DNA from: a virus
Taxonomy: Duplodnaviria; Heunggongvirae; Uroviricota; Caudoviricetes
IMG/VR virus record: IMGVR_UViG_2778261576_000004
Span: 1-41,372 of that record
Reading direction: 5' to 3' (one strand)
Length of the DNA stretch: 41,372 nucleotides
Shown here: in pieces, positions 1 to 41,372 of the stretch
Position numbering within the stretch: position 1 is the stretch's first letter
Layout: each line of letters begins with the position of its first letter
Position numbers and translations under genes: made by a program
Notes under the pieces: generated by a model
Told to the model about the DNA's origin: nothing
Seen by the model: only the letters and a program-made list of their open reading frames with translations
Databases searched by the model: none

Positions 1-1251
1 GTGCTTACCGATACAAAATTAAAAAACCTCAAGCCGCAGGACAAACTGTACAAGGTCTCCGATCGTGACGGGCTGTATGTAGCTGTGCTTACGTCAGGCA
101 CGGTCTCATTTCGTTATGACTACCGTATCAACGGTCGCCGCGAAACACTGGTAATCGGGCAGTATGGGCGTGACGGTATCAGCCTGGCAGAAGCGCGGGA
201 AGAACTGATTGCTGCAAAGAAGCTGCTTAAAGCAGGCCAATCACCGGCTGCGGCTAAACGTGACGGTATCAAAAAGATTCGTGGTGCCGAAACGTTTGCG
301 GTACATACCGACAGTTATATGAAACACGTCATCCTGGCTGAAAGTACCCGCGCAATGAAGCAGGCAGTGATCGACCGTGACATACTTCCGGTTCTTGGCA
401 ACAAAATGATGGCTGAAATTACCACATCGATGGTTCGTGATTTGTGTGACCGGATTGTCGAACGCGGTGGCCGGGCAACAGCAGTGCAGGCCAGGGAGAT
501 CATCAGCAGCGTATACCGTCACGCCAATGACCGTGGTCATGGTTTGTTTAATCCTGCGGCTGACATTAAGCCTTCGTCTATCGCCATATTTAAACCACGA
601 GAGCGAACACTGACACCAGAAGAAATTGGCCTGTTCTTCCGCACGTTGGATGCCATTGGTGCTATGGGCACTATGAAAATGGCTTTAAAACTGGTGCTTA
701 TCACTATGGTTCGTAAGGGCGAATTCACCAATGCAACGTGGGATGAAATAGATTTTAAAAAATGGACATGGACAATTCCTTCAGACCGCATGAAGGGAAG
801 CCGGGCGCATGTTATTTACCTGCCTAAACAGGCTCAGGATATATTGGTCGGGTTGCAGATGTGCGCTGGTGGAAGTGAATATCTGGTTCCTGGTCGTTAC
901 AATTTCCGGAAGCCATTATCTAATGCCGCGCTGAACTCTCTGATCGACAGAACGGTGAAAATAATAAATGAAGATGGTGAGCATATTCAGGATTTCACCG
1001 TACACGATATGCGCCGTACAGCCAGTACGTTGTTGCATGAGGCTGGTTATCCTTCAGACTGGATTGAAAAGGCTCTGGCACATGAGCAGAAAGGTGTGCG
1101 CGCCGTATATAACAAAGCGGAATACGCCAGACAGCGCGCCTACATGTTGCAGCAGTGGGCCGATATGATTGATTCCTGGATTGACGGGGAGCATACGGAT
1201 CTGATTCCGTTCTCCCCGTCGAAGTTTGAGAAGTGGATGGCGGGGGAATAA
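1..1251 (+). CDS. int: Tyrosine site-specific recombinase (phage integrase, P4-like)
   Basis: 416-aa ORF from the window edge; C-terminal catalytic region with HDMRR (H-x-x-R), LAHE and a downstream Tyr (AVY). GTG at position 1, so the true start may be at or just upstream of the window. Confidence 0.9.
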   Translation: MLTDTKLKNLKPQDKLYKVSDRDGLYVAVLTSGTVSFRYDYRINGRRETLVIGQYGRDGISLAEAREELIAAKKLLKAGQSPAAAKRDGIKKIRGAETFAVHTDSYMKHVILAESTRAMKQAVIDRDILPVLGNKMMAEITTSMVRDLCDRIVERGGRATAVQAREIISSVYRHANDRGHGLFNPAADIKPSSIAIFKPRERTLTPEEIGLFFRTLDAIGAMGTMKMALKLVLITMVRKGEFTNATWDEIDFKKWTWTIPSDRMKGSRAHVIYLPKQAQDILVGLQMCAGGSEYLVPGRYNFRKPLSNAALNSLIDRTVKIINEDGEHIQDFTVHDMRRTASTLLHEAGYPSDWIEKALAHEQKGVRAVYNKAEYARQRAYMLQQWADMIDSWIDGEHTDLIPFSPSKFEKWMAGE

Positions 1252-1254
1252 CGT

Positions 1255-1449
1255 TTAATTATTCTGCTGATTTTCTTCCATCTCGGCTTCTGCTGCCAGT
1301 GATTCAATTTTATCTGTGAATATTGCTGACAGTGTTGCAAATTCAGCATCAGTGACAGCGGGAATTGGAACAAACCTGATCCCGCTGTGTGCAAGCATGT
1401 TTGCAGTTTCAAGGCATTTCCTTAAATCTGCTGGTGATGCCCTGTTCAT
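1255..1449 (-). CDS. Hypothetical small protein (64 aa)
   Basis: ATG at 1449 overlaps the methyltransferase stop codon in an ATGA arrangement (translational coupling); no recognisable domain. Confidence 0.3.
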   Translation of the reverse strand: MNRASPADLRKCLETANMLAHSGIRFVPIPAVTDAEFATLSAIFTDKIESLAAEAEMEENQQNN

Positions 1450-2096
1450 GCTGCACGCTCCCGCCCCTGGTTGTCTGTTGGTGACAGCGGAGCATTGCTG
1501 AATGCATTTGTTAATCTGGCAATATCCAACGCGTATCCAGGGTGTAGTTGCACTGCCGGGTCTTCGCACTGATTACCCCAAACATCGAAACCATGAGACG
1601 ACTGGCGGGCGAACAGTTCAATGCGAGAAACATCGCCTAACAATTGCACAAGTTTTTCACGAACGATATCTGGTTTTCTTGAATGCTCAAGCCGCGGTGC
1701 GGTAAATGACTGAACGATCCCTGCATTAATGCGCGTAGGTAGTTTTCCCTTTACTGCAAACAGGCAATCTTCACTATTGGCGCGAGTCATGTGACCCATA
1801 CCCATAACCAGTTTATCTGGTTGTCGACTACCACATTTTATCCACGTGAATCCCTTCATGGTCATCAGACGGAATCCCCAGGCCTCAACAACTTTTAGTG
1901 CTTCGAGTGGTTGTGTTGGCACCCACCACATGGCCAACAGACAGTTTTCATCGGCCAAATCCCACACAGGAAGGCGGCAGATATCCAGCACACTCATAAC
2001 CGGATATTTAAAACCGGCACCGCGATTACCATCTGCGGCTTTGTCCCGGTATACCCAGGGTGGATCTGCATAGATTAGTGTGTATTTCTTAGTCAT
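1446..2096 (-). CDS. MT-A70 family N6-adenine DNA methyltransferase
   Basis: N-terminal IYADPPW motif (DPPW catalytic signature) and overall MT-A70-like layout; start taken at the ATG giving MTKKY. No adjacent restriction gene. Confidence 0.85.
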   Translation of the reverse strand: MTKKYTLIYADPPWVYRDKAADGNRGAGFKYPVMSVLDICRLPVWDLADENCLLAMWWVPTQPLEALKVVEAWGFRLMTMKGFTWIKCGSRQPDKLVMGMGHMTRANSEDCLFAVKGKLPTRINAGIVQSFTAPRLEHSRKPDIVREKLVQLLGDVSRIELFARQSSHGFDVWGNQCEDPAVQLHPGYALDIARLTNAFSNAPLSPTDNQGRERAA

Positions 2097-2388
2097 AAAC
2101 CACCCCACAACATCCTATGCCGCTATAGTCGCCACGGCGAAGGCCGTTACCTTTTGTGATACATTGGTCCCTGCGAACCGCGATCCTTGCACGCTCAACA
2201 TCACCAGAAGCAACATCCATACACTGAAGCCAAAGGTGAGCGGCAATGCGGAACTGCCCTTTTTTCTCTCTTTCAATCGCGCGTTTTTCGATCTCTATCG
2301 CCGCAGGAGTAACGGCGACAATCTTTGACGGACTGCGCATTGAAACCTTGTTCATGTGATATTTTTCAAGTCGGCTTAACTTTCTCAC
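2089..2388 (-). CDS. Hypothetical protein
   Basis: ORF with GTG at 2388 and internal ATG at 2355; 3' end overlaps the methyltransferase start by 8 nt. No recognisable domain. Confidence 0.3.
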   Translation of the reverse strand: MRKLSRLEKYHMNKVSMRSPSKIVAVTPAAIEIEKRAIEREKKGQFRIAAHLWLQCMDVASGDVERARIAVRRDQCITKGNGLRRGDYSGIGCCGVVYD

Positions 2389-2497
2389 TTAATCCAACCC
2401 TCTCTGAAAATTAATGCCAGCAGATAAAGCCATGCTGAAACAGAGGCCAGGAATAAGTACCATCCTGACCATTTGCTCCAGTGCCTTAGCAGCACAC

Positions 2498-2746
2498 TCA
2501 TGCCGCGTTGCTCACGGGACGATATACACGTTGCTGAACAGGAGGTTTTTTACCCTGGAACTCTGCCGGGCTTGCTGCCTGACGTTCATCAAGCCAACGC
2601 TCAACTTCATCACGGTTCCATGCGCAGCGTTTATCGGTGATATACCAGCGTTTAGGAAATTCCCCTGCGCGCTCCATACGGTCGATAGTGCTCCATGACA
2701 GTGGAACCACCGCCAGGAGTTCCTTCTTACCTAATGCACCTTTCAT
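2498..2746 (-). CDS. AlpA/Xis-like small DNA-binding protein (putative excisionase or regulator)
   Basis: 82 aa; the segment LSWSTIDRMERAGEFPKRWYI...AWNRDEVERWL fits the AlpA-family HTH pattern; lies in the leftward early operon near int. Confidence 0.7.
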   Translation of the reverse strand: MKGALGKKELLAVVPLSWSTIDRMERAGEFPKRWYITDKRCAWNRDEVERWLDERQAASPAEFQGKKPPVQQRVYRPVSNAA

Positions 2747-2795
2747 AAATACCTCTCTTGGTTGCAGTGCGGCGCGCGTGGCGCCGCGGTGGTGG

Positions 2796-3737
2796 TTACA
2801 TAGATGTTTCGTTTAATTCTTCCCGACGAACGCTGTAAACGTCGGTGGCTTTTGCCAGCAGTTCGTCATCATCTGAAAGTTTTTGTGCAATGTATTTGTA
2901 AGCCTTATCCAGTTCGGAGACAGTGCTGTAATTCATCGCTGCGCTGGTAAAGGCCATCAGCATTTCTTCTGGATCACGGCTGTCCGATTTACGCGTTTGC
3001 TCATCAGGCTTTTTCGCTGGTTTAGCGTTGATCAGACTGTTCATTCCCGCAGCAGTGGTCGTTTGCGGAGTAATGTCTCGCTCAACGCGCGGTGCCGTTT
3101 CCTGTAATTCGTCTGGGGTGTAGACGCCCATGATTACGTCAGGACAGTGCAGGCGAGACCAGCGTTTTGTCGCAAGGTATGCGAGTTGTTGTTTCGGATC
3201 ACTGGCCCAAAGTGTGGAGTTTCTTACCTGTGCTTGAGACAGCATTAACTCAAGCACTCGAGGTTGATCCTCGCCCTTCATGGTTGCCCATACGCGAACA
3301 CCGCAGCCTTCTTCGTCTTTTAGAGTCCAGCCTGGTGCGATATATGGATTGCCGTTTTTGGATGTTTTCTCAACAAACTTACCGATCACGCGTTCCCACG
3401 GCCCGAACCACTCGTAGTTGATGCGATCTTTTGTTGGCGACATCGTTGAGATAACTGCGTTTACTAATTGGGCTTCATAACCTAGCGTGCCGTTCACAAC
3501 ATGGGTTTTCTGAGCCACGGCAAACGGGTTCATTCCCCACTGCGCAGCCTGCATTGCCACGGCCATGCAATCAGCTGGTTTCCCGGCGAGGTGCGCCGGT
3601 ACCGTTACGCGGCTTTGCGCCATTACCTCGGCGAATTTCATCAGTTGGTTCAAGCCGTCTGGGCTGAAAATAGTTGCAGCAGTTCCAGCGATTGCTGTGT
3701 CTACTGGTGCGTTGATGTTTGCGATGTCGTTGCTCAT
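2796..3737 (-). CDS. recT: RecT-family single-strand annealing recombinase
   Basis: About 313 aa with RecT-like sequence (NGTLGYEAQLVNAVI..., acidic C-terminus); start at the ATG giving MSNDIANI, overlapping the exonuclease stop (ATGA). Confidence 0.85.
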   Translation of the reverse strand: MSNDIANINAPVDTAIAGTAATIFSPDGLNQLMKFAEVMAQSRVTVPAHLAGKPADCMAVAMQAAQWGMNPFAVAQKTHVVNGTLGYEAQLVNAVISTMSPTKDRINYEWFGPWERVIGKFVEKTSKNGNPYIAPGWTLKDEEGCGVRVWATMKGEDQPRVLELMLSQAQVRNSTLWASDPKQQLAYLATKRWSRLHCPDVIMGVYTPDELQETAPRVERDITPQTTTAAGMNSLINAKPAKKPDEQTRKSDSRDPEEMLMAFTSAAMNYSTVSELDKAYKYIAQKLSDDDELLAKATDVYSVRREELNETSM

Positions 3738-4555
3738 ATGTACATATCCTGTTTGCGTGCCCACTCAGGGCGTTTAATGATTTCCACACCGCCCCATTCA
3801 TCATTGATGCGGCATTCGTGATAGGTATTCAGATCCCGGCGGAACAGAGCGTGCCCGGCATCGACATCCTGCGCATCCAGCTCGAACACGCGTACCGGAT
3901 ACCGACCACAATCAATGCTTTCGCTCACGGCAAGAAAGAAAAAACCATGCGGCTGACCAGTAACCCTCATTGCGCCTTCGCGGTACATTGCGTCCTGCAC
4001 GTGGTAGCGGAATTCCTCGATGTGGCGTGCAAAACGGTCCATATCTGCAACCTTTTTCACGTCGACGATCACGTTGTGCTCGTTCAGCCATTTGTCTGGA
4101 CGAATTCGGCACAACTCCCCCGTCTCTTCATCGTTCCAGTACATTGATGCTTCGCAGTAACCAGGTGCTTCCAGCATCCAGCGTGCCGCCGGGTGAGCCA
4201 TTGCGCTATCACGCATCAGCTCCAGTTTCCGCCACTGCTCGGCATCAAGTACCGTAATCCCCATATCCGCCACATCACGAAGAAATTCCTCTTCGTCAGC
4301 TTTACCTTGTTTCGTCCGACGATCGAATTTCGGTGAAACAATGAAGCGTTTGTCGAACTCTCCAGGCTCCAGAAGCAGACAGTGCAATGCGGTTCCCATA
4401 TCCAGTGCAGACTTTTTCTCTTCGTCTTCTGGTGCTGCCTGAACCCATTTAAGAAGCGCCGGATTCTTGGCAACCATGTCCAGTTGCGACTTACTCACGC
4501 CGTCACCGGCGTGGTAGTCTTCGTTGCTGATGTCGAAATAAATTCCCGGTTTCAT
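3734..4555 (-). CDS. PD-(D/E)XK exonuclease (RecE/exonuclease VIII-like partner of RecT)
   Basis: 273 aa directly upstream of and coupled to recT; D...D-V-K motif (IRPDKW...VIVDVKK) typical of PD-(D/E)XK nucleases. Confidence 0.7.
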   Translation of the reverse strand: MKPGIYFDISNEDYHAGDGVSKSQLDMVAKNPALLKWVQAAPEDEEKKSALDMGTALHCLLLEPGEFDKRFIVSPKFDRRTKQGKADEEEFLRDVADMGITVLDAEQWRKLELMRDSAMAHPAARWMLEAPGYCEASMYWNDEETGELCRIRPDKWLNEHNVIVDVKKVADMDRFARHIEEFRYHVQDAMYREGAMRVTGQPHGFFFLAVSESIDCGRYPVRVFELDAQDVDAGHALFRRDLNTYHECRINDEWGGVEIIKRPEWARKQDMYI

Positions 4556-4851
4556 GCCGCGTCCCTCTGCCCATCAAGCTGATCAGCCAGATCCCAGCGG
4601 GCGATAATTGCCATTGCCTCGCGCCGGTAGGCATCCATTAGTTCTTCGAACTCAGGGCTGTCTTTAGCGGCCTCCAGTACTTCCTGGCGAACGCCTTTAA
4701 CTGTTACAACGTCGAAAGTTGATGCCAGTTGATGAAGCCGGATACTCTCAATCAGTTCAACTTGTCGGTCATATAGCTGTTCTGACAGACGGTAGTTCTT
4801 GTCGAATGCCAGCATGATTTTTTGAAGATTTTTCTGCTGATTAACGTTCAT
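4552..4851 (-). CDS. Hypothetical early protein
   Basis: ORF in the leftward operon; start at 4851 (MNVNQQ) has an upstream GGGAGGG Shine-Dalgarno; ATG at 4866 is an alternative. Confidence 0.45.
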   Translation of the reverse strand: MNVNQQKNLQKIMLAFDKNYRLSEQLYDRQVELIESIRLHQLASTFDVVTVKGVRQEVLEAAKDSPEFEELMDAYRREAMAIIARWDLADQLDGQRDAA

Positions 4852-4854
4852 TAT

Positions 4855-5006
4855 CAGCCCTCCCATATCTCGTTATCGTTGGCCACATCGCGAGCTTCTT
4901 TGCTGACGAAAGCCCACTTAATGCCTTCCTGTAAGGTGCGGAACTTCCAGCTCATGAATCCGCATGCAGTAACGCAGTACCAACCGTTGATGATTTTCCA
5001 CTGCAT
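4855..5006 (-). CDS. Hypothetical small protein (about 50 aa)
   Basis: Short ORF (MQWKIINGWYCV...) between OL-like sites and the next early gene; below the ORF-track size cut-off; no known domain. Confidence 0.25.
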
Positions 5007-5025
5007 AACTTGTTACCTCGGTCTG

Positions 5026-5102
5026 TTACCGTTGAGGTAATAATTATGCGTATATGGTTTGATGTCAATAGATATGAGTTAAAAAAATTACCCGTTAGGT
5101 AA
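5026..5102. promoter_or_regulatory. OL-like operator region: two TTACC-N5-GGTAA palindromes (5026-5040, 5088-5102)
   Basis: Two perfect 15-bp palindromes in the intergenic region between the repressor gene and the first leftward early gene. Confidence 0.5.
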
Positions 5103-5113
5103 TCGAATAGGCA

Positions 5114-5138
5114 ATAAAAAAGCCGCCATAAGGCGGCT
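5114..5138 (-). terminator. Rho-independent terminator downstream of the repressor gene (hairpin usable on both strands)
   Basis: AGCCGCC-ATAA-GGCGGCT hairpin (5121-5138) with an A-run upstream on the plus strand, i.e. a U-tract after the hairpin on the minus strand. Confidence 0.6.
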
Positions 5139-5159
5139 TACTTACTGAAAAATATGGTT

Positions 5160-5744
5160 TTATTGTTTGTTTTTTTCGTTCTGGTTGATGACAAATTCAA
5201 TGTAACTTTCGATCTTTGCTTTCTCGGTTTCGGGTAACAATGCGTAGCGCGAGCGATCATAGTTGATGGTCGCAGGGTCGTGCGGGTGAATCAGTAATTC
5301 ATAGCCGTGACGCCCGAATGCGGATGCAACATTCTCCAGGGTGGAAATGGAAACGCTGACCTCATTGTTTAACAGGCGGCTGATTGTCACCTGGGCTACG
5401 CCGGATGCGCGGTGAAGTTTTCCCTGTGTTGAAAGGTCGCGGCTTTCGCTCATCCAGCGTTCCAGGTTGTGAGCCGCCAGCTGGCCAATGTCGCTTGGGC
5501 CGACAGGCTGAAAACCTTCCTGAGAAAGCGAGCGATCGATATCAAGCCAGTTACGGGGTTTATTGGCGGCAGCTTCAATTTTTCGCGCAACCTGATCGCC
5601 GATAACCTTCTTACCAAGAGCCCAGCGGTTTACCAGATTTGCCTGAGTTCCAAGTTTTTCAGCCATCCGCGTCTGAACACCATTGAATTCACGGTCGATC
5701 AAGTCGTTGAGATTTTGCCTGCGGACGTCCTGGATACTTTTCAT
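5160..5744 (-). CDS. Putative prophage repressor (CI-like, tandem HTH, no S24 peptidase domain recognisable)
   Basis: 194 aa; two HTH-like segments (GVQTRMAEKLGTQANLVNRW and GVAQVTISRLLNNE); sits between OL-like and OR-like palindrome pairs, divergent from a Cro-like gene. Confidence 0.55.
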   Translation of the reverse strand: MKSIQDVRRQNLNDLIDREFNGVQTRMAEKLGTQANLVNRWALGKKVIGDQVARKIEAAANKPRNWLDIDRSLSQEGFQPVGPSDIGQLAAHNLERWMSESRDLSTQGKLHRASGVAQVTISRLLNNEVSVSISTLENVASAFGRHGYELLIHPHDPATINYDRSRYALLPETEKAKIESYIEFVINQNEKNKQ

Positions 5745-5799
5745 TTTCTGGAAAATCGCCTCATATATGAATCAGTAGATGATTCAATTTAAAGCAATA

Positions 5800-5862
5800 T
5801 TACCCAACAGGTAAATGCACCTCATGGGTAACTATCCTTGATTTTTGTTACCTTATGGGTGA
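5800..5862. promoter_or_regulatory. OR-like operator region: palindrome 5800-5814 (perfect) and 5848-5862 (one mismatch)
   Basis: TTACCCAACAGGTAA and TTACCTTATGGGTGA in the 154-bp divergent intergenic region between repressor and Cro-like genes. Confidence 0.55.
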
Positions 5863-5898
5863 ATATTTATTATCTGAAATAAATATCAGGCAATAGCT

Positions 5899-6129
5899 AT
5901 GAGCGATAACGGACATTTCGATTTCAAAAAGCACTGGCTTGCACTTACTCCGGATGAGCGTGAAGCCTTCGCACAGGAAGCCGGAACGACGAGTCACTAT
6001 ATCCAGACTCACTTAACAGGTAAGCGCAAAATGCCAGGTAAAGTATTGATGAATGGGCTTTTTAAAGCCTGTAAAACAAGACAATGGCTGCGCTCAAAAG
6101 CAGAACTGGCATACTTCTTCTACTCATGA
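5899..6129 (+). CDS. Cro-like small HTH regulator
   Basis: 76 aa, divergent from the repressor across the operator region; HTH-like segment LTPDEREAFAQEAGTTSHYIQTHLTGKR. Confidence 0.45.
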   Translation: MSDNGHFDFKKHWLALTPDEREAFAQEAGTTSHYIQTHLTGKRKMPGKVLMNGLFKACKTRQWLRSKAELAYFFYS

Positions 6130-6150
6130 TATCCAGCTACAACCCTCTGT

Positions 6151-6175
6151 AGACCGCCACCCGGCGGTCTTTTCA
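6151..6175 (+). terminator. Rho-independent terminator after the Cro-like gene (tR1-like position)
   Basis: AGACCGCC-ACCC-GGCGGTCT hairpin followed by TTTCAT; immediately followed by a one-mismatch palindrome copy at 6185-6199. Confidence 0.5.
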
Positions 6176-6279
6176 TATCTATTCGTACCTCAAAGGTAAT
6201 AAAAAACCAAATATGGTTGATCTTTTTTTTGTGTCAGCACAAAATGACCGTAATCCCAATACTAATAACAGGGCTTACC

Positions 6280-6480
6280 ATGGAAATCATTACACGTATT
6301 GATGCCGCAAAGCGCGGACTTAAACGCTACTACACCGGAAAAACATGTAAGCACGGACATGACAGTGAACGCTGGGTTTACAACGGACACTGTGTTGAGT
6401 GCACCATGGAATCAAACCGTCGTATCAGGGCAGAGATTAAGCAGATCATGATTAATTCCTCCCCACAACATTCAAGCTGA
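6280..6480 (+). CDS. Hypothetical small Cys/His-rich protein (cII position)
   Basis: ORF between cro-like and O-like genes; CKHGH...HCVEC spacing suggests metal binding; start uncertain (ATG 6280 or upstream). Confidence 0.3.
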   Translation: MEIITRIDAAKRGLKRYYTGKTCKHGHDSERWVYNGHCVECTMESNRRIRAEIKQIMINSSPQHSS

Positions 6481-6495
6481 TAGCGGAGATTAATC

Positions 6496-7311
6496 ATGAG
6501 CAGACATGCAACAGATTGGGCCTGGGAGACAGATCCAGGTAGCTCATCATTAAAGCTCATACTGCTCTCGATGGCTGACAGAGCCGATGAATATAACCTC
6601 TGCTACCCCAGCATAGAACGCCTCGTTAAAGACACTTGCCTGAATAAAAAAACCGTGCAGGCCGGGCTTATATCGCTCATGAAAATGGGGCTTATTTCAG
6701 ATACCGGAGAGAGAAAGGGAGCGACAAAAAGAGTGCGGGTTTTCTCTCTTAATATAACCAAAAACGGGAACATTAAAGGCAACCGGGAGGGGGGCAATGA
6801 ACCCGAAAACGGTAATGTTACCGAAAACGGGAATATACCCAAAAACGGGATGTTGAATGATCCCAAAAACGGGATGTTGAATGATCCCAAAAACGGGATC
6901 CAGAACCAGTCATATAACCAGTCATTTAACCAAGAGAGGGAGAGCAGGACAAAAACCCGAGGTTCTGTGCCTCATGACCCCGGCGCAAACAACGCCGTGA
7001 TGAATAACTTTGTTCCTCCTGGTGGGCCAGGGCAATTAGGCAAATTTGTCATGCATGAACAATGGCAGCCATCAGATGACTTTCTTCGGAAAAGCTCATT
7101 GCAGGGGATCTACCTGGACAGTCTGCCAACGGCACAGGAACTTGCAGAGTTCAGAATTTACTGGATGGCTGAGGGTAAGGCATACCATCAGGCACAGTGG
7201 GAGCAGAAGCTGGCAAGGCGGCTGCAGATTAGCAGACAGAAGCAATCAACATTACCTGATAACAACGTTCCGCACTGGAACAGCCCTGAAGCATGGGAGG
7301 ATTTCTTGTGA
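6496..7311 (+). CDS. Replication initiator (lambda O-like HTH N-terminus, repeat-rich middle)
   Basis: N-terminal LKLILLSMADRADEYNLCYPSIERL-type winged-helix region common to phage replication initiators; internal DNA iterons; sits directly before the P-like gene. Confidence 0.75.
   Translation: MSRHATDWAWETDPGSSSLKLILLSMADRADEYNLCYPSIERLVKDTCLNKKTVQAGLISLMKMGLISDTGERKGATKRVRVFSLNITKNGNIKGNREGGNEPENGNVTENGNIPKNGMLNDPKNGMLNDPKNGIQNQSYNQSFNQERESRTKTRGSVPHDPGANNAVMNNFVPPGGPGQLGKFVMHEQWQPSDDFLRKSSLQGIYLDSLPTAQELAEFRIYWMAEGKAYHQAQWEQKLARRLQISRQKQSTLPDNNVPHWNSPEAWEDFL
6758..6901 (+). repeat. Iteron-like direct repeats inside the O-like gene (putative ori)
   Basis: About six spaced copies of CC(A/G)AAAACGG(G/T)A, including two identical 24-bp units CCCAAAAACGGGATGTTGAATGAT at 6838-6861 and 6862-6885. 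Confidence 0.55.
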
Positions 7312-8093
7312 ACAACGTTTTTACCGCGATACAAAACCGTGACGGAGAAGCCCTTTCTCGCATGTCAGGTTATGAGCATCAGTACGTCAACAATGACAAT
7401 GTGGTGAACATGTCAGCAGAGAGGCTTGTTGATGCCCTTTTCAAACAGCTGAAACAACTGTTTCCGGCGGCAGTGGTAACCAACCTGAAGACGCCAGAGC
7501 AGGAAGTCGCTGCAAAACAGCAGTGGATTGCTGCGTTTGCCGAAGGGGGGATCCGAACCCGTGAACAGGTTTCTGCTGGTATGCGCCACGCCCGCGCCAG
7601 TGAATCTCCGTTCTGGCCGTCGCCTGGGCAATTCATCAAGTGGTGTAAAGACAGCAAGATGGTTCTTGGCGTCACCATTGATGATGTGATGGCGGAGTTT
7701 AACCGGTACAGCAAGGAAAAAAGTTTATATCCTGGTGGTCCCGAAAGATTCCCGTGGCGACATCCGGTTATGTACTGGGTCGTATGTGATACCCGCCGTG
7801 CAATGTATCAGCGCCAGCTTAGCGAGATTGAGGTTGAGAAACACGCGCGCAGGCTGCTCGATGATTGGGCGAAAAAGGTGGCTTCCGGACAGCAGATACC
7901 CGATCCGGTGATCAGCATACAGGCAAAGCCAGAACCCATGAGTACACCTCCGGACACAGGGAGAGACGTTTACCATCCACCAGGGCGAAGTTTCGGGTGC
8001 ATGCCTAACGCCGCCACCCTTGGTGGAATAACACCGGCGCAGTGGCTGATGGAGGAATACAGGCGAGGAAAGGCGGCAGGATTTATCAAGTAA
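7293..8093 (+). CDS. Replication protein P-like (DnaB helicase loader)
   Basis: Colinear similarity to lambda P as recalled: ...FPAAVV...QQWIAAFAEGGIRTREQVSAGMRHARASESPFWPSPGQFIKWCK matches the P motif ...RQWVLAFRENGITTMEQVNAGMRVARRQNRPFLPSPGQFVAWCR. Confidence 0.8.
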   Translation: MGGFLVNNVFTAIQNRDGEALSRMSGYEHQYVNNDNVVNMSAERLVDALFKQLKQLFPAAVVTNLKTPEQEVAAKQQWIAAFAEGGIRTREQVSAGMRHARASESPFWPSPGQFIKWCKDSKMVLGVTIDDVMAEFNRYSKEKSLYPGGPERFPWRHPVMYWVVCDTRRAMYQRQLSEIEVEKHARRLLDDWAKKVASGQQIPDPVISIQAKPEPMSTPPDTGRDVYHPPGRSFGCMPNAATLGGITPAQWLMEEYRRGKAAGFIK

Positions 8094-8130
8094 TACCAGC
8101 GCGATAGCGCATTTTTTTACGCCTCGACAA

Positions 8131-8207
8131 TTACCTGTTAGGTAATAAAATATTCTAAAATCTATTGATTTCGTGTCTTATGTGGTTTTTAATTACCTCA
8201 GAGGTAA
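8131..8207. promoter_or_regulatory. Two palindrome copies (8131-8145, 8193-8207) plus a TATGTGGTT box (8179-8187) upstream of the 8211 gene
   Basis: Perfect TTACCTGTTAGGTAA and TTACCTCAGAGGTAA; the second ends 3 nt before ATG 8211 and overlaps the SD. Confidence 0.45.
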
Positions 8208-8210
8208 ATC

Positions 8211-8555
8211 ATGAGAAAACAGATACAGGCTCTTGGTCGACTCAAAACAGGTCAGATGAACAAAACAGAATCTGCGTATTGCCAGCACCTTGAGCTGCGT
8301 AAACGTGCAGGAGAAATCGTCTGGTATCGATTTGAGGGTATCAAGCTGCGGTTAGCTGACAACACGTTCTATACGCCCGATTTTGCTGTGATGCTCGCCA
8401 CCGGCGAGATGGAACTGCACGAAGTGAAAGGTTTCTGGACCGACGACGCCAGGGTGAAAACCAAAGTCGCCGCAGATCAGTATCCGTTCCGAATCATCGG
8501 GGTAACTGTTAAACCAAAGAAAGCAGGTGGTGGCTGGATCATCGAAGAGTTCTGA
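8211..8555 (+). CDS. PD-(D/E)XK-like nuclease (DUF1064-like phage protein)
   Basis: 114 aa with YTPDF...ELHEVKG (D...E-x-K) motif; family name from memory, not searched. Confidence 0.5.
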   Translation: MRKQIQALGRLKTGQMNKTESAYCQHLELRKRAGEIVWYRFEGIKLRLADNTFYTPDFAVMLATGEMELHEVKGFWTDDARVKTKVAADQYPFRIIGVTVKPKKAGGGWIIEEF

Positions 8556-8616
8556 ATCGACGATCTTTTTAGTTATCAATGTTATCAATAAGTTATGTGG
8601 ATAAGCGAGGGTAAAG

Positions 8617-9150
8617 ATGGAAAGTAATATCAAATGGTTAGTTGCCGCCGGGCATGAGATGGCTTCGGAACTGAAAGCAGAATGTGGTGCCGTTGATATG
8701 CGCAGTGTGGCAAAGCTGATCAGCGATTTGGCAACGCAACTGGAAGTGCAACTGGTGCGTGCTAATGCGCTGGCCGAAGACCAGCAGAAAGCGATTGAGT
8801 CAATTAAGCAGGCTGATGCAGCTGTTAAGTTGGCACACGAGAAGTTTTCGGCGCTGGCAGCGGAGAATGCGAGACTGAAATCTGCGCACCCTCAACCATT
8901 CGGACCTGAGATGATGAAGGCTATTGATGCGTATGAGAAGTATCAGGATGAAGTGCCGGAGACTGGGATGCTCAATGCATTTTTCATCTTGCGCGACAGT
9001 ATCCGTGTTGACACCACAGCCACCGATGCTTTCCTGGCTGAAGTGCGGGCGCAGGTGGTAGAGATGTTTGCGGAGTGTGCATACACGCTTGAACATCATG
9101 ATCACGCAGTAGCTTTTGCCGCCGAGCTACGTGAAGGAGGCAACCAGTGA
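8617..9150 (+). CDS. Ea22-like family protein (paralog 1)
   Basis: C-terminal 45 aa (ATDAFLAEVRAQ...HHDHAVAFAAELR.GGNQ) nearly identical to the end of the 10601-11248 product; shares the ALAAENA coiled-coil module with the other paralogs. Confidence 0.55.
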   Translation: MESNIKWLVAAGHEMASELKAECGAVDMRSVAKLISDLATQLEVQLVRANALAEDQQKAIESIKQADAAVKLAHEKFSALAAENARLKSAHPQPFGPEMMKAIDAYEKYQDEVPETGMLNAFFILRDSIRVDTTATDAFLAEVRAQVVEMFAECAYTLEHHDHAVAFAAELREGGNQ

Positions 9151-9446
9151 CTGTATGTCTTATTGATAAACGTCGACGTGGGCAACAAATACCATCTGTT
9201 GAAATGCCGAATCACACATGGTTTTGCGTACTTGATATCGATGGTATGGATACGTTGATCGACACTCGTCATTACTGCGATACCGCAACAGCTACTCCTG
9301 CAAAAGCAAAGAAAATGGCTGCTCTGATAGAAAACTGGACTCCACCTGATGGTTGGTGCAATGGGAATGATCGAGATTGGCACGAAAAAATGAAGGGCTA
9401 TATCTGCGATTTTTTACGTAAATGCAACGGATTCAGGGTGATGTGA
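9147..9446 (+). CDS. Hypothetical protein
   Basis: GTG start overlapping the upstream stop (CAGTGA junction); tightly packed within the Ea22-like array. Confidence 0.35.
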   Translation: MTVCLIDKRRRGQQIPSVEMPNHTWFCVLDIDGMDTLIDTRHYCDTATATPAKAKKMAALIENWTPPDGWCNGNDRDWHEKMKGYICDFLRKCNGFRVM

Positions 9447-9447
9447 T

Positions 9448-10317
9448 ATGACCAAAATTAACTATCAGGCACTGCGTGAAGCGGCAGAAAAGGCAACACC
9501 AGACGAATGGGTCGCATTTATTTCGACGGATACTGGTACTTATGCGGTGCACACGCCCGGTGATGAACGATGTGAAGACGTTATCAAATGGACCGGCTTT
9601 GATGGACAGAAAAATGCAGAGAACAACGCTCGTTATGTTGCCGCGTTCAACCCAAAGGTTGCACTGGAGCTGCTTGGTGAAATTAAGCGCCTGGAGGACA
9701 CAAATATTGATGCTATGTGTCGAATTGCAGAGCTTGAGACTAATCTCGCGGCGCTGGCAGCGGAGAATGCGGCGCTGAAGGCCGGGGCTATGTATTTCTC
9801 ATATGGCTCTGAATTTAGTTTCGAGTGTCACAAAACTGCTGAGGAGGCTATCGCTGCTGCTGAGGCTGCAATTGACGACTATAGAGGCGATGCTTGCGAT
9901 GGATGGAGCGAAGAGGTCGAAAGCATTTGCTGGGGGGTAATTATTCAGCAGGCAACCAAGGTCGGTGAACGCAAGAAGAGGAAATGCGACAGAGTATCAC
10001 CATGGATTGAAAGAGTTTGTGATTATGAGCTTCGACCTAATGTCGAAACCCCAGCCACCGATGCTTTCCTGTCTGAAATTCGTGCGGAAGCACGCAACGA
10101 GGGGATTAACTATACCGCCAGCCGTCTTGCTGCTGCGTTCAATCACGGATTTATCAATAAGTCTTTACGTGAAGTTTTCGACGTTACACGCATGATTTTG
10201 TCAGCGAAAGAAGAGTTGGCTAATGAAGCGCATCCGATTGATGGCCTGTCTGGTGAATATGCGGAGAAATCCCTTGAAGAATGGGCGGAACAGATTCGCA
10301 AAGGAAGCAGCCAGTGA
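9448..10317 (+). CDS. ead/Ea22-like family protein (paralog 2)
   Basis: N-terminus MTKINYQALREAAEKAT typical of ead/Ea22-like proteins; contains the ALAAENAALKA and ATDAFLSEIRA modules. Confidence 0.7.
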   Translation: MTKINYQALREAAEKATPDEWVAFISTDTGTYAVHTPGDERCEDVIKWTGFDGQKNAENNARYVAAFNPKVALELLGEIKRLEDTNIDAMCRIAELETNLAALAAENAALKAGAMYFSYGSEFSFECHKTAEEAIAAAEAAIDDYRGDACDGWSEEVESICWGVIIQQATKVGERKKRKCDRVSPWIERVCDYELRPNVETPATDAFLSEIRAEARNEGINYTASRLAAAFNHGFINKSLREVFDVTRMILSAKEELANEAHPIDGLSGEYAEKSLEEWAEQIRKGSSQ

Positions 10318-10604
10318 ATATCGACACGACAATAACGATCGATACGCTCCTAAATACCGGTCTGGCACTTCTCGGTTGGCTTTACATCATGTCCCGCACA
10401 TGGCGATGGCTGGGTTCCATTTTCCTAAAACAGTGGAAAAAACGGCGCAAACAGGAACTACGCCAGAAGGCATTAGAAGCGTTCTATGACGCATTTGAGC
10501 TTAGCCGCATTGAACCAGGTACAACAGCCAGGATAGCGACAAAAGGCGACCTGATGATAGTGATGTTCCGACAGGAGAGAGCAGAGAAAGGGGAATCAGC
10601 ATGA
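10314..10604 (+). CDS. Hypothetical small membrane protein
   Basis: GTG start overlapping the upstream stop (CAGTGA); hydrophobic segment LLNTGLALLGWLYIM followed by a basic stretch. Confidence 0.3.
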   Translation: MNIDTTITIDTLLNTGLALLGWLYIMSRTWRWLGSIFLKQWKKRRKQELRQKALEAFYDAFELSRIEPGTTARIATKGDLMIVMFRQERAEKGESA

Positions 10605-11248
10605 AATTTTCCAAATTTTCTGAGTTGGTGAATCGTATTTTGTCCAACAACCACAGCCATCGTCGCGATATGGATGTAACAATCGTTGTTCATTCGCCTG
10701 GCAGCATTGGTTCAACACCTTCAGTTGAGGTTCAGTCAATTCACGCTGGTTTTGATTGGGATTCCGGGAAAGTGCTTATTTTCCCATCACAGCCACTGAC
10801 CACGCTAACACCAGAACAGATTACTGATATCACTGATAGTGTGCGCAAAGGTCAGTCTTGGCACGCATATCAGGAATACAAGAAGCATCAAGAGCAGTTG
10901 GAAAAATTGTCGATTGAACTGGATGCCGCAAAACAGCGCATTGCAGAGCTGGAGGGTAATCGCACGGCGCTGGCAGTGGAGAATGAGCTGGCTCGTAAGG
11001 CAGTTCAGGCATTCTGCGATGTTGTTGGCGACAACACCGAGGTTATCGCTGAGGTGGTTGGGCGAGATGGCGTTCTGGTTATTTTGGAGGCCATGAAGGC
11101 AACAGGAAATATGCCAGCCACCGATGCTTTCCTGGCTGAAGTACGGGCGCAGGGCGTGGAGATGTTTGCGGAGTGTGCATACACGCTTGAACATCATGAT
11201 CACGCAGTAGCTTTCGCCGCTGAGCTTCGCAAAGGAGGCAACCAGTGA
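10601..11248 (+). CDS. Ea22-like family protein (paralog 3)
   Basis: Shares the roughly 130-bp 3' module with 8617-9150 and the coiled-coil module with the other paralogs. Confidence 0.55.
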   Translation: MKFSKFSELVNRILSNNHSHRRDMDVTIVVHSPGSIGSTPSVEVQSIHAGFDWDSGKVLIFPSQPLTTLTPEQITDITDSVRKGQSWHAYQEYKKHQEQLEKLSIELDAAKQRIAELEGNRTALAVENELARKAVQAFCDVVGDNTEVIAEVVGRDGVLVILEAMKATGNMPATDAFLAEVRAQGVEMFAECAYTLEHHDHAVAFAAELRKGGNQ

Positions 11249-12015
11249 GCAAGATTGACTATCAGGCACTGCGTGAAAAGGCAGAGAAAGCAACTAAAGG
11301 AAGCTACATCGTAGGGCATACATCTGTTAACCAGCACGGCAATTTAACAGGAGTTTTTGTTTGCCAAAAATGGAAAGGAGAACCCGGTGGTGTGATTGCG
11401 GAATGTCATGTTAACTGCCTAGTTGAAACAGATGTTCAGGCTTATGCAAACGCTGAATTTATTGCTGCTTTTAATCCAAATGTTGCGCTGGCCCTGCTGG
11501 ATGAACGGGAAAGAAACCAGCAATACATCAAACGCCGCGACCAGGAGAACGAGGAGATTGCGCTTACGGTTGGGAAGCTGCGTGTTGAGCTTGAAGCAGC
11601 AGAGAACAACCTTATTGATAGTGAATGCCATGTTGCTGAACTGGAAGAAGCGCTACGCGATAAGCAGGCGTTACTTGAAGCCTCAGAAAAGCGCAACGCA
11701 AAATTACAAAGCGAGAATGCATACATCCGCAACCGGTACAAAGAACTGGACCTATTAATCGGGAAAAACATTCTGGTCATGCAGGCTGCCATTATCGAAT
11801 GGCAGGCAACTGGCGACGCTAAGAGCGGACTAGCATGGATTTATAACACACTGTTTGGCCCTGGCGAATTACCGGACGAATCTGAGAAAGATGCTCAGGC
11901 CTACTTTAATCGCAAATATGCACCGATTGACGAAAAGCTTATGGCGCTTCACAAGTGGTTTTGGGAACAAAGTGAAGCCGAGCGCGCTACTGGCATTCGC
12001 ATCAAAGGAGAGTGA
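11245..12015 (+). CDS. ead/Ea22-like family protein (paralog 4)
   Basis: N-terminus MSKIDYQALREKAEKAT; GTG start overlapping the upstream stop (CAGTGA); central coiled-coil. Confidence 0.7.
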   Translation: MSKIDYQALREKAEKATKGSYIVGHTSVNQHGNLTGVFVCQKWKGEPGGVIAECHVNCLVETDVQAYANAEFIAAFNPNVALALLDERERNQQYIKRRDQENEEIALTVGKLRVELEAAENNLIDSECHVAELEEALRDKQALLEASEKRNAKLQSENAYIRNRYKELDLLIGKNILVMQAAIIEWQATGDAKSGLAWIYNTLFGPGELPDESEKDAQAYFNRKYAPIDEKLMALHKWFWEQSEAERATGIRIKGE

Positions 12016-12016
12016 G

Positions 12017-12208
12017 ATGGACGGACAAATATCAATTACTCGACCTAACACAGGTGATGATGACAAGATAAGAATGGCTATTCGTCTGGAGAGAGGAAAA
12101 ACAATAACTGTCCTTGTTACCCCAGAAAATCTTGCATTAGCACTGACCGGAAAGTCAGAACTCCCCGTAGAGCTAGATGTGAGAAATGTTGAGATTAAGG
12201 TGAAATAG
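12017..12208 (+). CDS. Hypothetical small protein (63 aa)
   Basis: ATG at 12017 directly after the upstream stop; in-frame part of ORF-track entry 11855-12208. Confidence 0.3.
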   Translation: MDGQISITRPNTGDDDKIRMAIRLERGKTITVLVTPENLALALTGKSELPVELDVRNVEIKVK

Positions 12209-12210
12209 GT

Positions 12211-12972
12211 ATGATCACTATTACCAAAGAACGTCTGCTGACAATCAAGCAATGGCGCGAAACATACGGACTAGGTAGCAACGTTGTACTGCCAGCAGAA
12301 GAAGCGCAAGAACTGGCTCGAATTGCTCTGGCATCGCTGGAAACAGAGCCTGTAGCATGGATGTGTGAGGACGCAGATGGTCGTGAGTATAACGCTCGCA
12401 ATGAATTTTCTGGTGGGAGGAAAGGAACCCCACTCTACACCTCTCCTAACGTGCAGGTAGTGCCGGAAGAAATGTATTGGCAGGATGCGCCAGTTGAAGT
12501 CAGCAGCAAAGCGGCTGCATACGCTACAGGCTGGAATGCCTGCCGCGCTGCCATGCTTCATAGTGCCGAACCTGCAAGTAATCATGAAGAGTTGCCGTTT
12601 GATTATCTCCAAGGTCAAAAAGATGGTCTTGAATGGGCTGCGCAGCTTGCAGAAGCAAATCACCCACAAACTGGCGACTGGCTTTACGATGACCCGCTGG
12701 AGCTGGCTAAAGCTATCAGAAAAGGTCCTGACATGCCCGAATTCGATGGACCAACTCCGGTAACTCCGGATGGTTGGATAAGCTGTAGTGAGCGAATGCC
12801 GGAAGAAACGGGTGACATTATTGTTGTTTCGGATGGCATTGTAATGTCCGGGATTTCTTATTCTCGTCGTGACGGGTTCTATATAGCCGCATTGGAGTAC
12901 GACGACGATGAACCAATTGGCGGTGTAACCCACTGGATGCAACTACCAGAACCGCCGCAGGAGGCGAAATGA
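12211..12972 (+). CDS. DUF551-like phage protein
   Basis: C-terminal GWISCSERMPEE...GVTHWMQLPEPP resembles the DUF551 signature as recalled. Confidence 0.6.
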   Translation: MITITKERLLTIKQWRETYGLGSNVVLPAEEAQELARIALASLETEPVAWMCEDADGREYNARNEFSGGRKGTPLYTSPNVQVVPEEMYWQDAPVEVSSKAAAYATGWNACRAAMLHSAEPASNHEELPFDYLQGQKDGLEWAAQLAEANHPQTGDWLYDDPLELAKAIRKGPDMPEFDGPTPVTPDGWISCSERMPEETGDIIVVSDGIVMSGISYSRRDGFYIAALEYDDDEPIGGVTHWMQLPEPPQEAK

Positions 12973-13322
12973 TGGACTATTCACAGTTAAGTGATTTTGA
13001 AATTAACAGAATGGTAGGAGACATAATTTTTAAAGGACTTTGGGCGTGTAAACCGGAAACATCAGGGAATAACACCAACAAATGGTATTACGGAAATACT
13101 GATACAACTTTTGAGCCATTAAACCCTTTACCTGACTACTGCAATAATCCATCGGATGCATGGCCTATTATTGTTGATAATAAAATCAGTCTAACCTGCC
13201 ACCACTCTCGCGGTGAGTGGTCAGCAGTTTTTAATGCCGACAACATTTGCTTTCATGCGAATAATCCACTCCGAGCCGCCATGATTGTATTTCTCATGAT
13301 GCAGGAAAATCAGAATGGCTAA
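12969..13322 (+). CDS. Hypothetical phage protein
   Basis: 117-aa ORF with overlapping stop/start on both sides; no confident domain call. Confidence 0.4.
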   Translation: MMDYSQLSDFEINRMVGDIIFKGLWACKPETSGNNTNKWYYGNTDTTFEPLNPLPDYCNNPSDAWPIIVDNKISLTCHHSRGEWSAVFNADNICFHANNPLRAAMIVFLMMQENQNG

Positions 13323-13653
13323 ATCAGCAGCAGAGCGCAAAGCCGCTCAGAGAGCCAGACAAGCTGCATCTGGCGTGCGTAAGCTGGAAATTGTGCTTGA
13401 TGCTCAGGAAATTGAAATGCTGGAGCGTAACTGTGCCACGCGTCGCCCCGGGCGTGCGCCTTACGAATTTGGTGAGTATATAGCGTTACTGATCCGCCAG
13501 GATGATGCACGCGTGCGCGGGCGTATAAAATCGATCAGCAGAAAACGTTGCGGTAAGTGCGGCGAGATAGTTCCTGTGAATTCATGCCCGTGTAATGGTG
13601 ACTCGCAATGCTGGGTGACCAAAGGCTGGCATGAAACGAAATTAATAGTGTGA
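13315..13653 (+). CDS. Hypothetical protein with basic N-terminus and C-terminal Cys cluster (candidate regulator)
   Basis: N-terminus MAKSAAERKAAQRARQAASG...; C-terminal CGKCGEIVPVNSCPCNGDSQC zinc-ribbon-like cluster; last gene before the terminase-proximal terminator. Confidence 0.4.
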   Translation: MAKSAAERKAAQRARQAASGVRKLEIVLDAQEIEMLERNCATRRPGRAPYEFGEYIALLIRQDDARVRGRIKSISRKRCGKCGEIVPVNSCPCNGDSQCWVTKGWHETKLIV

Positions 13654-13670
13654 CATGTCACGAAGGTGTT

Positions 13671-13883
13671 ATGCCAAAAATACGCTACGACCTTGAAGAT
13701 ATGAGAGATAACTCAGCAAATTTTCCGAAAGAGGTTAAATTTCTCATGCATAAGTATGGTTGCGCCAGGAGGGATATAGTTATCGACAGTCAGCACCCTT
13801 GCGGCGAGGATGTAATTTTCATTCGCGGTAAATGGGAAGGGTATCTTGACGAGAGTTTTTACGATGAATTTGATGGACTTTGA
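13671..13883 (+). CDS. Hypothetical small protein
   Basis: ATG at 13671 with GAAGGTG SD; the GTGACATGTCAC palindrome overlaps the upstream stop. Confidence 0.3.
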   Translation: MPKIRYDLEDMRDNSANFPKEVKFLMHKYGCARRDIVIDSQHPCGEDVIFIRGKWEGYLDESFYDEFDGL

Positions 13884-13888
13884 ATACT

Positions 13889-13914
13889 GCCGCCAACTAT
13901 GGCGGCTTTATTTT
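13889..13914 (+). terminator. Rho-independent terminator upstream of the terminase genes
   Basis: GCCGCC-AACTAT-GGCGGC hairpin followed by TTTATTTTG. Confidence 0.6.
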
Positions 13915-13925
13915 GCATGGTACTA

Positions 13926-13940
13926 TTACCACAACGGTAA
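13926..13940. promoter_or_regulatory. TTACC-N5-GGTAA palindrome upstream of the terminase small subunit gene
   Basis: Perfect TTACCACAACGGTAA between the terminator and ATG 13958 (17 nt upstream); a partial repeat (CTATTACCAC) follows. Confidence 0.45.
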
Positions 13941-13957
13941 CTATTACCACGGTGGTT

Positions 13958-14554
13958 ATGATGCCTGCTGAACCTAAAACCTATAAACGCAAATCAACGC
14001 AATTTAAGCCGCTCACAGCAATGCAGGAGGCTTATTGCCAGTCATACATCAAAACGCCTGAAAACCAGACTCAGGCAGCGATTAACGCAGGATTCTCCCC
14101 AAATACAGCGGCAGTTAAAGCCAGTGTCATGATGCGCGATGAACGCATTCAAAAACGGATTGCCGAGTTGATGGAGGAGCGCAACAAACGAATGCGCGTC
14201 AGTGCTGATTACGTTCTCATGCGCCTGGTGGAGATCGACCAGATGGACGTGATCGACATCCTCAACGACGATGGGAGCCTTAAGCCAATCCGCGAGTGGC
14301 CGAAAATCTGGCGCACTACGCTTAGTGGCTTTGATCTGTCATCGACCATCATGAACATGAACGAGGATTCGATAGAGACAATCCTCAAAAAAATTAAATG
14401 GCCTGACAAGGTGAAGAACCTCGAACTGATTGGTAAGCACGTCGACGTCAACGCGTTCAAAGAACGCCTGGATGTTAATGTGAATGTGACAATTGCTGAT
14501 CGCATAGCGGCAGCCAGGAAGCGACTCAAAGAACGTCAGGATGGTAATCAGTGA
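13958..14554 (+). CDS. Terminase small subunit
   Basis: Directly upstream of and coupled to the large subunit; HTH-like N-terminus (TAMQEAYCQSYIK...AAINAGFSPNTAAVKAS). ORF-track start 13880 rejected because it spans the terminator. Confidence 0.65.
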   Translation: MMPAEPKTYKRKSTQFKPLTAMQEAYCQSYIKTPENQTQAAINAGFSPNTAAVKASVMMRDERIQKRIAELMEERNKRMRVSADYVLMRLVEIDQMDVIDILNDDGSLKPIREWPKIWRTTLSGFDLSSTIMNMNEDSIETILKKIKWPDKVKNLELIGKHVDVNAFKERLDVNVNVTIADRIAAARKRLKERQDGNQ

Positions 14555-16026
14555 CAGATACAGCGTTATCTCCTGAAGAGCAGTTGATCGAGGATATTGC
14601 AGGGTTCACTCACGATCCGCTTGGCTATGCCCTCTATGCGTTCCCGTGGGGGGAAGAGGGTACTGAACTGGCACATGCCACCGGTCCACGTCAGTGGCAG
14701 GCCGATGCGTTCCGAGAGATACGTGATCACCTGCAGAATCCAGAGACGCGATATCAGCCGCTTATGCTGGCACGTGCTTCTGGTCACGGTATTGGTAAAT
14801 CCGCATTCATCTCAATGCTGATCAACTGGGGCATGTCCACTTGCGAGGATTGTAAGGTCGTGGTGACCGCCAACACCGACAACCAGCTACGAACGAAGAC
14901 CTGGCCGGAAATTATCAAGTGGTCGAACCTTGCTATCACGAAAGACTGGTTTACCTGTACCGCTACCGCGATGTACAGCAATGATCCTGGGCACGACAAG
15001 CGGTGGCGAGCTGACGCAATCCCCTGGTCTGAGCACAACACTGAGGCATTCGCCGGACTACACAACGAGCGCAAACGCATCATCGTGGTATTCGATGAAG
15101 CGTCGAACATTGCGGATCTGGTGTGGGAAGTTGCCGAAGGTGCGCTAACTGACGAAGACACTGAGATTATCTGGGTGGCGTTCGGAAACCCGACGCGTAA
15201 TACCGGGCGATTCCGTGAATGTTTCCGCAAATATAAACACCGCTGGAAAACTGCGCAGATTGACAGCCGGACGGTGGAAGGCACTAACAAACAGCAGTTG
15301 CAGAAATGGGTTGATGACTACGGGGAAGACAGCGACTTCGTTAAAATCCGTGTGCGCGGCATATTCCCTGATGCATCTGAATTGCAGTTTATCCCTACCG
15401 GTCTTACTGATGAGGCAATGAAACGGGTGGTAACCGCTGCGCAGGTGGCGCATGCTCCGGTGATAATCGGTGTTGACCCGGCATATTCAGGCGTTGATGA
15501 CGCGGTGATATACCTGCGGCAGGGGCTACACAGTAAGGTGCTGTGGACTGGCAACAAGACTACCGACGATCTGATTATGGCGAAGCGTATCGCTGACTTT
15601 GAAGACCTGTATCAGGCTGACGCAGTGTTCATCGACTTTGGTTACGGTACCGGTCTGAAGTCAATCGGTGATGGTTGGGGGCGCACATGGCAACTTGTTC
15701 CGTTCGGTGGCGCGTCTACTGACCAGCAGATGCTCAACAAGCGTGGGGAGATGTTCAACTCATGCAAGACATGGCTGAGGCTGGGCGGGATGCTGGATGA
15801 CCAGGAAACAGCGGACGATCTGTCGGCGGCAGAGTACAAAGTTCGAGTGGACGGTAAAATCGTTATCGAACCGAAGGAAGATATCAAGGAGCGGCTTGGG
15901 CGTTCGCCTGGTAAAGGCGATGCGCTACTGCTGACGTTTGCGTTCCCTGTGTCGAAGCGTCTGCGAATTCCCGGGCAGCAGAACCAGCAAGGCAAGGCCA
16001 TCACAGATTACGATCCCTATGCTTAA
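14551..16026 (+). CDS. Terminase large subunit
   Basis: 491 aa; Walker A-like ARASGHGIGKS, Walker B-like IIVVFDEAS and a C-terminal nuclease-type region; GTG start overlapping the small-subunit stop. Confidence 0.9.
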   Translation: MTDTALSPEEQLIEDIAGFTHDPLGYALYAFPWGEEGTELAHATGPRQWQADAFREIRDHLQNPETRYQPLMLARASGHGIGKSAFISMLINWGMSTCEDCKVVVTANTDNQLRTKTWPEIIKWSNLAITKDWFTCTATAMYSNDPGHDKRWRADAIPWSEHNTEAFAGLHNERKRIIVVFDEASNIADLVWEVAEGALTDEDTEIIWVAFGNPTRNTGRFRECFRKYKHRWKTAQIDSRTVEGTNKQQLQKWVDDYGEDSDFVKIRVRGIFPDASELQFIPTGLTDEAMKRVVTAAQVAHAPVIIGVDPAYSGVDDAVIYLRQGLHSKVLWTGNKTTDDLIMAKRIADFEDLYQADAVFIDFGYGTGLKSIGDGWGRTWQLVPFGGASTDQQMLNKRGEMFNSCKTWLRLGGMLDDQETADDLSAAEYKVRVDGKIVIEPKEDIKERLGRSPGKGDALLLTFAFPVSKRLRIPGQQNQQGKAITDYDPYA

Positions 16027-16116
16027 TCCGCTGGTGGGGATAATGTCGTTGATATCCTCTGATGAGGATAAAACAAAGCCAGCTCATCGGCTGGCTGTTT
16101 GTGACATGTCACGGTG

Positions 16117-16488
16117 TTATTGCTCGCTTAGCTTCTGCTTCAGCAAGTAACCTTCGAGCATCCAGATTTTGTTTACAGCATTCTGCCGGGCAATCTTCCG
16201 ACCAATTTCTGCATCAAAGTTTTCCGGGCTTGCACAGGCGCTCTCTCCGGTGACGGTGAAGCCGTTGCGCAGCACCAGGACGCAGAACGTCAGCAGAGAA
16301 AGTGATTCGTGCGGCTGGTAGTTTACCTCTCCGCCAGTATGTTTCGCTTTTATGGCTTTGCCAAAGGCACCATCTTCTGCTGTGAAATATGCCTCCTGAG
16401 CAATAATGCCTTCGATATGGTCTGGCGTAACGCGCGGTGCCGTTTTGCCTTTCTCAACGATTTCTTTTTCGATTTGCTTGTCGTTCAT
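16117..16488 (-). CDS. Hypothetical protein (possibly Gp49/Sf6 gp66-like family)
   Basis: 123-aa minus-strand ORF inserted between terminase and portal genes on the opposite strand; family name from memory only. Confidence 0.4.
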   Translation of the reverse strand: MNDKQIEKEIVEKGKTAPRVTPDHIEGIIAQEAYFTAEDGAFGKAIKAKHTGGEVNYQPHESLSLLTFCVLVLRNGFTVTGESACASPENFDAEIGRKIARQNAVNKIWMLEGYLLKQKLSEQ

Positions 16489-16499
16489 AATCTCACCTT

Positions 16500-16523
16500 A
16501 AAAAAATGCCCGGCGAACCGGGC
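16500..16523 (-). terminator. Rho-independent terminator downstream of the tRNA (minus strand)
   Basis: GCCCGG-CGAA-CCGGGC hairpin with an A-run on the plus-strand side (U-tract on the minus strand), ending just before the SD of the 16488 gene. Confidence 0.55.
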
Positions 16524-16686
16524 GAACTGGAAGCAATGAGTTATGCCTTCCGTGGCTGTACGGGTTTACAGCATGAAGTCATCGCAATGGCGTCCTGCTG
16601 TAAAAAGGGCGGTGATAGTCCTTCAAGGGAAACCATCACCGCCAAGCCCCTGGAACTTCTGGCATCACGGTCCTTAGGCGTGATTC

Positions 16687-16763
16687 TGGCGTGGCATGCA
16701 GGATTCGAACCTGCGACCAACCGCTTAGAAGGCGGTTGCTCTGTCCGACTGAGCTAATGCCAC
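16687..16763 (-). tRNA. tRNA-Arg (anticodon UCU)
   Basis: Minus strand folds by hand into a cloverleaf: acceptor GTGGCAT/ATGCCAC, D-arm GCTC/GAGC, anticodon stem ACCGC/GCGGT with loop CTTCTAA, T-arm GCAGG-TTCGAAT-CCTGC, encoded CCA. Confidence 0.85.
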
Positions 16764-17085
16764 AACGCTGAGAGCACTTAGCCTGTTAAGGCGCCACACT
16801 TTGTCGCGGCTCCATAAATGCTCTCATCGTTGTACCCTCGTCTCTTCCGAGGCGTCACACCGAATCGCCGGGATGGTGAATCCCCGTGCGCGGAATAAAA
16901 CCGCTCGACTTGCACATTCCGGCTACCTGGTTCGTTTGCCCGAGCAAGGGAGGGTGCCCCTTAAACGTATCCAGACCGCTATCGGCGCATGTGCCATACG
17001 CCGTACTGCTCAAAATAAAAGCTCACTCCACCTGTTTAATTTAACGACAAGCCAGTCAGGTTAGTAACCAGAATGAGCTCTTTAG

Positions 17086-17165
17086 TTACCTGAAAGGTAA
17101 TAATTCACGCGTTAAATGTCAACCTTCTACGATAAATAAATCATATGTGGTTAAATTGGTAATAA
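17086..17165. promoter_or_regulatory. Palindrome (17086-17100) plus TATGTGGTT box (17144-17152) and GGTAATA (17159-17165) upstream of the portal operon
   Basis: Same arrangement as upstream of the tailspike gene (35438-35502). Confidence 0.45.
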
Positions 17166-17190
17166 TTTAATTGCGTACGGAGTCATTGAT

Positions 17191-17397
17191 ATGTGCATGG
17201 GTAGCTCACCATCAGTGCCTGCAACACCAGAAGTTCAGGCAGCACCACAGGAGCAGGATGCCGCCGTTGTTGATGCCCGCGACGAAGAAACACGTCGCCG
17301 TCGCGCTGCTGCTGGTCGTAGTTCTACGCTGCTTACCGGTTCTCAGGGCGACACATCAACCGCTAATACCAGCGGTAAAACGCTACTTGGTCAGTAA
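17191..17397 (+). CDS. Hypothetical small protein (68 aa)
   Basis: First ORF after the putative late promoter; its translation initiation region ACGGAGTCATTGATATG is nearly identical to that of the portal gene. Confidence 0.35.
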   Translation: MCMGSSPSVPATPEVQAAPQEQDAAVVDARDEETRRRRAAAGRSSTLLTGSQGDTSTANTSGKTLLGQ

Positions 17398-17411
17398 CCG
17401 GAGTCATTGAA

Positions 17412-19082
17412 ATGGCGGAAACAACTAAAGAGCGATTGAACAAACAGTTCGCACAACTTGAAAGCGAGCGTCAGTCGTTCGAGCCGCACTGGCGCGAGTT
17501 GAGTGATTACATCAACCCGCGTGGTTCCCGCTTTCTGACTTCTGAGGTCAACCGTAACGATCGACGCAATACACGCATTATTGATTCGACCGGGACTATG
17601 GCGGCGCGCACTCTCGCCAGCGGCATGATGTCAGGCATCACAAGCCCCGCGCGTCCGTGGTTTCGCCTGGCTACGCCAGATCCTGAAATGATGGATTATG
17701 GCCCTGTTAAGTTGTGGCTTGAGGCGGTGCAGAACCGCATGAACGATATGTTCAATAAGTCGAATCTCTATCAGTCGCTGCCGCAGTTATACGGAAGCCT
17801 CGGCACATACAGCACTGGTGCAATGGCAGTGCTGGAGGATGACGAGGACATCATTCGCACAATGCCATTCCCGATAGGCAGTTACTACCTGGCTAACTCA
17901 CCTCGTGGCAGTGTGGACACTTGTTTTCGCAAGTTCTCTATGACTGTTCGTCAGCTTGTTCAGGAGTTCGGGCTAAATAACGTCAGCGAATCCGTAAAAA
18001 GCATGTGGGAAAGCGGCACCTACGAGAAGTGGATTGAAGTGATGCATTCGGTTTACCCGAACATTGACCGCGATACATCGAAGCTGGATAGCAAGAACAA
18101 GCCATTCAAATCAGTTTATTACGAGGTTGGTGGCGATAACGACAAGTTGTTGCGTGAGTCCGGATTCGATGAGTTTCCAATTATGGCTCCGCGCTGGGAA
18201 GTTAACGGCGAAGATGTTTATGGATCATCATGCCCGGGTATGCTGGCGCTTGGACCTGTTAAGGCATTGCAGCTTCTCCAGAAGCGCAAGTCGCAGTTGA
18301 TTGATAAAGCCACCAATCCGCCGATGGTTGCTCCGACTTCCCTCAAGAATCAGCGCGCCTCCCTTCTTCCTGGCGACATCACGTATATCGATCAGATTAC
18401 TGGTCAGGATGGTTTCAGGCCTGCTTATCTGGTTAACCCCAGTACAGCAGATCTGGTGGCAGACATTCAGGACACTCGCCAAATCATTAACAGCGCCTAC
18501 TTTGTCGATCTGTTCATGATGTTGCAGAACATCAATACCCGCTCGATGCCTGTTGAAGCGGTGATCGAAATGAAAGAAGAAAAACTTCTGATGTTGGGGC
18601 CGGTTCTGGAGCGTCTGAACGACGAATGTCTTAATCCTCTCATTGACCGCGCTTTCTCGATGATGGTGCGTAAAAACATGCTGCCGCCACCGCCTGACGC
18701 GATGGAAGGTATGCCCCTGAAGGTCGAATACATTTCCGTCATGGCTCAGGCGCAGAAGTCTATCGGCCTGTCCAGTCTGGCATCCACGGTCAACTTCATT
18801 GGTCAACTTGCGCAAGCGAAACCAGAAGCTCTCGACAAACTCAACGTTGATCAGGCGATCGATGCATTCGCTGATATGTCCGGAGTGTCTCCAACCGTCA
18901 TTGTTCCGCAGGAACAGGTTGAGCAGGCTCGCCAGCAACGGGCACAGCAGCAACAGCAGCAACAAATGATGGCGATGGGGATGGCGGCGGCACAGGGTGC
19001 CAAGACGCTAAGCGAAGCTAAAACTTCGGATCCGAGTGTTTTGTCAGCTATGGCGAATGCAGTTAGTGGTCAGGGTGGGTAA
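17412..19082 (+). CDS. Portal (head-to-tail connector) protein, T7 gp8-like
   Basis: 556 aa; Gln/Ala/Met-rich C-terminus (QQQQQQQMMAMGMAAAQGA) and overall layout resemble the T7-type connector as recalled. Confidence 0.8.
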   Translation: MAETTKERLNKQFAQLESERQSFEPHWRELSDYINPRGSRFLTSEVNRNDRRNTRIIDSTGTMAARTLASGMMSGITSPARPWFRLATPDPEMMDYGPVKLWLEAVQNRMNDMFNKSNLYQSLPQLYGSLGTYSTGAMAVLEDDEDIIRTMPFPIGSYYLANSPRGSVDTCFRKFSMTVRQLVQEFGLNNVSESVKSMWESGTYEKWIEVMHSVYPNIDRDTSKLDSKNKPFKSVYYEVGGDNDKLLRESGFDEFPIMAPRWEVNGEDVYGSSCPGMLALGPVKALQLLQKRKSQLIDKATNPPMVAPTSLKNQRASLLPGDITYIDQITGQDGFRPAYLVNPSTADLVADIQDTRQIINSAYFVDLFMMLQNINTRSMPVEAVIEMKEEKLLMLGPVLERLNDECLNPLIDRAFSMMVRKNMLPPPPDAMEGMPLKVEYISVMAQAQKSIGLSSLASTVNFIGQLAQAKPEALDKLNVDQAIDAFADMSGVSPTVIVPQEQVEQARQQRAQQQQQQQMMAMGMAAAQGAKTLSEAKTSDPSVLSAMANAVSGQGG

Positions 19083-19087
19083 TCACA

Positions 19088-19384
19088 ATGACAGATTACG
19101 AAGACGATCAACTGAAAGAAGAAAACGCCAGTAAGCAACGTGACATGGCACAGCGTGAAATTGATGACATTCGCTTTGTCATGAGCAGTGAACAGGGGCG
19201 TCGCGTTGTCTGGTCTGTGCTGGAGAAAGGCCGGGTGTTTTCCGCTATCTCACCGATGGATGCTATGGCAATGGCATTTAATGAGGGGCAACGCAATCTG
19301 GCGCTGGAACTGTTTCAGCGCGTTATGGCGCATTGCCCTGAACAGTATTTGAAGATGGCCAAAGAGGCCAGTGAACAGGAGTGA
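19088..19384 (+). CDS. Hypothetical protein
   Basis: 98-aa ORF between the portal and scaffold genes. Confidence 0.4.
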   Translation: MTDYEDDQLKEENASKQRDMAQREIDDIRFVMSSEQGRRVVWSVLEKGRVFSAISPMDAMAMAFNEGQRNLALELFQRVMAHCPEQYLKMAKEASEQE

Positions 19385-19386
19385 TC

Positions 19387-20082
19387 ATGAATTTATTTGA
19401 GCGTTTGCTGTATCGCCGTCTTTGCAATGAGCAACCAGTCGATGGTGGAGCAGCTCCGGCTGCGTCAGAACCGTCAGCGCCTGCAGGTGATAACCCTGCT
19501 CCAGTTGGTGATCCATCACAACCGGAAGGTGATAAGCCACAACCTGTTGCTGATGGCGATAAACCTGCTGATGACAAAAAGCCTGAAAACGATAAGCAGG
19601 ATGAAAAAAAGGACGGCGATAAACCAGAGGGTGCGCCTGAGAAGTACGAGTTTCAGGCTGCCGAAGGCGTAGAGCTGGATACAGAAGCGTTGAAGGAATT
19701 CGAGCCGGTGGCGCGAGAACTAAACCTGACCAACGAGCAAGCGCAAAAGCTGGTTGATGCTTATCCGAAGATTCTGGCAGGTGTTCAGCAGCGCCAGGCA
19801 GAAGCCTGGCAGAAAACAACCGAGCAGTGGGCTGCGGATGTAAAAGCTGACAAAGAAATCGGTGGCGACAAGTTGATTTCTAACCTTAGCGCCGCACAGC
19901 GTGCGCTTGACCAGTTCGGGACACCTGAACTCAAAGAATATCTGAACACCACCGGGCTGGGTAATCACCCTGATCTGGTCAAAACGTTCGTGAAAATTGG
20001 AAAGGCGATGTCTGAAGATGGCATGGTCACCGGTGGTAATGAAGGCCAGCGTAGTGCGGCCGAAGTGCTCTATGGCAAATAA
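19387..20082 (+). CDS. Putative scaffolding protein
   Basis: Position between portal and capsid genes; acidic, Pro/Lys-rich low-complexity N-terminal half and helical C-terminal half; ATG 19387 with AGGAG SD. Confidence 0.55.
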   Translation: MNLFERLLYRRLCNEQPVDGGAAPAASEPSAPAGDNPAPVGDPSQPEGDKPQPVADGDKPADDKKPENDKQDEKKDGDKPEGAPEKYEFQAAEGVELDTEALKEFEPVARELNLTNEQAQKLVDAYPKILAGVQQRQAEAWQKTTEQWAADVKADKEIGGDKLISNLSAAQRALDQFGTPELKEYLNTTGLGNHPDLVKTFVKIGKAMSEDGMVTGGNEGQRSAAEVLYGK

Positions 20083-20090
20083 GAGAGGAA

Positions 20091-21083
20091 ATGACAATGG
20101 CTGTTAAAGGCTTAACTGCGCTAACGCTGGCTGACTGGGGTAAGCGCGTCGATCCAAACGGGAAAGTCGATAAGATTATCGAGCTTCTCGGTCAAACTAA
20201 CCCGATCCTTCAGGATATGCCTTTTGTCGAAGGGAACCTTCCTACCGGACACCGAACCACCATTCGTTCTGGTTTACCTTCAGCTACCTGGCGTTTGCTG
20301 AACTATGGCGTACAGCCAAGCAAATCAACCACAGTGCAGGTAACCGATTCCGTTGGCATGCTGGAAACCTATGCTGAAGTCGATAAGTCACTGGCTGATC
20401 TGAACGGCAATACCGCCGAATTCCGCCTGTCTGAAGACCGCGCATTTATTGAAGCGATGAATCAGCAGATGGCGCAGACGCTGTTTTATGGTGATTCCAG
20501 CGTTAACCCTCAGCAGTTTATGGGACTGTCCTCCCGCTATTCCAGCCTGTCTGCAGGTAATGCTCAGAACATCATTGATGCTGGTGGCACGGGCACAGAT
20601 AACACCTCAATCTGGTTAGTGGTGTGGGGCGAAAACACCGTGCATGGCATCTTCCCGAAAGGGCAGAAGGCTGGCATTCAGATGGAAGATAAAGGCCAGG
20701 TGACACTGGAAGATGCTAATGGCGGCAAGTACGAAGGCTACCGTACCCATTACAAATGGGACAACGGACTTGCTCTGCGTGACTGGCGTTATGTTGTTCG
20801 CATTGCAAACATCGATGTCAGCAATCTTTCAGAACCTTCCTCTGCCGCAAATATTGCGAAGTTGATGGTTAAAGCACTGCATCGCATTCCAAACCGTGGC
20901 ATGGGTCGCCCGGTGTTCTACATGAACCGCACTGTAGGCCAGGCTCTTGATCTGCAGTCTCTGGAGAAAACATCTCTGGCGATTAGCGTAAAAGAGACTG
21001 AAGGCGAGTGGTGGACGTCATTCCGTGGTGTACCAATCCGTGAAACTGATGCGCTTCTGGAAACAGAAGCCCGCGTGGTGTAA
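20091..21083 (+). CDS. Major capsid protein
   Basis: 330-aa ORF after the scaffold gene and followed by a hairpin; start may be ATG 20097 (better SD spacing). Confidence 0.7.
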   Translation: MTMAVKGLTALTLADWGKRVDPNGKVDKIIELLGQTNPILQDMPFVEGNLPTGHRTTIRSGLPSATWRLLNYGVQPSKSTTVQVTDSVGMLETYAEVDKSLADLNGNTAEFRLSEDRAFIEAMNQQMAQTLFYGDSSVNPQQFMGLSSRYSSLSAGNAQNIIDAGGTGTDNTSIWLVVWGENTVHGIFPKGQKAGIQMEDKGQVTLEDANGGKYEGYRTHYKWDNGLALRDWRYVVRIANIDVSNLSEPSSAANIAKLMVKALHRIPNRGMGRPVFYMNRTVGQALDLQSLEKTSLAISVKETEGEWWTSFRGVPIRETDALLETEARVV

Positions 21084-21134
21084 CGCCTGTTATTAACCTG
21101 TGGGTCGTAACAGACCCACTAATGGAGAAAGAAG

Positions 21135-21572
21135 ATGATCACCGACAAACTGTTGATGTTCTCCGAAGCACAGGCGGTAACTGATACCGCGGCTTCTACT
21201 GACGTAATCGATCTCGGTCCAATTGATGGAAACCGTCGCGATATCGGTGTGGGTTACCCGCTTGAGTTTTGGGGGCTGGTTAACGAAGCCGCCACGGCAA
21301 GTGGTGAGGCAACTGTAAACATCCAGTTGCAGACGAGTGAGAATAACAGCTCATGGACCACTATTTATGATAGTGGCGCACTGGCAAAGGCCACCCTGAC
21401 AGCAGGTAAGCGAGTTGTTTCTGCAAAGGTGCCAGCCGGTGTTCAGCGATATCTGCGTGTTAACTACTCCGTCGCAACTGGCCCACTAACGGCTGGCAAA
21501 TTCACTGCGGGTATCAATCTTGATGTTGATGCCAATACGCCGTATCCGATCCGCTCAAAAGTAACTGGTTAA
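21135..21572 (+). CDS. Hypothetical virion protein (possible capsid-associated)
   Basis: 145-aa ORF directly after the capsid gene; no confident domain. Confidence 0.4.
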   Translation: MITDKLLMFSEAQAVTDTAASTDVIDLGPIDGNRRDIGVGYPLEFWGLVNEAATASGEATVNIQLQTSENNSSWTTIYDSGALAKATLTAGKRVVSAKVPAGVQRYLRVNYSVATGPLTAGKFTAGINLDVDANTPYPIRSKVTG

Positions 21573-21582
21573 GGTGATATCG

Positions 21583-21918
21583 ATGTCAGGTGAGAAACCA
21601 AGATACCGCGTTCTGCGCCTCTCTCATATCCATAACACACTGTGGCCGGAGGGGGCAGAAATCGAATACGAAGGTGAGCCTGGTAGCGCACTGGAACCTG
21701 TTAACGATGCAGCCAGACAGGCAAAAGCAAAGGTAGCAGGAAAGGTGTCTATGGCAGCAACCAGCACCAAAATCATCAACGATGTGTCAGATGATGGTGA
21801 ACTGGATAAGCTCCGTGAAGAGTACGAATTGCTCTTTAACGAGAAGCCACACCATAACGCCAAAGCCGAAACGCTCCGCGAGAAGATCGCAGATAAGCGT
21901 AAAGAACTGGGCGTGTAA
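21583..21918 (+). CDS. Hypothetical protein
   Basis: ATG 21583 with AAGGTGA SD; followed by a terminator. Confidence 0.35.
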   Translation: MSGEKPRYRVLRLSHIHNTLWPEGAEIEYEGEPGSALEPVNDAARQAKAKVAGKVSMAATSTKIINDVSDDGELDKLREEYELLFNEKPHHNAKAETLREKIADKRKELGV

Positions 21919-21934
21919 GCCTCGCGAATCAGAC

Positions 21935-21956
21935 AAGGGGCTTCGGCCCCTTTATT
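21935..21956 (+). terminator. Rho-independent terminator
   Basis: GGGGC-TTCG-GCCCC hairpin followed by TTTATT. Confidence 0.6.
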
Positions 21957-21974
21957 GCAGGAGTATAGAAACTT

Positions 21975-22580
21975 ATGGCCTCTGTAGTAGAGATCTGCAA
22001 TCGTGCGCTGTCCAATATTGGCAACAGCCGCAGCATTAACAGCCTGACGGAAGCCAGCAAGGAAGCGGGGGAATGTTCGCTGCACTTTGAGGCCTGCCGT
22101 GATGCTGTGCTTTCTGATTTTGACTGGAACTTTGCTACCAAACGCGTGGCGCTTGCAGATACGAGCAATCCACCGCCTGACTGGGAATATGCGTATCAGT
22201 ACCCGTCCGATTGTCTGCGCATTACTGAAATTATGCTTCCTGGTGTACGCAATCCAACAGCAGCAATGCGCGTTCAGTACGAAGTAGGTGTAGACACCAA
22301 CGGAACAGGAAAGTTGATCTACACAGACCAGCCTCAGGCATGGCTCAAGTATGTCTCTCGCGTTACAGATGTGAACATGTTTGATGCCATTTTTATGGAG
22401 GCGTTGGCCTGGCGTCTTGCGGCAGCTATTAACATGGCGCTGACTGGGAATGCAGACCTCGGTACGTTTGCCCTCAATATGTACAATCGCGTGATTCTTA
22501 GTGCTGGCTCGCATAGCCAGAATGAATCACAGGAACCACAGCCACCGGTTGACGAGTTTACCATTGCGAGGTTGTCCTGA
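21975..22580 (+). CDS. Tail tubular protein A-like (T7 gp11-like)
   Basis: 201 aa, size and position matching gp11 immediately before a gp12-like gene. Confidence 0.55.
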   Translation: MASVVEICNRALSNIGNSRSINSLTEASKEAGECSLHFEACRDAVLSDFDWNFATKRVALADTSNPPPDWEYAYQYPSDCLRITEIMLPGVRNPTAAMRVQYEVGVDTNGTGKLIYTDQPQAWLKYVSRVTDVNMFDAIFMEALAWRLAAAINMALTGNADLGTFALNMYNRVILSAGSHSQNESQEPQPPVDEFTIARLS

Positions 22581-25033
22581 TGGCTATCAGTTGGATCCAG
22601 CCCAGCTTTGCCGGTGGTGAGATTGGACCGTCGTTGTACGGTCGTATCGACATGGCGAAGTACCAGGTGGCATTGCGCAAGTGCGATAACTTTATCGTGC
22701 GGCAGTATGGCGGCGTTGAGAATCGACCTGGTACGCGTTTTGTCGGTGCCGCCAAATACCCAAATCGGAAATGCCGCCTGATCCCGTTCCAGTTCTCGAC
22801 GGTTCAGACTTATGCTCTGGAGTTCGGACACCAGTACATGCGCGTTATCAAAGATGGTGCGTTGGTGCTGAACAGCAGCAATGTTATTTATGAAATTGCC
22901 ACGCCATATACTGAAGCCGATCTGTTCAGAATTAAATTCACGCAAAGCGCAGACGTGCTTACGCTGGTTCATCCGGCATACCCGCCGAAAGAGTTGCGCC
23001 GCTATGCGCATGACAACTGGCAACTGGTTGATGTGGTAACGAAGAACGGGCCATTTGAAGATATCAATATTGACGAGTCAGTGACGGTTTATGCCAGCGC
23101 CAGCACCGGGACAATTACGTTAACGGCAAGCGCCTCTATTTTTGGCGCGGAGCAGGTAGGCAAATTGTTCTATCTGGAACAGCCAGCAGTGGATTCAGTA
23201 CCGGTATGGGAAACCAGTAAGAGTACGTCGATTGGCGATATTCGCCGTGCAGACAGTAACTACTATCGCGCCGTTACAGCAGGCAAAACAGGCACTTTGC
23301 GCCCTTCGCATACAGAAGGCACATCATGGGATGGCTGGGGAGGCTCCGGTGATGATGATACTGGCATTGAGTGGGAGTATCTGCACAGTGGTTTTGGCAT
23401 TGCCCGTATAACTGCTGTAAATGGCACTACTGCAACTGCTGAGGTGATTTCCTATATCCCTTCGCAGGTCGTTGGCGAGGATAATGCCAGCTATAAATGG
23501 GCTAAATATGCCTGGAACAGTGTTAATGGTTATCCTGGCACTGTTGTTTATTATCAACAGCGTCTTTACTTCGCCGCATCGACTGCGTTCCCTCAGACTA
23601 TCTGGGCCAGCCGTACTGGGGATTATAAGGATTTTGGCAAAAGCAATCCTACGCAGGATGACGATAGAATTATCTACACCTATGCCGGGCGTCAGGTTAA
23701 TGAGATCCGCCACCTGATTGATGTTGGTTCGCTGGTGGCGCTGACTTCCGGAGGTGAGTACGTCATCACCGGCGACCAGAACAAAGTGTTAACCCCATCA
23801 TCATTTGCATTCAGCTCTCAGGGATCAAATGGCTCAAGCAACGTCCCACCAATTGCCGTGGCGAATATTGCTCTGTTCGTCCAGGAGAAAGGCAGTGTTG
23901 TCCGTGATCTGGCCTATTCATTCGATGTTGACGGCTATCAGGGGAACGACCTTACTATCCTTGCCAATCATCTTTTTCAGAAGCACAGCATTGTTGACTG
24001 GTGCTTCTCTATTGTCCCTTACTCCAGCGCCTTCTGCATTCGTGATGACGGTAAATTACTGGTGATGACCTATCTGCGTGATCAACAGGTTTTTGCATGG
24101 GCACCACAGTCCAGTACCGGAAAATATGAAAGCACATGCAGTATCAGCGAAGGCAATGAAGATGCGGTGTATTTCGTCGTTAACCGAACCGTTAACGGGC
24201 AAACAGTGAGATACATCGAGCGACTGTCCAGCCGTTTATTTACCAGCGATGAAGATGCTTTCTTTGTTGATTCTGGCCTTAGCTATGATGGAAGAAATAC
24301 GTCTGACAGAACGATGACCATCACTGGTGGTTCTGGTGAATGGGATTACCGCGCGGAATATACAATCAGTGTTTCTGGTGGTGCGTACTTCACCAGTAGT
24401 GATGTCGGTGCGCAACTACAGTTCCCTTATACCGGCGATGAAGTGTCAAAAGAATTACGTTGCGACATTATTTCTGTAACCAGCAATACCGCAGTAGTGG
24501 TTCGTGCTAACAGGAACGTCCCGCCATCCCTCAGGAATGTGGCTACCACAAACTGGCAGATGGCGCGCCGGACATTTGGCGGCTTGTCTCATCTTGAAGG
24601 CCAGACCGTAAACATCCTCTCTGATGCGAACGTGGAACCACAAAAAGTGGTTTCCGGAGGTGCCGTCACGCTGGAATCACCGGGGGCTGTTGTGCACATC
24701 GGCCTGCCAATAACTGCTGAATTCGAAACACTGGATATCAACATTAACGGACAGGAAACGCTGCTGGACAAAAAACAGGTGATCCCGTCCGTTACTCTGG
24801 TTGTGAATGCCAGTCGCGGCATCTGGGCGACTACGCCCGGCGGTAAATGGTACGAATATCCACAGCGTGAATTCGAGTTCTACGATGATCCTGTTGATGA
24901 CGCTACCGGAAAAGTAGAAGTGAAACTGGACAGTAACTGGGGCAAAAACGGACGTGTAAAAATCCGTCAGCTTGACCCGTTGCCGCTGTCTGTTCTTGCC
25001 GTTATTCCTCGCCTTACTGTTGGGGGATTCTGA
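22580..25033 (+). CDS. Tail tubular protein B-like (T7 gp12-like)
   Basis: 817 aa; position and size as gp12; N-terminus MAISWIQPSFAGGEIGPSLYGRID resembles the gp12 N-terminus as recalled. Confidence 0.7.
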   Translation: MAISWIQPSFAGGEIGPSLYGRIDMAKYQVALRKCDNFIVRQYGGVENRPGTRFVGAAKYPNRKCRLIPFQFSTVQTYALEFGHQYMRVIKDGALVLNSSNVIYEIATPYTEADLFRIKFTQSADVLTLVHPAYPPKELRRYAHDNWQLVDVVTKNGPFEDINIDESVTVYASASTGTITLTASASIFGAEQVGKLFYLEQPAVDSVPVWETSKSTSIGDIRRADSNYYRAVTAGKTGTLRPSHTEGTSWDGWGGSGDDDTGIEWEYLHSGFGIARITAVNGTTATAEVISYIPSQVVGEDNASYKWAKYAWNSVNGYPGTVVYYQQRLYFAASTAFPQTIWASRTGDYKDFGKSNPTQDDDRIIYTYAGRQVNEIRHLIDVGSLVALTSGGEYVITGDQNKVLTPSSFAFSSQGSNGSSNVPPIAVANIALFVQEKGSVVRDLAYSFDVDGYQGNDLTILANHLFQKHSIVDWCFSIVPYSSAFCIRDDGKLLVMTYLRDQQVFAWAPQSSTGKYESTCSISEGNEDAVYFVVNRTVNGQTVRYIERLSSRLFTSDEDAFFVDSGLSYDGRNTSDRTMTITGGSGEWDYRAEYTISVSGGAYFTSSDVGAQLQFPYTGDEVSKELRCDIISVTSNTAVVVRANRNVPPSLRNVATTNWQMARRTFGGLSHLEGQTVNILSDANVEPQKVVSGGAVTLESPGAVVHIGLPITAEFETLDININGQETLLDKKQVIPSVTLVVNASRGIWATTPGGKWYEYPQREFEFYDDPVDDATGKVEVKLDSNWGKNGRVKIRQLDPLPLSVLAVIPRLTVGGF

Positions 25034-25497
25034 TGATCGACGTTCAAATTATTCCCGCTACCGAAGAGCATCTTCAGATGATTTTGCCGGATGTTCGTCA
25101 GGCTGATATTGACGAACTGTATGCGGTATCGCTGATGACTACCGAAGATGCGCTGCGTGTTGGTCTGCGTACTGCGACTATGGCCTGGTCAGGATTTGCG
25201 AACGGAGAACTGGTAACCATGTTTGGCGTATCTCCGGCGTCAATGATCGGTGGCAATGGTACGCCCTGGCTGGTCGGAACCAGCCGTATCGAAAAATATC
25301 AGAAGACATTTCTTCGCCACTGCCGCCCTGTATTGCAGCAGATGCTGGCAGTTTATCCGCGCCTGGAAAACTATGTCGACGAGCGAAACCATGTTGCCAA
25401 AGCATGGCTGCACTGGCTTGGATTCAGGCTTGAAGAAGCCGCGCCTTATGGTGCTCTTGGTCTTAATTTCCACAGATTTCACATGGAGAGAAAATAA
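25033..25497 (+). CDS. Putative internal virion protein (gp13 position)
   Basis: 154-aa ORF coupled to the flanking genes; assignment by synteny only. Confidence 0.4.
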   Translation: MIDVQIIPATEEHLQMILPDVRQADIDELYAVSLMTTEDALRVGLRTATMAWSGFANGELVTMFGVSPASMIGGNGTPWLVGTSRIEKYQKTFLRHCRPVLQQMLAVYPRLENYVDERNHVAKAWLHWLGFRLEEAAPYGALGLNFHRFHMERK

Positions 25498-26072
25498 TGT
25501 GCGATCCGGTTATTGCTGGTGGCGCAATGCTCGCCATGAGTGGCATTCAGGCATACACCCAGTACCAACAGGGAAAGTATGCCTCGAAGGTTGCAGAAGC
25601 GAACGCAGATATAGCCACAGCTCAGGCAAATGATGCAATAAACAGGGGTAACGCTGAAGCTGAGCAACGGCGCAGAGAGACCCGACAGCGGCTTGGTACA
25701 CAGGCGGCGACAATGGGGGCTACCGGCGCTGATTTATCTACCGGTAACGCGCTGGATATATTTGGTGACACTGCTCAGTTTGGCGCTCTTGATTCGCTGA
25801 CGACGGTGAATAACGCGCAACGCGAGGCTTACGGTTATCAGGTTCAGGCTGCCAACTATAAAGCAGAAGCCAGTTCAGCCCGTAAACAGGGGAATGTGGG
25901 AGCAGCAACAACATTGCTCACTGCGCCTCTGAAGGCATACGGTGCGTACCAGATGTTTGGTGGGACGTGGAGTCCGTTCTCTAAAGGAAGTACATCTGGT
26001 GGTGGGACGCCAATGTTATCTAACTCAGGTTTTATGAATTCTGACTCCCGATTCAAAATAGGAGGTTACTGA
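25497..26072 (+). CDS. Putative internal virion protein B-like (gp14 position)
   Basis: 191 aa, Ala/Gly/Gln-rich; synteny and size. Confidence 0.45.
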   Translation: MCDPVIAGGAMLAMSGIQAYTQYQQGKYASKVAEANADIATAQANDAINRGNAEAEQRRRETRQRLGTQAATMGATGADLSTGNALDIFGDTAQFGALDSLTTVNNAQREAYGYQVQAANYKAEASSARKQGNVGAATTLLTAPLKAYGAYQMFGGTWSPFSKGSTSGGGTPMLSNSGFMNSDSRFKIGGY

Positions 26073-28819
26073 TGCCTGTTGTTCCTACTACATCCGGACG
26101 CCAGGTGCAAAGTCGTGGTGTGCAAACCGGTGGTTTTCAGACCTTCGATGTTCCTCAAGCAGGTCAGGTGCTGGCGAATGTCGCAGATCAGTATGCGGTG
26201 GCATATGGTGAAGCCAGGCAGAAAGCGAATGTTGCTATGGCCCAGGAGGCGTTACTGCAATTTAACCAATTTGCAGATGACCAGATTAACAACCCTGAAA
26301 ATGGGCTGATTTCTAAACAGGGTAAAAACGCTCTTGGTCAGAGTGACGCTGTTATGAAAAATATGCAGGAAAGGGCTCAGGCATTATTAGGCTCAATCCC
26401 TGAAAGTGAGGAAAGGAATAAATTATCCTTTCAACTCCAGCAGTCTATGCAGTCTTATTACAATCAGGCACGTCGATATGAAGTTGGGCAGTTTCAGCAA
26501 TTCCAAGATCAAACGTATTTGTCAGGAAATGCATTGGCTGTCACTCAGTCTGCGGGGCTATATAGCGATAACCAAGCATTTGTCGATTTAGCCAAGCAGC
26601 GATTTGAATCTATTGATCAATACGCTGATGCGCATGGGCTTCCTGATGAGTGGCGTGTTCAGCAGAAAACTCAGCTCAAGGAAGAAATGGGGCAGCAAGC
26701 ATGGATAGGAAATATCGCTCAAAAATACAACGAGTTTCTTCAGGTTAATGGAGAGCCAGGGGATCTTGGTGGTGTGAGTCGTGCAATATCACATGGTAAT
26801 TCATTGGATGCTCGTGGTTTACGTAATAATAACCCTGGTAATATTGAAGCGAGCAAATCTAACCCGTGGGAAGGTCAGATCGGTAGCGATGGACGTTTTG
26901 CAACGTTTGCTACCCCTGAGCATGGAATCCGCGCGTTGGGTAAAAATATGTTGTCTTACCAGCGTCAAGGCTATGACACCGTTAGCGAGATTGTTAATCG
27001 CTATGCTCCGGCTAGTGATGGTAATAATACTGATGCTTATATTAGGGCATTGTGTGGTGAGCTTGGTGTTGGGGAGAATGATCAGCTTGATATCTCTAAC
27101 CCAAAGACACTAGCTGCTTTATGTGCTGGGATTATTAAACACGAAAATGGCAGTATGCCTTATAGCACCGAACAGCTTGAAACTGGTATCTCGGCAGCCC
27201 TTGGTCTAACTAACCTTGATTCACCTAAGCGTTATACGGGCAATGCGGCATTTGATGCTATGAGCCCTCAAATGCAAATACAGGCATTGAGGCAGGCTAA
27301 TGAGCTGAGAAATCAGTACCGCCAGCAGTATGCGGACCAGCTTAGCACCGTAGTTAAAGATGCATATTCAGCCCTTGATGAAGGATTGAAACCTGAGAAG
27401 TTACCTTCTGAGGACGATTTTATCCGGGCCAATGGTCCGCGCATTGGCGCTATGAAGTGGAAGGATATGCAGGCGCAGATACAATATGGAGGTGTCATTG
27501 GTGCCGCTAAAGACCTCACTCCAGAAGGACGACAAGACATTCTTGAACGTTTACGTCCACAGGATCCAAACGCTCCTGGATTTGCTGCTAACCAGCAACG
27601 CTGGGAGAAAATGCAGGCCAAATTTAAAGAGATGGATAGGGAGTGGGAGATTCAGCAGGGAAGAAACAGGTTCGTGTCTTCAATGCAAAATAACTTCCCG
27701 CTGGACCCGAACGACAAAAACAATCAGGCAGCGGTAGACCGTTATTTCGCGCAGGATATCGCGCCTTCGTTTTCCATATCTGATCCGCAGAGCATCAATA
27801 CACTGGTCACCGTCACAACTAAAAGCGGCATGATACCAACTCAGGTTAAAACAATGCTTAACAGTGGAGCAACATCAAGAGATCCTGCGCTGGTTGTCCC
27901 GATGGCAAAATTCTACGGTCAGTTATTCGATAATAATCCGGCGGCAGCGGCAACACTTGATAAAAGTACGATGGCATTTTACGGCAAGGTTTACGATTAT
28001 TCCCGCGCTGGCGTGCCGGAGGATAAGGCTGTTGATATGGCTTACAGCCAGGTGTTCCAACAGGATGACCGAATGAAACAGATGCTTTCCACTGCCATGC
28101 GAGACAAAAAATATGTCGCGGCGAGGGCAACTGCTGCACAAAATAACGCCAGCAGTCTGACTTCCTTTGGTTCGTGGTCTCCGGATATTACCGATCCAGG
28201 AAAATCAAATGCGGCCTATCAGCGAGATTACCAGACAATTTACGATGCTAACTTTGTACAGACAGGTGGCGATGCAGAACAGGCTGAGAAAATGACCAAT
28301 GCCATGATCAGAACCACCTGGGGAGTTTCTACGGTTAATGGCAAAGCAGAGGTTATGAAGTATGCACCTGAGGCATTGTACGGAGTAAATAATGGTGCTG
28401 GTAACTGGATACAGGGGCAGTGGGAGCAGGAAAAACGCGAGCTTAAATCAAAATCCTTTGGCGGTCCTCGCAGTGATACGGACTTAATACTTGTTTCTGA
28501 TGGCCTTACGGCAAGGGATAGGAGTTATGCTGTTATGGTTTTACAGCCTGACGCAAACGGAGCGATAGAACCGAGAAATTATATTGGAGAAAATGGTCTC
28601 CCTGTTCGTTTCAAGCCGGATCAGCTGACATCTCCAATGTACAGGCAAACCATTCAGTTACAGCAACAGCGTGTTGATGAGGCTAGAGTGCGGAGAGAAG
28701 GCAATCCGCTGCCGCAGTTCAGCAATAAAGATGGATATACTCCTCCAGATCTGACCAAACCATTCGGTTATGGTTCAGCCAATTACCTTCCGAGCAATAT
28801 ATACGCAGGGGGCAAATAA
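26072..28819 (+). CDS. Putative internal virion (ejection) protein C-like
   Basis: 915-aa ORF in the gp15 position; contains a visibly AT-richer internal segment (about 26.3-27.3 kb). Confidence 0.5.
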   Translation: MPVVPTTSGRQVQSRGVQTGGFQTFDVPQAGQVLANVADQYAVAYGEARQKANVAMAQEALLQFNQFADDQINNPENGLISKQGKNALGQSDAVMKNMQERAQALLGSIPESEERNKLSFQLQQSMQSYYNQARRYEVGQFQQFQDQTYLSGNALAVTQSAGLYSDNQAFVDLAKQRFESIDQYADAHGLPDEWRVQQKTQLKEEMGQQAWIGNIAQKYNEFLQVNGEPGDLGGVSRAISHGNSLDARGLRNNNPGNIEASKSNPWEGQIGSDGRFATFATPEHGIRALGKNMLSYQRQGYDTVSEIVNRYAPASDGNNTDAYIRALCGELGVGENDQLDISNPKTLAALCAGIIKHENGSMPYSTEQLETGISAALGLTNLDSPKRYTGNAAFDAMSPQMQIQALRQANELRNQYRQQYADQLSTVVKDAYSALDEGLKPEKLPSEDDFIRANGPRIGAMKWKDMQAQIQYGGVIGAAKDLTPEGRQDILERLRPQDPNAPGFAANQQRWEKMQAKFKEMDREWEIQQGRNRFVSSMQNNFPLDPNDKNNQAAVDRYFAQDIAPSFSISDPQSINTLVTVTTKSGMIPTQVKTMLNSGATSRDPALVVPMAKFYGQLFDNNPAAAATLDKSTMAFYGKVYDYSRAGVPEDKAVDMAYSQVFQQDDRMKQMLSTAMRDKKYVAARATAAQNNASSLTSFGSWSPDITDPGKSNAAYQRDYQTIYDANFVQTGGDAEQAEKMTNAMIRTTWGVSTVNGKAEVMKYAPEALYGVNNGAGNWIQGQWEQEKRELKSKSFGGPRSDTDLILVSDGLTARDRSYAVMVLQPDANGAIEPRNYIGENGLPVRFKPDQLTSPMYRQTIQLQQQRVDEARVRREGNPLPQFSNKDGYTPPDLTKPFGYGSANYLPSNIYAGGK

Positions 28820-31800
28820 TGCCGATATATGAACAGGATCCTAAAGAGTTGCTTGGCGAGGATATTCAGCAAATAGCAGCACCTGATGACAGTAATTTCT
28901 ATATGGAAACACCTTCTTTGCTTTCTGCTGTGAACCCATTTACCAGTGATCAACGCGTTCAAAGGTCTAGACAAGCAGCATTTCGTATAGATAACACGCT
29001 GGGTAGCTTTATTGCCAGTGCTCCTTTCAGTCAGTTTGACAGGGTTGAAGGATATAACCCATTTGATAACGATGCAGCAGATATTAAAGGCTATGAAGAT
29101 TTTGCAGATTCGTTTATCAACTCCGGTTCGCCTGAAGAAACAATGGCAATTAAACATCGAATCGATCAGCAGAGAGCTGACATGGAATACAATTCAGGCT
29201 TGGGATTTGCTGGTACAGTCTCTTCTGTAGCAATGAGATTAGCAGATCCATTCAATGCGATTTCTATGTTTATTCCGTTCGGCGCTGTTGTTCGTGGCGG
29301 TCGTATTGCAGAAACAGCCGGGCGTTTTGCCCTGGCGAATGCTGCTGGCAGTGTTGCTTCAGAGGCCGCATTACAGGCCACTCAGGAAGCTCGCTCACCG
29401 ATGGAGAGCGTATCGAACGTTGTTGTTGATGCTCTCGTTGGTGGGATCCTTGGTGCTGGTGCACAGCTACTTGCTGGACCTGGCGCGCGCGAGGCAGTGG
29501 TTAACTCAGTAGGTAATCATTTGCGAGGTATGGATTCTCCTCAAAGCATTGGTGCAGCTCAGGTTTTCAATACCACACTCGATCAGGAACAGCTCGCTGG
29601 ACTTGGACTTGCTAACAAAACGTTGAGTGTCACTCCTGCTGGCCGCTTGGCGCAATCACCATCTCTTGTCTCCCGTCAGATTAACCAGCAGCTTGCCGAA
29701 AATAACTATTTCTTCGCCAAAAATGATGAGGGGTTGGCTACGTTTACGGCAGTCGAGACTAAGATTAAGCAATACGACGCCATGCTTTATAAGCAGATGG
29801 AAGCCACTCGTGATGCTTACCAGCAGTACAGCAAATCTGTTAGCGCCCGCGGCGTGAAGAGGATGAACTTTATTGATTTCAATGAAGCTGTTGGCATGGC
29901 TATGCGCCGTGGTGATCAGAGTGATATTCCTGAGGTTTCACAAGCAGCCGCCAGAATCCGCCCCATTTTCGAGACCACAAAAGCCCGTATGCAGGAACTG
30001 GGGATCCTTCCTGAGGATATCGATGTCGTGACGGCGAAAAGTTATCTTCCCCGCATTTATAAGTTCGATAAGATACTTTCCGACCGCACTGAATTCAGAG
30101 GGCGAATTGCCAACTGGATACAAGGGATTAGTGCCAAAGGTGCTGACAAAGCAGGTCAGCGAATTGAAAGGATAAATTCATTGCTAAAAACTGCAGAGGA
30201 ATCGGCACCGCGCGCTGATGCTCTCGCTAGTGAAATCGCTGAAGCGGAGAAATGGTCTGGTAAAAAAATTCTACTCATGGAAGAACTGGATAAACGAAAT
30301 AAGCTTATATCTCAGGAGACTGACACACAGGCGCGTCTTACAAGAATAGAAAAAGAGTTGGCCGAGACTTCATCAGAAAAACTTCAGGCAAGAATGATGA
30401 AAGAAAGCTCTGACCTTAAAACACGCCTTGATGATATAGCGCAGGCAAAGAGTGAGCTTCCTGTCTATCAGCGCCATATGGAGTTGTTGGATAATCCACG
30501 GAAATATCGTTCTGAGCTTCGCCGACTGCAAAAACGGGCAAATTCAACCACAAGGCTGAATGCAAGCCGCGAACGAGCACTGAAGCAGATGGAGCCTCTA
30601 TCCCGAGAGGAAGCAGAGGACGCTGCTGACGAGATCGTGAATAAAATAATAGGCGCACCTTCCGGGCTTGTACCAGCCGATATTATCCCAGAGAGACTCG
30701 TTGGTCGGGCTGGTTTCACTAAAAGCAGAACGCTGCTTATTCCTGATGAGCGTATAGAAGATTTTCTTGAATCAGATGTTAACTACATCATGGAAAGTTA
30801 TCTCCGGCAGGTGGCACCAGAAATTGAGCTGACTGCGCAGTTTGGCCGTAAAGATATGGGGGAGCAAATCCGTCAGGTTAGTGAGGAATATACCCGGCTA
30901 ATAAAAGAGGCTAAAACACCTAAACGACGTGCAGTTCTTGAGAAGCAACGGGAGGCTGATATTAGGGATATTACGGCTATGCGTGATCGACTGCTTGGTA
31001 CTTACGGTGCACCTCAAGATCCACGCAGTTTCTTTGTTCGTGCCGGGCGAGTTGCTAGGAATATTAACTTCCTCCGTTTGCTTGGTGGAATGACCGTCTC
31101 CGCTGCAACTGATCTGATGCGACCGATGATGCAGCATGGCCTGAGAAAATCTCTCGGACCAATGGTAAGCATGCTTAAAAATATGGACTCAGTGAAGATT
31201 GCAACCAGGGATTTGCGAGAAATGGCCGTTGGGCTTGATTATGTCCTGTCTACGCGTACAAAGGCTATAGCGGATCTTACTGACCCATATAGCCGGAGAA
31301 GCGCCGCTGAGCGAGGCCTGAACTGGATGACGCAGAAATTCGGTAACTGGACGCTGATGAATCAGTGGAACAGCGCACTTAAATCATGGTCTGGGATGAT
31401 AGTGCAGTCGAGGATACTTGACGCGGCTCGCCAAGTTTCTGCTGGTGGCACGCTCTCCAAAAGTGAAATGCGGAAGATGGCACAGGTCGGCATCAATGAA
31501 GATGTTCTGCGTCGAATCGGGGAGCAATTCGGGAAGCACGGAGAGGATATGGACGGGCTGTTAACCGGGCATAGTCATCTGTGGGATGACCGTTTCGCTA
31601 GAGAGATTTTCCAGTCTGCAGTGCTGAAAGATGTAGACTCAGTGATTGTAACGCCTGGCGTAGGTGATACACCGCTGTTTTTTAGTAAAGAAGGCTGGAA
31701 GATGATCACGCAGTTCAAAACGTTTATCTTCGCACAGCATAACAGGGTGCTAGTATCTGGTATCCAGCAGGGCGATGCTGCATTCTATCTTGGTGCGCTT

Positions 31801-32208
31801 GGCACGATTGCGCTTGGCTCAATGGTCTATATGATGAAACAGAAGTTAAGCGGTCGCGATATCGACTACAGCTGGAATAACCTTGTGAAAGAGGGGATCG
31901 ACCGGGGCGGAATGCTTGGCTGGCTCTCTGAGCCGCTGAATACCGTTGAGAACATAAGCGGCGGTAGGTTTGGTCTTGGCGCGATGTTTGGTGCGCCTCC
32001 GGTATCAAGGTTTCAGAGTCGTAATGCTATTGGTGCTTTACTTGGTCCTACCTTTGATCTTGGCGGTGATGCCGCGACGGTTGCGAATGGTGTACTTAAC
32101 GGAGAATTTGACAGCCAGCAAACCCACGCGGTCCGTAAAATGCTACCTTTTCAGAACCTGTGGGCGATATCACCGTTACTAAATAAAGTTGAAGAGCAGA
32201 TGAAATAG
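28819..32208 (+). CDS. Putative internal virion (ejection) protein D-like
   Basis: 1129-aa ORF in the gp16 position; long coiled-coil regions and hydrophobic Gly/Ala-rich stretches. Confidence 0.55.
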   Translation: MPIYEQDPKELLGEDIQQIAAPDDSNFYMETPSLLSAVNPFTSDQRVQRSRQAAFRIDNTLGSFIASAPFSQFDRVEGYNPFDNDAADIKGYEDFADSFINSGSPEETMAIKHRIDQQRADMEYNSGLGFAGTVSSVAMRLADPFNAISMFIPFGAVVRGGRIAETAGRFALANAAGSVASEAALQATQEARSPMESVSNVVVDALVGGILGAGAQLLAGPGAREAVVNSVGNHLRGMDSPQSIGAAQVFNTTLDQEQLAGLGLANKTLSVTPAGRLAQSPSLVSRQINQQLAENNYFFAKNDEGLATFTAVETKIKQYDAMLYKQMEATRDAYQQYSKSVSARGVKRMNFIDFNEAVGMAMRRGDQSDIPEVSQAAARIRPIFETTKARMQELGILPEDIDVVTAKSYLPRIYKFDKILSDRTEFRGRIANWIQGISAKGADKAGQRIERINSLLKTAEESAPRADALASEIAEAEKWSGKKILLMEELDKRNKLISQETDTQARLTRIEKELAETSSEKLQARMMKESSDLKTRLDDIAQAKSELPVYQRHMELLDNPRKYRSELRRLQKRANSTTRLNASRERALKQMEPLSREEAEDAADEIVNKIIGAPSGLVPADIIPERLVGRAGFTKSRTLLIPDERIEDFLESDVNYIMESYLRQVAPEIELTAQFGRKDMGEQIRQVSEEYTRLIKEAKTPKRRAVLEKQREADIRDITAMRDRLLGTYGAPQDPRSFFVRAGRVARNINFLRLLGGMTVSAATDLMRPMMQHGLRKSLGPMVSMLKNMDSVKIATRDLREMAVGLDYVLSTRTKAIADLTDPYSRRSAAERGLNWMTQKFGNWTLMNQWNSALKSWSGMIVQSRILDAARQVSAGGTLSKSEMRKMAQVGINEDVLRRIGEQFGKHGEDMDGLLTGHSHLWDDRFAREIFQSAVLKDVDSVIVTPGVGDTPLFFSKEGWKMITQFKTFIFAQHNRVLVSGIQQGDAAFYLGALGTIALGSMVYMMKQKLSGRDIDYSWNNLVKEGIDRGGMLGWLSEPLNTVENISGGRFGLGAMFGAPPVSRFQSRNAIGALLGPTFDLGGDAATVANGVLNGEFDSQQTHAVRKMLPFQNLWAISPLLNKVEEQMK

Positions 32209-32649
32209 CTATTCACAATTAGTGATGGCGTATGTATCAAATATATTGCCATCACTAAATACATACCTATACTCAATCACTCCGCCAAGGTGAATAAATG
32301 CTTTCATTTGCCTGTTGGAGCAAATGCTCGATTTTGAATAATTTCGCATTACACTCTTTAATTTATTTTCTAAGGTTACATCACCATTATAAACTTTTGA
32401 TAAATAGCTGTTGTTGTAATTAAGATGCGCTACAACTAAAAGTTTGTTTAGTATTGCATTTATTGAAACAATAGACATATTATCATTCAATTTTATGGGA
32501 AGTGACTTTCCTGCTTCTGATGCAATTTTGTTTGCATGTGCACACATATCCTCATTTATTAAATTCTTAAAACATATGTCGTTTGCAAACGAAAAAATTG
32601 GTAGGATAAACAAAACGGTAGCTGTAATAGCGTGCATCGGCTTAATCAT
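32209..32649 (-). CDS. Hypothetical secreted protein (AT-rich accessory gene)
   Basis: N-terminal signal-peptide-like segment (AITATVLFILPIFSFA); strongly AT-rich coding sequence; convergent with the upstream virion gene. Confidence 0.4.
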   Translation of the reverse strand: MIKPMHAITATVLFILPIFSFANDICFKNLINEDMCAHANKIASEAGKSLPIKLNDNMSIVSINAILNKLLVVAHLNYNNSYLSKVYNGDVTLENKLKSVMRNYSKSSICSNRQMKAFIHLGGVIEYRYVFSDGNIFDTYAITNCE

Positions 32650-32661
32650 TAGGTGACCTTT

Positions 32662-33111
32662 ATGTTCAAGAAGATGATCAACAGATTAATCGGTGGTAAG
32701 GAGGTTAGCAATAAAATTCAACCTCTTATCTTTAAGGATAACTTTTCAGCTTTTGAGTATGCGTGTAAGTATCTTGACACAAGCCTTTCAGCCAATAAAC
32801 CAATGCCAGCCATCATCATACCTGGTCCCAGTGGGGAACAGCCAGTTTTGCTGGATTCTGGAAGACAAAGGGCAATGCTGAAGGTGTGCTCAGCTGATGG
32901 TGGATTTTTTGTTATTGCCGATTCATCTTACAGCAAAGGACCAAAGCTGAGGATTGGTGATCTTGTTGCTTGGTTGCCTGTGAGTTATGCCGAAGAATTA
33001 ACGGATAAAATAGAAGATCCTCGCTCCGCTATGGTTGGCTTTATATTGGGAACCATTCATCCTGAACTAACATCTACTGGCTGGAAGGGTAAAGAAAGAT
33101 TTCGCAAGTAG
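32662..33111 (+). CDS. Hypothetical protein (AT-rich accessory gene)
   Basis: ATG 32662 with AGGTGA SD; divergent from the 32209-32649 gene with almost no spacer; followed by a terminator. Confidence 0.4.
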   Translation: MFKKMINRLIGGKEVSNKIQPLIFKDNFSAFEYACKYLDTSLSANKPMPAIIIPGPSGEQPVLLDSGRQRAMLKVCSADGGFFVIADSSYSKGPKLRIGDLVAWLPVSYAEELTDKIEDPRSAMVGFILGTIHPELTSTGWKGKERFRK

Positions 33112-33125
33112 CGTGACATGTCACA

Positions 33126-33149
33126 GGCCGCTTTCGCGGCCTTGTTTTT
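33126..33149 (+). terminator. Rho-independent terminator
   Basis: GGCCGC-TTTC-GCGGCC hairpin followed by TTGTTTTT; directly preceded by the GTGACATGTCAC palindrome. Confidence 0.6.
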
Positions 33150-33309
33150 AACGAATGCCACCGCCGCCCGGACGGGAATCCGCAGAACGCCCACCGCAGC
33201 GGGAGCCGTCAGCAGCAGTGTCGCTGTCGTGCTGACAACGACCGGCAAAGGCCTGAGTTGAAGCTACCAGAGACAACAAAACGAACAGTGCAGCAAATGC
33301 TTTTTTCAT
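33148..33309 (-). CDS. Hypothetical small secreted peptide
   Basis: Predicted signal peptide MKKAFAALFVLLSLVASTQAFA followed by a 31-aa Gly/Arg-rich tail with two Cys; weak SD. Confidence 0.25.
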   Translation of the reverse strand: MKKAFAALFVLLSLVASTQAFAGRCQHDSDTAADGSRCGGRSADSRPGGGGIR

Positions 33310-33401
33310 TGTGAAATTTCCATCTATAAGCCACCTCAATGTGGCGTCAATGAGTGTAGCACTGACTTTTGTTTCGCCCACAAAAAAGCCCGCAGCGCGG
33401 G

Positions 33402-33842
33402 CTATTCTTCTTCATCATTAAAAAGCGGATTGTTGTTTCCATCTGATGAAAGGAAAGGTATGTGTTCTCTTGAAAATCCAACAATGACAATTTCATTATC
33501 ATTTTTTGCATAATGAATGCATTCATTAGAATGCCTTCCGCCAGGGTTGAAATTTAAGTTAATGGTATAATTCTTAAATGTGTTTGGATACCATGTTGGC
33601 CCACAATGATAATGCCAATAATTCTCTTGCTCATAATTGTCTGAGCCGGGAATTTTATCATGGTTATCATCAACCCACGAGGGCTTGTTTTTTCCAACAA
33701 GCGCCCTTCCATTGGCAACATCCTCTAAAAAACTTTGTATGATTTTTATTTCATCATCAGTAAGGAAAGGTCCGTCTACAGCGAAAGGGGTGTTGCTTTC
33801 CCCATGTAGAAAACTATTAGATATTCTAATGTTAAACTTCAA
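33402..33842 (-). CDS. Hypothetical protein (AT-rich, probable TTG start)
   Basis: TTG at 33842 preceded by CAGGAG SD; AT-rich; downstream partner of the 33863-34030 gene. The ORF-track N-terminal extension to 33983 overlaps the better-supported small gene. Confidence 0.4.
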   Translation of the reverse strand: MKFNIRISNSFLHGESNTPFAVDGPFLTDDEIKIIQSFLEDVANGRALVGKNKPSWVDDNHDKIPGSDNYEQENYWHYHCGPTWYPNTFKNYTINLNFNPGGRHSNECIHYAKNDNEIVIVGFSREHIPFLSSDGNNNPLFNDEEE

Positions 33843-33862
33843 GGAAAACTCCTGATGTGCTT

Positions 33863-34030
33863 CTATTTGGAGCGAAATGCCGCCTTGAAGTCGCTGAAAG
33901 ATGTTCCTGTCTGGTAAACCATATCCTTGTCGCGCTCTTTGCTTGCGCGGCCAAGCATAACTTTTCCAATGACATCCCAGCATTGCTTGGCTTGTTCATT
34001 GTGCTGAGTACGATTTTTCAACGCTGTCAT
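33863..34030 (-). CDS. Hypothetical small protein (55 aa)
   Basis: ATG 34030 with a strong AAGGAGG SD 6 nt upstream and a palindrome copy directly 5' of it; translation MTALKNRTQHNEQAKQCWDVIGKVMLGRASKERDKDMVYQTGTSFSDFKAAFRSK. Confidence 0.4.
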   Translation of the reverse strand: MTALKNRTQHNEQAKQCWDVIGKVMLGRASKERDKDMVYQTGTSFSDFKAAFRSK

Positions 34031-34042
34031 ATCGCGCCTCCT

Positions 34043-34057
34043 TTACCTTTAAGGTAA
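34043..34057. promoter_or_regulatory. TTACC-N5-GGTAA palindrome at the 5' end of the small-gene cassette
   Basis: Perfect TTACCTTTAAGGTAA abutting the SD; upstream on the minus strand are a TTGCAG -35-like and TACTAT -10-like hexamer with 17-bp spacing. Confidence 0.4.
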
Positions 34058-34129
34058 TAGTACGCTATTCACCCACAGTCTGCAATCTGTACAGAATTAT
34101 TTAAAGGCACATCCCTGTGCCGCCGCCCG

Positions 34130-34786
34130 TCAGAAGAACCCAGCCTTGTCGTTGATGTACTCCGCGTGGGTCTGGATATCACGCAGGCATTTGCTCACAC
34201 CAACAATGTAGCAGAACATGGTGGTCAGCTCCGCCGCCGCACCCGATACGTCGTGCCCGTCTTCCTGTAACTGGTTCAGCAGATTCATCAGCAGTGAGTT
34301 CTCCGTCAGGCCGAGAACACCAGACGGCGAATGAATCAGGCTACGGTAGCCGGGCTTCAGTGGGGCGCTGTATTCTTTTTTGTCTTCCAGCTTGATCGCC
34401 TCCATAATGGCGGGCATGAAGCCTGACAAGACCTTCTCCACTTTTGTTTCTTGTTGTCTTAAACGTTTCTCGCATTCAATGAAGTAGCGTCGCACCTGGC
34501 GACCTTTTTCGTTACGCTCGACCATCGCCAGCTCTTTGGCTGTATCAAGGGTGAGGTGGTACTCTTTGCGGTTGTGGCCGCCTCTACCAGATGTTTGCTT
34601 TCCCAAATTGGAAAGCAAAATATAGTCTTGATTTTCAATGAATTCGTATTCTGATATGCGATTTGTAATCCATGCTGCAAACACCTTTTTAACACCTAAA
34701 AAAGCGTGCAGATCGCGGGCATTACAAAGTAGGGCTGTTTCGTTAGATATAGTGCCGTTGAATACGGGGATGAGTTGAGCGTTCAT
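34130..34786 (-). CDS. Phage antirepressor (AntA/AntB-type N-terminal domain)
   Basis: N-terminus [38 protein letters not shown] matches the AntA pattern as recalled; C-terminal domain shared with the 35104-35361 product; GGAGA SD. Confidence 0.7.
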
Positions 34787-35103
34787 GATGGCGTCTCCAC
34801 TTAGCGAATTACATCACCACCGCTGAGACCAATCAGATGGTGGTGAACTGAACGGAGTTGGTCTTACCGGCCTAAGTGGTACCGGCGTCCTTTCGGACCC
34901 CCATTCAGCCCACCATAATTCTGGCATGACTGTGCTATACGCATAAAAAAACCACGTCTGGCGTGGTATGCGCCACTTAGTAATCCGGGAGACCAATCCC
35001 GGCACTGGATTTTGCCAGTGCCCGATTACTATGGCACAAGAGGAGTGCGATGTAAATTTACCGCAAAGGTAAATATAAGCACTCCTTTTGGTAATTGCAA
35101 ACC
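34787..35103 (-). other. Structured non-coding leader/spacer with intrinsic terminator
   Basis: Several perfect hairpins (e.g. CCGGGA-GACCAA-TCCCGG, CACTGG-ATTTTG-CCAGTG), a minus-strand terminator (CCACG-CCAGA-CGTGG then T7) near 34943-34964, and a palindrome copy (35058-35072) nested in an 8-bp stem (AGGAGTGC/GCACTCCT). Confidence 0.4.
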
Positions 35104-35361
35104 TTATCTGGTTTGTTTACGTAATTGTTCGGCACAATAGTCGAGATGTGTTTGCAGATCCCGCATAGACATCTGTGAGCTGGTGACGTAGTTAATCAGT
35201 GCAGTCAGTTCGGCAAGTGGGCCATCGACATTAAATCCATCCTTATCGAGCTCCCGGAGTAATTTCATCAAGTGCGATCCCTCCACCAGTGATCTGACGC
35301 CTCCCGGCGTGTGAATCCTTTCGGTAAATCCGTCTTCCAGTGGATAGTGATACTGCTGCAT
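35104..35361 (-). CDS. Small protein homologous to the antirepressor C-terminal domain
   Basis: ...TPGGVRSLVEGSHLMKLLRELDKDGFNVDGPLAELTALINYV... aligns by eye with ...[42 protein letters not shown]... of the antirepressor; ATG 35361 with GGAGAA SD (ORF-track TTG at 35379). Confidence 0.45.
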   Translation of the reverse strand: MQQYHYPLEDGFTERIHTPGGVRSLVEGSHLMKLLRELDKDGFNVDGPLAELTALINYVTSSQMSMRDLQTHLDYCAEQLRKQTR

Positions 35362-35437
35362 CTTATCTTCTCCATGCAATAACTGTATATTTATACAGTA
35401 TCAAATAATTTGTTTGCTATCCAGCACGTTTTGAAAA

Positions 35438-35502
35438 TTACCTGAAAGGTAATATATATTCGTATTTACAGCCTTTCTATCCATATGTGGTTTTACAGGT
35501 AA
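35438..35502. promoter_or_regulatory. Palindrome (35438-35452) plus TATGTGGTT box (35484-35492) and GGTAATA in the divergent region upstream of the tailspike gene
   Basis: TTACCTGAAAGGTAA is identical to the copy upstream of the portal operon. Confidence 0.45.
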
Positions 35503-35556
35503 TAGAATAACCAGATATGCGGCGCAACGGGTGCTGCGACTATCTGGAGATTTAAC

Positions 35557-37686
35557 ATGACGGTCTCAACCGAAGTTGACCACAACGAATACACAGGTAA
35601 CGGCGTTACGACATCGTTTCCGTATACTTTTCGAATTTTCAGAAAATCAGACCTGGTTGTTCAGGTGTCTGACCTGAACGGGAACGTAACAGAATTGGTC
35701 CTGGATACCGGTTATACGGTAACTGGGGCGGGCACTTATAGTGGCGGTTCTGTGGTTCTTCCGTCTCCTCTTGCTGCTGGCTGGCGAATTACGATAGATC
35801 GTGTGCTTGATGTAGTGCAGGAGACAGACCTTCGCAATCAGGGAAAATTTTTCCCCGAAGTGCATGAAGATGCTTTTGACTACCTGACGATGCTGATCCA
35901 GCAATGTTTTGGGTGGTTCAGACGTGCATTGATGAAACCATCTTTGCTTGCAAAATATTACGATGCAAAGCAAAACAGAATTTCTAACCTTGCAGATCCA
36001 TCACTTGAGCTTGACGCTGTAAATAATCGCTCAATGCGTAATTATGTCGATGCTGCAATCGCCGGGGTTGTTGGTGGTTTTGGTTGGTTTATTCAGTATG
36101 GTTCTGGGGCAGTATACCGAACGTTCCAGGATAAGATGAGAGACACCATTAGTGTTCGTGATTTTGGTGCAAAAGGAGACGGCATAACAGATGATACTGT
36201 AGCAATTCAAAATGCTATTAATGCAGTACCAGAAGGGGCTATACTTGGATTTTATGGTGGTGAATTTGTTTTTGATAAGGTTGAATTGTTTAAGCCAATA
36301 ACATTAGTTGGTGATGCAACGTTAATTCACAACGGATTTAGAATAAAATCTAGCAGAATCCGATCGCTTTTATCTGGCGTTCAGAAATGCAAGGATTACT
36401 CCGAGTCTTCAAGAGCATTTTATTGCTATGCAAATGAAGACCAAAGAGATTATGACGATATTCAGATTTTATTTAATAGATTTGAAGGTTTCTTTTACTC
36501 TACGGCATTTGTTGCAAAAAACTATTATTTGGAGAATGACCCTAATTCAAGAACTGTCAAAAACACAAAAGTAATAGGGTGTACATCAGTTGCTCCTGAT
36601 TCTGTAAATGCCGGTCATTTTCAACATATAGGCGTTACAAATGCTGAAACATCACATAACTCAACTTATGGCGGACAAAATGCAACATCATACAACTTCA
36701 TTAACCAGAATGGATTTGTAAGGATTATAGGAAATTATGACCATAACAATAGCTATGGTTCATGTGAGCTTGAGAACTCAATGGTGAGCAACTCAGTTAT
36801 ATCAGGTAATACGTTTTCGTCATATTTATGGGTGGATGATACAAGTAATGTTACTATTTCTGGAAATACCGTTTCATCAAGGATCAAAGTAACATCGCAA
36901 ACTGACGATGTTCATAATATAACCATATCAGCAAATACCACAAAACGGATTACTATAGAGCAATTTGGAGAATCTCCGACAGGTCTGGTATATGGTGCAT
37001 TAATTTCCTGTAACACTATTACTGGCGACAGTGATGGAAGTTCAGACATTTTATGTACGTCACTTGTTACAGGTGAGATTTCATCAAATTATTGTCATGG
37101 ATCAGAAAAAAATATATCAATTGTCCGCCTGGATTCTTCTGATATAACTGTTAGAAACAATAAAGGAAACAAAGGATTACTTACAATAAGTAACGATGGT
37201 GGAAGGATAATTGAATATGGCAATGATTCTATGGTTCTGTCTGGAAGCATAGATAGCAGACATATACATAATTTATTACATCCAGACACATCGTATTTAG
37301 ATCTACCGGGGAAATATCTGCACGGAACTAAATATACTGGCAGTATCCCCCCCGGTTCCACAGGAACTGTATCACTTCAAATACCATCAGGGGCAAGCCT
37401 TGTTTTCAGGGGTGTTTCTATATGGGTTCTAATTAGAGATGTTAGCAATAACAATATATCGTCATTCAGAATTGATGGTTCATATAGAGTTGTTGGTGGA
37501 AGTGTTGGTCTTAGTTTTGCTGATGCTTATTCGAAACTCGGGGTGGATGCAAACTCTATAACAGTGTCAAACAATAACAGCACTTCTGACAATATCAGCA
37601 TAGCAATTAAAAACACAGATTCATCAAAAACCCTTCAGGTTACTGTTATGCCGGAGGTTTCAAGCAGGTTAGGTATTGAGGAATAG
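35557..37686 (+). CDS. Tailspike/tail fiber with T7 gp17-like N-terminal adaptor and pectate-lyase-like beta-helix domain
   Basis: N-terminal 130 aa resembles the gp17 tail-attachment domain as recalled; VRDFGAKGDGITDDTVAIQNAI is the signature start of right-handed beta-helix depolymerases; C-terminal two-thirds are AT-rich. Confidence 0.8.
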   Translation: MTVSTEVDHNEYTGNGVTTSFPYTFRIFRKSDLVVQVSDLNGNVTELVLDTGYTVTGAGTYSGGSVVLPSPLAAGWRITIDRVLDVVQETDLRNQGKFFPEVHEDAFDYLTMLIQQCFGWFRRALMKPSLLAKYYDAKQNRISNLADPSLELDAVNNRSMRNYVDAAIAGVVGGFGWFIQYGSGAVYRTFQDKMRDTISVRDFGAKGDGITDDTVAIQNAINAVPEGAILGFYGGEFVFDKVELFKPITLVGDATLIHNGFRIKSSRIRSLLSGVQKCKDYSESSRAFYCYANEDQRDYDDIQILFNRFEGFFYSTAFVAKNYYLENDPNSRTVKNTKVIGCTSVAPDSVNAGHFQHIGVTNAETSHNSTYGGQNATSYNFINQNGFVRIIGNYDHNNSYGSCELENSMVSNSVISGNTFSSYLWVDDTSNVTISGNTVSSRIKVTSQTDDVHNITISANTTKRITIEQFGESPTGLVYGALISCNTITGDSDGSSDILCTSLVTGEISSNYCHGSEKNISIVRLDSSDITVRNNKGNKGLLTISNDGGRIIEYGNDSMVLSGSIDSRHIHNLLHPDTSYLDLPGKYLHGTKYTGSIPPGSTGTVSLQIPSGASLVFRGVSIWVLIRDVSNNNISSFRIDGSYRVVGGSVGLSFADAYSKLGVDANSITVSNNNSTSDNISIAIKNTDSSKTLQVTVMPEVSSRLGIEE

Positions 37687-37762
37687 CATCATATATAATT
37701 ATTTTAATGTTAATGCCGTCTTCTTGTTGGCGGCTTATTTGTGAAAATGGAATGAGTTATTT

Positions 37763-38062
37763 ATGATGAATATAGAAGTTGATATAACACCAATTCTTCA
37801 CGCACTTTGCGCTGTTGTCGCACAAGTTCTGGTTGGTCTTTTTACCGGAAACTGGGTTTACGGTGCGATAGCTGGTTGTACGTTCTTCATTGCGCGTGAA
37901 CACGCCCAGGCAGAATATCGCTGGATAGAAAAGTTTGGGAAAGGGAAACGTATCAACATGCCGTGGTGGGGAGGTTTTGATCCGCGCGCATGGGATGTTG
38001 GAAGCCTGTTTGACTTTGTTGTTCCTGTTACTGTTTGTTTTTGTGTTTATTTCTCTATTTGA
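37763..38062 (+). CDS. Hypothetical membrane protein
   Basis: 99 aa with hydrophobic segments at both ends; between tailspike and lysis genes. Confidence 0.35.
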   Translation: MMNIEVDITPILHALCAVVAQVLVGLFTGNWVYGAIAGCTFFIAREHAQAEYRWIEKFGKGKRINMPWWGGFDPRAWDVGSLFDFVVPVTVCFCVYFSI

Positions 38063-38284
38063 CTGCTACCGCGCCATTTGATGGTGCGGAATTCAACTAA
38101 TCCTCTATATTTTGAATCATTTCTGTACTGCAATCTCTTCAGAGTTATGTAAAAGGCAAGCCTTATTATCGACATGAAAGGAAGGGGATTGACAATGCAT
38201 GGGTAACAAAAAACCATAAATGGTTTATCATGCGTAATGCCTTTACTATTCAGGAGGTAGTTATGCATATAAACGGTGGAAAAC

Positions 38285-38689
38285 ATGTCAGCTCAACTAA
38301 CCAGTGAAACTTTAAATCAGTGGCTTAGCATGAGTTCTCTGGCGGCGGTGATAGCAGGAGTTCCTCCTGAGGTTGCTTTGGGGGCTTTGGCTGGGGCGGT
38401 AATTTTTGTTACCTCTGCGGTAGAGTATCCTATTCGTCGTCGTGTACTCTTGTCGATGCTTAGCTTTCTCTGCGGCCTTCTTTTTTATAAACCAGCAGCA
38501 TCAATTCTTATCGGCATAGCCAGCCTGATCCCTACCATCACGCAGGACTCTTTTGAAAAAGGGATTGTTTTCTCAGCTGGCGCATTCGTGTCAGCAATTG
38601 TTGCTGTGCGTATTGGTATATGGCTCTATCACCGTTCCGATAATCCACGCGAGTTAATTCCGGGGAGAAAAGACGATGGTAACGCATGA
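38285..38689 (+). CDS. Putative holin or holin-associated membrane protein
   Basis: Multiple predicted transmembrane segments; immediately upstream of the second membrane protein and endolysin. Start ambiguous (GTG 38276 or ATG 38285); a 14-codon uORF with strong AGGAGG SD starts at 38263. Confidence 0.4.
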   Translation: MSAQLTSETLNQWLSMSSLAAVIAGVPPEVALGALAGAVIFVTSAVEYPIRRRVLLSMLSFLCGLLFYKPAASILIGIASLIPTITQDSFEKGIVFSAGAFVSAIVAVRIGIWLYHRSDNPRELIPGRKDDGNA

Positions 38690-38984
38690 GTTTTTTTTGC
38701 TTATCACCAATGCAGTTATTTGTACTGGCATAGCAATTCGCGTTGTCACATTCCGGCGTAACGGCTCTCAACATCGAAGATGGGGAGGGTGGCTTGCTTA
38801 TTTCCTTATTGTTGCTGCGGCCAGTATTCCTGTTCGTGTCGTCTATGCAATCTGGTTACGCACGCCAATGGCTGTGGATTTATCTGAGGTCATTATCAAC
38901 GCTGTCATGCTTGCCGCGGTTATTAAAACACGCGGTAACGTTGTTCAGATTTTCAAAATATCGAGGTCTAAACATGGAGATTAA
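38676..38984 (+). CDS. Putative holin (three hydrophobic segments)
   Basis: 102 aa, start overlaps the upstream gene and end overlaps the endolysin start. Confidence 0.4.
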
Positions 38985-39603
38985 ACAATTCCAGCGAGCT
39001 GCTGGTATTAGCGAGTCGCTGGCCGCACGCTGGTTCTCGCATATAACTTCTGCGATGAAAGAGTTTGGTATCAGCAAAGCAGAAGATCAGGCAATGTTTA
39101 TTGCTCAGGTCGGGCATGAGTCTGGGGGCTTCACCCGGTTGCAGGAGAATTTCAACTACAGCGTCAGCGGACTGGCTAACTTTGTTCGGGCTGGGCGTCT
39201 CACTCAGGGACAGGCCAACGCATTGGGGCGACGCGCAGGCGAACCACCATTGCCACTTGAGCGCCAGAGAGCGATTGCCAATCTGGTGTACAGCAAACGC
39301 ATGGGGAACAATGCCCCCGGCGATGGCTGGAATTACCGTGGCCGCGGACTTATCCAGATTACCGGTTTGAATAACTATCGTGATTGCGGAAACGGCCTGA
39401 AAGTGGACCTGCTGGAGAATCCTGAACTGTTGGCGCAGGACGAATACGCGGCTCGTAGCGCGGCGTGGTTTTTTGCCAGCAAAGGCTGCATGAAGTATAC
39501 CGGTGATATTGCACGTGTAACTCTGATTATCAATGGTGGCAGGAATGGCATCGACGACCGGCGCGCGCGGTACGTCACTGCCAGTAAGGTGCTGGCTGTA
39601 TGA
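38974..39603 (+). CDS. Endolysin, glycoside hydrolase family 19 (chitinase-like)
   Basis: [12 protein letters not shown]...[15 protein letters not shown]...INGG motifs characteristic of GH19 phage endolysins; no signal peptide; ATG 38974 with GAGG SD. Confidence 0.85.
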
Positions 39604-40082
39604 TCTGGTCATTCGTAAAAGCATACCGTAAACAGTTGATTATCATGGCGGTGCTTGCTGTTCTGGTCATATCAGGAGTTGTTGCCTGGAATGTGCACGG
39701 CAGTCGTCAGTACGACGCTGGGTATGCACAGGCGAAAGAAGACCGCAAAACCGAAGATGAGAGAGTTCGTCAGCACTACGAACAGGAGAAATCGATCAAT
39801 GAACGTGAAGCGCAGCAGAGGATCGACCAGGCGCGCAATGATGCTCTTGATGCTGCCGCTCGCGCTGGCCGGTTGCAGCAACAGCTCGTTGCCATCCGTG
39901 AGCAGCTCAGGCAGTATAACGCCATTGTCGGCGCTGGGACGTCAGCCGCAGACACCGGAGTTTTGCTTGCCGACGTGCTCAGTAAATCTCTCGAGAGAAA
40001 CAGACAACTGGCAGAGTATGCTGACCGGGCAGCCGAAGCCGGAAGAGTCTGTGAAAAACAGTACGACACCCTGACCAGATAG
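39600..40082 (+). CDS. Rz: Rz-like inner-membrane spanin (i-spanin)
   Basis: N-terminal transmembrane segment [18 protein letters not shown] followed by a Gln/Arg/Ala-rich coiled coil; start overlaps the endolysin stop; contains an embedded +1-frame lipoprotein ORF. Confidence 0.75.
39838..40074 (+). CDS. Rz1: Rz1-like outer-membrane lipoprotein spanin (o-spanin), embedded in Rz
   Basis: +1-frame ORF wholly inside Rz: [13 protein letters not shown] with an L-A-G-C lipobox, then a Pro/Ser-rich periplasmic segment. Confidence 0.6.
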   Translation: MMLLMLPLALAGCSNSSLPSVSSSGSITPLSALGRQPQTPEFCLPTCSVNLSRETDNWQSMLTGQPKPEESVKNSTTP

Positions 40083-40237
40083 CATGGCATTTTTCATGGT
40101 ACTGATTTCCGGTGACGGTATATAAAACGGTACGAGGAAAATTGAGCTTTGGAAAAACGTTATCACTCAATTGGTTATGGTGCCAGTAAATAATTGAGTG
40201 GGAATGATTTTGATCCCTGCACTATGAATGAACAAAA

Positions 40238-40264
40238 CCCTCTGTTACTACAGAGGGTTTTTTA
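40238..40264 (+). terminator. Rho-independent terminator after the lysis cassette
   Basis: CCCTCTGT-TACT-ACAGAGGG hairpin flanked by an A-run upstream and T7 downstream (usable on both strands). Confidence 0.6.
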
Positions 40265-40301
40265 TCTTCAAGAATTATAGGCTTGAAGTTACTTACATCG
40301 A

Positions 40302-40841
40302 TTAATTAAACCAGCTGTCCGATTTGTTCTCTTCTGCTTTGCCCACGCTTTTCATCAGATCGCGACCGCCTTCAGTCATATTTCTGTTTGCGTCAGCTTC
40401 AGATTGCACCACATCGGTTTGCGCAGCTTTGTGCTTCAGTTCCTGATCGATAAATTCGTTTTCGCGCTTAACGCGGGCTTCTTCTTTCGCCAGTGCCAGT
40501 TTTTGTTTCTGAATCTCTAAGCTGCGTAGCTCATCTTCATAACTTTGATCGCGTTTTTTGTCCGCAGTGGCTTCGGCGTCCAGTTTATCCTGACGAGCTT
40601 TCTTATTTGCCGCTGCCGTTGCCGCTCTTTTATTAGCCGCGGCCTGGGCGTTTGCGCGACGTTGCTTCTCTTGCTGGATTTCCCTGTTGCGCTCCGCGAC
40701 CCATTCGTCATGCTGCCTTTGCTCTTCATTTTTACCTTGCTGTTCCGCTTCTGCGACAGCCGAGAGTTGATCCTGCAATGATGAGGCGATAGCCGGATAG
40801 CTAAAGGAGGCTAAGATGGCGCAAAGAAAAACTTTCTTCAT
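40302..40841 (-). CDS. Secreted periplasmic coiled-coil protein
   Basis: Signal-peptide-like N-terminus MKKVFLCAILASFSYPAIA; Lys/Glu/Ala/Gln-rich helical body; family not confidently recognised. Confidence 0.45.
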   Translation of the reverse strand: MKKVFLCAILASFSYPAIASSLQDQLSAVAEAEQQGKNEEQRQHDEWVAERNREIQQEKQRRANAQAAANKRAATAAANKKARQDKLDAEATADKKRDQSYEDELRSLEIQKQKLALAKEEARVKRENEFIDQELKHKAAQTDVVQSEADANRNMTEGGRDLMKSVGKAEENKSDSWFN

Positions 40842-40856
40842 GACTCCTCCTGATTA

Positions 40857-41372
40857 TTAGCTCTTTTCAGGACATTTGGTATTTGGCTGAATACGCGTTT
40901 CGTTATACGTCGTGGTAATAACAACGGCTAAACCTGTCGTAAACTGGCACTCTTTACCCACCTGGGTGGAGGTATACACTTTGGTGCCTTCCTTATACGT
41001 TAGAGAAACACCTTCCACTAAGGTTTTATCATTCACCATAGAACCCGCTGCCGCGCCAACAGCTCCGCCGCCAACTGCACCTGCCGTCGTTCCGGAATTG
41101 CTGCCAGACCCCACGTTGTGGCCGATTACACCGCCAGCGACTGCACCAATAAGCGCGCCGAAGGCTTGTGCGTTTCGTTTATTTTGGGAGTTGTCTACGG
41201 CAACTTTTGCGGGAAGAATGGAAATAATATTAACGGTTTTAGTTTCTTGTTTGGTATTCAGTTGATCGGTTTGATAAACATCGGCGGCATGATCATCAGC
41301 ATTTGACTGGCATCCTGCCAGAGTGAATGACGCTAACATTGCCACAGGCAGAAGACATTTTTTAAATTTCAT
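40857..41372 (-). CDS. Glycine-zipper lipoprotein (SlyB/17-kDa-antigen-like)
   Basis: Lipobox LAGC after a signal peptide; Gly/Ala-rich glycine-zipper segment (GALIGAVAGGVIGHNVGSG...AVGGGAVGAAAG); start codon is the last triplet of the window. Confidence 0.55.
   Translation of the reverse strand: MKFKKCLLPVAMLASFTLAGCQSNADDHAADVYQTDQLNTKQETKTVNIISILPAKVAVDNSQNKRNAQAFGALIGAVAGGVIGHNVGSGSNSGTTAGAVGGGAVGAAAGSMVNDKTLVEGVSLTYKEGTKVYTSTQVGKECQFTTGLAVVITTTYNETRIQPNTKCPEKS

Follow-up and report, generated by a model that had tools for sequence, protein, structure and literature searches.

Phage genomes are usually without repeated sequences (PMC3945230), and the locus described here raises the question of how one phage came to depart from this rule, as the presence of several members of one gene family has given it internal direct repeats. 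The window, that is the whole 41,372-nucleotide stretch of DNA that was analysed, is 97% identical to phiv142-3, PAS61 and phiV10 and, judged by its sequence, is a podovirus-type E. coli prophage of the phiV10/epsilon15 type (Uetakevirus). The cluster is placed as in a Uetakevirus-type genome, with a P-like helicase loader/DUF1064 gene upstream and the terminase downstream, and the variable region measures 5325 bp in the window as against 1975-4723 bp in 65 relatives.

Genes of the array and their relatedness

The genes of the array, and the open reading frame that follows it, are as follows.

8617..9150, + strand: g1, 177 aa, with its own N-terminal module, a coil linker and a C-terminal module common to g5; phrog_492
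9147..9446, + strand: g2, DUF7739 protein, 99 aa, GTG start; PF24881, 76 bits, residues 1-93
9448..10317, + strand: g3, Ead/Ea22-like protein, 289 aa; PF13935, 73.3 bits
10314..10604, + strand: g4, DUF4752 protein, 96 aa, starting at GTG 10314 and not at ATG 10281
10601..11248, + strand: g5, 215 aa, with its own N-terminal domain (phrog_6026), a long helix, a middle cassette and a C-terminal module common to g1
11245..12015, + strand: g6, Ead/Ea22-like protein, 256 aa, GTG start; PF13935, 125 bits; C-terminal end ..IRIKGE
about 11458-11613, + strand: lambda-Ea22-like coil segment of g6, 73% identical over 52 aa to lambda Ea22
12017..12208, + strand: 63-aa ORF 3' of g6, which adjoins ea22 in Stx phage BP-4795 too (ORF6)

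The original prediction had described four Ea22-like paralogs, which is correct as regards the shared modules and the Ead_Ea22 domain of g3 and g6, but does not hold for g1 and g5, which are without this domain and share coil and C-terminal modules only. The Ead_Ea22 profile (PF13935, gathering score 27 bits) was passed by g3 and g6 alone; g1 had no Pfam match and is not a member by profile, g5 had no Ead_Ea22 match and only sub-threshold coiled-coil matches in Pfam, NCBIfam gave no match for any array protein, and the PHROG matches of g1 and g5 were to 368/492. The parts that g1 and g5 have in common with g3 are the coil and C-terminal modules, the latter being 95% identical between g1 and g5 over 43 aa, while neither g1 nor g5 showed significant similarity to g6 and the N-domains of g1, g3 and g5 are mutually unrelated. 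On these comparisons the four genes are related only in part and do not qualify as paralogs over their full length. The AF2 model of g5 (27-sequence alignment; mean pLDDT 57) was confident only for the long helix, residues 87-142, and being poor outside it allows domain boundaries to be drawn only roughly. A PDB sequence search with g3 gave a sole match, to an engineered lectin construct, which reflects coiled-coil similarity due to chance. PADLOC matched residues 145-242 of g6 to a 127-position model labelled DpdH (E=1.8e-36), with no other Dpd component present, and a literature search on DpdH gave nothing useful.

In-frame repeats and stop/start junctions

The repeat families, here designated D1 to D6, and one shorter joint are distributed over the array as follows.

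9017..9150, + strand: D1 copy 1, C-terminal module and gene end of g1
11115-11248, + strand: D1 copy 2, in g5
9006..9051, + strand: D2 copy 1, V-D-T-T-ATDAFLAEVRA, opening the C-terminal module of g1
10041-10086, + strand: D2 in g3
11104-11149, + strand: D2 in g5
8849..8879, + strand: coil linker D3 copy 1, ..SALAAENARLK.., in g1
8767-8774, + strand: 8-nt GCGCTGGC, a further in-frame joint 28 codons upstream of D3 copy 1
9721-9779, + strand: D5/D3 in g3
10937-10995, + strand: D5/D3 in g5
9125..9150, + strand: D4 copy 1, with SD AAGGAGG at 9134-9140, a 6-nt spacer, GTG 9147 and TGA 9148-9150
10292-10317, + strand: D4 in g3
11223-11248, + strand: D4 in g5
9449-9497, + strand: D6 in g3, Ead-start linker
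11246-11294, + strand: D6 copy 2 in g6, Ead-start linker

The 3' segment of about 130 bp that had been called nearly identical between 9018-9150 and 11115-11247 is present as the 134-nt D1 repeat (9017-9150 versus 11115-11248; 93.3% identity, 9 mismatches, blastn E=3e-54), for which the description is slightly generous; six of the nine differences are synonymous and three nucleotides lie within two non-synonymous codons. Its first 20 bp, expected to recur near 10052, correspond to the 21-mer CCAGCCACCGATGCTTTCCTG, which was found three times, each within the 46-nt D2 repeats at 9006, 10041 and 11104, and the motif GCGCTGGCAG(C/T)GGAGAATG, previously placed at 8853, 9751 and 10970, lies at 8851, 9751 and 10967, a shift of 2-3 nt for two copies. 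To these can be added a 49-nt repeat at 9721/10937, another of 49 nt at 9449/11246 that represents the Ead N-terminus (D6), 26-nt gene ends at 9125/10292/11223 (D4) and the 8-nt GCGCTGGC at 8767, none of which figured in the original prediction. Every repeat is in direct orientation, without inverted counterparts, and the repeats stand well above background: the longest exact direct one measures 56 nt, as against an average of 11.6 and at most 16 among 200 codon-shuffled versions, and six 15-mers occur in at least three copies in the array and none in any of the 200 shuffles.

The repeats encode in-frame linkers, namely ALAAEN coil heptads, PATDAFLAEVRAQ, the gene end ...LRKGGNQ-stop and the Ead N-terminus. 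The linker peptides read ..ALAAENAxLK.. in the coil heptads, PATDAFL(A/S)E(V/I)RA in the first C-terminal helix, FAA(E/Q)LRKGGNQ-stop at the gene end and M(S/T)KI(D/N)YQALRE at the Ead start, and the three ATDAFL copies use the same codons at six synonymous sites. The proteins would be modular, opening with a variable N-terminal domain that leads into a long coiled-coil helix; a middle cassette, likewise variable, would follow, and then a C-terminal module whose core varies, these slots being divided by the short conserved in-frame segments. Linker DNA (20-50 nt) would stay similar between otherwise unrelated genes because the linker peptides are conserved, and could then act as crossover sites for homologous recombination, through which domains and whole genes would be reassorted among epsilon15-like, P1-like and lambdoid phages. 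The window contains three recombination genes.

1-1251: prophage integrase, the sole site-specific recombinase in the window
2796-3764, - strand: RecT recombinase (PF03837, 152 bits), candidate enzyme for short-homology exchange
3734-4555, - strand: PDDEXK/RecE-like exonuclease, candidate enzyme for short-homology exchange

Enzymes of the phage RecT/exonuclease type would most likely act on the linkers, host RecA being the alternative; where homologies are short and diverged, the formation of mosaics is driven by Rad52-like recombinases of phages (PMC3945230).

The proposal that three array genes start with a GTG overlapping the preceding TGA within CAGTGA proved to be well founded, as the starts at 9147, 10314 and 11245 are backed by homology. 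In Pfam, the matches to DUF7739 and Ead_Ea22 begin at residues 1-2 of the GTG-start proteins, in the longer ATG-10281 ORF the match to PHROG 667 begins at residue 12, the codon of which is GTG 10314, and RefSeq holds a 96-aa DUF4752 protein with a 4-nt overlap with the upstream gene; by these alignments the start codon of g4 is corrected to GTG 10314. The codons ..K-G-G-N-Q-stop hold AAGGAGG 6 nt before the GTG that overlaps TGA, so that the tail of the upstream gene constitutes the ribosome binding site (RBS) and start of the next, and it is this SD-stop-start junction that would move as one unit. Of 118 CAGTGA junctions, 96 are true stop/start overlaps, with at least seven unrelated kinds of gene downstream. 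Two further junctions were analysed.

12004..12019, + strand: '+GE' junction AAAGGAGAGTGAgATG, with SD 12005-12010, stop 12013-12015 and ATG 12017
14549..14554, + strand: CAGTGA stop/start overlap of terminase small and large subunits, outside the shuffling system

The hitherto unexplained "+GE" tail of Ea22 proteins is a junction of the same kind (AAAGGAGAGTGAnATG), providing RBS and stop/start for the next gene: of 70 AAAGGAGAGTGA ends in the loci, 69 have a start codon after a gap of 1 nt, and lambda has ATC where ATG stands here. The terminase large subunit, for which the same junction had been claimed, does display the overlap at 14549, but this is unrelated to the shuffling, as its flanks are constant, with one upstream and one downstream type in 21/21 loci, making it a separate, non-shuffling junction. 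As a motif in its own right CAGTGA was rejected: the hexamer is common on the + strand of the window (21 copies versus about 11 expected), only four copies lie at gene junctions (9145, 10312, 11243 and 14549), and the terminase copy never reassorts.

The cluster would represent densely packed accessory genes, non-essential and including mosaic Ead/Ea22 members, which are presumably coupled in translation throughout. Between 5000 and 15000 promoter-like sites are not in excess (13 versus a shuffle mean of 13.9) whereas terminator-like sites are (19 versus 10.0, sd 3.4); the scan gave no convincing signal inside the array, where the terminator-like sites are weak, low-GC stems.

Reassortment and the origin of the array

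The order of modules was compared with that in 92 related loci from IMG/VR, and it was established that the linkers are nearly always kept, being found in 85-92 of the 93 sequences, while their flanks reassort freely. Flanks were typed by ungapped 90-nt comparison at 80% identity, a procedure that can over-split types, and gave 7 upstream and 19 downstream types in 39 combinations with 71 four-gamete quartets at D3, 16 and 18 types in 51 combinations with 37 quartets at D2, and 30 and 24 types in 69 combinations with 35 quartets at D4. Behind one and the same N-domain, the 120 closest relatives of g5 carry 6 middle cassettes and 12 C-terminal cores in 18 combinations. Where segments of the window are joined differently in relatives, 22 of 52 junction instances (11/18 distinct types) fall exactly within the copies of one repeat family, for which 1% is expected at random (binomial P=5e-18, computed over loci that are not phylogenetically independent); a further 20/52 make use of the coil linker's 8-nt GCGCTGGC, and the remainder lie at homologous Ead positions or gene boundaries. 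In the D3 area the junctions run from 8869 to 10965 in 6 loci, from 8879 to 9749 in 3, and from 8774 to 9751, 10967 or 8851 in 20, and a D2 junction runs from 9051 to 10041; overlaps at junctions are 21-134 nt, which are the repeat lengths. The linkers differ at synonymous sites among loci, indicating that their conservation is mainly at protein level and that they are not dedicated recombination signals.

One exchange could be mapped to the linkers themselves.

9481..11258, + strand: tract matching P1-like phage-plasmid cassettes (Ead - DUF4752 - g5) with 2 mismatches only, probably a recent acquisition

This 1.78-kb block of g3, g4 and g5 is 99.9% identical to P1-like phage-plasmids and is flanked by the two copies of D6, within which its crossovers map; P1-like contigs contain window positions 9456-11294 contiguously at 99.1-99.6%. 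Sister prophages of the same backbone with an identical g1 (L094/L096/L100) are without g3-g5, being colinear with the window up to 9497 and divergent beyond, and on the other side g6 is identical to BP-4795 ORF7 over 11260-11390. For each D1 copy another element has an allele with 99-100% identity, as against 93% identity to its own partner. A block of P1-like phage-plasmid type would thus have entered a g1-g2-Ead prophage, coming to lie between two Ead-start linkers, and the transfer may have taken this direction. The exact four-gene arrangement was found in one draft assembly and one 2.1-kb Logan contig only, which may stem from a single isolate, and none of the complete E. coli genomes and phage records contains 80% or more of the region. 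Recombination, as read from these genome comparisons, is supported, and the original view of a recombination-driven domain-shuffling locus is borne out by the reassorting flanks, the junctions on repeats and the recent cassette exchange. We consider it very probable that Ead/Ea22 genes are mosaic through homologous recombination at in-frame linkers, that the array arose from insertion of a P1-type block, and that the junction is a portable RBS and start.

Tandem duplication in place followed by divergence, of which the repeats would be leftovers and not imported modules, might account for direct repeats of one orientation, for the similar gene architecture and for copies that differ mainly at synonymous sites, as old paralogs do. 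It is nevertheless largely refuted and retains only a slim chance, given that the D1 copies resemble outside alleles more than each other, that 9481-11258 is two mismatches away from P1-like plasmids, that the sister prophages with the identical g1 lack g3-g5, and that g1, g3 and g5 each have an N-domain unrelated to the other two. The scarcity of the four-gene arrangement, together with its absence at 80% or more from complete genomes and phage records, could indicate an assembly chimera in which plasmid sequence was threaded into the prophage via short shared linkers of a draft assembly. This is slightly less probable again, as two false joins would be required, the Logan contig independently crosses the g2-g3 junction at 100% identity, and in the left linker the backbone and plasmid types mismatch at 9456, 9460, 9470, 9479-9482 and 9492, so that no long exact word exists that could mislead a de Bruijn assembler.

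That the repeats are conserved protein motifs only, their DNA similarity being a by-product of purifying selection with no recombination involved, agrees with their synonymous variation among loci and with the structurally plausible conserved helices that they encode; it is hard to credit in view of combinatorial reassortment with many four-gamete quartets at every linker, mosaic junctions located on linkers, a 1.78-kb near-identical tract that terminates within linkers, and codons shared at six synonymous sites by all three ATDAFL copies. Least credible of all, and close to negligible, is programmed variation of the shufflon, invertase or diversity-generating-retroelement type, in which repeats serve as recombination or template sites. 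Variable cassettes bounded by several short repeats would suit it, but the repeats are all direct without matching inverted copies, Pfam scans and the annotation of a 97%-identical phage gave no reverse transcriptase or invertase, leaving only the integrase at 1-1251, and the differences lie between genomes, not within one. Homologous recombination at the linkers thereby remains our preferred reading.

Meaning and likeness to known systems

The cluster is a clear but ordinary case of temperate phages swapping gene parts via homologous recombination, with no new mechanism in the findings. It illustrates, down to single bases, the trade in gene parts among a podovirus-like prophage, P1-like phage-plasmids and Stx/lambdoid phages via 20-50 nt of shared coding sequence, and presents the poorly understood Ea22 family as built of exchangeable cassettes; the array is itself predicted to be liable to a deletion of 2,098 bp between the 134-nt repeats. 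A wider proposition, to which we give limited credence and which is rather unlikely as it stands, is that Ead/Ea22 constitutes a slot-and-linker cassette system in three or more lineages of temperate phages that are not related to one another (epsilon15-like, P1-like and lambdoid/P22-like). If so, the linkers would allow hypervariable cassettes in the N-terminal, middle and C-terminal slots to be exchanged freely on a shared coiled-coil scaffold, which would suit proteins in an arms race against factors of the host or of rival phages (e.g. anti-defence or exclusion adaptors) better than simple modulators of lysis-lysogeny, and the C-terminal KGE and KGGNQ would be set by the need for an RBS at DNA level and not by protein function.

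Lambda Ea22 consists of an N-terminus, a coiled coil and a C-terminal domain and is tetrameric (PMC10834534), and its pro-lysogenic role, or the effect of its deletion on the lysis-lysogeny balance, derives from experiments on lambda and Stx-phage proteins only (PMC7093339); by analogy the array may encode early proteins that form oligomers and influence this balance. The likeness includes the Pfam Ead_Ea22 domain in g3 and g6, a probable three-part layout as published, in which a coiled coil joins an N-terminus and a C-terminal domain that both vary (PMC10834534, PMC7093339), and in g6 the coil (73%, 52 aa), the M-S-x-I-x-x-Q-A-L-R-E start and the ..GIRIKGE end; moreover, g6 and the 63-aa ORF share 93% DNA identity with ORF7/ORF6 of Stx phage BP-4795, which are located in the exo-xis region. 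In contrast to lambda ea22, the array genes lie downstream of replication genes and not in the pL-driven exo-xis region, their C-terminal domains are unrelated to the solved lambda domain, with no PDB match to it in the search with g3, and g1 and g5 lack the Ead domain. The array likewise resembles the mosaicism by relaxed homologous recombination described by De Paepe et al. 2014 (PMC3945230), in that exchange takes place at short, partly diverged homologies, RecT and an exonuclease are encoded by the phage, functional phages exchange with other resident elements, and small pieces within genes are traded, while differing in that recurring in-frame linkers of one protein family delimit slot-like cassettes. 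As in phage operons coupled in translation through overlapping stop/start codons (ATGA/GTGA), almost all gene boundaries between g1 and NinX have GTGA/ATGA overlaps or spacers of 1 nt, with the SD 6 nt upstream of the start and inside the preceding gene; here, however, the SD-stop-start unit is a conserved portable module placed before many different genes, and domains that are otherwise unrelated owe their C-terminal peptide (KGGNQ or KGE) to it.

Gene content of the array

The Ea22-like array (genes g1 to g6) lies in a block of small genes between the replication genes and the terminase genes of the window, the first 20 kb of which is ~97% identical to the Uetakevirus-type coliphages phiv142-3, PAS61, phiV10 and TL-2011b; the annotated order in phiv142-3 is integrase, methylase, RecT, RecE-like exonuclease, repressor, primosomal and P-like replication proteins, small-gene block and terminase. 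A contig of assembly GCA_002229335.1 matches window positions 2617-15150 at 100% identity. The array and its neighbours are as follows:

7293-8093, P-like helicase loader, upstream neighbour
8211-8555, DUF1064 protein, upstream neighbour
8617-9150, plus strand, g1, 177 aa, without Pfam family
9147-9446, plus strand, g2, 99 aa, DUF7739
9448-10317, plus strand, g3, 289 aa, Ead_Ea22 (73 bits)
10314-10604, plus strand, g4, 96 aa, DUF4752
10601-11248, plus strand, g5, 215 aa, without Pfam family, phrog_6026 at the N-terminus
11245-12015, plus strand, g6, 256 aa, Ead_Ea22 (125 bits)
12017-12208, small ORF, 63 aa, no family match
12211-12972, DUF551, downstream neighbour
12969-13322, NinX, downstream neighbour
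13880-14554, terminase small subunit
14551-16026, terminase large subunit

A tRNA-Arg gene (anticodon TCT; 16687-16763, minus strand) is located directly past the terminase genes; phiv142-3 has one at the corresponding position, but there the annotation puts it on the other strand with respect to terminase. Within the DnaT/HTH replication-initiator gene (6496-7311) an 18-24 nt repeat with core CCCAAAAACGGGA occurs six times at 6750-6902, and these copies look like origin iterons inside an initiator gene, as in lambda O. The start of g4 in a mechanical longest-ORF list, ATG 10281, gives a 37-nt overlap with g3 and is probably incorrect; as the PHROG 667 match starts at residue 12 of that ORF and the RefSeq DUF4752 protein is 96 aa long with a 4-nt overlap with its neighbour, GTG 10314 was taken as the start.

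The original prediction described g1, g3, g5 and g6 as four paralogs. Their relatedness was borne out while full-length paralogy was not, as the four form a chain of partial similarities: a 43-aa C-terminal module is common to g1 and g5 (95% identity) and an N-terminal Ead domain to g3 and g6 (32.5% over 166 aligned positions), g3 resembles g1 and g5 in a coil segment and over 13-16 aa of the ATDAFL segment, and no significant similarity of g1 or g5 to g6 was found.

Repeats, linkers and reassortment

The repeats first seen in the sequence were all recovered and lie far above background, the longest exact direct repeat being 56 nt as compared to a maximum of 16 nt in 200 codon-shuffled versions. 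They include the 134-nt repeat at 9017-9150 and 11115-11248 (93.3% identity, E=3e-54), three copies of the ATDAFL segment (9006, 10041 and 11104) and three of GCGCTGGCAG(C/T)GGAGAATG (8851, 9751 and 10967), to which 49-nt repeats at 9721/10937 and 9449/11246 and 26-nt gene ends at 9125/10292/11223 can be added. Since six of the nine differences between the 134-nt copies are synonymous, the other three nucleotides falling in two non-synonymous codons, the C-terminal module is under purifying selection. Recombination between the two 134-nt copies is predicted to delete 2,098 bp, so that g1 with a hybrid tail would be followed directly by g6, and in-frame fusions of 900 bp and 2,116 bp are predicted at the coil linkers.

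Module order was compared among related loci, 80 of which were retrieved from IMG/VR with the DUF1064 protein as anchor and more by other look-ups. The DUF1064-to-terminase stretch spans 1975-4723 bp in 65 relatives as compared to 5325 bp in the window, the longest. Relatives were tiled with window segments and the non-colinear joins mapped; these joins coincide with repeats, and the tile overlap at each equals the length of the repeat common to both tiles.

Non-colinear joins in tiled relatives (window positions; number of loci)
8869->10965; 6
8879->9749; 3
9051->10041; 1
10077->11114; 1
11153->10052; 2
10317->11223; 4
11277/11280->9449; 2

A further 20 joins (8774->9751, 10967 or 8851) use the 8-nt GCGCTGGC, exactly 28 codons before the coil linker. 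Both ends lie in copies of one repeat family for 11 of the 18 distinct join types, as compared to 1% of random pairs (P about 5e-18). In g1 itself GCGCTGGC occurs twice (8767-8858) at a spacing of 84 nt, that is 28 codons or four heptads, and the stretch between the copies is exactly missing or replaced in 20 related loci, suggesting that coil length may vary by whole heptads. Linker cores were found in 85-92 of 93 sequences, and the flanks of each linker, typed on 90 nt either side, reassort freely.

Reassortment across linkers (upstream types; downstream types; combinations; four-gamete quartets)
Coil linker (D3); 7; 19; 39; 71
ATDAFL linker (D2); 16; 18; 51; 37
Gene-end linker (D4); 30; 24; 69; 35

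The terminase CAGTGA junction, which had been grouped with those of the array, proved unrelated: a single upstream type and a single downstream type flank it in every case, and it stands outside the shuffling system. The proposal of a recombination-driven domain-shuffling locus is otherwise supported, with the further corrections that its members are partial relatives and its modules apparently imported. Because genes for RecT and a PDDEXK exonuclease (the latter also matching the exonuclease VIII C-terminus) are present in the window, and Rad52-like phage recombinases are known to promote mosaicism where homology is short and diverged (PMC3945230), we propose that homologous exchange at the linkers would be carried out by RecT and this exonuclease, or by host RecA.

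For g5, 3959 relatives were found at E <= 0.001. When 27 of these were aligned, residues 1-125 proved near-invariant, the relatives split into unrelated variants past ALA(A/V)EN, and conservation returns at PATDAFLAEVRAQG and breaks again before a conserved end, FAA(E/Q)LRKGGNQ. Among 120 listed relatives of the 3959, six middle cassettes and 12 C-terminal cores occur in 18 combinations, one core variant being DUF551. The AF2 model of g5 has low confidence as a whole (mean pLDDT 57), but residues 87-142 form a long helix that is confidently predicted; in this model the coil linker lies inside the helix and the next helical unit begins with the ATDAFL linker.

Origin of the arrangement

The exact g5 protein was recovered from 391 blocks of the assembly collection. 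Of the contigs read among these, most measure 70-98 kb, with phd/doc-like, hot-like and Lpa-like genes, from which we infer P1-like phage-plasmids; exact g5 was also found in a P22/lambda-like prophage beside integrase and in a Uetakevirus-type prophage. Window 9456-11294 is contiguous in the P1-like contigs at 99.1-99.6% identity, with only two mismatches over 9481-11258, the mismatches clustering at both ends. Sister prophages with an identical g1 protein have the order g1, g2, Ead (250 aa), and stay colinear with the window as far as 9497, where the Ead-start linker ends, diverging beyond. The g6 gene is identical to ORF7 of the Stx phage BP-4795 over 11260-11390 (93% overall), and ORF7 occupies the exo-xis position of lambda ea22. 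The array may accordingly be read as a backbone to about 9480, a P1-type cassette at 9481-11258 and an Stx-type ea22 from about 11260, which would have been joined within two copies of the Ead-start linker. Duplication of the modules in place was also considered; the P1-like tract with its two mismatches and the lack of g3-g5 in the sister prophages argue against it, and the comparisons support import. The left join falls within g3, and this exact protein was recovered from just two places, the source assembly and one Logan contig, the latter covering 9087-11188 at 100% and ending within the 56 nt over which the copies of the 134-nt repeat match exactly; that the array is an assembly chimera is unlikely. 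The four-gene arrangement is rare and probably recent.

P1-like phage-plasmids (L082 5178-5489, L086-L090) have arrays of their own, with two to four Ead/Ea22-like genes, one a truncated pseudogene, and in L082 g2-like and g5-like genes are ordered differently from the window.

Junctions, C-terminal tails and function

CAGTGA occurs at 9145, 10312, 11243 and 14549. The recurring CAGTGA stop/GTG start predicted at three array junctions is present at the first three, where the upstream gene ends in ..(E/K)-G-(G/S)-(N/S)-Q-stop and the DNA reads AAGGAGG or AAGGAAG, followed after 6 nt by a GTG that overlaps the TGA. Of 118 such junctions in the compared loci, 96 are genuine stop/start overlaps, and the genes downstream belong to at least seven unrelated kinds. 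In g6 the terminal ..IRIKGE-stop corresponds to AAAGGAGAGTGAgATG, comprising SD, 6 nt and start; the '+GE' tail of Ea22 proteins would be a junction of this kind, AAAGGAGAG. An ORF of at least 40 codons starts 1 nt after 69 of the 70 AAAGGAGAGTGA ends in the loci, and many different genes follow them. According to Dydecka et al. (PMC7093339), all Ea22 proteins end in K/R-G-E, a tail whose significance they left unexplained; the simplest explanation would be an embedded ribosome-binding site for the next gene. In lambda the junction at the end of ea22 (NC_001416, 29840-29850, just past the gene) is AAAGGAGAGTGAGAT as in g6, but ATC stands where ATG would be, and the motif therefore looks like a relic; the small downstream ORF is conserved in Stx phages and the window and has apparently disappeared from lambda. 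No signal stood out inside the array in a promoter/terminator scan, and at almost every boundary the genes overlap or are separated by 1-2 nt, which would fit a single translationally coupled early operon.

No relative of g3 was found in a PDB sequence search, and the array proteins had no match in NCBIfam. The only PADLOC match was a 127-position 'DpdH' model on g6 residues 145-242 (window 11677-11970; E=1.8e-36), and no other Dpd component was found near g6; the model could be mislabelled or prophage-contaminated, or the match could reflect a genuine connection between the C-terminal domain of an Ea22-type protein and a protein of defence islands. Judged by their homology to lambda Ea22, to which g6 is 73% identical over 52 aa, the array proteins are most likely oligomeric coiled-coil proteins displaying variable end domains. 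The Ea22 proteins of lambda and Stx phages favour lysogeny (PMC10834534, PMC7093339). The array is a well-resolved case of phage mosaicism, a known process, in a family that is likewise known, though poorly understood, and to which it would add two small points, namely the slot-and-linker layout and a candidate ribosome-binding-site explanation for the conserved C-terminal tails.

Follow-up and report, generated by a model that had tools for sequence, protein, structure and literature searches.

A GTGAC-NN-GTCAC dyad accompanies PHROG 536 genes and lies at operon ends in an epsilon15-like prophage

The stretch of DNA analysed here (41,372 nt, referred to as the window) is an epsilon15/phiV10-like prophage (Uetakevirus). 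The distal product of its early-right operon, which spans about 8 kb, is a 112-aa protein whose gene (Table 1) overlaps by 8 nt the end of an upstream NinX-like gene (ATGGCTAA). A first-pass annotation had described this product as a small basic protein with a Lys/Arg/Ala-rich N-terminus and a C-x2-C...C-x-C...C cluster, and had proposed it as a late-gene regulator. The description was accurate: the translation holds 22 K/R versus 13 D/E residues, its N-terminus is rich in Ala, Arg and Lys (MAKSAAERKAAQRARQAASG), and its cysteines are C40, C79-x2-C82, C91-x-C93 and C99, the last five of which form the pattern. The gene had also been called the last sizeable early gene before the terminator and the terminase promoter. 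The position and the terminator, a hairpin conserved in epsilon15, Tyrion, ZX5 and TL-2011b, were confirmed, but a small accessory ORF follows, so the gene is not strictly the last before terS. This ORF is inserted between dyad 1 (see below) and the terminator, with its ribosome-binding site (RBS) directly after the dyad. In the closest phages, ZX5 and TL-2011b, it is absent or survives as an 8-codon remnant.

Table 1. Coordinates of the gene and of the associated dyads, terminators and operators in the window.
Feature	Position	Strand	Remarks
Gene for the 112-aa protein	13315-13653	+	ATG start; predicted basic N-terminal helix, ribbon-helix-helix-like core and C4 zinc module; PHROG 536
Dyad 1, GTGACATGTCAC	13650-13661		TGA stop of the gene is dyad nt 2-4; candidate cognate site
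Small accessory ORF, phrog_1541	listed 13650-13883; probable ATG 13680, giving 13680-13883	+	67 aa from the ATG; profile match
Intrinsic-terminator-like hairpin	13889-13906 plus T tract, to 13915	+	closes the early-right operon ahead of terS
Two repressor-operator-like sites	13926-13940 (TTACC-N5-GGTAA), 13944-13958 (one mismatch)		directly upstream of the terS ATG (13958/13961)
Terminator hairpin beside dyad 2	16077-16096	-	good T tract on the minus strand, weak on the plus strand
Dyad 2, GTGACATGTCAC	16101-16112		between the terL-end terminator and the stop of the convergent minus-strand gene 16117-16488
Dyad 3, GTGACATGTCAC	33113-33124		1 nt after the stop of ORF 32653-33111; abuts the terminator stem
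Terminator hairpin abutting dyad 3	33125-33142	+	

The small cysteine-rich ORF is a genuine gene, since its product matches the phrog_536 profile end to end (E 5.5e-54, residues 1-111 versus profile positions 2-114 of 115) and has 724 database relatives (E <= 0.001) and 149 clusters at 50% identity, with invariant cysteines. The closest protein cluster alone comprises 866 member sequences. PHROG 536 is a small, phage-only family that includes epsilon15 gp49, N15 gp46, ZF40 gp22 and phiKO2 Gp45. It has no Pfam model, its annotation as "transcriptional regulator" is a name only, and we found no experimental characterisation of the family, or of the function of these four members, in the literature; the paper on phage ZX5 deals with the repressor, antirepressor and integrase and did not study the PHROG 536 gene. 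A "gp46" of the telomere phage NAR688, detected in lysogens, turned out to be a cB-like repressor and is irrelevant here. Full-length identity of the 112-aa protein in tblastn matches was 77% to epsilon15, 67% to ZF40 and 35% to N15; the three homologues share its arginine and cysteine pattern, with no structural difference. Across 60 diverse members, R13, C79, C82, C99 and a third cysteine of shifting position were invariant, and R8, E54, L59, P87 and G95 nearly so. The same comparison defined a conserved N-terminal RK-x2-QR-x-R helix and a C-x2-C...C...C cluster, both found in the 112-aa protein. As for gene order, at most one early gene separates the PHROG 536 gene from terS in epsilon15-like phages, and in several phages without Q it closes the early genes, with lysis and late genes coming next. 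The region downstream of it is a hotspot for unrelated accessory genes.

The AF2 model of the 112-aa protein is confident, with a mean pLDDT of 91.7. Its top structural matches are all ribbon-helix-helix (RHH) proteins, aligned over residues of about 20-74, with the predicted zinc module following. Given these matches, the conserved basic N-terminal helix and the conserved C4 cluster, the protein shows the traits expected of a regulator that binds nucleic acid. RHH regulators (Arc, Mnt, CopG, AmrZ, omega and the TacA antitoxins) are likewise small and associated with a short dyad site. The 112-aa protein differs from them in having one more conserved basic helix ahead of the predicted strand, in a predicted C-terminal C4 zinc module plus helix, and in a proposed site at the 3' end of its own gene instead of in its own promoter. 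None of the RHH models, nor any other model in Pfam and NCBIfam, matched the protein above threshold; sub-threshold matches to RHH_5, RepB-RCR_reg, TacA1 and RHH_1 appeared in a few of the 60 members, and the 112-aa protein itself gave a weak match to the LexA-regulated YbfE. A single-sequence search of the PDB gave no match, Foldseek against the PDB nothing significant, and Foldseek against BFVD only a fragment of the same protein under a misleading automatic name.

The zinc ribbon suggested by the first-pass annotation is plausible, although the cysteine spacing, C-x2-C-x8-C-x-C-x5-C, matches no Pfam zinc family. In a profile search of the PDB, residues 46-105 weakly resembled YbiI (E 0.012) and TraR (E 0.025), within a range of 0.012-0.028, and the hhalign comparison with the TraR-like module was weak (probability 43%). 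TraR/DksA factors such as F TraR and YbiI also have a long helix followed by C-x2-C-G-x2-(L/I)-P and a C-terminal helix, and the acidic residues at the start of the long helix recur in the 112-aa protein (E51, E54). Their spacing is different (C-x2-C-x17-C-x2-C), and PF01258 (zf-dskA_traR) matched none of the 60 members.

What is new at this locus is a 12-bp dyad, GTGAC-NN-GTCAC, and its association with PHROG 536 genes. The window has three copies of GTGACATGTCAC, compared with 0.01 expected. All of them are at operon 3' ends, not upstream of promoters, and the ORF preceding dyad 3 is the last plus-strand ORF before that junction. For dyads 2 and 3, a terminator stem is 0-4 nt away. Dyad 1 lies upstream of its terminator stem, at 228 nt in the window versus 25 nt in epsilon15 and Tyrion. 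The three positions are the same in epsilon15 and Tyrion, where dyad 3 is at 19517 and 20377, respectively, and are comparable in PAT1, ZX5 and BUCT711; the position of dyad 2 is conserved in ZX5, epsilon15, Tyrion and PAT1. There were no iterons and no origin-like context around the window dyads.

The association was also recovered by an unbiased scan for all 5-N(0-6)-5 dyads in 15 independent family loci. GTGAC-N2-GTCAC ranked first, being present in 12 of the 15 loci, and the next best dyad was present in at most five. Across 18 diverged lineages (328 kb) we counted 26 exact copies versus 0.31 expected; 14 of the 18 loci were positive, and the exact dyad was absent from the available sequence of the other four. 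The dyad overlaps or abuts the stop of the PHROG 536 gene in seven of the 18 lineages and lies within 40 nt of it in eight. The stop codon is inside the dyad in the window, N15, L010 and L011 and precedes it by 1-2 nt in ZF40, L020 and L027; in the Mu-like L014 and in P0145 the dyad is kept within a C-terminal extension, where it codes for VTGH. Since its reading frame differs between lineages, stop-codon read-through or recoding at the dyad was rejected. A conserved two-gene module 3' of the dyad was likewise discarded, the downstream genes being unrelated between lineages except among N15-like phages. Phages of at least six architectures carry the gene-dyad pair: Uetakevirus, N15-like telomere phages, ZF40, P2-like phages, Mu-like phages and Vibrio phage-plasmids.

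Genomes typically carry two or three dispersed copies, mostly with the same central dinucleotide (AT three times in both the window and ZF40, TG twice in N15, AC twice in K303). The dyad is often directly upstream of the RBS of the next gene (N15 gp47, window ORF 13680, K303 terS and L014 gemA). In Vibrio-type phages it ends the early unit and lies 51-97 nt upstream of the -35 element of the late promoter, without conserved helical phase. Two dyads occupy a convergent gene junction in L024. Of two other proteins considered as binders, CRP has a different half-site spacing, and the SlmA site GTGAGTACTCAC differs from the dyad at the two inner half-site bases.

The upstream regions at 13.9, 17.1 and 35.4 kb, which the first-pass annotation had put forward as targets of the protein, lack the dyad. 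Instead, they carry TTACC-N5-GGTAA, annotated as repressor sites in the epsilon15 record and found at 14 sites versus 0.66 expected. These operators lie over or beside the best promoter-like matches found, and therefore the late operons look directly repressor-controlled. At the tailspike gene the operator falls in the spacer of a promoter-like match (10/12, 35431-35460), so at least the tailspike operon needs no activator; an alternative promoter, TCCATA-17-TAGAAT with the operator at about -70, was dropped because the scan gives this better one. The operator-like sites before terS (Table 1) are not the target of the 112-aa protein, and the repeat ACTATTACCAC, found twice there and considered as a new direct repeat, is part of the same operator pair. 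A conserved box, CATATGTGGTT, was also rejected as a target, having no link to the family outside Uetakeviruses and lying downstream of repressor-controlled promoters.

From these sequence comparisons we consider it probable that the 112-aa protein binds GTGAC-NN-GTCAC, which would then be its cognate site. The protein would consist of a basic N-terminal helix, an RHH-like core, probably a dimerising one, and a zinc module with four cysteines at the C-terminus, and may bind as a dimer with zinc. With slightly better than even confidence, we further propose that it affects transcription at unit boundaries. Because it is the distal product of a long operon, it would appear with a delay. It would then fill the three boundary sites (its own stop, the end of the terS-terL block and the end of the structural operon) and alter the passage of RNA polymerase from the early operon to the terminase genes and between the late operons and the convergent accessory genes. 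The most likely reading overall, which is tentative and falls somewhat short of even confidence, is a site-specific DNA-binding factor at transcription-unit boundaries. The idea of a late regulator thus survives in part: nucleic-acid-binding features, the position between early and late genes and the accompanying specific dyad make the protein a plausible regulator of the early-to-late switch, but not by way of the targets first proposed.

As to the sign of the effect, a net negative one, as an insulator, a roadblock or an early shut-off, is possible though less likely than not, and a net positive one, with read-through into the late genes, is slightly less likely still. We prefer a boundary or insulating factor that would limit read-through in both directions, and regard the opposite sign, in which polymerase would be helped through the adjacent terminators, as nearly as likely. 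A dyad 5' of a terminator is not obviously useful for a roadblock, and antitermination would need fast rebinding behind the terminating polymerase. The extra dyads are heterogeneous: in ZF40 they lie inside the early genes gp08 and cII-like gp12, in three N15-like phages inside repA at the same place, and in a Yersinia phage in a cluster upstream of an accessory gene. One mechanism may not fit all. It is doubtful, though conceivable, that the family represents an unrecognised class of transcription factor that acts on elongating or terminating polymerase at DNA sites, as an antiterminator or as a programmable terminator or insulator. Such a factor would join a DNA-reading head (basic helix and RHH) to a TraR-like zinc module touching RNA polymerase, with an operator built round its own stop. 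If so, it could be the missing switch from early to terminase and structural genes in epsilon15-like phages, where Q, N, Ogr and Mor are all missing.

A classical late activator, which would bind upstream of the terS, portal-operon and tailspike promoters and recruit RNA polymerase like P2 Ogr or 186 B, seems very unlikely. It would suit a small protein with a predicted zinc cluster encoded at the early/late boundary, and P2 Ogr, 186 B and P4 Delta are likewise small zinc-cluster proteins of temperate phages with several separately promoted late operons. The terS and portal-operon promoters are weak by consensus matching, and the scan reported none there. The absence of a Q-like gene, noted in the first-pass annotation, also fits: the early-right ORFs scanned gave no match to a Q-family domain, and no Q, Ogr or Mor domain turned up among the window ORFs scanned, although the early-left operon does encode a PerC-like activator (2089-2385, minus strand). 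Against a classical activator stand the repressor operators in place of the dyad in all three proposed regions, the tailspike copy in a promoter-like spacer, and the loose spacing between dyad and promoter in Vibrio-type phages. The protein matches neither PF04606 (Ogr/Delta) nor PF08765 (Mor/C), and its cysteine spacing differs from the C-x2-C-x22-C-x4-C of Ogr/Delta. Moreover, homologues coexist with genuine Q in N15, L022 and L029, with a Q-like protein in ZF40, with genuine Ogr (E 2e-19) in the P2-like Yersinia phage vB_YenM_42.18 and with a Mor gene two genes downstream in the Mu-like prophage L014; PHROG 536 is therefore not a generic stand-alone late activator. An antiterminator of a new kind, recruited at the dyads and promoting read-through of intrinsic terminators into terS-terL and onward, maybe via a TraR/DksA-like helix-zinc module, is unlikely, with the weak TraR/YbiI similarity in its favour and the lack of zf-dskA_traR matches against it. 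Like the gene for lambda-type Q, the PHROG 536 gene is distal in the early operon, in several phages directly before the late genes, and it adjoins its own probable DNA site and encodes a predicted zinc cluster, zinc being bound by lambda Q as well. In K303, L010, L011 and L020 no early gene stands between the PHROG 536 gene and the lysis or terminase genes, and in the last three it lies directly upstream of a pause-element late promoter and terminator; no such unit follows the gene in the window. Five Vibrio-type loci have a unit like lambda pR', consisting of a promoter with a second -10-like hexamer exactly 6 nt downstream, then a leader and finally a strong terminator. The dyad is just upstream of this unit, and PHROG 536 is the only protein common to all five. 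In L025 a separate dyad lies 52 nt upstream of the late promoter even though the gene is 6 kb away. The adjacency of dyads 2 and 3 to terminator stems also agrees with antitermination, as does that of dyad 1 in epsilon15 and Tyrion, but less so in the window. However, the Vibrio-type dyads are outside the promoter, whereas known Q-binding elements, as for lambda Q, lie within it, and a region-4-like HTH protein encoded beside cro in four of the five loci is a better Q-like candidate. The 112-aa protein is about half the size of lambda-type Q, and neither it nor any of the 60 members matched the Q families of the lambda, 21 and 82 types (PF03589, PF06530 and PF06323). Only with respect to the minus-strand accessory gene is dyad 2 located 5' of a terminator, and reading through that terminator would yield antisense terL RNA; the four phages that already have Q or a Q-like protein show no dyad near the late promoter in the sequence examined.

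Two further explanations, each quite improbable in our view, leave out transcriptional control through the dyad. The protein might bridge two or three dispersed dyads to loop or organise DNA, or serve replication or plasmid maintenance. The usual number and dispersal of dyads would suit this, as would the shared repA position in the three N15-like phage-plasmids and the ParA genes of several carriers, which are phage-plasmids. In L022 the dyad is 14 nt from a GGGACCACGGTCCC palindrome that resembles the F sopC centromere repeat, and some RHH proteins, among them ParG and omega, bind centromeres. However, members are also encoded by integrating phages (Uetakevirus, P2-like, Mu-like and ZF40), which can do without a partition system, the window dyads lack iterons and origin-like context, and in Uetakeviruses the dyads are consistently placed beside terminators, which points to transcription. 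Alternatively, the protein might not bind the dyad at all but bind RNA polymerase in a TraR-like manner, bind RNA, or regulate local accessory genes, the dyad being a separate linked cis element, for instance an RNA hairpin or a site for some other protein. The arginine-rich N-terminal helix, like the RNA-binding motifs of N proteins, speaks for this possibility, together with the weak TraR-like similarity, the frequent placement of the dyad directly before an RBS and the accessory-gene hotspot downstream. Against it, the half-sites are conserved while the two central bases vary, which is the signature of a dimeric DNA site and not of a hairpin loop; an RNA stem would be only 4 bp; and the gene and the dyad are found together in phages whose neighbouring genes are unrelated.

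E. coli, Salmonella, Klebsiella and Enterobacter commonly carry epsilon15/phiV10-like prophages, and we found no study in the literature on the timing of their late genes. A "hypothetical protein" or "transcriptional regulator" can now be replaced by a pair open to testing, namely one protein together with a 12-bp site that is present three times at defined operon boundaries. If termination or read-through is indeed controlled from a DNA site, this would add a mechanism to those of N, Q, put RNA, Ogr and Mor and yield a compact, orthogonal component for use in synthetic circuits. If the protein is merely a local repressor, the finding would be ordinary, yet it would nevertheless dispel the view that the late promoters of these phages depend on an activator, because these promoters carry repressor operators.

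The ORF at 13315–13653 (+), whose ATG start overlaps the stop codon of a NinX-like gene upstream, is genuine: its 112-aa product was matched end to end by the PHROG 536 profile (E 5.5e-54) and has many relatives. The first-pass annotation had described a small basic protein with a cysteine cluster, and both traits held. The product, with the N-terminus MAKSAAERKAAQRARQAASG, contains 22 K/R versus 13 D/E, and cysteines at positions 40, 79, 82, 91, 93, and 99 form the C-x2-C...C-x-C...C pattern. A collection of 5.8 billion proteins yielded 724 relatives, nearly all named 'hypothetical'; no Pfam domain was present in any of them. This family (PHROG 536) comprised 149 clusters at 50% identity. Among 60 diverse members that we aligned, R13, C79, C82, and C99 were invariant, R8, E54, L59, P87, and G95 were nearly invariant, and a third Cys was present in every member at a shifting position. 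The gene itself is not new, as it is catalogued under the label 'transcriptional regulator', assigned automatically or by curators; we found no experimental work on the family in the literature.

In the window, an epsilon15/phiV10-like prophage (Uetakevirus) with 98% identity to phage vB_EcoP_ZX5 over the stretch compared, the family gene forms the distal end of an early-right operon that runs from a cro-like gene through replication genes, Ead/Ea22-like and DUF551 genes, and NinX. It is the last gene ahead of terS in epsilon15, Tyrion, PAT1, ZX5, and TL-2011b.

The sequence GTGACATGTCAC, of the form GTGAC-NN-GTCAC (hereafter, the dyad), was found three times in the window versus 0.01 copies expected, each time after a stop codon and near an intrinsic terminator (see table). 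The third copy follows ORF 32653–33111, the last plus-strand ORF ahead of that junction. Dyads occupy the same three positions in epsilon15 (39612, 2142, and 19517) and Tyrion, and comparable positions in PAT1, ZX5, and BUCT711. Dyad 1 and the pre-terS terminator are 25 nt apart in epsilon15 and in Tyrion but 228 nt apart in the window, because an accessory ORF (phrog_1541) has been inserted there; ZX5 and TL-2011b retain just the last 8 codons of this gene. The spot is a hotspot, with unrelated genes in other lineages.

Features of the window and of related loci (L0xx)
Feature	Genome	Coordinates (strand)	Description
Dyad 1	window	13650–13661	perfect 12-bp palindrome; overlaps TGA stop of family gene
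Dyad 2	window	16101–16112	exact copy; 4 nt from the terL-end terminator, which serves convergent gene 16117–16488
Dyad 3	window	33113–33124	exact copy; 1 nt past stop of ORF 32653–33111; abuts stem 33125–33142
Accessory ORF, phrog_1541	window	13680–13883 (+)	probable ATG at 13680; between family gene/dyad 1 and terminator-like hairpin
Terminator-like hairpin	window	13889–13906	before terS
TTACC-N5-GGTAA	window	5026, 5088, 5800, 5848, 6185, 8131, 8193, 13926, 13944, 17086, 34043, 35058, 35438, 38409	inverted repeat
Second box	window	8177–8187, 17143–17167, 35482–35508	also in epsilon15, PAT1, Tyrion, BUCT711
Lambda-pR'-like late unit	L010	8354–8553	
Lambda-pR'-like late unit	L011	8387–8670	
Lambda-pR'-like late unit	L020	6417–6640	
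Lambda-pR'-like late unit	L025	6679–6905	
Lambda-pR'-like late unit	L018 (K303)	33227–33514	
Cro-adjacent region-4-like protein	L018 (K303)	28402–28977	
Cro-adjacent region-4-like protein	L010	3244–3627	
Cro-adjacent region-4-like protein	L011	3639–4070	
Cro-adjacent region-4-like protein	L020	1435–1857	

The association of the dyad with the family reaches far outside the Uetakeviruses. The exact window sequence lies 2 nt past the stop of gp22 in ZF40, and the stop of N15 gene 46 lies within GTGACTGGTCAC. In the metagenomic phages L010 and L011, whose family proteins are ~30–35% identical, the family-gene stops are overlapped by GTGACAGGTCAC and GTGACTGGTCAC. In all four stop-overlapping cases (window, N15, L010, and L011), nucleotides 2–4 of the dyad are the TGA, and its right half lies outside the coding sequence. 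The dyad begins 1 nt past the stop in L020 and L027; L014, a Mu-like prophage, and P0145 have lost the stop and keep the dyad within a C-terminal extension coding for VTGH. In an unbiased count of all 5-N(0–6)-5 dyads at 15 independent family loci, GTGAC-N2-GTCAC ranked first (12 loci), with the runner-up in at most five. Across 18 lineages (328 kb) there were 26 exact copies versus 0.31 expected; 14 loci were positive, and in eight a copy lay no more than 40 nt from the family gene's own stop. To our knowledge, neither the dyad nor its link to the stop codon has been described.

The central dinucleotide was mostly common to the copies of one genome. Conserved half-sites, a free centre, and a conserved basic helix (R8, K9, Q12, R13, and R15) fit a dimeric DNA-binding protein with the dyad as its cognate site, a link that we infer from co-occurrence. 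The best-supported reading is that the family product is a site-specific DNA-binding protein with an operator built around its own stop codon. As a small DNA-binding phage regulator, it would be unusual in both its domain combination and its operator placement.

A confident AlphaFold2 model of the product, built on the 60-sequence alignment (mean pLDDT 91.7), contained helices at 5–19, 30–42, 52–74, and 100–108 and a cysteine knuckle at 79–99. Foldseek searches of the model against PDB and BFVD gave nothing informative. Sub-threshold sequence matches were to the LexA-regulated protein YbfE for the product and to RHH_5, RepB-RCR_reg, and TacA1 in a few family members. Over residues ~46–110, the family profile weakly resembled two zinc-finger proteins of the TraR/DksA type, YbiI and TraR (E 0.012–0.028; hhalign probability 43%), but the second cysteine pair of that type is unlike that of the family, and no member matched the TraR/DksA Pfam model. 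We treat this similarity as a lead only.

The first-pass annotation had proposed a late activator acting at 13.9, 17.1, and 35.4 kb. These regions lack the dyad and carry TTACC-N5-GGTAA instead, a repeat present 14 times in the window versus 0.66 expected and annotated in the epsilon15 record as a repressor binding site. It flanks the repressor gene on either side, including the repressor–cro intergenic region, and lies over or beside promoter-like sequences before the 8.2-kb gene, terS, the portal operon, the antirepressor region, and tailspike. At tailspike it occupies the spacer of a promoter-like sequence (35431–35460, score 10/12); a similar arrangement was read by eye at 8.1 kb. Given these operators at their promoters, the late operons seem to be under direct repression by the prophage repressor; for the tailspike promoter at least, an activator should be unnecessary. 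That the family protein is a classical late-promoter activator is very unlikely.

As the annotation had noted, Q seems to be missing: the window ORFs scanned gave no match to a Q, Ogr, or Mor domain. Nor did we see a recognised late regulator around the family gene in the sequence examined from Uetakeviruses, K303, L010, L011, and L012. Elsewhere, the family coexists with Q in N15 (gene 40), L022, and L029, with Q-like gp25 in ZF40, with Ogr (PF04606, E 2e-19) in Yersinia phage vB_YenM_42.18, and with Mor in L014.

In the window prophage, the family protein would mark three transcription-unit boundaries. A boundary or roadblock role, possible if doubtful, accounts for dyads at convergent junctions, of which L024 has two at one junction, and for the intragenic dyads in early genes. 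The latter lie within gp08 and cII-like gp12 in ZF40, whose Q gene and late region have no dyad nearby, and at the same place, ~620 nt into repA, in N15 (L003:1435) and the N15-like phages L022 (3092) and L029 (1272 and 1304). Antitermination, which we consider slightly less likely, accounts for the Q-like gene position, for how close dyads 2 and 3 lie to their terminators, and for a TraR-like module, should there be one. In the P2-like Yersinia phage, GTGACATGGCAC, GTGACATGTCAC, and a TGTGACA half-site form a cluster (L009:11675–11746) ~100–160 nt upstream of the accessory gene gp21.

In the Vibrio-type phages K303, L010, L011, L020, and L025, the dyad lies where the early unit ends. It precedes the late promoter by 51–97 nt, and its helical phase relative to that promoter is not conserved among the five. 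The promoter is strikingly like lambda pR' in its -35, 17-nt spacer, and -10, with a second -10-like hexamer (TAnnGT) exactly 6 nt past the -10. A leader of ~100–200 nt follows, with a strong terminator at its end abutting the first late gene. Such units imply Q-type antitermination in phages without a recognisable Q gene. The only protein common to all five loci is the family. Four encode, next to cro, a protein of 128–192 aa with a W-x2-W N-terminal motif and a sigma-70 region-4-like HTH at its C-terminus (ECF sigma, E 0.006), a plausible candidate for a novel Q-like or sigma-like late regulator.

The repA dyad of L022 lies 14 nt from a palindrome, GGGACCACGGTCCC, which we take to resemble the F sopC centromere repeat. 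On the reverse strand of BUCT711 (L017), the dyad at 431–442 is closely followed by a near-consensus LexA box (TACTGTTTAAATATACAGTA) and then by a 109-aa ORF starting MGFPSPAADYVE, an insertion that separates the family gene from terS; to the eye, this ORF looks UmuD/S24-like. The early-left operon of the window encodes an AlpA-like protein and a PerC-family activator homologue (2089–2385 (-); PF06069, 30.1 bits versus a cutoff of 22.6), another candidate regulator, absent from the first-pass annotation. An AntA-type antirepressor gene (34130–34783 (-)) belongs to a minus-strand island that separates the structural operon from tailspike; the gene is flanked by the repressor-operator motifs at 34043 and 35058. 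Each late-operon leader also has, ~30–45 nt past the repressor operator, a second conserved box, CATAT(G/A)(T/A/C)GGTT, followed 5–6 nt on by GGTAATA(G/A)AAT. This box might act as another promoter, or might signal pausing or RNA processing.

Follow-up and report, generated by a model that had tools for sequence, protein, structure and literature searches.

A palindrome kept at gene ends in epsilon15-like prophages is a probable operator of a phage-encoded ribbon-helix-helix protein

In the literature on modular evolution, the mosaic junctions of lambdoid phages are known to carry conserved "linkers" or boundary sequences. Among phage factors that alter termination, lambda Q acts at a promoter-proximal pause and lambda N acts on RNA. 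An operator at the end of a regulator's own gene also has a precedent: as Abo et al. reportedly described in 2000, LacI that occupies O3, at the 3' end of its own gene, is a roadblock that gives rise to non-stop lacI mRNA and tmRNA tagging. TraR, which with DksA belongs to the secondary-channel factors of RNA polymerase, needs acidic N-terminal residues for function, and we know of no DksA/TraR protein that is sequence-specific for DNA. In E. coli, the matS consensus is GTGACATTGTCAC, and MatP is a ribbon-helix-helix (RHH) protein in which a preceding helix and a beta strand contact the major groove (PMC8669397).

The DNA analysed here (the window, 41,372 nt) is a complete epsilon15/phiV10-like (Uetakevirus) prophage of E. 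coli. A preliminary description, made from the sequence alone, had reported that a perfect 12-bp palindrome occurs three times in it, beyond chance expectation, and we confirmed both the count and the placement, with copy 1 over a stop and start region, copy 2 after terL and copy 3 before a terminator (Table 1). Three exact copies of GTGACATGTCAC were present where 0.01 per window is expected, and 0 of 100 dinucleotide-preserving shuffles contained three, which rules out a chance origin. The motif was not frequent in the host sample either, as GTGAC-NN-GTCAC had no site in 150 kb of E. coli K-12 compared to three in the 41-kb window, and it had none in phage lambda. A CRP site (TGTGA-N6-TCACA) was rejected because the half-site spacing is wrong, as had already been read from the sequence. 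The prophage repressor operator of this phage group was rejected as well, since ATTACC-N5-GGTAAT forms a separate palindrome family, annotated as "repressor" in the epsilon15 record and found at 15 sites upstream of operons in the window. The motif is not itself an intrinsic terminator (its RNA hairpin reaches -1.2 kcal/mol and has no T-run), and an Rfam scan at gathering thresholds returned tRNA-Arg, IsrK and C4 only, none of them at the motif.

Table 1. Features of the window that bear on the palindrome (strand "." for the palindromic sites)
Feature	Coordinates	Strand	Remarks
Candidate binding protein gene, 112 aa (epsilon15 gp49 / phiV10 p55 / N15 gp46 family, PHROG 536)	13315..13653	+	basic N-terminal helix, RHH domain, C-terminal four-Cys module
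Motif copy 1, tGTGACATGTCACg	13650..13661	.	holds the TGA stop (13651-13653) of the RHH-zinc-finger gene; followed by RBS and ATG 13671
Small ORF, PHROG 1541	13671..13883	+	between copy 1 and its terminator; deleted in phiV10-type relatives, last 7 codons left
Intrinsic terminator downstream of copy 1	13889..13906	+	22-41 nt past the motif in relatives, 228 nt here
Intrinsic terminator hairpin with T-run	16077..16096	-	4-nt gap to copy 2 constant in the genus despite changes in hairpin sequence
Motif copy 2, tGTGACATGTCACg	16101..16112	.	4 nt past the stop of the minus-strand gene 16117-16488
Phage_gp49_66 (PF13876) accessory gene	16117..16488	-	stop adjoins copy 2; alternative cargo genes in this slot in relatives
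One-mismatch copy, GTGACATGGCAC	19140..19151	.	single such copy; within the coding Bbp19-family gene
Last plus-strand ORF before copy 3, PHROG 9944	32653..33111	+	slot gene differs in each reference phage
Motif copy 3, cGTGACATGTCACa	33113..33124	.	1 nt past the stop of ORF 32653-33111; abuts a plus-strand terminator hairpin
Intrinsic terminator hairpin AGGCCGCTTTCGCGGCCT, then T-run	33125..33142	+	closes the head-tail operon; 0-3 nt past copy 3 in all relatives

Copy 1 ends 9 nt before the ATG of the small ORF, and the GTG "start" called at 13650 is an artefact of the ORF caller. Downstream of its terminator lie ATTACC-N5-GGTAA operators at 13925 and 13943, and the true terS start is probably near 13957. 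Copy 2 separates the terL stop (16026) from that of the opposite-strand accessory gene, and on the minus strand it lies 4 nt upstream of its hairpin (16096-16077). The one-mismatch copy was kept in E. coli relatives and may be a weak fourth site, since Yersinia P2-like phages carry this variant as the partner site in their tandem arrays.

The 12-mer occupies three syntenic places in phiV10, epsilon15, Tyrion and SPN1S, and two of the three in BUCT711, in TL-2011b and in an E. coli EC21 prophage, all with unrelated flanking sequence. Genus members with the 12-mer at matching places include phages of E. coli, Salmonella, Enterobacter and Klebsiella. As one copy is missing in TL-2011b and one in the EC21 prophage, none of the sites is indispensable on its own. 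The motif is unmarked in the very detailed GenBank annotation of epsilon15. A literature search, whose scope did not extend to the epsilon15 genome paper, found no paper containing GTGACATGTCAC or GTGACNNGTCAC, nothing relevant on epsilon15 gp49 or on matS-like sites in prophages, and nothing relevant linking phiV10 or epsilon15 with a terminator palindrome.

Copy 1 overlaps the end of a gene for a 112-residue protein, and the site accompanies homologues of this protein in unrelated myo-, sipho-, P2-like and Vibrio phages. The family, which occurs in temperate phages of Enterobacterales, Vibrio and Aeromonas, among them the model phages epsilon15, phiV10 and N15, falls into 207 clusters at 50% identity; an alignment-based search of viral contigs returned close E. 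coli relatives only, and the wider diversity came from a genome collection. Across 38 loci from about 35 species (710 kb), we found 58 sites where about 0.7 are expected. At 18 of these loci the stop codon of the gene is embedded in a site, and at 22 a site is no more than 20 nt from the stop. Myovirus ZF40, whose homologue is 67% identical, carries TGTGACATGTCACA three times, with one copy 3 nt past the homologue's stop, while N15 (35% identity) carries GTGACTGGTCAC three times, once over the stop of gene 46. The stop is likewise embedded in metagenomic family members of 30-36% identity, a Yersinia P2-like phage has a tandem pair of sites, and Vibrio phage K303 (31% identity) has two in an 8.4-kb slice. 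This co-occurrence suggests that the 12-mer is most likely the cognate operator of the 112-residue protein. Neither the protein nor its neighbours had a match in PADLOC, and a known defence-system component was rejected on that basis.

The 12-mer appears to be the core of a 14-bp palindrome, Y-GTGAC-NN-GTCAC-R. When spacers of 0-8 bp were compared, only the 2-bp spacer was enriched, with 58 sites compared to 0-1 at every other length. The outer Y and R vary independently and do not form complementary pairs, and some clades have tandem sites and lone half-sites at a spacing of 32-36 bp. The flanks and the tandem or lone sites are both consistent with half-site recognition on duplex DNA. Clustering of half-sites around sites is confined to some clades (overall 0.46 vs. 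0.31 per 200 nt). Sites at the gene's own stop can have an asymmetric centre in either orientation, namely CT in loci L102 and L110 and AG in L094 and L132.

Single-sequence searches with the 112-residue protein found nothing in Pfam, NCBIfam or the PDB. AlphaFold gave a poor model from a 21-sequence alignment (pLDDT 64), and 74 sequences were needed for one with a pLDDT of 92.9, in which an extended segment (residues 20-29) precedes helices at 30-42 and 52-74. On this model, an RHH fold is predicted with confidence. Of the 74 family members, 23 matched NCBIfam NF008671 ("LexA regulated protein"), which we take to be the E. coli YbfE family, and there were weak matches to RHH_5 and RepB-RCR_reg. 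The N-terminal helix is rich in arginine. Gene-site co-occurrence and the symmetry of the site suggest that a dimer would bind the palindrome.

The C-terminal half holds four cysteines, C79-x2-C82, C91 and C99 (C-x2-C-x8-C-x7-C), in a module that weakly and marginally resembles DksA/TraR zinc fingers. Searches of PDB sequences with hmmsearch gave E values of 0.012-0.02 (YbiI 0.012, TraR 0.018), and hhalign gave probabilities of 70% for TraR and 60% for YbiI. In NCBIfam, four members hit NF008243 (DksA/TraR zinc finger; best 3e-4), three hit TraR and two hit TIGR02419, all below the curated cut-offs. The family had no match to Pfam zf-dskA_traR, and Foldseek returned no DksA/TraR structural match for the model. 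The ligand pattern of DksA/TraR (C-x2-C...C-x2-C) is broken at position 102, a Thr aligned to TraR's last Cys. Ahead of the hhalign match to TraR, the query residues are basic (R43-R44-P45-G46-R47), in a stretch that presumably corresponds to TraR's functionally important acidic residues.

Where the sites lie suggests what the protein may do. Copies 2 and 3 sit between a stop codon and a terminator hairpin, at the convergent junctions where the terminase operon and the head-tail operon end. A terminator was present within 45 nt at 24 of 77 sites, compared to 2.8% of random positions. We lean, with some reserve, towards the 12-mer being the duplex-DNA site of the phage's own 112-residue protein, acting at operon 3' boundaries. 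One dimer would occupy each palindrome, with each subunit on one GTGAC half-site, and the bound protein would meet elongating RNA polymerase at these boundaries and halt or release it. At copy 1, fewer transcripts of the early-right operon would then continue into the terminase genes, and the protein would be autoregulated through truncated non-stop transcripts, because polymerase would stall ahead of the embedded stop codon. At copies 2 and 3, the bound protein would shield the late operons from the adjoining accessory genes. We infer all of the binding, the dimer stoichiometry, the polymerase contact and the direction of the effect. Several points count against this explanation: a roadblock makes no use of the adjacent hairpins, so the strict spacing between motif and hairpin is unexplained; a negative gate ahead of the terminase genes is of no obvious use to the phage; and ZF40-like and N15-like phages have several sites inside coding regions rather than at operon ends.

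A bolder version of this mechanism, which we regard as doubtful, makes the gp49/gp46 family a sequence-specific, DNA-anchored relative of DksA/TraR and a bidirectional, protein-dependent stop sign for RNA polymerase, positioned by phages at the ends of operons and within the stop codon of its own gene. The recognition helix and strand may share ancestry with those of MatP, which would explain the matS-like half-sites. To our knowledge, no programmable terminator or insulator of this kind has been described in bacteria.

The proximity of the sites to hairpins could instead mean that the bound protein is an antiterminator, which loads on RNA polymerase before the hairpin in the manner of lambda Q and suppresses termination, so that early transcription would enter the terminase genes and late operons would be read past their terminators. 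At copies 2 and 3, and also in an unrelated Serratia/Symbiopectobacterium prophage, the motif precedes the hairpin by 0-4 nt in the direction of transcription. It would thus lie some 30-35 bp behind a polymerase paused on the T-run, a geometry similar to that of the Q binding element. In addition, this is the last of the early-right genes, directly ahead of terS, and a DksA/TraR-like module would offer the protein a means of contacting polymerase. However, the distance from copy 1 to its terminator varies, reaching its length in the window because the small ORF intervenes, and the orientation of copy 2 would favour the accessory minus-strand gene, with read-through producing antisense terL RNA. 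Nor is read-through needed, as each late operon has its own ATTACC-N5-GGTAAT operator region, and ZF40 and N15 already possess Q-like antiterminators. We consider antitermination unlikely.

An improbable alternative is that the element works as RNA, with the transcribed GUGACAUGUCAC mini-hairpin, beside a terminator or the Shine-Dalgarno sequence of the following gene, serving as a protein-binding or processing signal for termination, mRNA stability or downstream translation. A palindrome gives identical RNA from either strand, the motif abuts terminator hairpins (with two adjacent hairpins in centroid folds), and the arginine-rich helix could suit such a role. The window, N15, L083-type relatives and L133 also provide four independent cases in which a Shine-Dalgarno sequence and ATG directly follow the motif. 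However, the hairpin amounts to 4 bp and a tetraloop, is no more stable than in shuffles, and is missing from the minimum free energy fold of copy 1. Its stem shows no covariation, remaining invariant across proteins down to 30% identity. The non-complementary flanks, the lone half-sites and 32-36 bp arrays, the asymmetric centre in both orientations and the predicted fold of a duplex-DNA binder all argue against an RNA element.

We also considered that the sites might be matS mimics for host MatP, or the protein a MatP-like DNA organiser, so that they would serve bridging, condensation or MukBEF boundaries rather than transcription. The half-sites are identical to those of matS, three dispersed sites per genome are reminiscent of bridging, and the family's hosts appear to match the groups that possess MatP, namely Enterobacterales, Vibrio and Aeromonas. 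Against this, the spacer was 2 bp in 84 of 84 phage sites and 3 bp in none, and a 1-bp change turns the half-sites by about 36 degrees. A sample of the K-12 Ter region held four matS sites with the 3-bp spacer, and matS-type spacing was seen there only; we thus rejected matS identity for the phage sites. The motif is inherited together with the phage gene, which argues for a phage-encoded binder, and the family has no significant hhalign match to MatP (probability 0.3%) and no counterpart of its four-helix bundle and coiled coil. Such a role is quite improbable.

The preliminary description had further proposed that the copies mark gene or module junctions, two of them at boundaries where foreign material was apparently inserted. 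In aligned relatives, homology indeed ends or starts within 10 nt of all three copies: against seven reference genomes it ends 1-2 nt after copy 1 and begins 3-10 nt before copy 3, and with TL-2011b it ends 5 nt before copy 2. In one relative (L001), the junction is inside copy 3, with homology from 33123, and in 80 close relatives the sequence just past copies 1 and 2 alternates between cargo genes. The breakpoints thus coincide with the motif, but an insertion scar or target is not supported, as the motif is fixed at its places genus-wide whether or not the cargo differs. The ORF behind copy 1 is ancestral, since phiV10-type genomes retain its last 7 codons and have therefore undergone a deletion. 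The variable segments have the motif on one side only, where a recombination or homing target calls for two flanking copies or a target duplication together with an enzyme, and no nuclease or recombinase was common to the motif-carrying phages. A target of recombination or cleavage (by a homing or PD-(D/E)XK nuclease or a site-specific recombinase) used for module insertion is thus highly improbable, the more so because the site accompanies the RHH gene in N15, ZF40, P2-like and Vibrio phages and several sites lie within conserved coding regions. The coincidence is best read as variable cargo slots beside a conserved functional element: accessory genes are swapped in slots bounded by these elements, which puts mosaic breakpoints at the elements.

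These data provide a probable cis element, and hence a testable function, for a conserved family of "hypothetical proteins". Having a putative operator inside the stop codon of its regulator is an unusual arrangement that is strongly conserved, and conservation of the site explains the fixed positions of mosaic breakpoints in this phage group. Should elongating polymerase be the protein's target, the pair would form a compact, sequence-specific transcription boundary, bearing on how accessory genes are insulated from late operons, and a possible part for synthetic biology. Sites this close to matS also prompt the question of cross-talk with the organisation of the host chromosome.

Compared to known systems, the phage pair is like MatP-matS in its palindrome of identical half-sites and its few dispersed sites per replicon, and MatP is among the structural neighbours of the predicted model. 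It differs in that matS is a 13-bp GTGAC-RNY-GTCAC, that the phage sites adjoin stop codons and terminators, and that the phage protein, without significant sequence similarity to MatP, has a Cys4 module in place of the bundle and coiled coil. With LacI-O3 it shares a regulator's operator at the extreme 3' end of its own gene, where bound protein would stop polymerase before the stop codon; in the phages the stop codon is inside the site and is kept so across a protein family, extra copies close other operons, and the arrangement is known from sequence. Classical RHH operators (Arc, Mnt, CopG, MetJ and omega) and the "LexA regulated protein" family likewise pair a small dimeric beta-alpha-alpha binder with a short palindromic or repeated site. 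However, classical operators lie in promoters, whereas the phage sites lie at gene ends, inside operons or beside terminators, and the phage protein has an additional C-terminal predicted zinc module. That module resembles DksA/TraR in a long helix, C-x2-C-G-x2-(I/L)-P, a further Cys and a C-terminal helix, but it has Thr at the second Cys of the second CxxC and an extra Cys in the loop, its scores are marginal, and no counterpart of TraR's acidic N-terminal residues was seen. As with lambda Q and its QBE or N and nut, a phage factor would be recruited at a defined site near an early gene end, upstream of a terminator, although there is no homology and the phage sites are palindromic duplex sites at operon ends. 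Like the lambdoid linkers, the palindrome is a short conserved sequence exactly at homology breakpoints between modules, but for the palindrome a dedicated binding protein is plausible, and its conservation extends well past any one phage group.

The palindrome GTGACATGTCAC occurs exactly three times in the window (see the table), a count never reached in dinucleotide-preserving shuffles of the window, which averaged 0.01 copies. The preliminary description had considered three copies to be beyond chance, and both this and the contexts it gave were borne out on inspection of all three. Allowing up to two mismatches added a single site, GTGACATGGCAC. The window is a complete epsilon15/phiV10-like podovirus prophage of E. 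coli (genus Uetakevirus), ending in an integrase on the left and the host genes yfgI/yfgH on the right.

Table. Positions in the window of the motif, neighboring terminators, operator-like palindromes, and other elements
Feature	Position	Strand	Context
Motif copy 1	13650-13661		Contains TGA stop (13651-13653) of ORF 13315-13653; followed by ribosome-binding site and ATG (13671) of a small ORF
Motif copy 2	16101-16112		Between terL end (16026) and end of opposite-strand gene 16117-16488
Motif copy 3	33113-33124		1 nt past stop of ORF 32653-33111; touches terminator hairpin
One-mismatch site	19140		Within a gene
Terminator hairpin at copy 3	33125-33142	+	
Terminator hairpin at copy 2	16096-16077	-	Downstream of accessory gene 16117-16488
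Terminator after copy 1	13889-13906		Past the small ORF
ATTACC-N5-GGTAAT sites (each 17 bp)	5025, 5087, 5799, 6184, 8130, 8192, 13925, 13943, 17085, 34042, 35057, 35437		
PHROG 1541 ORF (70 aa)	13671-13883		
tRNA-Arg (anticodon TCT)	16687-16763	-	Variable region right of copy 2
BRO-N/antirepressor-like gene	34130-34786	-	
C4 antisense RNA	34836-34920	-	Rfam, 61 bits
IsrK Hfq-binding sRNA	34945-35021	-	Rfam, 68 bits

Epsilon15 (Salmonella), phiV10, Tyrion (Enterobacter), and SPN1S carry the exact 12-mer at every one of the three syntenic places; BUCT711 (Klebsiella), TL-2011b, and an E. coli EC21 prophage carry it at two. Sequences flanking the motif differ among these Uetakevirus relatives, and nucleotide identity overall drops as low as about 75-80%; the motif itself is fixed throughout the genus. 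The 127 exact copies that we found in 80 close relatives (1.31 Mb fetched, with flanks reaching two of the syntenic places) all fall into three contexts, namely those two places and a variant one where the same gene ends. BUCT711, which lacks copy 2, has an exact copy inside an internal-virion-protein gene and the variant GTGACGTGTCAC inside another structural gene (the two sites are at 26462 and 23066).

When the window is compared with seven reference genomes, homology stops 1-2 nt past copy 1, stops 5 nt short of copy 2 for TL-2011b, and starts 3-10 nt ahead of copy 3. The location of the copies at module junctions, as originally proposed, is thus accurate as a description, but three observations weigh against the accompanying idea that the motif marks where foreign material was inserted. 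The motif is present whatever the cargo, it flanks variable segments on one side only, and the ORF after copy 1 is ancestral. The last seven codons of that ORF are kept in phiV10-type genomes, where a mini-ORF of 8 codons (MHDEFDGF followed by a stop; 12829-12870 in the phiV10-type sequence L001, at the start of the phiV10 record) is a remnant of the PHROG 1541 ORF that arose by in-frame deletion directly after copy 1. Relatives carry alternative cargo genes after copies 1 and 2, and we read the junctions as accessory-gene slots set against a conserved functional element. A tRNA-Arg gene lies to the right of copy 2, with a counterpart at the corresponding position in the EC21 relative.

The 112-aa ORF that overlaps copy 1 corresponds to epsilon15 gp49 and phiV10 p55 (PHROG 536, 'transcriptional regulator'); searched as a single sequence, the protein was assigned no Pfam or NCBIfam name. 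Using tblastn, we identified homologues in unrelated phages whose genomes also contain the motif. In Pectobacterium myovirus ZF40, TGTGACATGTCACA occurs three times, once 3 nt past the homologue's stop; in the linear-plasmid prophage N15, GTGACTGGTCAC occurs three times, once overlying the gene 46 stop; and a Yersinia P2-like phage carries two sites in tandem. A scan limited to one genome per species, covering 710 kb across 38 loci in about 35 species, returned 58 GTGAC-NN-GTCAC sites where about 0.7 would be expected. The site begins 1 nt ahead of the homologue's TGA in 18 of the 38 loci and lies within 20 nt of its stop in 22. The embedded stop recurs in two metagenomic family members at 30-36% identity, and the 8.4 kb examined of Vibrio phage K303 (31% identity) contains two sites, one 31 nt ahead of terS. 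The half-sites GTGAC and GTCAC are invariant throughout, while the central dinucleotide is AT, GC, TG, CT/AG, or AC depending on the clade. Spacing is equally strict: in the same 710 kb, a 2-bp spacer gave 58 matches, and spacers of 0, 1, or 3-8 bp gave 0-1 each. No site was detected in lambda or in a 150 kb sample of E. coli K-12; the preliminary description had called for a check of motif frequency in the host. Collectively, it is likely that the 112-aa protein and the motif form a cognate protein-site pair. ZF40-like lambdoid prophages have extra copies within coding regions (ZF40 itself, L008, at 5125 and 7622; also L097, L100, L103-L105, L116, and L117). One falls around codon 30 of the gene for a PHROG 2479 protein of unknown function, invariably in the frame that encodes Asp-Met-Ser, and another about 10 nt ahead of the stop of the CII-like activator gene.

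The full site reads Y-GTGAC-NN-GTCAC-R. Several features lead us to favor recognition of duplex DNA by a symmetric dimer: the outer Y and R vary without regard to each other and often could not pair, the stem does not covary, asymmetric centers are found either way round at the stop of the gene itself, arrays spaced at 32-36 bp and containing lone half-sites are present in some clades, and the RNA form folds only into a 4-bp hairpin of -1.2 kcal/mol. A role at the RNA level, against which these features weigh, is a less likely alternative.

With 207 clusters at 50% identity, the protein family is small; its members, of 100-135 aa, almost always stand alone. AlphaFold on a 74-sequence alignment gave a model (pLDDT 92.9) in which a basic helix (residues 5-19) and an extended segment (20-29) are followed by two helices (30-42 and 52-74), a loop rich in Cys, and a further helix (100-108). 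Foldseek returned TTHA0139 as the only match to this model. The NCBIfam model 'LexA regulated protein' was matched by 23 of the 74 members. The C-terminal half (residues about 49-110) weakly resembles DksA/TraR zinc-finger proteins: a profile search against PDB sequences gave YbiI at E 0.012 and TraR at E 0.018, hhalign probabilities were 70% for TraR and 60% for YbiI, and a few members matched NCBIfam DksA/TraR models. Because the four invariant cysteines (79, 82, 91, and 99) have a spacing non-canonical for DksA/TraR, this kinship is suggestive only.

Copies 2 and 3 share a constant order of stop codon, motif, 0-4 nt, GC-rich hairpin, and T-run, and there the motif-to-hairpin spacing is kept between phages while the hairpin sequence varies. 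The terminator after copy 1 is 22-41 nt away in relatives and in the window lies past the small ORF. The longest-ORF start of terS, TTG 13880, would enclose this hairpin and two operator-like palindromes; the true start is probably the ATG near 13957, matching the TL-2011b and epsilon15 annotation, and the starts given by phiV10 and PGAP seem to lie too far upstream.

ATTACC-N5-GGTAAT palindromes number 15 in the window with up to two mismatches, against 1.1 expected. Each plus-strand operon has such palindromes ahead of it, with sites upstream of early and late operons, and in the epsilon15 GenBank record this motif is labeled a 'repressor' binding site. This arrangement suggests that every operon, late ones included, is directly under the prophage repressor. 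The C4 and IsrK RNAs lie just upstream of the BRO-N/antirepressor-like gene, a predicted P1 immI-like antisense-controlled antirepressor module in the accessory island.

The GTGAC motif occupies all three internal ends of plus-strand units: the early-right, terminase, and head-tail operons. In the model that we prefer, a protein dimer bound at these 3' operon boundaries would act on elongating polymerase. At copy 1, polymerase would be halted short of the embedded stop codon, yielding non-stop transcripts and autoregulation, and the block would also gate entry to the terminase genes; at copies 2 and 3, convergent junctions would be sealed from the adjoining accessory genes. The DksA/TraR-like module, if real, would give the polymerase contact. 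LacI at O3 imposes a block that gives non-stop transcripts, a similar route from a polymerase block before the stop codon to autoregulation. We offer this roadblock tentatively, as a possible rather than a probable mechanism; a simple roadblock does not account for the strict spacing between motif and hairpin. Antitermination at the motif is a less likely alternative. Classical promoter control is unlikely because no copy has room for a downstream promoter.

In the literature searched, which did not include the epsilon15 genome paper, neither the motif nor the function of the protein is described. The closest known site is matS (E. coli consensus GTGACATTGTCAC), which MatP reads via a helix and a ribbon-helix-helix (RHH) strand (PMC8669397). 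The phage site equals the matS sequence less one central base, with a spacer of 2 bp rather than 3 bp. As a positive control for the spacer comparison, the K-12 Ter region (L130, 1,500,000-1,549,999) contained four GTGAC-N3-GTCAC sites in 50 kb, at 110, 5516, 14955, and 36808, with none in two other 50-kb K-12 samples; true matS never appeared in the phage DNA scanned. We therefore reject the phage motif as matS, whose defining 3-bp spacer it lacks. MatP-like bridging is a less likely alternative to the roadblock; hhalign gave a probability of 0.3% between the family and MatP. Systems that pair an RHH protein with a palindromic site are already known; new here are the stop-codon-embedded operator, the location of sites at terminators, half-sites like those of matS, and the possible TraR-like module.

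Follow-up and report, generated by a model that had tools for sequence, protein, structure and literature searches.

A conserved pseudoknotted RNA domain upstream of a tRNA-Arg gene in an epsilon15-type phage, shared with P1-like and lambdoid phages

Several kinds of described phage RNA resemble parts of the locus reported here. GOLLD, ROOL, and the stable RNAs of the T4 tRNA cluster are structured phage non-coding RNAs of unknown role that are linked to tRNA genes and probably co-transcribed with them. Phage tRNA-Arg(UCU) genes, found in Stx and T4-like phages, are thought to offset rare host tRNAs. STnc100 (RF02076) and the related PasD are prophage-encoded, Hfq-associated sRNAs, and the sRNAs of the Pas preprint are those of the late region, distinct from the RNA considered below. 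Perhaps closest in layout are the put antiterminator RNAs of lambdoid phages that lack N. These act in cis to promote processive read-through of terminators, in dependence on the beta' zinc-binding domain. They are about 70 nt long and form two stem-loops (PMC9378689). Non-coding structured RNAs of this type, putL and putR of HK022 and a putL-like RNA of HK639, lie in repressor-controlled early leaders upstream of terminators (PMC9378689).

We analyzed a 41,372-nucleotide stretch of DNA from a caudoviricete phage (IMG/VR record IMGVR_UViG_2778261576_000004), here called the window. The region of interest is 96% identical to Escherichia phage phiV10, and the 367 bases upstream of its tRNA gene match phage vB_EcoP_PAS61 with 100% identity. 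These two phages are epsilon15-type podoviruses of the genus Uetakevirus. As an earlier note on this sequence had placed it, the tRNA gene lies on the minus strand, flanked by the large terminase gene (14551-16026, plus strand) and the portal gene (17412-19082, plus strand; Pfam Head-tail_con, E=1.5e-187). A small conserved ORF (17191-17397, plus strand) sits between the RNA locus and the portal side. We are highly confident that the locus is a single repressor-controlled leftward transcription unit placed between the terminase and portal genes. Its parts, in order, are very probably a promoter and operator (17122-17086), a leader hairpin, a structured RNA domain (17004-16829) that we call the 5' domain, a stem named P6, tRNA-Arg(UCU), a trailer hairpin with terminator T1, a conserved spacer, terminator T2 fused to a ribosome-binding site, a swappable cargo gene, and terminator T3.

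The 5' domain shares with the put RNAs of HK022 and HK639 its structured, non-coding nature and its position in an early leader, and those phages likewise have no annotated N gene. In HK639, a put-like antiterminator RNA is annotated at the equivalent place. The 5' domain is larger than put, with four helices and a pseudoknot in about 165 nt, and unlike put it is optional in otherwise identical leaders; any activity we ascribe to it would be by analogy. Homology between the two was not found: R1, our covariance model of the 5' domain, had its best match in HK022 and HK639 at 7.6 bits (E=0.4), in an unrelated place, and gave no significant match. Like GOLLD, ROOL, and the T4 stable RNAs, the 5' domain is a tRNA-linked structured phage RNA, but it has no Rfam match to these or any other family, is much smaller, and occurs in enterobacterial temperate phages. 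The STnc100 model excludes it. The tRNA gene has the same anticodon and canonical cloverleaf as other phage tRNA-Arg(UCU) genes, and its phage is likewise enriched in AGA codons. Unlike those genes, it lies within a composite RNA unit, where it replaces a tRNA-like element and is fused to P6 at its first two bases.

A putative sigma-70 promoter for the leftward unit (17094-17122, minus strand) combines a -35 element TTGACA (17122-17117) and a -10 element TACCTT (17099-17094) across a 17-nt spacer. The candidate -10 element is too weak to be within reach of the promoter scan tool, and we propose it from the sequence. The elements TTGAC(A/C) and TACC(T/C)T and the 17-nt spacing are kept in Tyrion, a Klebsiella ST512 phage, epsilon15, and PAT1. 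An operator-like palindrome, TTACC-N5-GGTAA (17086-17100, not assigned to a strand), overlaps the -10 element and the predicted start site. Sites of this form with at most one mismatch occur 14 times in the window versus 0.66 expected, and at the homologous site epsilon15 has an annotated repressor binding site adjoining an IHF site. Following the promoter is a long, Uetakevirus-specific leader hairpin (17017-17083, minus strand), AAAGAGCUCA...UGAGCUUUU, whose arms co-vary among relatives (AAAGCGCGC/GUGCGCUUU). The homologous stretch of epsilon15 is annotated as an "RNaseIII mRNA processing" site.

The main finding concerns the DNA between this hairpin and the tRNA. The earlier note implied that the 320 bp between the tRNA and the portal promoter region are empty, a view contradicted by a conserved, highly structured RNA in the 240 bases upstream of the tRNA. 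A BLAST search with the 367 bases upstream of the tRNA found copies at 70-83% identity in phages with unrelated flanks. The alignment of these copies shows near-identical blocks separated by hairpins with co-changing arms. R1 matches 16829-17004 on the minus strand with 142.7 bits (E=2.7e-43), and this is the sole copy in the window. The elements of the domain are helix P1, helix P2 with a variable insert, the invariant block GGUAGCCGGAAUGUGCAAG, a variable hairpin, helix P4, a pseudoknot (CACC/GGUG), and helix P5 with the loop GAAGAGA.

The structure was drawn by hand on A1, an alignment by sequence of 30 diverse copies, and four helices were tested: P1 (8 bp), the long-range P2 (6 bp), P4 (4 bp), and P5 (5 bp), along with the pseudoknot in which the P4 loop CACC pairs with GGUG further downstream. 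Standard pairs fill 97.8% of the paired cells, compared with 25-46% in controls with the partners slid by 1-3 columns. Changes on both sides are seen in twelve pairs, and the observed values were reached in 0 of 500 shuffles. Examples of covarying columns are 6/18 (16 G-C, 14 A-U), 143/151 (four pair types), and 176/186 (C-G or G-C), and the pseudoknot pair 146/166 is C-G in 27 copies and A-U in three. The 5' domain is therefore a real RNA with four covarying helices and a pseudoknot. Adding the P6 stem discussed below, compensatory changes were found in five helices of the spacer. Two fixed G-U pairs, U7-G17 (29/30 copies) and U30-G90 (30/30), exist on this strand only, making the structure strand-specific and placing the RNA on the minus strand of the window.

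A1 copies were gathered via a 19-mer, so the invariance of that 19-mer within A1 holds by construction; the copies found by BLAST, selected without it, all carry it too. The helix P1 loop could pair with the invariant block, in columns that never vary in A1. An RNAalifold consensus with a long-range GGCACAU/AUGUGC stem, which missed helix P1, was rejected for the stem because columns 6/18 covary perfectly. GCAC/GUGC, whose columns never vary, is retained as a possible loop pseudoknot. We also rejected a protein-coding reading, as every frame is interrupted in at least one of the 30 copies, the lengths do not divide by three, and codon periodicity is absent.

Copies of the 5' domain found by BLAST include those in P1, P7, D6, SJ46, and RCS47, in lambdoid phages (mEp460, cdtI, Stx2c phages, and Ayreon), and in Klebsiella, Enterobacter, and Salmonella phages, plus one phage listed under Stenotrophomonas. 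They carry no annotation or only that of "hypothetical protein". Some annotations place antisense "hypothetical proteins" on top of the domain, and these are spurious. Exact matches to the block GGTAGCCGGAATGTGCAAG are present in at least 120 IMG/VR contigs and in 24 species-representative genomes. The latter comprise 22 from Enterobacteriaceae genera and Erwinia dacicola and two metagenome-assembled genomes labeled Bacillota and Oscillospiraceae. Of 5426 complete E. coli genomes, 1840 (about one third) have a match to a 247-base query, with no feature annotated beneath it. The CPS-53 remnant of K-12 is without the RNA, epsilon15 retains a mere remnant (R1, 39.8 bits), and one contig has two tandem copies.

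Rfam searches gave no match to the 5' domain, whether at gathering scores across the whole window or at E<=10 on its strand in 16000-17450, where the tRNA was the only match in the region; at E<=0.5, nothing matched the domain copies in P1, mEp460, and other phages. The invariant 18-mer, written as DNA or RNA, had no match in full-text literature. Literature on prophage structured RNAs, the phiV10 tRNA-Arg, put RNAs, mEp phages, HK639, and STnc100 yielded no description of the domain. Within Rfam 15, PGAP and GenBank annotations, and full-text searches, the 5' domain is thus undescribed.

Overall, 105 distinct contexts have enough flanking sequence for comparison. The domain directly follows a cI-type S24 repressor gene on the same strand in 58, lies in the Uetakevirus terminase/portal gap in 32, and occurs between trnI and ban of P1-like phages in nine; six are of other types. 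The next ORF is on the same strand as the domain in 91/105. Because these contexts share descent, their counts are not independent of one another. In mEp460, operators of the cro/cI region (TTGC-N7-GCAA) recur just upstream of the RNA, suggesting that the RNA heads the PL transcript as a leader. There it is followed by a homologue of T1, a second long hairpin with a U-tract, and the first early gene, with no promoter between, which is the layout of the window. No N gene is annotated in mEp460. In phage P1, the operon holding the domain is under C1 control, and the domain follows trnI and precedes ban, with no terminator after it. In all three phage types, then, the 5' domain is within a repressor-controlled early transcript, in sense orientation and upstream of genes, with promoters predicted from sequence and operators.

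Terminator-like hairpins are enriched downstream of the 5' domain, at 29% versus 8.5% under strict rules and 85% versus 63% under lax ones. The lax test, run first, called 63% of control windows positive, and was redone with the stricter rules for this reason. A different comparison used 80 leaders that share the same first early gene, T1, and T2, only 15 of which carry the 5' domain. In one class among these leaders the promoter runs straight into a tRNA-like module.

Between the 5' domain and the tRNA is P6 (16762-16833, minus strand), a 15-bp stem (16833-16819 with 16776-16762) around a variable insert. The last two pairs of P6 use tRNA bases G1 and U2. In A3, an alignment of 17 sequences chosen because P6 was visibly present, 90.6% of P6 cells are paired versus 29-51% in slid controls, and six pairs are altered on both sides.

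The tRNA-Arg(UCU) gene (16687-16763, minus strand), read as such in the earlier note, is upheld by ARAGORN, which found one tRNA in the window with the anticodon tct at position 35. The Rfam tRNA model RF00005 covers it in full (model positions 1-71) with 73.3 bits versus a gathering score of 29. CCA is encoded, as the 3' end reads ...AUGCCAC-G-CCA. The gene is not new, as O157 typing phages 9 and 10, phiv142-3, SPN9TCW, and SPC32H already have it annotated as tRNA-Arg. ARAGORN and ORF analysis detected no second tRNA and no supported ORF in 16764-17190, in line with the claim that neither lies upstream of the tRNA.

The proposal that the tRNA would assist decoding of AGA codons also fits the codon counts. 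Across 46 long ORFs of the window, AGA occurs at 7.5 per 1000 codons, making up 12.6% of those for Arg, and AGG at 6.1 per 1000. In E. coli, the AGA frequency is about 2-3 per 1000 codons, roughly 4% of the Arg codons. In the window, AGA codons cluster in late tail and injection genes (26072-32208 and 35557-37686) and in some early genes, and the portal and capsid genes have none. We predict that host tRNA-processing enzymes would excise the tRNA, with RNase P acting at the 5' end, where P6 ends. The excised tRNA could then supplement AGA decoding in a phage that uses this codon about three times as often as E. coli.

Only 24 of 114 distinct 620-base extracts contain tRNA-Arg(tct) at this position. 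Most of the others have a cloverleaf-shaped element in its place. This reads GUGGUGAA, then a hairpin (GCGC-AGGCUGAU-GCGC), a variable stretch, a second hairpin (GCCGG-AGAUCAGCA-CCGGC), and CACCACAAC. Both hairpin stems covary, and their loops, GCUGAU and AUCAGC, are complementary. We considered whether these elements are real tRNAs and rejected this, as ARAGORN identified just 21 tRNA-Arg and two tRNA-Ile among 96 slots and its calls at 70% thresholds scatter, indicating that the tRNA-like elements are not tRNAs.

The tRNA-like element, together with the trailer and T1, matches the Rfam STnc100 family at scores below the gathering score of 47, with 42.4 bits in L167 and 33.4 bits in phage P1, where the match is between upl and tciA. 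Matches of this type in relatives (lambdoid and some Uetakevirus phages), all below the gathering score, cover a P6-like hairpin, the tRNA-like element, the trailer, and T1. In the window (16000-17450) STnc100 has no match at E<=10, because a true tRNA-Arg fills the tRNA-like part; the homologous trailer and T1 are retained, as judged by alignment. Compared with the window, Uetakeviruses with the tRNA-like element are 86% identical in trailer and T1, 85-88% identical in the inter-terminator segment, and 87-97% identical in T2 and its Shine-Dalgarno sequence. The tRNA-Arg of the phiV10 lineage thus occupies the slot of a tRNA-like sRNA module. A true tRNA filling such a slot also appears to be a new observation.

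The trailer (16602-16686, minus strand), whose homologues form the 3' part of STnc100-type phage sRNAs, consists of a hairpin (AUCACG...CGUGAU), a linker, and T1. T1 (16643-16608, minus strand), found by the terminator scan, is a 14-bp hairpin followed by CUUUUU, and would end the tRNA unit; its hairpin has homologues in the lambdoid copies. The conserved inter-terminator segment (16524-16601, minus strand), with three predicted hairpins, is 85-98% identical in PAT1, Tyrion, a Klebsiella phage, and epsilon15. Folding of 16489-16690 gave a z-score of -3.1. A weak RyhB-like match in this segment, from the Rfam search at E<=10, is not significant (E=2.5).

T2, also found by the scan, is fused to the Shine-Dalgarno sequence AAGGUGAG (16492-16523 together, minus strand). 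Its hairpin, GCCCGG-UUCG-CCGGGC (16523-16508), is followed by A and seven T (16506-16500), then by AAGGTGAG (16499-16492) and the ATG at 16488. Compensatory changes occur in epsilon15 (GCCCAC-UUCG-GUGGGC), where the site is annotated as a rho-independent terminator. T3 (16077-16096, minus strand) would close the leftward unit against the convergent terminase gene, and phiV10 has a putative rho-independent terminator annotated there. The scan is weak by itself, finding four sites over the whole 1.7-kb region versus 1.9 expected. With conservation and compensatory changes added, T1, T2, and T3 appear to fit the intrinsic-terminator form of a GC-rich hairpin and a U-tract.

These results divide the earlier claims about the end of the unit. 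It had been proposed that a terminator follows the tRNA and abuts the ribosome-binding site. The U-tract of T2 does meet the Shine-Dalgarno sequence, but the terminator that first follows the tRNA is T1, so there are two rather than one; the T1 hairpin is the stronger and the nearer to the tRNA, with T2 164 nt downstream of the tRNA. In line with the claim that the junction leaves no room for a promoter, no promoter-like site was detected by the promoter scan from the tRNA up to the ATG of the cargo gene. This gene (16117-16488, minus strand) had been called an orphan, which it is not. It encodes a 123-aa protein of the Phage_gp49_66 family (N4 Gp49 / Sf6 gene 66), matching Pfam PF13876 over the full profile (1-82 of 82) with 119.5 bits (cut-off 27; E=8.9e-35) and phrog_322 with E=1.3e-62, and is annotated in relatives as PhiV10p03 (phiV10) and epsilon15p50 (epsilon15).

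The gene behind T2 and its Shine-Dalgarno sequence is swapped between phages, encoding gp49_66, DUF2829, or a 142-aa protein of unknown function. No similarity is detectable between the gp49_66 protein and the DUF2829 protein that takes its position in a Klebsiella phage. Conservation of the junction while the gene behind it changes suggests that the junction is a functional expression signal. Expression of the cargo gene via terminator read-through is plausible. Overall, the tRNA, the terminators, and the cargo gene are known or ordinary components.

How a gene behind two terminators could be expressed is a puzzle that antitermination would solve. In this mechanism, the 5' domain would act in cis, as the HK022 put RNAs do, on the RNA polymerase that is transcribing it. 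Polymerases that have made the domain would read through T1 and T2 and so express the promoterless cargo gene, and lambdoid phages that lack N might apply the same read-through to the early-left operon. The reading is based on the layout, with an early promoter, a structured RNA, strong terminators, and promoterless genes in phages without N, as for put. That the domain is a cis-acting leader RNA of this kind is our leading hypothesis, but a tentative one and rather doubtful in our view, given the lack of an R1 match in HK022 and HK639, the 15/80 leaders, the loss in epsilon15, and the phage P1 copy with no terminator behind it. The leader counts indicate that read-through of T1 and T2 does not generally depend on the domain, and epsilon15 retains T2 and the gene with only its RNA remnant. 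A further observation against antitermination is that the unit in the window serves one small gene. Taken together, anatomy and mechanism form what we consider the best explanation, one that could well be wrong, and it is the mechanism that sets this level of confidence. More broadly, the 5' domain may, with similar reservations, be an RNA of a new class, one whose task would be to reprogram the transcription machinery of the host or to sense a signal, either as a large put-independent processive antiterminator or as a riboswitch-like regulator. As part of the same tentative proposal, it would be a mobile module that P1, lambdoid, and epsilon15-like phages carry in their early operons, upstream of a slot for a tRNA or a tRNA-like, STnc100-type element.

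Alternatively, the 5' domain could be freed by RNase P at the tRNA or tRNA-like element and act in trans, as a stable RNA that binds or titrates some factor of the host or the phage, such as a protein sponge or a decoy against a defense system would do. We regard this as unlikely, although several features are as expected of it. The 19-nt block, identical in every examined copy, and the conserved loops are typical of a binding surface. A tRNA (trnI before the domain in phage P1, tRNA-Arg after it here) or a tRNA-like module nearly always adjoins and could give processing sites, and operon placement predicts that all three phage types express it early. That the domain is optional, modular, and at times in tandem, seen in a minority of otherwise identical leaders and twice on one contig, also favors an accessory trans role like that of "moron" functions. 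However, the domain was never found standing alone with a promoter and a terminator of its own, nor in an orientation antisense to the neighbors; the constant sense placement in operons instead favors a cis role. In phage P1 no element defines the 3' end of the domain, and the RNA has no known partner. Placement in 5' leaders upstream of terminators and genes would suit a riboswitch-like sensor, in which a ligand or cell signal alters the fold and so sets terminator read-through, or the translation of ban in phage P1. A conserved pseudoknotted core with variable peripheral hairpins, downstream "platforms" that differ among phages, and tandem copies are consistent with such a sensor, which we nevertheless consider improbable. 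The folds and alignments inspected have no mutually exclusive pairing of the domain with T1 or T2, and T1 is about 190 nt further on, past a swappable tRNA or tRNA-like module. P6 is part of that downstream module and persists without the domain, and gene content gives no clues to a ligand.

The adjacency of the domain to tRNAs or tRNA-like modules, the ending of P6 on tRNA bases 1-2, and the upstream hairpin annotated as an RNase III site also raise the question of a simple scaffold. As a structured 5' leader, this would protect the early transcript and bring RNase P and RNase III into position to mature the tRNA or the STnc100-type sRNA, with no role after cleavage. A pseudoknotted fold and a 19-nt invariant block far exceed the needs of such a role, most STnc100-type modules and most phage tRNAs manage without the domain, and in phage P1 it comes after the tRNA rather than before, so we consider a scaffold very unlikely. 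Least probable is the reading of the earlier note, by which the locus is just a tRNA "moron" whose terminator leaks, and its spacer is non-functional filler. Its observations on the tRNA and on the T2/Shine-Dalgarno junction were correct, and epsilon15 lives without most of the spacer. Yet filler is contradicted by the compensatory changes in the helices of the spacer and by its degree of identity across phages with unrelated flanks, namely P1 and lambdoid, Klebsiella, Enterobacter, and Salmonella phages.

At a minimum, the 5' domain defines an RNA family that can be added to Rfam, and mis-annotated ORFs over it can be removed. P1, the lambdoid phages, and E. coli prophages have been studied intensely, yet a 165-nt pseudoknotted RNA in about one third of complete E. 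coli genomes has been without a family or annotation. As this RNA heads repressor-controlled early operons of lambdoid phages that lack N, it makes the passage of early terminators, a long-standing question, directly testable in these phages. A phage tRNA gene can occupy a slot otherwise held by a tRNA-like sRNA module, which bears on how phages acquire tRNAs and on the origin of prophage sRNAs such as STnc100 and PasD.

In relatives, the position equivalent to window 16763-16687, which holds the tRNA-Arg(UCU), is occupied by a tRNA-like element (L005, phage mEp460, 2741-2872; loci L016, L007 and L146; and others). The acceptor-like stem reads GUGGUGA/UCACCAC. Two covarying hairpins accompany it, and the loop of one, GCUGAU, is complementary to that of the other, AUCAGC. 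From this complementarity we predict an elbow-like kissing pair. One copy, that of L016, also has a look-alike of an anticodon arm, GCGGA-CUUUUAA-UCCGU. In phage HK639, 25 bases of the late-operon leader between the Q and holin genes (L156 44895-44919) match the element's T-arm-like hairpin at 96%, suggesting that modules of the tRNA-like type are also placed behind late promoters. Comparable is the prophage sRNA PasD, reported behind late promoters.

Matches to STnc100, the Rfam prophage sRNA family, fell below the gathering score of 47 in locus L167 (3161-3384; 42.4 bits) and in phage P1, between upl and tciA (L004 1558-1677, P1 70080-70199; 33.4 bits). Given the P1 match, the ban operon therefore has both an STnc100-like module and the 5' domain, the latter 0.9 kb beyond the former. 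Contig L027 encodes the 5' domain twice in tandem (4800-4958 and 3993-4153, minus strand), with ~650 bases between the copies. In the second copy P2 is altered, and the "invariant" block reads GGAAGCUGG instead of GGUAGCCGG. The exact 19-mer of the 5' domain was also identified in an Oscillospiraceae MAG (L139) and a Bacillota MAG (L151), the latter matching over the full length (163.7 bits). Because both genomes are labelled Firmicutes, these occurrences likely reflect a contaminating or mis-binned contig from an enterobacterial phage.

Two annotated hypothetical proteins are probably mis-annotations: PhiV10p04 (window 16506-16757, plus strand), antisense to the tRNA, and mEp460_037 (L005 2443-2811, minus strand), antisense to the structured RNA. 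Immediately 5' of the portal gene is a conserved 68-aa ORF (window 17191-17397, plus strand; phrog_831, E=2e-36), annotated as gp3 in epsilon15 and without a Pfam family.

The palindrome TTACC-N5-GGTAA occurs at 14 sites with at most one mismatch across the whole window, versus 0.66 expected (5026-6199, 8131-8207, 13926-13958, 17086-17100, 34043, 35058, 35438 and 38409). These look like candidate phage-wide operators, and the predicted promoter of the RNA-tRNA unit bears one of them (17086-17100). Side by side at 34836-35021 (minus strand) are isrK (67.7 bits) and C4 antisense RNA (61.2 bits), a c4 immunity RNA module of the P1/P7 type; mEp460 has the same pair (L005 206-394).

The fusion of terminator T2 with the Shine-Dalgarno sequence (window 16486-16523) is 87-97% conserved relative to homologues in loci L006-L009 and L124, and the ORF 3' of it varies, being gp49_66, DUF2829 or a 142-aa unknown. 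By this comparison, the T2/Shine-Dalgarno segment looks like a fixed junction behind which cargo genes would be exchangeable.

Follow-up and report, generated by a model that had tools for sequence, protein, structure and literature searches.

In Salmonella phage SPC32H, an antirepressor (Ant) reportedly binds the prophage repressor, constituting the Rep-Ant system said to have been described by Kim and Ryu (2013) and Kim et al. (2016); PDB 5D50 and 5D4Z belong to this system, and 5D50 contains the crystallised Ant. The immI region of phages P1 and P7 is said, after Citron and Schuster (1990), to consist of the c4 antisense RNA followed by icd and ant1/2. In the isrK-orf45-anrP module of the Gifsy-1 prophage, it is the isrK RNA that turns on translation of the antirepressor gene behind it (PMC4825925).

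The DNA analysed here, referred to as the window, is a stretch of 41,372 nt from an IMG/VR virus record (IMGVR_UViG_2778261576_000004). A sequence-only reading had placed in it a mostly minus-strand accessory block between virion genes, and the boundaries prove exact: the island spans 32209-35556, the gene for a 1129-aa virion protein ends at 32208, the tail-fibre ATG lies at 35557, and six of the seven island genes are on the minus strand and one on the plus strand. All seven proteins match PHROGs (E 2e-40 to 1e-92), arguing that there is no chance ORF among them. The same reading had compared the position with the immI/sieA region of P22, but the phage is not P22-like. It is a Uetakevirus (epsilon15/phiV10-type) E. 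coli prophage with relatives phiv142-3, phiV10 and TL-2011b, and its virion operon is likewise of epsilon15/phiV10 type. Overall, the earlier interpretation is partly supported.

The 3.3-kb block is probably the lysis-lysogeny control, antirepressor (immI-equivalent) region of this prophage with passenger genes attached. It is likely to hold two antirepressors, one induced by DNA damage, the other under the control of a P1-type antisense RNA. We also think it probable that it holds four exchangeable passenger modules: a predicted toxin-antitoxin pair, a pilotin-like periplasmic protein (A) and the proteins B and C. The right half of the island is conserved regulation and the left half swappable cargo; the N-terminal domain of the large antirepressor, within the conserved part, is itself exchanged among relatives. 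The homologies, RNA family matches, complementarity, covariation, folds and synteny described below were computed here.

The features of the DNA-damage (SOS) arm, and a promoter-like site near it, are as follows.

35361-35104, minus strand: Ant85, small SPC32H-type antirepressor, 85 aa (5D50_E; phrog_450)
35381-35400, no strand assigned: LexA (SOS) box TACTGTATAAATATACAGTT, which starts 39 nt ahead of the Ant85 initiation codon
5160-5744, minus strand: Rep, SPC32H-type repressor (5D50_A), outside the island
35431-35460, plus strand: promoter-like site TTGAAA-18-TATATT pointing at the tail-fibre gene; its spacer holds a palindrome (35438-35452)

Ant85 matches PDB 5D50_E over 83 residues with few substitutions (E 5.5e-47), and its gene is kept beside the tail-fibre gene in all relatives examined. 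The LexA box is the single consensus match in the 41-kb window (0 in 100 shuffles), and it is conserved or near-consensus in nine relatives. Rep residues 1-190 give a gapped alignment with 5D50_A (E 4e-42), and Rep is the presumed target of both antirepressors. LexA would sit on the box at 35381-35400 and control Ant85. Upon DNA damage, Ant85 would be made and would bind Rep, and the prophage would be induced as in SPC32H. Here, as for all binding, repression and toxicity at the island, we infer the activity.

The second arm consists of a leader and a larger antirepressor gene.

35028-35100, minus strand: two tandem promoter-like sites, TTGCAA-17-TATATT (35100-35072) and TTTACA-17-CATAGT with TG (35056-35028)
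34945-35034, minus strand: isrK-like sRNA / c4-a1b1 element (Rfam), with b1 at 34996-34990 and a1 at 34980-34973
34967-34951 plus U-run, minus strand: intrinsic terminator of the isrK-like RNA
34836-34920, minus strand: C4 antisense RNA of the P1/P7 immI type (Rfam RF01695)
34797-34832, minus strand: C4 target sites, b2 UUGGUCU (34832-34826) and a2 CUAAGUGG (34804-34797)
34786-34130, minus strand: Ant218, large antirepressor, 218 aa, with an AntA domain (PF08346, E 4e-26)

Both the AntA-type antirepressor and the structured leader with a terminator had been recognised from the letters, and the Pfam and Rfam matches bear them out. The best leader score comes from isrK (RF01394; 67.7 bits against a gathering score of 50, E 1.9e-13), and the c4-a1b1 model (RF03163) alone stays under its gathering score (39.9 against 46.7 bits). 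The C4 model reaches 61.2 bits (E 1.6e-10; gathering score 45). In the minimum free energy fold of C4 (-41.2 kcal/mol), loops a' (CCACUUAG, nt 42-49) and b' (AGACCAA, nt 57-63) are both unpaired. Exact 8-nt and 7-nt complements of these loops each occur twice and in the same order, upstream of C4 and at the ant218 ribosome-binding site, where a2 overlaps the Shine-Dalgarno sequence (GUGGAG) of the gene starting at ATG 34786. The C4 loops and both target copies co-vary, with seven a/b combinations in 14 loci, and in each locus compared a2 reaches into the ribosome-binding site or the start codon; C4 and isrK exceed the Rfam gathering thresholds in 12 of the 14 related loci. That exact loop/target complementarity has been held through seven sequence combinations argues for ongoing selection on the C4-target pairing.

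The promoters at 35028-35100, of which the site at 35056-35028 would initiate transcription near the isrK 5' end, would give rise to a short isrK-like RNA that stops at the terminator and to a read-through RNA in which C4 is followed by ant218. Both loops of C4 are exposed and would pair with b2 and a2 and, because a2 overlaps the ant218 ribosome-binding site, an excess of C4 is proposed to block Ant218 translation by the logic of P1 immI. The isrK-like RNA, bearing the same targets (b1 and a1), could titrate C4, which is the activation logic of Gifsy-1 IsrK. Unlike P1 and Gifsy-1, the locus has no small upstream ORF overlapping the ant218 start (icd/orf45-type coupling), and for this reason the precise mechanism, be it occlusion or coupling, may not be the same; a 37-codon ORF over C4 stops 27 nt before the ant218 ATG.

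The C-terminal domain of Ant218 (about 75 aa) is homologous to Ant85 (residues 137-213 versus 5D50_E, E 4.6e-14; 43% identity to Ant85), and its N-terminal 107 codons share about 91% identity with the ant genes that Stx phages carry. The similarity that had led Ant85 to be called an antirepressor-domain paralog is therefore real; its assignment to the accessory genes does not stand, since Ant85 is a conserved, LexA-controlled antirepressor of the SPC32H type. The large antirepressors of this slot carry AntA, Bro-N, ORF6N or P22_AR_N N-termini and mostly share the Ant85-like C-terminal domain, the exceptions being a Pectobacterium Bro-N protein without it and phiV10, which retains only about 30 residues. 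Ant218 would bring Ant85's Rep-binding domain joined to an exchangeable AntA domain. In the related phage vB_EcoP_ZX5, overexpressing a Bro-N antirepressor promoted lytic growth (PMC9782041).

The palindrome TTACC-N5-GGTAA, which we infer to be the Rep operator, has 14 occurrences in the window, where 0.66 would be expected. Two sites (5800 and 5848) lie in the intergenic region upstream of the Rep gene, one (35058-35072) lies between the tandem promoter-like sites of the leader, with equivalent placement in phiV10 and Pectobacterium, and one (35438-35452) lies inside the spacer of the promoter-like site facing the tail-fibre gene. Another precedes the two-gene cassette downstream of ant218, a cassette already noted in the sequence-only reading.

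34043-34057, no strand assigned: TTACC-N5-GGTAA palindrome directly upstream of the D1 ribosome-binding site
34030-33863, minus strand: D1, 55 aa, predicted antitoxin (phrog_8607)
33842-33402, minus strand: D2, 146 aa, predicted toxin, with a TTG start behind AGGAG
33387-33403, minus strand: intrinsic terminator closing the ant218-D1-D2 transcription unit (7-bp stem with 6 GC pairs, T-run)

A 193-aa version of D2 from the mechanical ORF list was rejected; the PHROG profile begins at residue 49 of that ORF. D2 has a RelE/ParE-superfamily toxin fold with conserved motifs GKNKPSW and YWHYHCG and residue H127, and because of this fold D1-D2 is read as a predicted new toxin-antitoxin family. D1 is always directly upstream of D2. 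The pair is conserved in a Pectobacterium prophage (partner 47% identical), in a lambdoid nin region of Klebsiella, on small Proteus contigs of 3-5 kb, and in Erwinia as a free-standing islet of the chromosome flanked by accA and housekeeping genes; small ORFs homologous to D1 precede the D2 homologs in Erwinia, Proteus and Klebsiella. In relatives, YafO toxins occupy the D1-D2 slot. D1-D2 is a mobile cassette and would be self-contained and of the toxin-antitoxin type, in which D2 is probably a translation-dependent mRNA nuclease and D1 may be its small neutraliser. The palindrome at 34043-34057 is a probable operator. Its place ahead of D1 suggests that the cassette is repressed in the lysogen, and addiction or defence modules are not usually controlled in that way.

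The remaining cargo lies to the left.

32649-32209, minus strand: A, 146-aa periplasmic protein, signal peptide ending SFA|ND, 4 conserved Cys
32662-33111, plus strand: B, 149-aa cytoplasmic protein (phrog_9944, E 1e-92), the sole plus-strand island gene
33125-33142, no strand assigned: GC-rich, terminator-like hairpin between convergent B and C, T-run on the plus strand
33309-33148, minus strand: C, 53-aa pre-peptide with signal peptide and 2 Cys (phrog_14503, E 2e-40)

Two strongly AT-rich genes, one of them secreted, had been picked out beforehand, and these are A (31.7% GC, the window minimum) and D2 (35.6%); B is mildly AT-rich (42%), and the window mean is 48.2%. The small secreted Cys-containing peptide is C, which after predicted cleavage is a Gly/Asp-rich peptide of about 31 aa with two Cys. 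C is 100% identical in eight phage records and 82-86% identical in Klebsiella phages; most E. coli and Klebsiella relatives carry it, and WP_000708858.1 is present in six of the seven annotated E. coli loci fetched. B belongs to a narrow enterobacterial family (13 clusters, 48 invariant columns, full-length members at least 56% identical), has no match in Pfam, NCBIfam, PADLOC or PDB, and is found with or without A (without it in L017/L018). The remark that none of the small proteins was recognisable no longer stands for D2 and A. A adopts the AspS/PA3611 (T2SS pilotin-like) fold, equally close to AspS and PA3611, at about 15% sequence identity; it has no lipobox and does not reach the Pfam models. 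It may be a soluble periplasmic binding protein of this kind.

The position is indeed the expected hotspot, one of recombination, and its content varies: nearly every island slot has alternative occupants across the 14 related loci compared, including YafO toxins and DUF4760. Superinfection exclusion or defence by the cargo is possible, and one might read the whole island mainly as a superinfection-exclusion or anti-phage defence locus like P22 sieA plus immI, with A, B, C and/or D1-D2 shielding the lysogen from incoming phages. The variable slots, the foreign base composition of A and D2, and the export of two products to the envelope, where DNA entry occurs, fit this view, as does the fact that A immediately follows the genes of two virion proteins, of 915 aa (SLT-domain) and 1129 aa. 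Toxin-antitoxin-type cassettes (D1-D2, YafO) fill one slot, and such modules can serve as abortive-infection systems. However, the proposed profile check with PADLOC gave no known defence system and no convincing match for the seven island proteins, and for ten alternative cargo proteins of relatives only weak partial matches (best E 3e-4), none credible; there is no multi-pass SieA-like membrane protein, and Ant85, the leader and Ant218, which make up about 40% of the block, are conserved machinery of regulation and induction. In addition, the same-genus prophage vB_EcoP_ZX5, whose island content differs from that here, changed no tested host trait, the traits listed being growth, biofilm, stress response, antibiotic sensitivity, adherence and virulence and not phage resistance (PMC9782041). 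A mainly defensive island is therefore somewhat unlikely. It is highly doubtful that A is a secretin pilotin or anti-pilotin, binding a secretin of the host or of a phage (GspD-beta or filamentous-phage pIV) at its S-domain and thereby altering type II secretion or blocking another element. The fold is equally close to PA3611 and the identity only 15%. Lacking a lipobox, A is barred from the Lol route, the defining feature of pilotins; it is not linked to secretion genes, nothing ties it to a secretin, and its family of 217 representative clusters consists mostly of stand-alone secreted proteins of about 145 aa.

D1-D2 could instead be a lytic-cycle effector, such as a host shut-off RNase, expressed only once Rep is removed and no autonomous toxin-antitoxin pair. 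The palindrome just upstream of D1 is the motif of the early promoters beside rep, and the cassette runs in the same direction as ant218, from which no terminator separates it. However, the cassette also exists outside phages (the Erwinia islet and Proteus contigs), YafO toxin cassettes replace it in relatives, and a non-selective mRNA nuclease would cut phage transcripts as well, making this reading unlikely. Less likely still is a leader that either acts purely as an activator (the Gifsy-1 IsrK mode) or is a relic in decay, with ant218 not repressed by C4. The best leader score belongs to isrK (67.7 bits), the Gifsy-1 precedent is one of activation, and the icd/orf45-type coupled ORF is absent here. 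Against this, the C4 model is well over threshold here and in relatives, exact pairing is kept across the seven combinations, which indicates ongoing selection, and a2 lies on the ribosome-binding site or start codon in every locus.

With antirepressor control and attached cargo as the preferred reading, the block is largely an ordinary, instructive case of known kinds. Among the passengers, D1-D2 resembles the type II toxins of the RelE/ParE superfamily (RelE, YoeB, YafQ, HigB) and YafO cassettes in the small upstream partner gene and the mobility between phage, chromosome and small contigs, and D2 resembles the RNase members of RelE/ParE in its conserved His and Lys residues. D2 differs in lacking sequence-profile similarity to any of them, in its length (about 146 versus 85-95 aa) and in GKNKPSW and YWHYHCG, which are unique to its family. 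A differs from AspS (YghG), the T2SS pilotin, and from P. aeruginosa PA3611 (QSregVF; PMC3542185) at about 15% identity, and it is prophage-encoded beside virion genes; since A is not a lipoprotein, it resembles PA3611 rather than AspS.

The suggested likeness to the P22 immI (mnt, arc, ant, sar) and sieA region survives in part. Both are antirepressor modules between injection-protein and tail-spike genes of short-tailed temperate phages, and Klebsiella relatives carry in the same slot a true P22-type set, a P22_AR_N antirepressor with Arc and a Mnt-like gene. However, the window itself has no Arc/Mnt ribbon-helix-helix proteins and no P22-type Ant, there is no SieA-like membrane protein here, and the regulator is an RNA of another family.

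Like SPC32H, the phage studied here is an epsilon15-like podovirus with a Rep homolog, a LexA box upstream of ant, and an ant gene adjoining the tail-spike/tail-fibre gene. Its Rep has clearly diverged further than its Ant (E 4e-42, gapped), and there is a second, larger, RNA-controlled antirepressor with a copy of the same domain, which to our knowledge is absent from the SPC32H description. The Gifsy-1 prophage reportedly also employs LexA-controlled small antirepressors (PMC3121763). The Gifsy-1 isrK-orf45-anrP module shares with the island a terminator-bearing isrK-family RNA with partial read-through upstream of the antirepressor gene, and differs in that activation proceeds through orf45 translation coupled to anrP (PMC4825925), whereas here no ORF overlaps and isrK is separated from ant by a full C4 match. 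We would regard Gifsy-1 orf45/STnc1160 as the C4 equivalent.

The island differs from P1/P7 immI in belonging to a podovirus prophage, in having no icd-like coupled ORF and the target on the ant ribosome-binding site itself, in an antirepressor that fuses AntA to SPC32H-Ant and is unrelated to P1 Ant1/2, and in an a1/b1 element that is terminator-ended and isrK-like. The two nevertheless share the order of promoter(s), a1/b1, C4 with loops a'/b', a2/b2 and antirepressor, and in both one target overlaps a ribosome-binding site. The repressor-type palindrome at the promoter may be comparable to Op51, and the loop sequences set specificity in a manner like P1/P7 heteroimmunity, here with seven a/b combinations.

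About 40% of the block at 32209-35556 is conserved lysis-lysogeny control, and the remainder is exchangeable cargo. The block lies between the end of the 1129-aa virion gene (32208) and the tail-fibre ATG (35557). The sequence-only reading had placed it at these limits and had described its genes as mostly minus-strand, and the coordinates agree, with six of the seven genes on that strand. The contents, each gene with a PHROG match, are as follows.

32649-32209, minus strand: A, cargo gene, 146 aa
32662-33111, plus strand: B, cargo gene, 149 aa
33309-33148, minus strand: C, cargo gene, 53 aa
33842-33402, minus strand: D2, cargo gene, 146 aa
34030-33863, minus strand: D1, cargo gene, 55 aa
34786-34130, minus strand: Ant218, large AntA antirepressor
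317 nt between Ant85 and Ant218: leader
35361-35104, minus strand: Ant85, small SPC32H-type antirepressor

The PHROG matches of the seven proteins range from E 2e-40 to 1e-92. Two island genes had been called strongly AT-rich, and these are indeed A (31.7% GC) and D2 (35.6%), compared with 48.2% for the window; B stands at 42%. The sole match of Pfam, NCBIfam and PADLOC over all island proteins was AntA. Matches of DUF724 and UpsF to Ant85 and of HxsA3 to C were under the cut-offs and were ignored.

The P22-like virion context proposed earlier did not survive comparison with relatives. Megablast with the island and the left 20 kb matched the Uetakevirus phages phiv142-3, phiV10, TL-2011b and vB_EcoP_ZX5, along with about 900 E. 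coli records, and the annotated relatives share a gene order in which large virion genes are followed by a short minus-strand block, the tail fibre and the holins. The prophage is therefore epsilon15/phiV10-like rather than P22-like. Its tail-fibre gene (35557-37686) has 39% GC and a pectate-lyase-like domain; in relatives the N-terminus is kept and the rest consists of endosialidase, GH28, SGNH hydrolase or beta-helix domains, a domain swapping that is the usual receptor-binding modularity. Past the lysis cassette (40302-41372, minus strand) lie two genes, for a 179-aa secreted protein rich in Lys, Glu and Gln and for a lipoprotein of 171 aa that contains a glycine-zipper segment, which are either further prophage cargo or host flank.

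At the left limit of the block, the TAG stop of the virion gene abuts the stop of A (CTA, opposite strand) at 32206-32211. The recombination junction is exact, because the alternative cargo of relatives begins 1-2 nt past the same virion-gene stop. Each slot of the block has alternative occupants across the 14 loci compared. The slot after the virion gene holds A and B, or else a gene of 283 or 46 aa; the slot downstream of the large antirepressor holds D1-D2, one of two YafO types, DUF4760 or a pair of 125- and 72-aa genes; and the slot between the leader and Ant85 holds nothing, a 242-aa gene or a pair of a 175-aa gene and YafO. The idea of a variable hotspot analogous to immI is therefore supported. 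At least part of the block is present in about 900 of 5,426 complete E. coli genomes, and its own combination of genes is covered to at least 80% in only one of the 5,426.

The search for known defence systems that had been suggested for this cargo came back empty, with none of the seven island proteins matching the PADLOC-DB v2 models. No island ORF looks, by eye, like a multi-pass membrane protein of the SieA kind. The island might still act in defence. For ten alternative cargo proteins from relatives, the PADLOC matches were all weak and partial (best E 3e-4, 18 bits); PADLOC and Pfam together recognized YafO, DUF4760 and DUF2335 among them, and otherwise weak noise.

Of the two antirepressors, Ant85 had been taken for an accessory antirepressor-domain paralog. 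Its homology points the other way, to Ant85 being the main antirepressor: it matches the crystallized SPC32H Ant (PDB 5D50_E) at E 5.5e-47, with residues 2-84 on 3-85, a full-length homology. The product of the repressor gene rep (5160-5744, minus strand) matches 5D50_A at E 4e-42, and the cognate partner repressor is thus coded by the same phage. SPC32H is an epsilon15-like Salmonella phage, whose Ant reportedly binds Rep and takes its tetramer apart. A predicted LexA box, TACTGTATAAATATACAGTT (35381-35400), begins 39 nt before the start codon of Ant85; it is the only match in the 41-kb window, and 100 shuffles gave none. The box is retained in relatives from E. coli and Pectobacterium; in those from Cedecea and Klebsiella it is near consensus. 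Such a scheme of SOS antirepression is known from SPC32H and Gifsy prophages (review PMC7380047).

The palindrome TTACC-N5-GGTAA occurs at 14 sites in the window (5026, 5088, 5800, 5848, 6185, 8131, 8193, 13926, 13944, 17086, 34043, 35058, 35438 and 38409), against 0.66 expected. They often form pairs, 48-62 bp apart, and coincide with promoter-like sites, among them the region upstream of rep; the stretch that separates rep from the divergent gene holds two. The island has three.

34043-34057: just upstream of D1
35058-35072: between two promoter-like sites of the leader
35438-35452: inside a plus-strand promoter-like site that points to the tail fibre, in its spacer

The palindrome is found at the equivalent leader position in phiV10 and Pectobacterium. 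The SPC32H-type Rep probably uses it as its operator, in which case the 14 sites would define the whole repressed regulon.

The second arm of the control region is the leader upstream of ant218. The structured leader with a terminator seen in the sequence-only reading was confirmed by Rfam matches to isrK and C4 and by a terminator at 34967-34951, in which the isrK match ends. The C4 RNA folds into a long stem with two exposed segments, and exact copies of the complements of these loops (a' and b') lie both upstream and downstream.

35034-34982, minus strand: c4-a1b1 (RF03163), Rfam, 39.9 bits, under the gathering score of 46.7
35021-34945, minus strand: isrK, Rfam, 67.7 bits, over the gathering score of 50
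34996-34990, minus strand: b1, upstream target, UUGGUCU
34980-34973, minus strand: a1, upstream target, CUAAGUGG
34920-34836, minus strand: C4 antisense RNA (RF01695), Rfam, 61.2 bits, over the gathering score of 45
34832-34826, minus strand: b2, downstream target, UUGGUCU
34804-34797, minus strand: a2, downstream target, CUAAGUGG

The upstream element thus combines an RF03163 match below its gathering score with an overlapping isrK match above its own, and contains exact a1 and b1 copies. By predicted complementarity, a' pairs with a2 and b' with b2, and a2 overlaps the Shine-Dalgarno sequence of ant218 (GUGGAG), whose ATG is at 34786. The layout is that of phage P1/P7 immI, reportedly described by Citron and Schuster in 1990, and the leader appears to be an immI RNA element of the P1 type. 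The simplest synthesis is that translation of ant218 would be locked by C4, which the short isrK-like RNA could titrate. A precedent is Gifsy-1, in which isrK RNA carries a1/b1 sequences and activates translation of the downstream antirepressor (PMC4825925).

Comparison of the 14 related loci suggests that the C4/isrK element is under selection. Both RNAs score over threshold in 12 of them, and both C4 loops match the downstream targets (b2 and a2) in every locus with C4. Loops and targets co-vary, giving seven a/b combinations from an alphabet of four a-types and three b-types; one of the a-types has a target that lies over the start codon of ant. An exact upstream a1 copy was not found in three loci (L008, L009 and L012).

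The sole ORF of the leader (34927-34814, minus strand; 37 codons, MPELWWAEWG...) lies over C4 at the place of Gifsy-1 orf45 and P1 icd and is likely non-coding. It ends 27 nt before the ant218 ATG, neither overlapping nor coupled to ant218, and no icd-like small ORF coupled to ant was found in the leader. Directly 3' of C4, the sequence GGUGGUGA (34821-34814) is conserved at the equivalent place in all relatives. It complements the 3' strand of the basal stem in C4, and such an alternative pairing could compete with folding or processing of this RNA. A weak Rfam match to Trp_leader (33380-33486; 21.5 bits against 41, E 0.59) covers the stop codon and terminator of D2 and was put down to chance.

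The protein under C4 control would be Ant218, which begins with an AntA domain (PF08346, Pfam). Its first 107 codons are about 91% identical in DNA to ant genes of Stx phages, and its residues 137-213 are homologous to SPC32H Ant (E 4.6e-14). The large antirepressors of sister loci begin instead with Bro-N, ORF6N or P22_AR_N, and end in a domain of about 75 aa with 31-47% identity to the small Ants. The exception is a Pectobacterium Bro-N protein that lacks this domain; in the phiV10 large antirepressor only about 30 residues of it are left. It would follow that the C-terminal domain of Ant218-type proteins binds Rep and that the N-terminal domain is exchangeable. Overexpression of the Bro-N antirepressor of phage vB_EcoP_ZX5 promoted lytic growth (PMC9782041). 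The control part, then, draws on two known systems, with SPC32H-type SOS antirepression as one and P1/Gifsy-type C4/isrK RNA control as the other, and both appear to converge on one repressor-binding domain.

Among the cargo, one probable new toxin-antitoxin family (D1-D2) and a periplasmic protein with a modelled pilotin fold (A) can be recognized. D2 starts at a TTG behind AGGAG. A mechanical call from an ATG would give a 193-aa ORF, and this was rejected because all homologs and the PHROG profile begin at the TTG. The family comprises 34 clusters from Enterobacterales and Pasteurellaceae, has no Pfam domain, and has invariant motifs including GKNKPSW, YWHYHCG and H127. The AlphaFold2 model is confident (pLDDT 92.5) and assigns D2 to the RelE/ParE-superfamily toxin fold. 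Neither direct sequence search nor alignment-profile search of the PDB gave a significant match for D2. Nor can D2 be filed as YafO, because it has no similarity to the YafO toxins of the same slot by BLASTP or hhalign (probability 0.14%).

In four other settings, D2 homologs follow a small D1-like gene, and the cassette moves as a unit. The settings are a Uetakevirus-like prophage of Pectobacterium (D1 partner at 47% identity), lambdoid nin regions of Klebsiella (L005-L007, 4721-5486), a free-standing chromosomal islet of Erwinia persicina between accA and housekeeping genes (L019/L020, 2793-3441), and Proteus contigs of 3-5 kb (L022/L023), where the pair lies beside a DnaD_N/HTH_36 replication gene. 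In sister prophages the slot of D1-D2 is taken by YafO-family toxins, DUF4760 or another gene pair. The D2 model, the mobile D1 partner, the YafO genes in the same slot and the failure to match named toxins together argue that D1-D2 is a new predicted RelE-fold toxin-antitoxin family and no member of a named one.

The model of A points to the fold of AspS and PA3611 (QSregVF). Its signal peptide ends ...PIFSFA|NDIC, and it has no lipobox Cys, which is needed for pilotin function; because of this, A resembles the non-lipidated PA3611, a protein whose role is unknown (PMC3542185). A did not match Pfam T2SSS_2 (PF16549) or QSregVF (PF13652), and one of 56 relatives matched each weakly (E ~1e-3). 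Direct PDB sequence searches with A and B gave nothing significant, as did the BFVD viral structure library with A; an Argonaute match to A (13 bits, E 0.73) was dismissed. A has few close relatives, and exhaustive search found 217 representative homologs, mostly secreted proteins of about 145 aa with conserved cysteines. A secretin-related or exclusion role for A is speculation.

The family of B is narrow, and no relatives with an assigned function could be detected for it; a PDB profile search of its alignment was negative. A without B and B without A both occur in relatives. The divergent start codons of A and B are 13 nt apart (32649-32662), and therefore each promoter must be inside the coding sequence of the other gene, or B may start at the GTG at 32653. 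Eight E. coli phage records contain the 53-aa pre-peptide C unchanged, and its counterparts in Klebsiella phages are 82-86% identical to it. The earlier statement that none of the small proteins is recognizable gives way for D2 and A, given their modelled RelE and pilotin folds.

These parts can be joined into a two-input switch with a C4 address, cross-induction by relatives, and D1-D2 as a new RelE-fold toxin-antitoxin module, a combination that is rather unlikely to be right in every part. The same Rep-binding domain would be delivered by the SOS-controlled 85-aa protein and by the C4-locked large antirepressor. The C4 address would be two-part and combinatorial, and close relatives show at least seven a/b combinations of it. 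If a Uetakevirus with another C4 address were to superinfect the cell or be co-resident in it, this phage would escape the lock, make its large Ant and induce the resident prophage. D1-D2 would compete with YafO cassettes for its slot and might act as an abortive-infection or stabilization module.

If true, escape through the C4 address would amount to anti-immunity and cross-induction between otherwise homoimmune phages. The analysis does not overturn current understanding, and the gain is mainly better annotation: an island of unknowns becomes an annotated control region for a common E. coli prophage family. phiV10-like phages serve in O157 typing and also as reporter phages. What is added is the coexistence of C4/isrK control and SPC32H-type SOS antirepression in one locus, an immunity address that might be read straight from the genome via a few loop and target sequences, a first structural clue to the widespread secreted family of about 145 aa to which A belongs, and D1-D2 as a well-supported new candidate toxin-antitoxin family.

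Among known systems, P22 immI/sieA differs from this island, in which no protein has a Pfam match to the Arc or Mnt ribbon-helix-helix repressors or to P22-type Ant (P22_AR_N). Klebsiella relatives (L015/L016, 2473-3989) have the C4 module replaced by a P22_AR_N Ant, Arc and an Mnt-like gene; no C4 RNA was found there, and the antirepressor still ends in a small-Ant-like domain. In P1 (icd) and Gifsy-1 (orf45) an ORF overlaps the ant start, whereas here no ORF does so, and we therefore infer direct occlusion. D1-D2 differs from RelE/ParE type II modules in that D2 has no sequence match to curated toxin families (ParE_toxin, YoeB, YafQ, HigB and YafO, in Pfam, NCBIfam and PADLOC), and resembles them in its modelled toxin fold and its conserved adjacent small partner gene. 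The likeness to SPC32H lies in the SOS arm, with an Ant homolog, a Rep homolog and a predicted LexA box before ant.

Follow-up and report, generated by a model that had tools for sequence, protein, structure and literature searches.

A head-to-head pair of accessory genes, one of them for a predicted soluble periplasmic protein, in the hypervariable slot behind the ejection-protein operon of an epsilon15/phiV10-like prophage of Escherichia coli

We analyzed a head-to-head gene pair in a stretch of viral DNA of 41,372 nucleotides (IMG/VR record IMGVR_UViG_2778261576_000004, analyzed at its full length and referred to here as the window), and found that this pair is an accessory ("moron") cassette in a hypervariable slot that follows the last gene of the ejection-protein operon. 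Gene A (32209-32649, minus strand) codes for a protein of 146 aa with predicted export, assigned to PHROG 8772, and gene B (32662-33111, plus strand) codes for a cytoplasmic protein of 149 aa, assigned to PHROG 9944. The new element is A, a phage-borne protein that is predicted by modeling to be soluble, periplasmic and of the AspS/PA3611 fold, in a slot equivalent to that of sieA in phage P22. The overall picture, in which a moron cassette carries a periplasmic A in a sieA-like slot and A and B are expressed reciprocally, is put forward tentatively, as a reading that falls somewhat short of probable.

The window represents a temperate, Uetakevirus-like podophage of the epsilon15/phiV10 type, integrated as a prophage in E. 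coli. This identity follows from matches to the phages phiV10, TL-2011b, HEMP4 and EC.W1-9, from the annotation of the same prophage type, which includes an epsilon15 gp10 capsid staple protein, a T7 gp14-family core protein, an integrase and lysis genes, and from the pectate-lyase-like tailspike of the window. On the left, the pair is bordered by the last internal virion/ejection protein gene (28819-32208, plus strand, 1129 aa), which is in a T7 gp16-like position and the product of which matches PHROG 342, "internal virion protein with endolysin domain" (E 2e-233); according to the annotation of the same prophage type, the preceding gene codes for the T7 gp14-family core protein. The stop codon of the ejection gene touches the stop codon of A, with 0 nt between them. 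On the right, B is followed by an intrinsic terminator of the late-direction transcript (33125-33150, plus strand), found by a terminator scan and folding as GGCCGC-UUUC-GCGGCC followed by UUGUUUUU; its homologue is annotated as "terminator" in phiV10. The right boundary of the slot is a minus-strand gene (33148-33309) for a 53-aa secreted/membrane-associated peptide (PHROG 14503, "membrane associated protein", moron category, E 2e-40). A preliminary description of this DNA placed the pair between virion genes; this is correct for the left flank, the 1129-aa ejection protein, whereas the right flank consists of the terminator, followed by small accessory genes.

The slot was surveyed in 74 loci, in which the last ejection gene is 79-100% identical to that of the window. 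Directly downstream of this gene, there are 27 unrelated types of cassettes. The most frequent one is a 283-aa plus-strand ORF (26 of the 74 loci, and also phage EC.W1-9), followed by a 204-aa plus-strand ORF (12 loci) and the A/B pair (6 loci, plus diverged versions); the other types make up the rest and mostly occur in one locus each. The 53-aa peptide gene sits to the right of many of the alternative cassettes and is the conserved right boundary, and the alternative cargo is mostly without known function, one of the proteins being a lipoprotein. It should be noted that the 283-aa protein was considered as a relative of B and proved to be unrelated (hhalign, B family). Of 5426 complete E. 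coli genomes, 14 contain the exact A/B cassette and approximately 500 contain its flanks, and EC.W1-9 and many IMG/VR phages combine a 100% identical ejection gene with the different, 283-aa gene in the same place; horizontal mobility of the cassette, proposed earlier, is supported by these observations. A scan of species-representative genomes with the ejection-protein C-terminus gave only two loci, neither of which contains A or B. The p21/late-terminator slot of phiV10 and moron slots of other temperate phages likewise have variable cargo, bounded by the last virion gene and a conserved terminator. In phiV10 itself, the slot contains only a 46-aa membrane peptide gene ahead of the terminator, to which relatives add B or other genes; compared to the phiV10-type slots, the cargo of the window is distinguished by a gene in reverse orientation that adjoins the ejection gene directly and has neither a spacer nor a terminator of its own.

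Both A and B are real, conserved prophage accessory genes. The same two CDSs, with the same limits, are called by PGAP in E. coli genomes that have a 99.8% identical prophage segment (WP_000595048.1 for A and WP_000473936.1 for B). The dN/dS values are 0.19-0.24 for A and 0.06-0.15 for B, so that both genes are subject to purifying selection; the two proteins match their PHROG families, which are of unknown function, over the full length, and the structure models are confident (mean pLDDT of 84 for A and 93 for B). If one or both of them were chance ORFs in AT-rich DNA, the lack of matches in Pfam, NCBIfam and PADLOC would be expected; however, the dN/dS range of 0.06-0.24, the homologues that are kept down to 30% identity, the two confident AF2 models, the full-length PHROG matches and the PGAP annotation of both proteins effectively refute this explanation, and its probability is negligible. 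The head-to-head layout with start codons about a dozen nucleotides apart, as described previously, was also found to be accurate: there are 12 nt between the start codons, compared to 148-195 nt in other divergent pairs of the same prophage type, so that the tight spacing is exceptional.

The N-terminus of A is a typical Sec signal peptide (codons 1-22, 32584-32649, minus strand), read from the sequence as MIKPMHAITATVLFILPIFSFA|ND with the signal peptidase I site SFA|ND, in agreement with the signal peptide that had been assigned to the minus-strand ORF. The first Cys is at position +4, no L-x-[GAS]-C motif is found, and the lipobox is absent in all 22 A-family members, whereas E. coli YghG has LLSGC. 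By prediction from these features, A is a Sec-exported, non-lipidated periplasmic protein. It contains four Cys (C26, C36, C110 and C145). The A family is small: a collection of 5.8 billion proteins contains 23 clusters of it at 90% identity. All named members and all examined contexts belong to Enterobacteriaceae prophages, all members have 142-150 aa and a signal peptide, and residue A22 is invariant in the family alignment. There are three subtypes of A at the one locus, less than 30% identical to each other; in subtype iii, the signal peptide is nearly identical to that of the window type, while the mature part is otherwise unrelated.

An AlphaFold2 model of A, built on 22 sequences, has pLDDT values over 90 throughout the mature part, and in structural comparison it matches the pilotin AspS and PA3611 best (16% identity to PA3611 in the structural alignment). 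The order of elements in the model is that of the AspS/GspS-beta fold, i.e., helix 1, three strands, helices 2-3 and two strands. An extra helix follows strand 3, which is a feature of PA3611, and together with the signal peptide and the absence of a lipid anchor it gives A the combination that characterizes PA3611-like proteins. The AspS/PA3611 relationship of A is a matter of predicted fold. Sequence comparisons gave no significant results: two of the 22 A relatives match Pfam T2SSS_2, with the best E-value of 0.055; the window A has no matches in Pfam at E <= 0.1, in NCBIfam or in PADLOC; the hhalign comparison of the A family with E. coli YghG is not significant (probability of 1%); and PDB sequence searches with the A and B family profiles returned nothing significant. 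Among the viral structures of BFVD, A has no match at E <= 1e-3. In the literature covered, none of the papers listed for pilotins in combination with prophages and superinfection exclusion contains the word "pilotin".

The alpha/beta module of AspS has a hydrophobic groove that captures an amphipathic helix of the partner. The AspS/GspS-beta (YghG) proteins are Vibrio-type T2SS pilotins (Pfam PF16549 T2SSS_2, PDB 4FTF and 5ZDH) and share the predicted fold of A; however, A differs in the absence of a lipobox, and hence of an outer-membrane lipid anchor, in the absence of the C-terminal helix 4 from its model, in not being detected by the Pfam model, in the location in a prophage beside ejection-protein genes instead of a gsp operon, and in an extra N-terminal Cys pair (C26, C36). 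The other two Cys are C110, which is part of helix 91-111, and C145, which is close to the C-terminus. They are 35 residues apart, compared to 37 in V. cholerae AspS and YghG, and by this spacing may correspond to the conserved AspS disulfide, which links helix 2 to the C-terminus. Because the lipobox that defines a working pilotin is missing in A and all its relatives, A is best described, judging from the model, as a soluble protein of this fold class that resembles PA3611, and not as a pilotin. PA3611 of Pseudomonas aeruginosa (PDB 3NPD) is likewise a soluble periplasmic AspS-fold protein; its gene is on the chromosome and conserved in Pseudomonas, in contrast to the variable prophage cassette that carries A. 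The element order of AspS and the extra helix of PA3611 after strand 3 are as described, and PA3611 has been proposed to bind secretins in the periplasm (PMC3542185).

The latter proposal bears on the main rival to exclusion by A, namely, action on a host secretin. A might be a soluble pilotin mimic directed against the host, binding a secretin S-domain (e.g., Vibrio-type GspD-beta, with the pilotin YghG/AspS) and stabilizing, mistargeting or blocking the T2SS, which would be lysogenic conversion of secretion or virulence instead of exclusion. The best structural matches of A and the proposed role of PA3611 are consistent with this possibility, the AspS-type pilotin gene yghG is carried by E. 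coli, and the absence of the lipid anchor that a real pilotin needs is expected of a decoy. Conversely, A and YghG have no sequence similarity, A is never linked to gsp genes but always to ejection-protein genes, and an obvious benefit to the phage is absent; we regard this explanation as unlikely.

The location of A can be compared to that of sieA of P22. The gene order in P22 is gene 16 (the last ejection protein), sieA on the minus strand, orf59a and mnt on the minus strand, arc/ant on the plus strand, terminator and tailspike gene. In the window, the order is ejection gene, A on the minus strand, B on the plus strand, terminator, leftward accessory genes including an AntA/Bro-type antirepressor, and tailspike gene. 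The mnt/arc/ant core of P22 is reproduced between A and B in Klebsiella relatives, in which a 1.6-kb insert, an immI-like module, encodes Mnt-like and Arc-like proteins and the Ant antirepressor, so that the order becomes ejection gene, A (minus), Mnt-like (minus), Arc-like/Ant (plus) and B (plus); the 77-aa protein of the Klebsiella insert is homologous to P22 Mnt (E 1e-8), and A is directly downstream of this repressor gene, on the same strand. The SieA-type position, convergent with the last ejection gene, adjacent to the mnt/arc/ant region and upstream of the tailspike gene, was found in the window and in the Klebsiella relatives. [quoted passage not shown] Both genes are also antisense within the late transcription direction. 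[quoted passage not shown] We consider the occupation of the sieA position by A an analogy of place and diversity pattern, not homology.

The position of A is retained to a high degree. Every inspected A gene is convergent with the homologue of the last ejection gene and abuts its 3' end, within -8 to +3 nt, even if the ejection protein is approximately 42% identical or of a different length. The subtype of A does not track the type of the ejection protein, an observation that gives no support to a specific interaction between the two.

Protein B is a cytoplasmic small beta-barrel protein of a widespread, uncharacterized family, the members of which are often fused to membrane anchors. In the model, a helix of basic and hydrophobic character at the N-terminus is combined with a small beta-barrel that is OB-like; similarity scores to OB-fold structures are low and generic, with no sequence similarity, and compared to OB-fold domains of the S1/IF1 type (RsgA N-domain, eIF1A, SSB), B is distinguished by an additional helical segment at the N-terminus and by conserved motifs of its own (FKDN..AFEYAC, DGGF and GDLVxW). 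The family has no Pfam entry, and B has no matches in Pfam, NCBIfam or PADLOC (the last at E <= 0.1, for A, B and two downstream genes). A profile search of 1.84 billion representative proteins gave 307 clusters at E <= 1e-3. Among the 149 representatives that were analyzed, 113 are stand-alone proteins and 36 have N-terminal extensions of more than 40 residues; 25 of these 36 contain predicted transmembrane helices, and other extended homologues have a zeta-toxin/AAA-type kinase domain or a zinc ribbon. The N-terminus of B, MFKKMINRLIG, is a basic, amphipathic helix, which, together with the frequent membrane anchors in relatives, suggests that B acts at the cytoplasmic face of the inner membrane. 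Distant homologues are mostly found on short metagenomic contigs with little context; a Burkholderia-like element has a tandem B among NAD-salvage genes, and in an Acinetobacter prophage, a B homologue is downstream of a CI-like repressor gene.

The two genes are head to head, with spacers of 12-24 nt, in eight diverged lineages that include all three subtypes of A. The Klebsiella loci (L003-5) have both genes at a distance of 1.6 kb; the presence of B in these loci and in L006/7 was established with tblastn. A is found without B in three lineages (L084; Salmonella L101/104/105; Leclercia L102/103), and phiV10-type phages have B but not A; in these phages, B is on the late strand, flanked by the p21-like peptide gene and the terminator. 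In a tblastn search of the INPHARED phages, no homologue of A and one, distant, homologue of B were detected. This distribution allows evaluation of the possibility that A and B are a single two-component system acting from both sides of the inner membrane, A from the periplasm and B from the cytoplasmic face, e.g., a joint exclusion or abortive-infection device or a system in which B regulates A. Pairs persist head to head in the eight lineages down to 29-42% identity of A and 33-57% identity of B to the window proteins, each subtype of A occurs paired with B, Klebsiella has kept both genes despite the immI-like module between them, the junction of the two genes is the best conserved part between cassettes, and B homologues are often membrane-tethered; all these observations are compatible with joint function. 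However, the three lineages with A without B, the phiV10-type phages and hundreds of distant homologues with B without A, and the absence of PADLOC hits argue against it, and direct contact is unlikely, as the proteins are in different compartments. Joint function of this kind is, in our estimate, unlikely, and we prefer the reading of the pair as a moron cassette with a periplasmic A and reciprocal expression of the two genes.

The reciprocal expression is suggested by the geometry of the spacer. The 12-nt spacer (TAGGTGACCTTT, 32650-32661) is read as the Shine-Dalgarno sequence of B (AGGTGA, plus strand, 5 nt ahead of the ATG of B) and, after it, the Shine-Dalgarno sequence of A in complement (AAAGG, minus strand, 7 nt ahead of the ATG of A). 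The motif T[ATC]GGTG[AG]CCTTT is kept in the spacers of four diverged lineages. As the spacer amounts to two Shine-Dalgarno sequences, the mRNAs of A and B are complementary across both ribosome-binding sites; judging from this layout, a translatable A mRNA must contain the complement of the ribosome-binding site and the first codons of B, and vice versa. B is on the late-direction strand, with the late terminator right after it, and read-through of the late operon can provide its transcript; this transcript would be antisense to all of A, by analogy with the late-direction transcript of P22, which would be antisense to sieA. A transcript of A could come from a weak promoter inside B, or from read-through of leftward genes across B. 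We found no consensus sigma-70 promoter within 200-300 nt upstream of A or B, only weak candidates, and no conserved consensus promoter for either gene at strict or relaxed thresholds in a comparison of seven lineages. A weak extended -10-like element, TGGTAGGAT (32599-32607), is located 54 nt upstream of B, and is inseparable from the coding constraint on the signal peptide of A. The Rfam search of positions 31900-33500 gave one sub-threshold chance match only. Under these conditions, the previous claim that the promoters must lie inside each other's coding sequence becomes one possibility instead of a necessity, given that B can be reached by late read-through and that consensus promoters were not found. 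Reciprocal expression of A and B is geometrically plausible, and the most economical reading of the layout would be expression of A in the lysogen and of B in lytic growth.

The preliminary description further considered both genes to be much more AT-rich than their surroundings and interpreted this composition as a mark of recent acquisition. The GC content is 31.7% for A, 42.2% for B and 48.2% for the entire window. The minimum of GC in 441-nt segments of the window (30.8%) is located at A, and 0.3% of such segments are as low as A, whereas B, at approximately the 10th percentile, is only mildly AT-rich; the statement is therefore valid for A but not for B. The GC3 of A is 0.31, versus 0.44 for the upstream gene. 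In every lineage examined, including those with dS > 0.5 and only about 30% protein identity, the GC content is 32-43% in the A family and 42-48% in the B family, compared to 44-55% in the adjoining ejection genes. Because the AT-richness persists across old lineages, it is not a mark of recent import but a stable trait of an old accessory module in this phage group; the long standing of the module is also indicated by the same site being occupied beside ejection proteins that are only about 42% identical. The recent event is the exchange of cassettes among closely related prophages. Identity profiles showed that the best conserved segment between otherwise differing cassettes is the junction, which comprises the signal-peptide codons of A, the spacer and ~100 nt at the start of B, and this conservation fits either a regulatory constraint or a recombination linker. 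The earlier scenario as a whole, a block recently taken from an AT-rich donor, with promoters inside each other's coding sequence that form a mutually exclusive switch, is in line with the GC minimum at A, with the patchy distribution of the cassette and with the lack of room for promoters in 12 nt; however, it does not account for equal AT-richness in all old lineages or for the retention of the site, consensus promoters are lacking, and late read-through that ends at the terminator can serve B. This scenario appears to be quite improbable.

Combining these observations, we propose the following mechanism for the moron cassette. A would be expressed from the prophage, as sieA is, and its location downstream of the Mnt-like repressor gene in Klebsiella may be of relevance here. 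The exported A would bind an envelope target in the periplasm, the likeliest candidate being a helix that the ejection-protein conduit of an incoming related podophage exposes to the periplasm, and this binding would result in superinfection exclusion. B would be made mainly by late read-through transcription, and since the A mRNA and the late/B mRNA are complementary across both ribosome-binding sites, the expression of A (in the lysogen) and of B (in lytic growth) would be reciprocal. Exclusion through periplasmic binding of an envelope target is, of the functions considered, the likeliest for A, and taken by itself we treat it as somewhat doubtful. The 27 types of slot cassettes, the P22-like position, the three subtypes of A, the terminator after B and the conserved spacer count in favor of this picture; the lack of a convincing sigma-70 promoter for A inside B, the fact that the P22 analogy of position crosses two unrelated virion types and the link to AspS/PA3611 by fold only count against it. 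The location of the Acinetobacter B homologue would suggest expression in the lysogen and counts against late expression of B. The most specific version, in which A is a soluble, pilotin-mimic periplasmic trap for an amphipathic helix of a podophage ejection conduit or of a host secretin, B acts at the cytoplasmic face or as a lytic counterpart, and the spacer with two ribosome-binding sites enforces reciprocal expression by antisense pairing, is rather doubtful in this full form. If true, it would define a new, soluble and periplasmic class of superinfection-exclusion proteins in the slot of epsilon15-like phages that corresponds to the sieA position.

Should both genes lack a phenotype, the pair would simply join the many other ORFan cassettes that occupy a moron hotspot. 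B represents a large unnamed family (~300 clusters at 50% identity), often membrane-tethered, in accessory regions of phages, and the well-behaved copy of the E. coli prophage is a convenient way into the study of this family. If A excludes phages, the slot after the ejection genes would be a general home of exclusion genes in unrelated lineages of podophages, and a helix-binding fold of the pilotin type would have been recruited as a soluble periplasmic blocker. A would then also provide the first functional handle on the orphan PA3611-like fold and a probe for the periplasmic step in the DNA delivery of podophages, which is poorly understood.

The signal-peptide-bearing protein A and its cytoplasmic head-to-head partner B vary among related loci. 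In subtype iii of A (L013, 5545-5988; L113, 2544-2987; L062, 7193-7630), the signal peptide is nearly identical to that of the window protein, and the mature domain is essentially unrelated to it, with two cysteines versus four in window A. Judged from these sequences, this pattern suggests that domains have been exchanged behind a 5' end and junction that stayed conserved. The partner of A can also be replaced: in L084, a gene on the plus strand (7624-7962) for a strongly hydrophobic membrane protein of 112 aa, rather than B, lies head to head with A, and its coding sequence overlaps the start of A by 18 nt.

Distant homologues of B were found elsewhere. In an Acinetobacter phage, MD-2021a (L096, 4195-5387; 29% identity), the homologue directly follows a CI-like repressor gene and shares its strand, a classic slot for prophage-expressed genes. 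A metagenomic contig (L098, 6001-6915) encodes a 304-aa protein with a tandem-duplicated B domain, one cluster member of which comes from Burkholderia multivorans. Genes for PRPP synthetase, NAPRTase, NADAR and Nudix/NrtR neighbour this gene, and type I-F Cas genes (Csy3, Csy4) adjoin the neighbourhood, which is possibly an NAD-related accessory or counter-defence one.

Just to the right of the late terminator, the window carries a minus-strand gene (33148-33309) for a secreted or membrane-associated peptide of 53 aa with two cysteines (PHROG 14503, "membrane associated protein", moron category), which is kept beside many different cassettes. A GC-rich hairpin with a terminator-like score on both strands (33387-33403) separates it from an AT-rich ORF of 193 aa (33402-33983, minus strand; 38.7% GC; PHROG 5954, unknown function). 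In the matching region of phage TL-2011b, a neighbouring gene is annotated as a YafO-family toxin; a 181-aa protein encoded at the corresponding position in L010 has a faint YafO_toxin match. Other prophages (L001) have a DUF4760 gene at this position. Further along, the tailspike gene (35557-37686, plus strand) encodes a pectate-lyase-like domain and an endosialidase-type N-terminal motif; because its distal two thirds fall to 34-39% GC, especially at 36400-37600, its composition suggests that the receptor-binding part may have been swapped.

It should be noted that the prophage also contains a tRNA-Arg gene (anticodon TCT; 16687-16763, minus strand), flanked by the terminase gene region on one side and the portal gene region on the other.

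In Klebsiella prophages (L003-L005), A and B are split precisely at their junction by an inserted P22-like immI module (locus coordinates 4024-6432), which takes the place of the first ~10 codons of A and the first ~16 codons of B. It consists of a Mnt-like gene (77 aa) and, divergently, an Arc-like gene (53 aa) with a P22_AR_N antirepressor gene. Therefore, the whole module order, i.e., ejection genes, exclusion slot, immI and tailspike, is common to the epsilon15-like and P22-like lineages.
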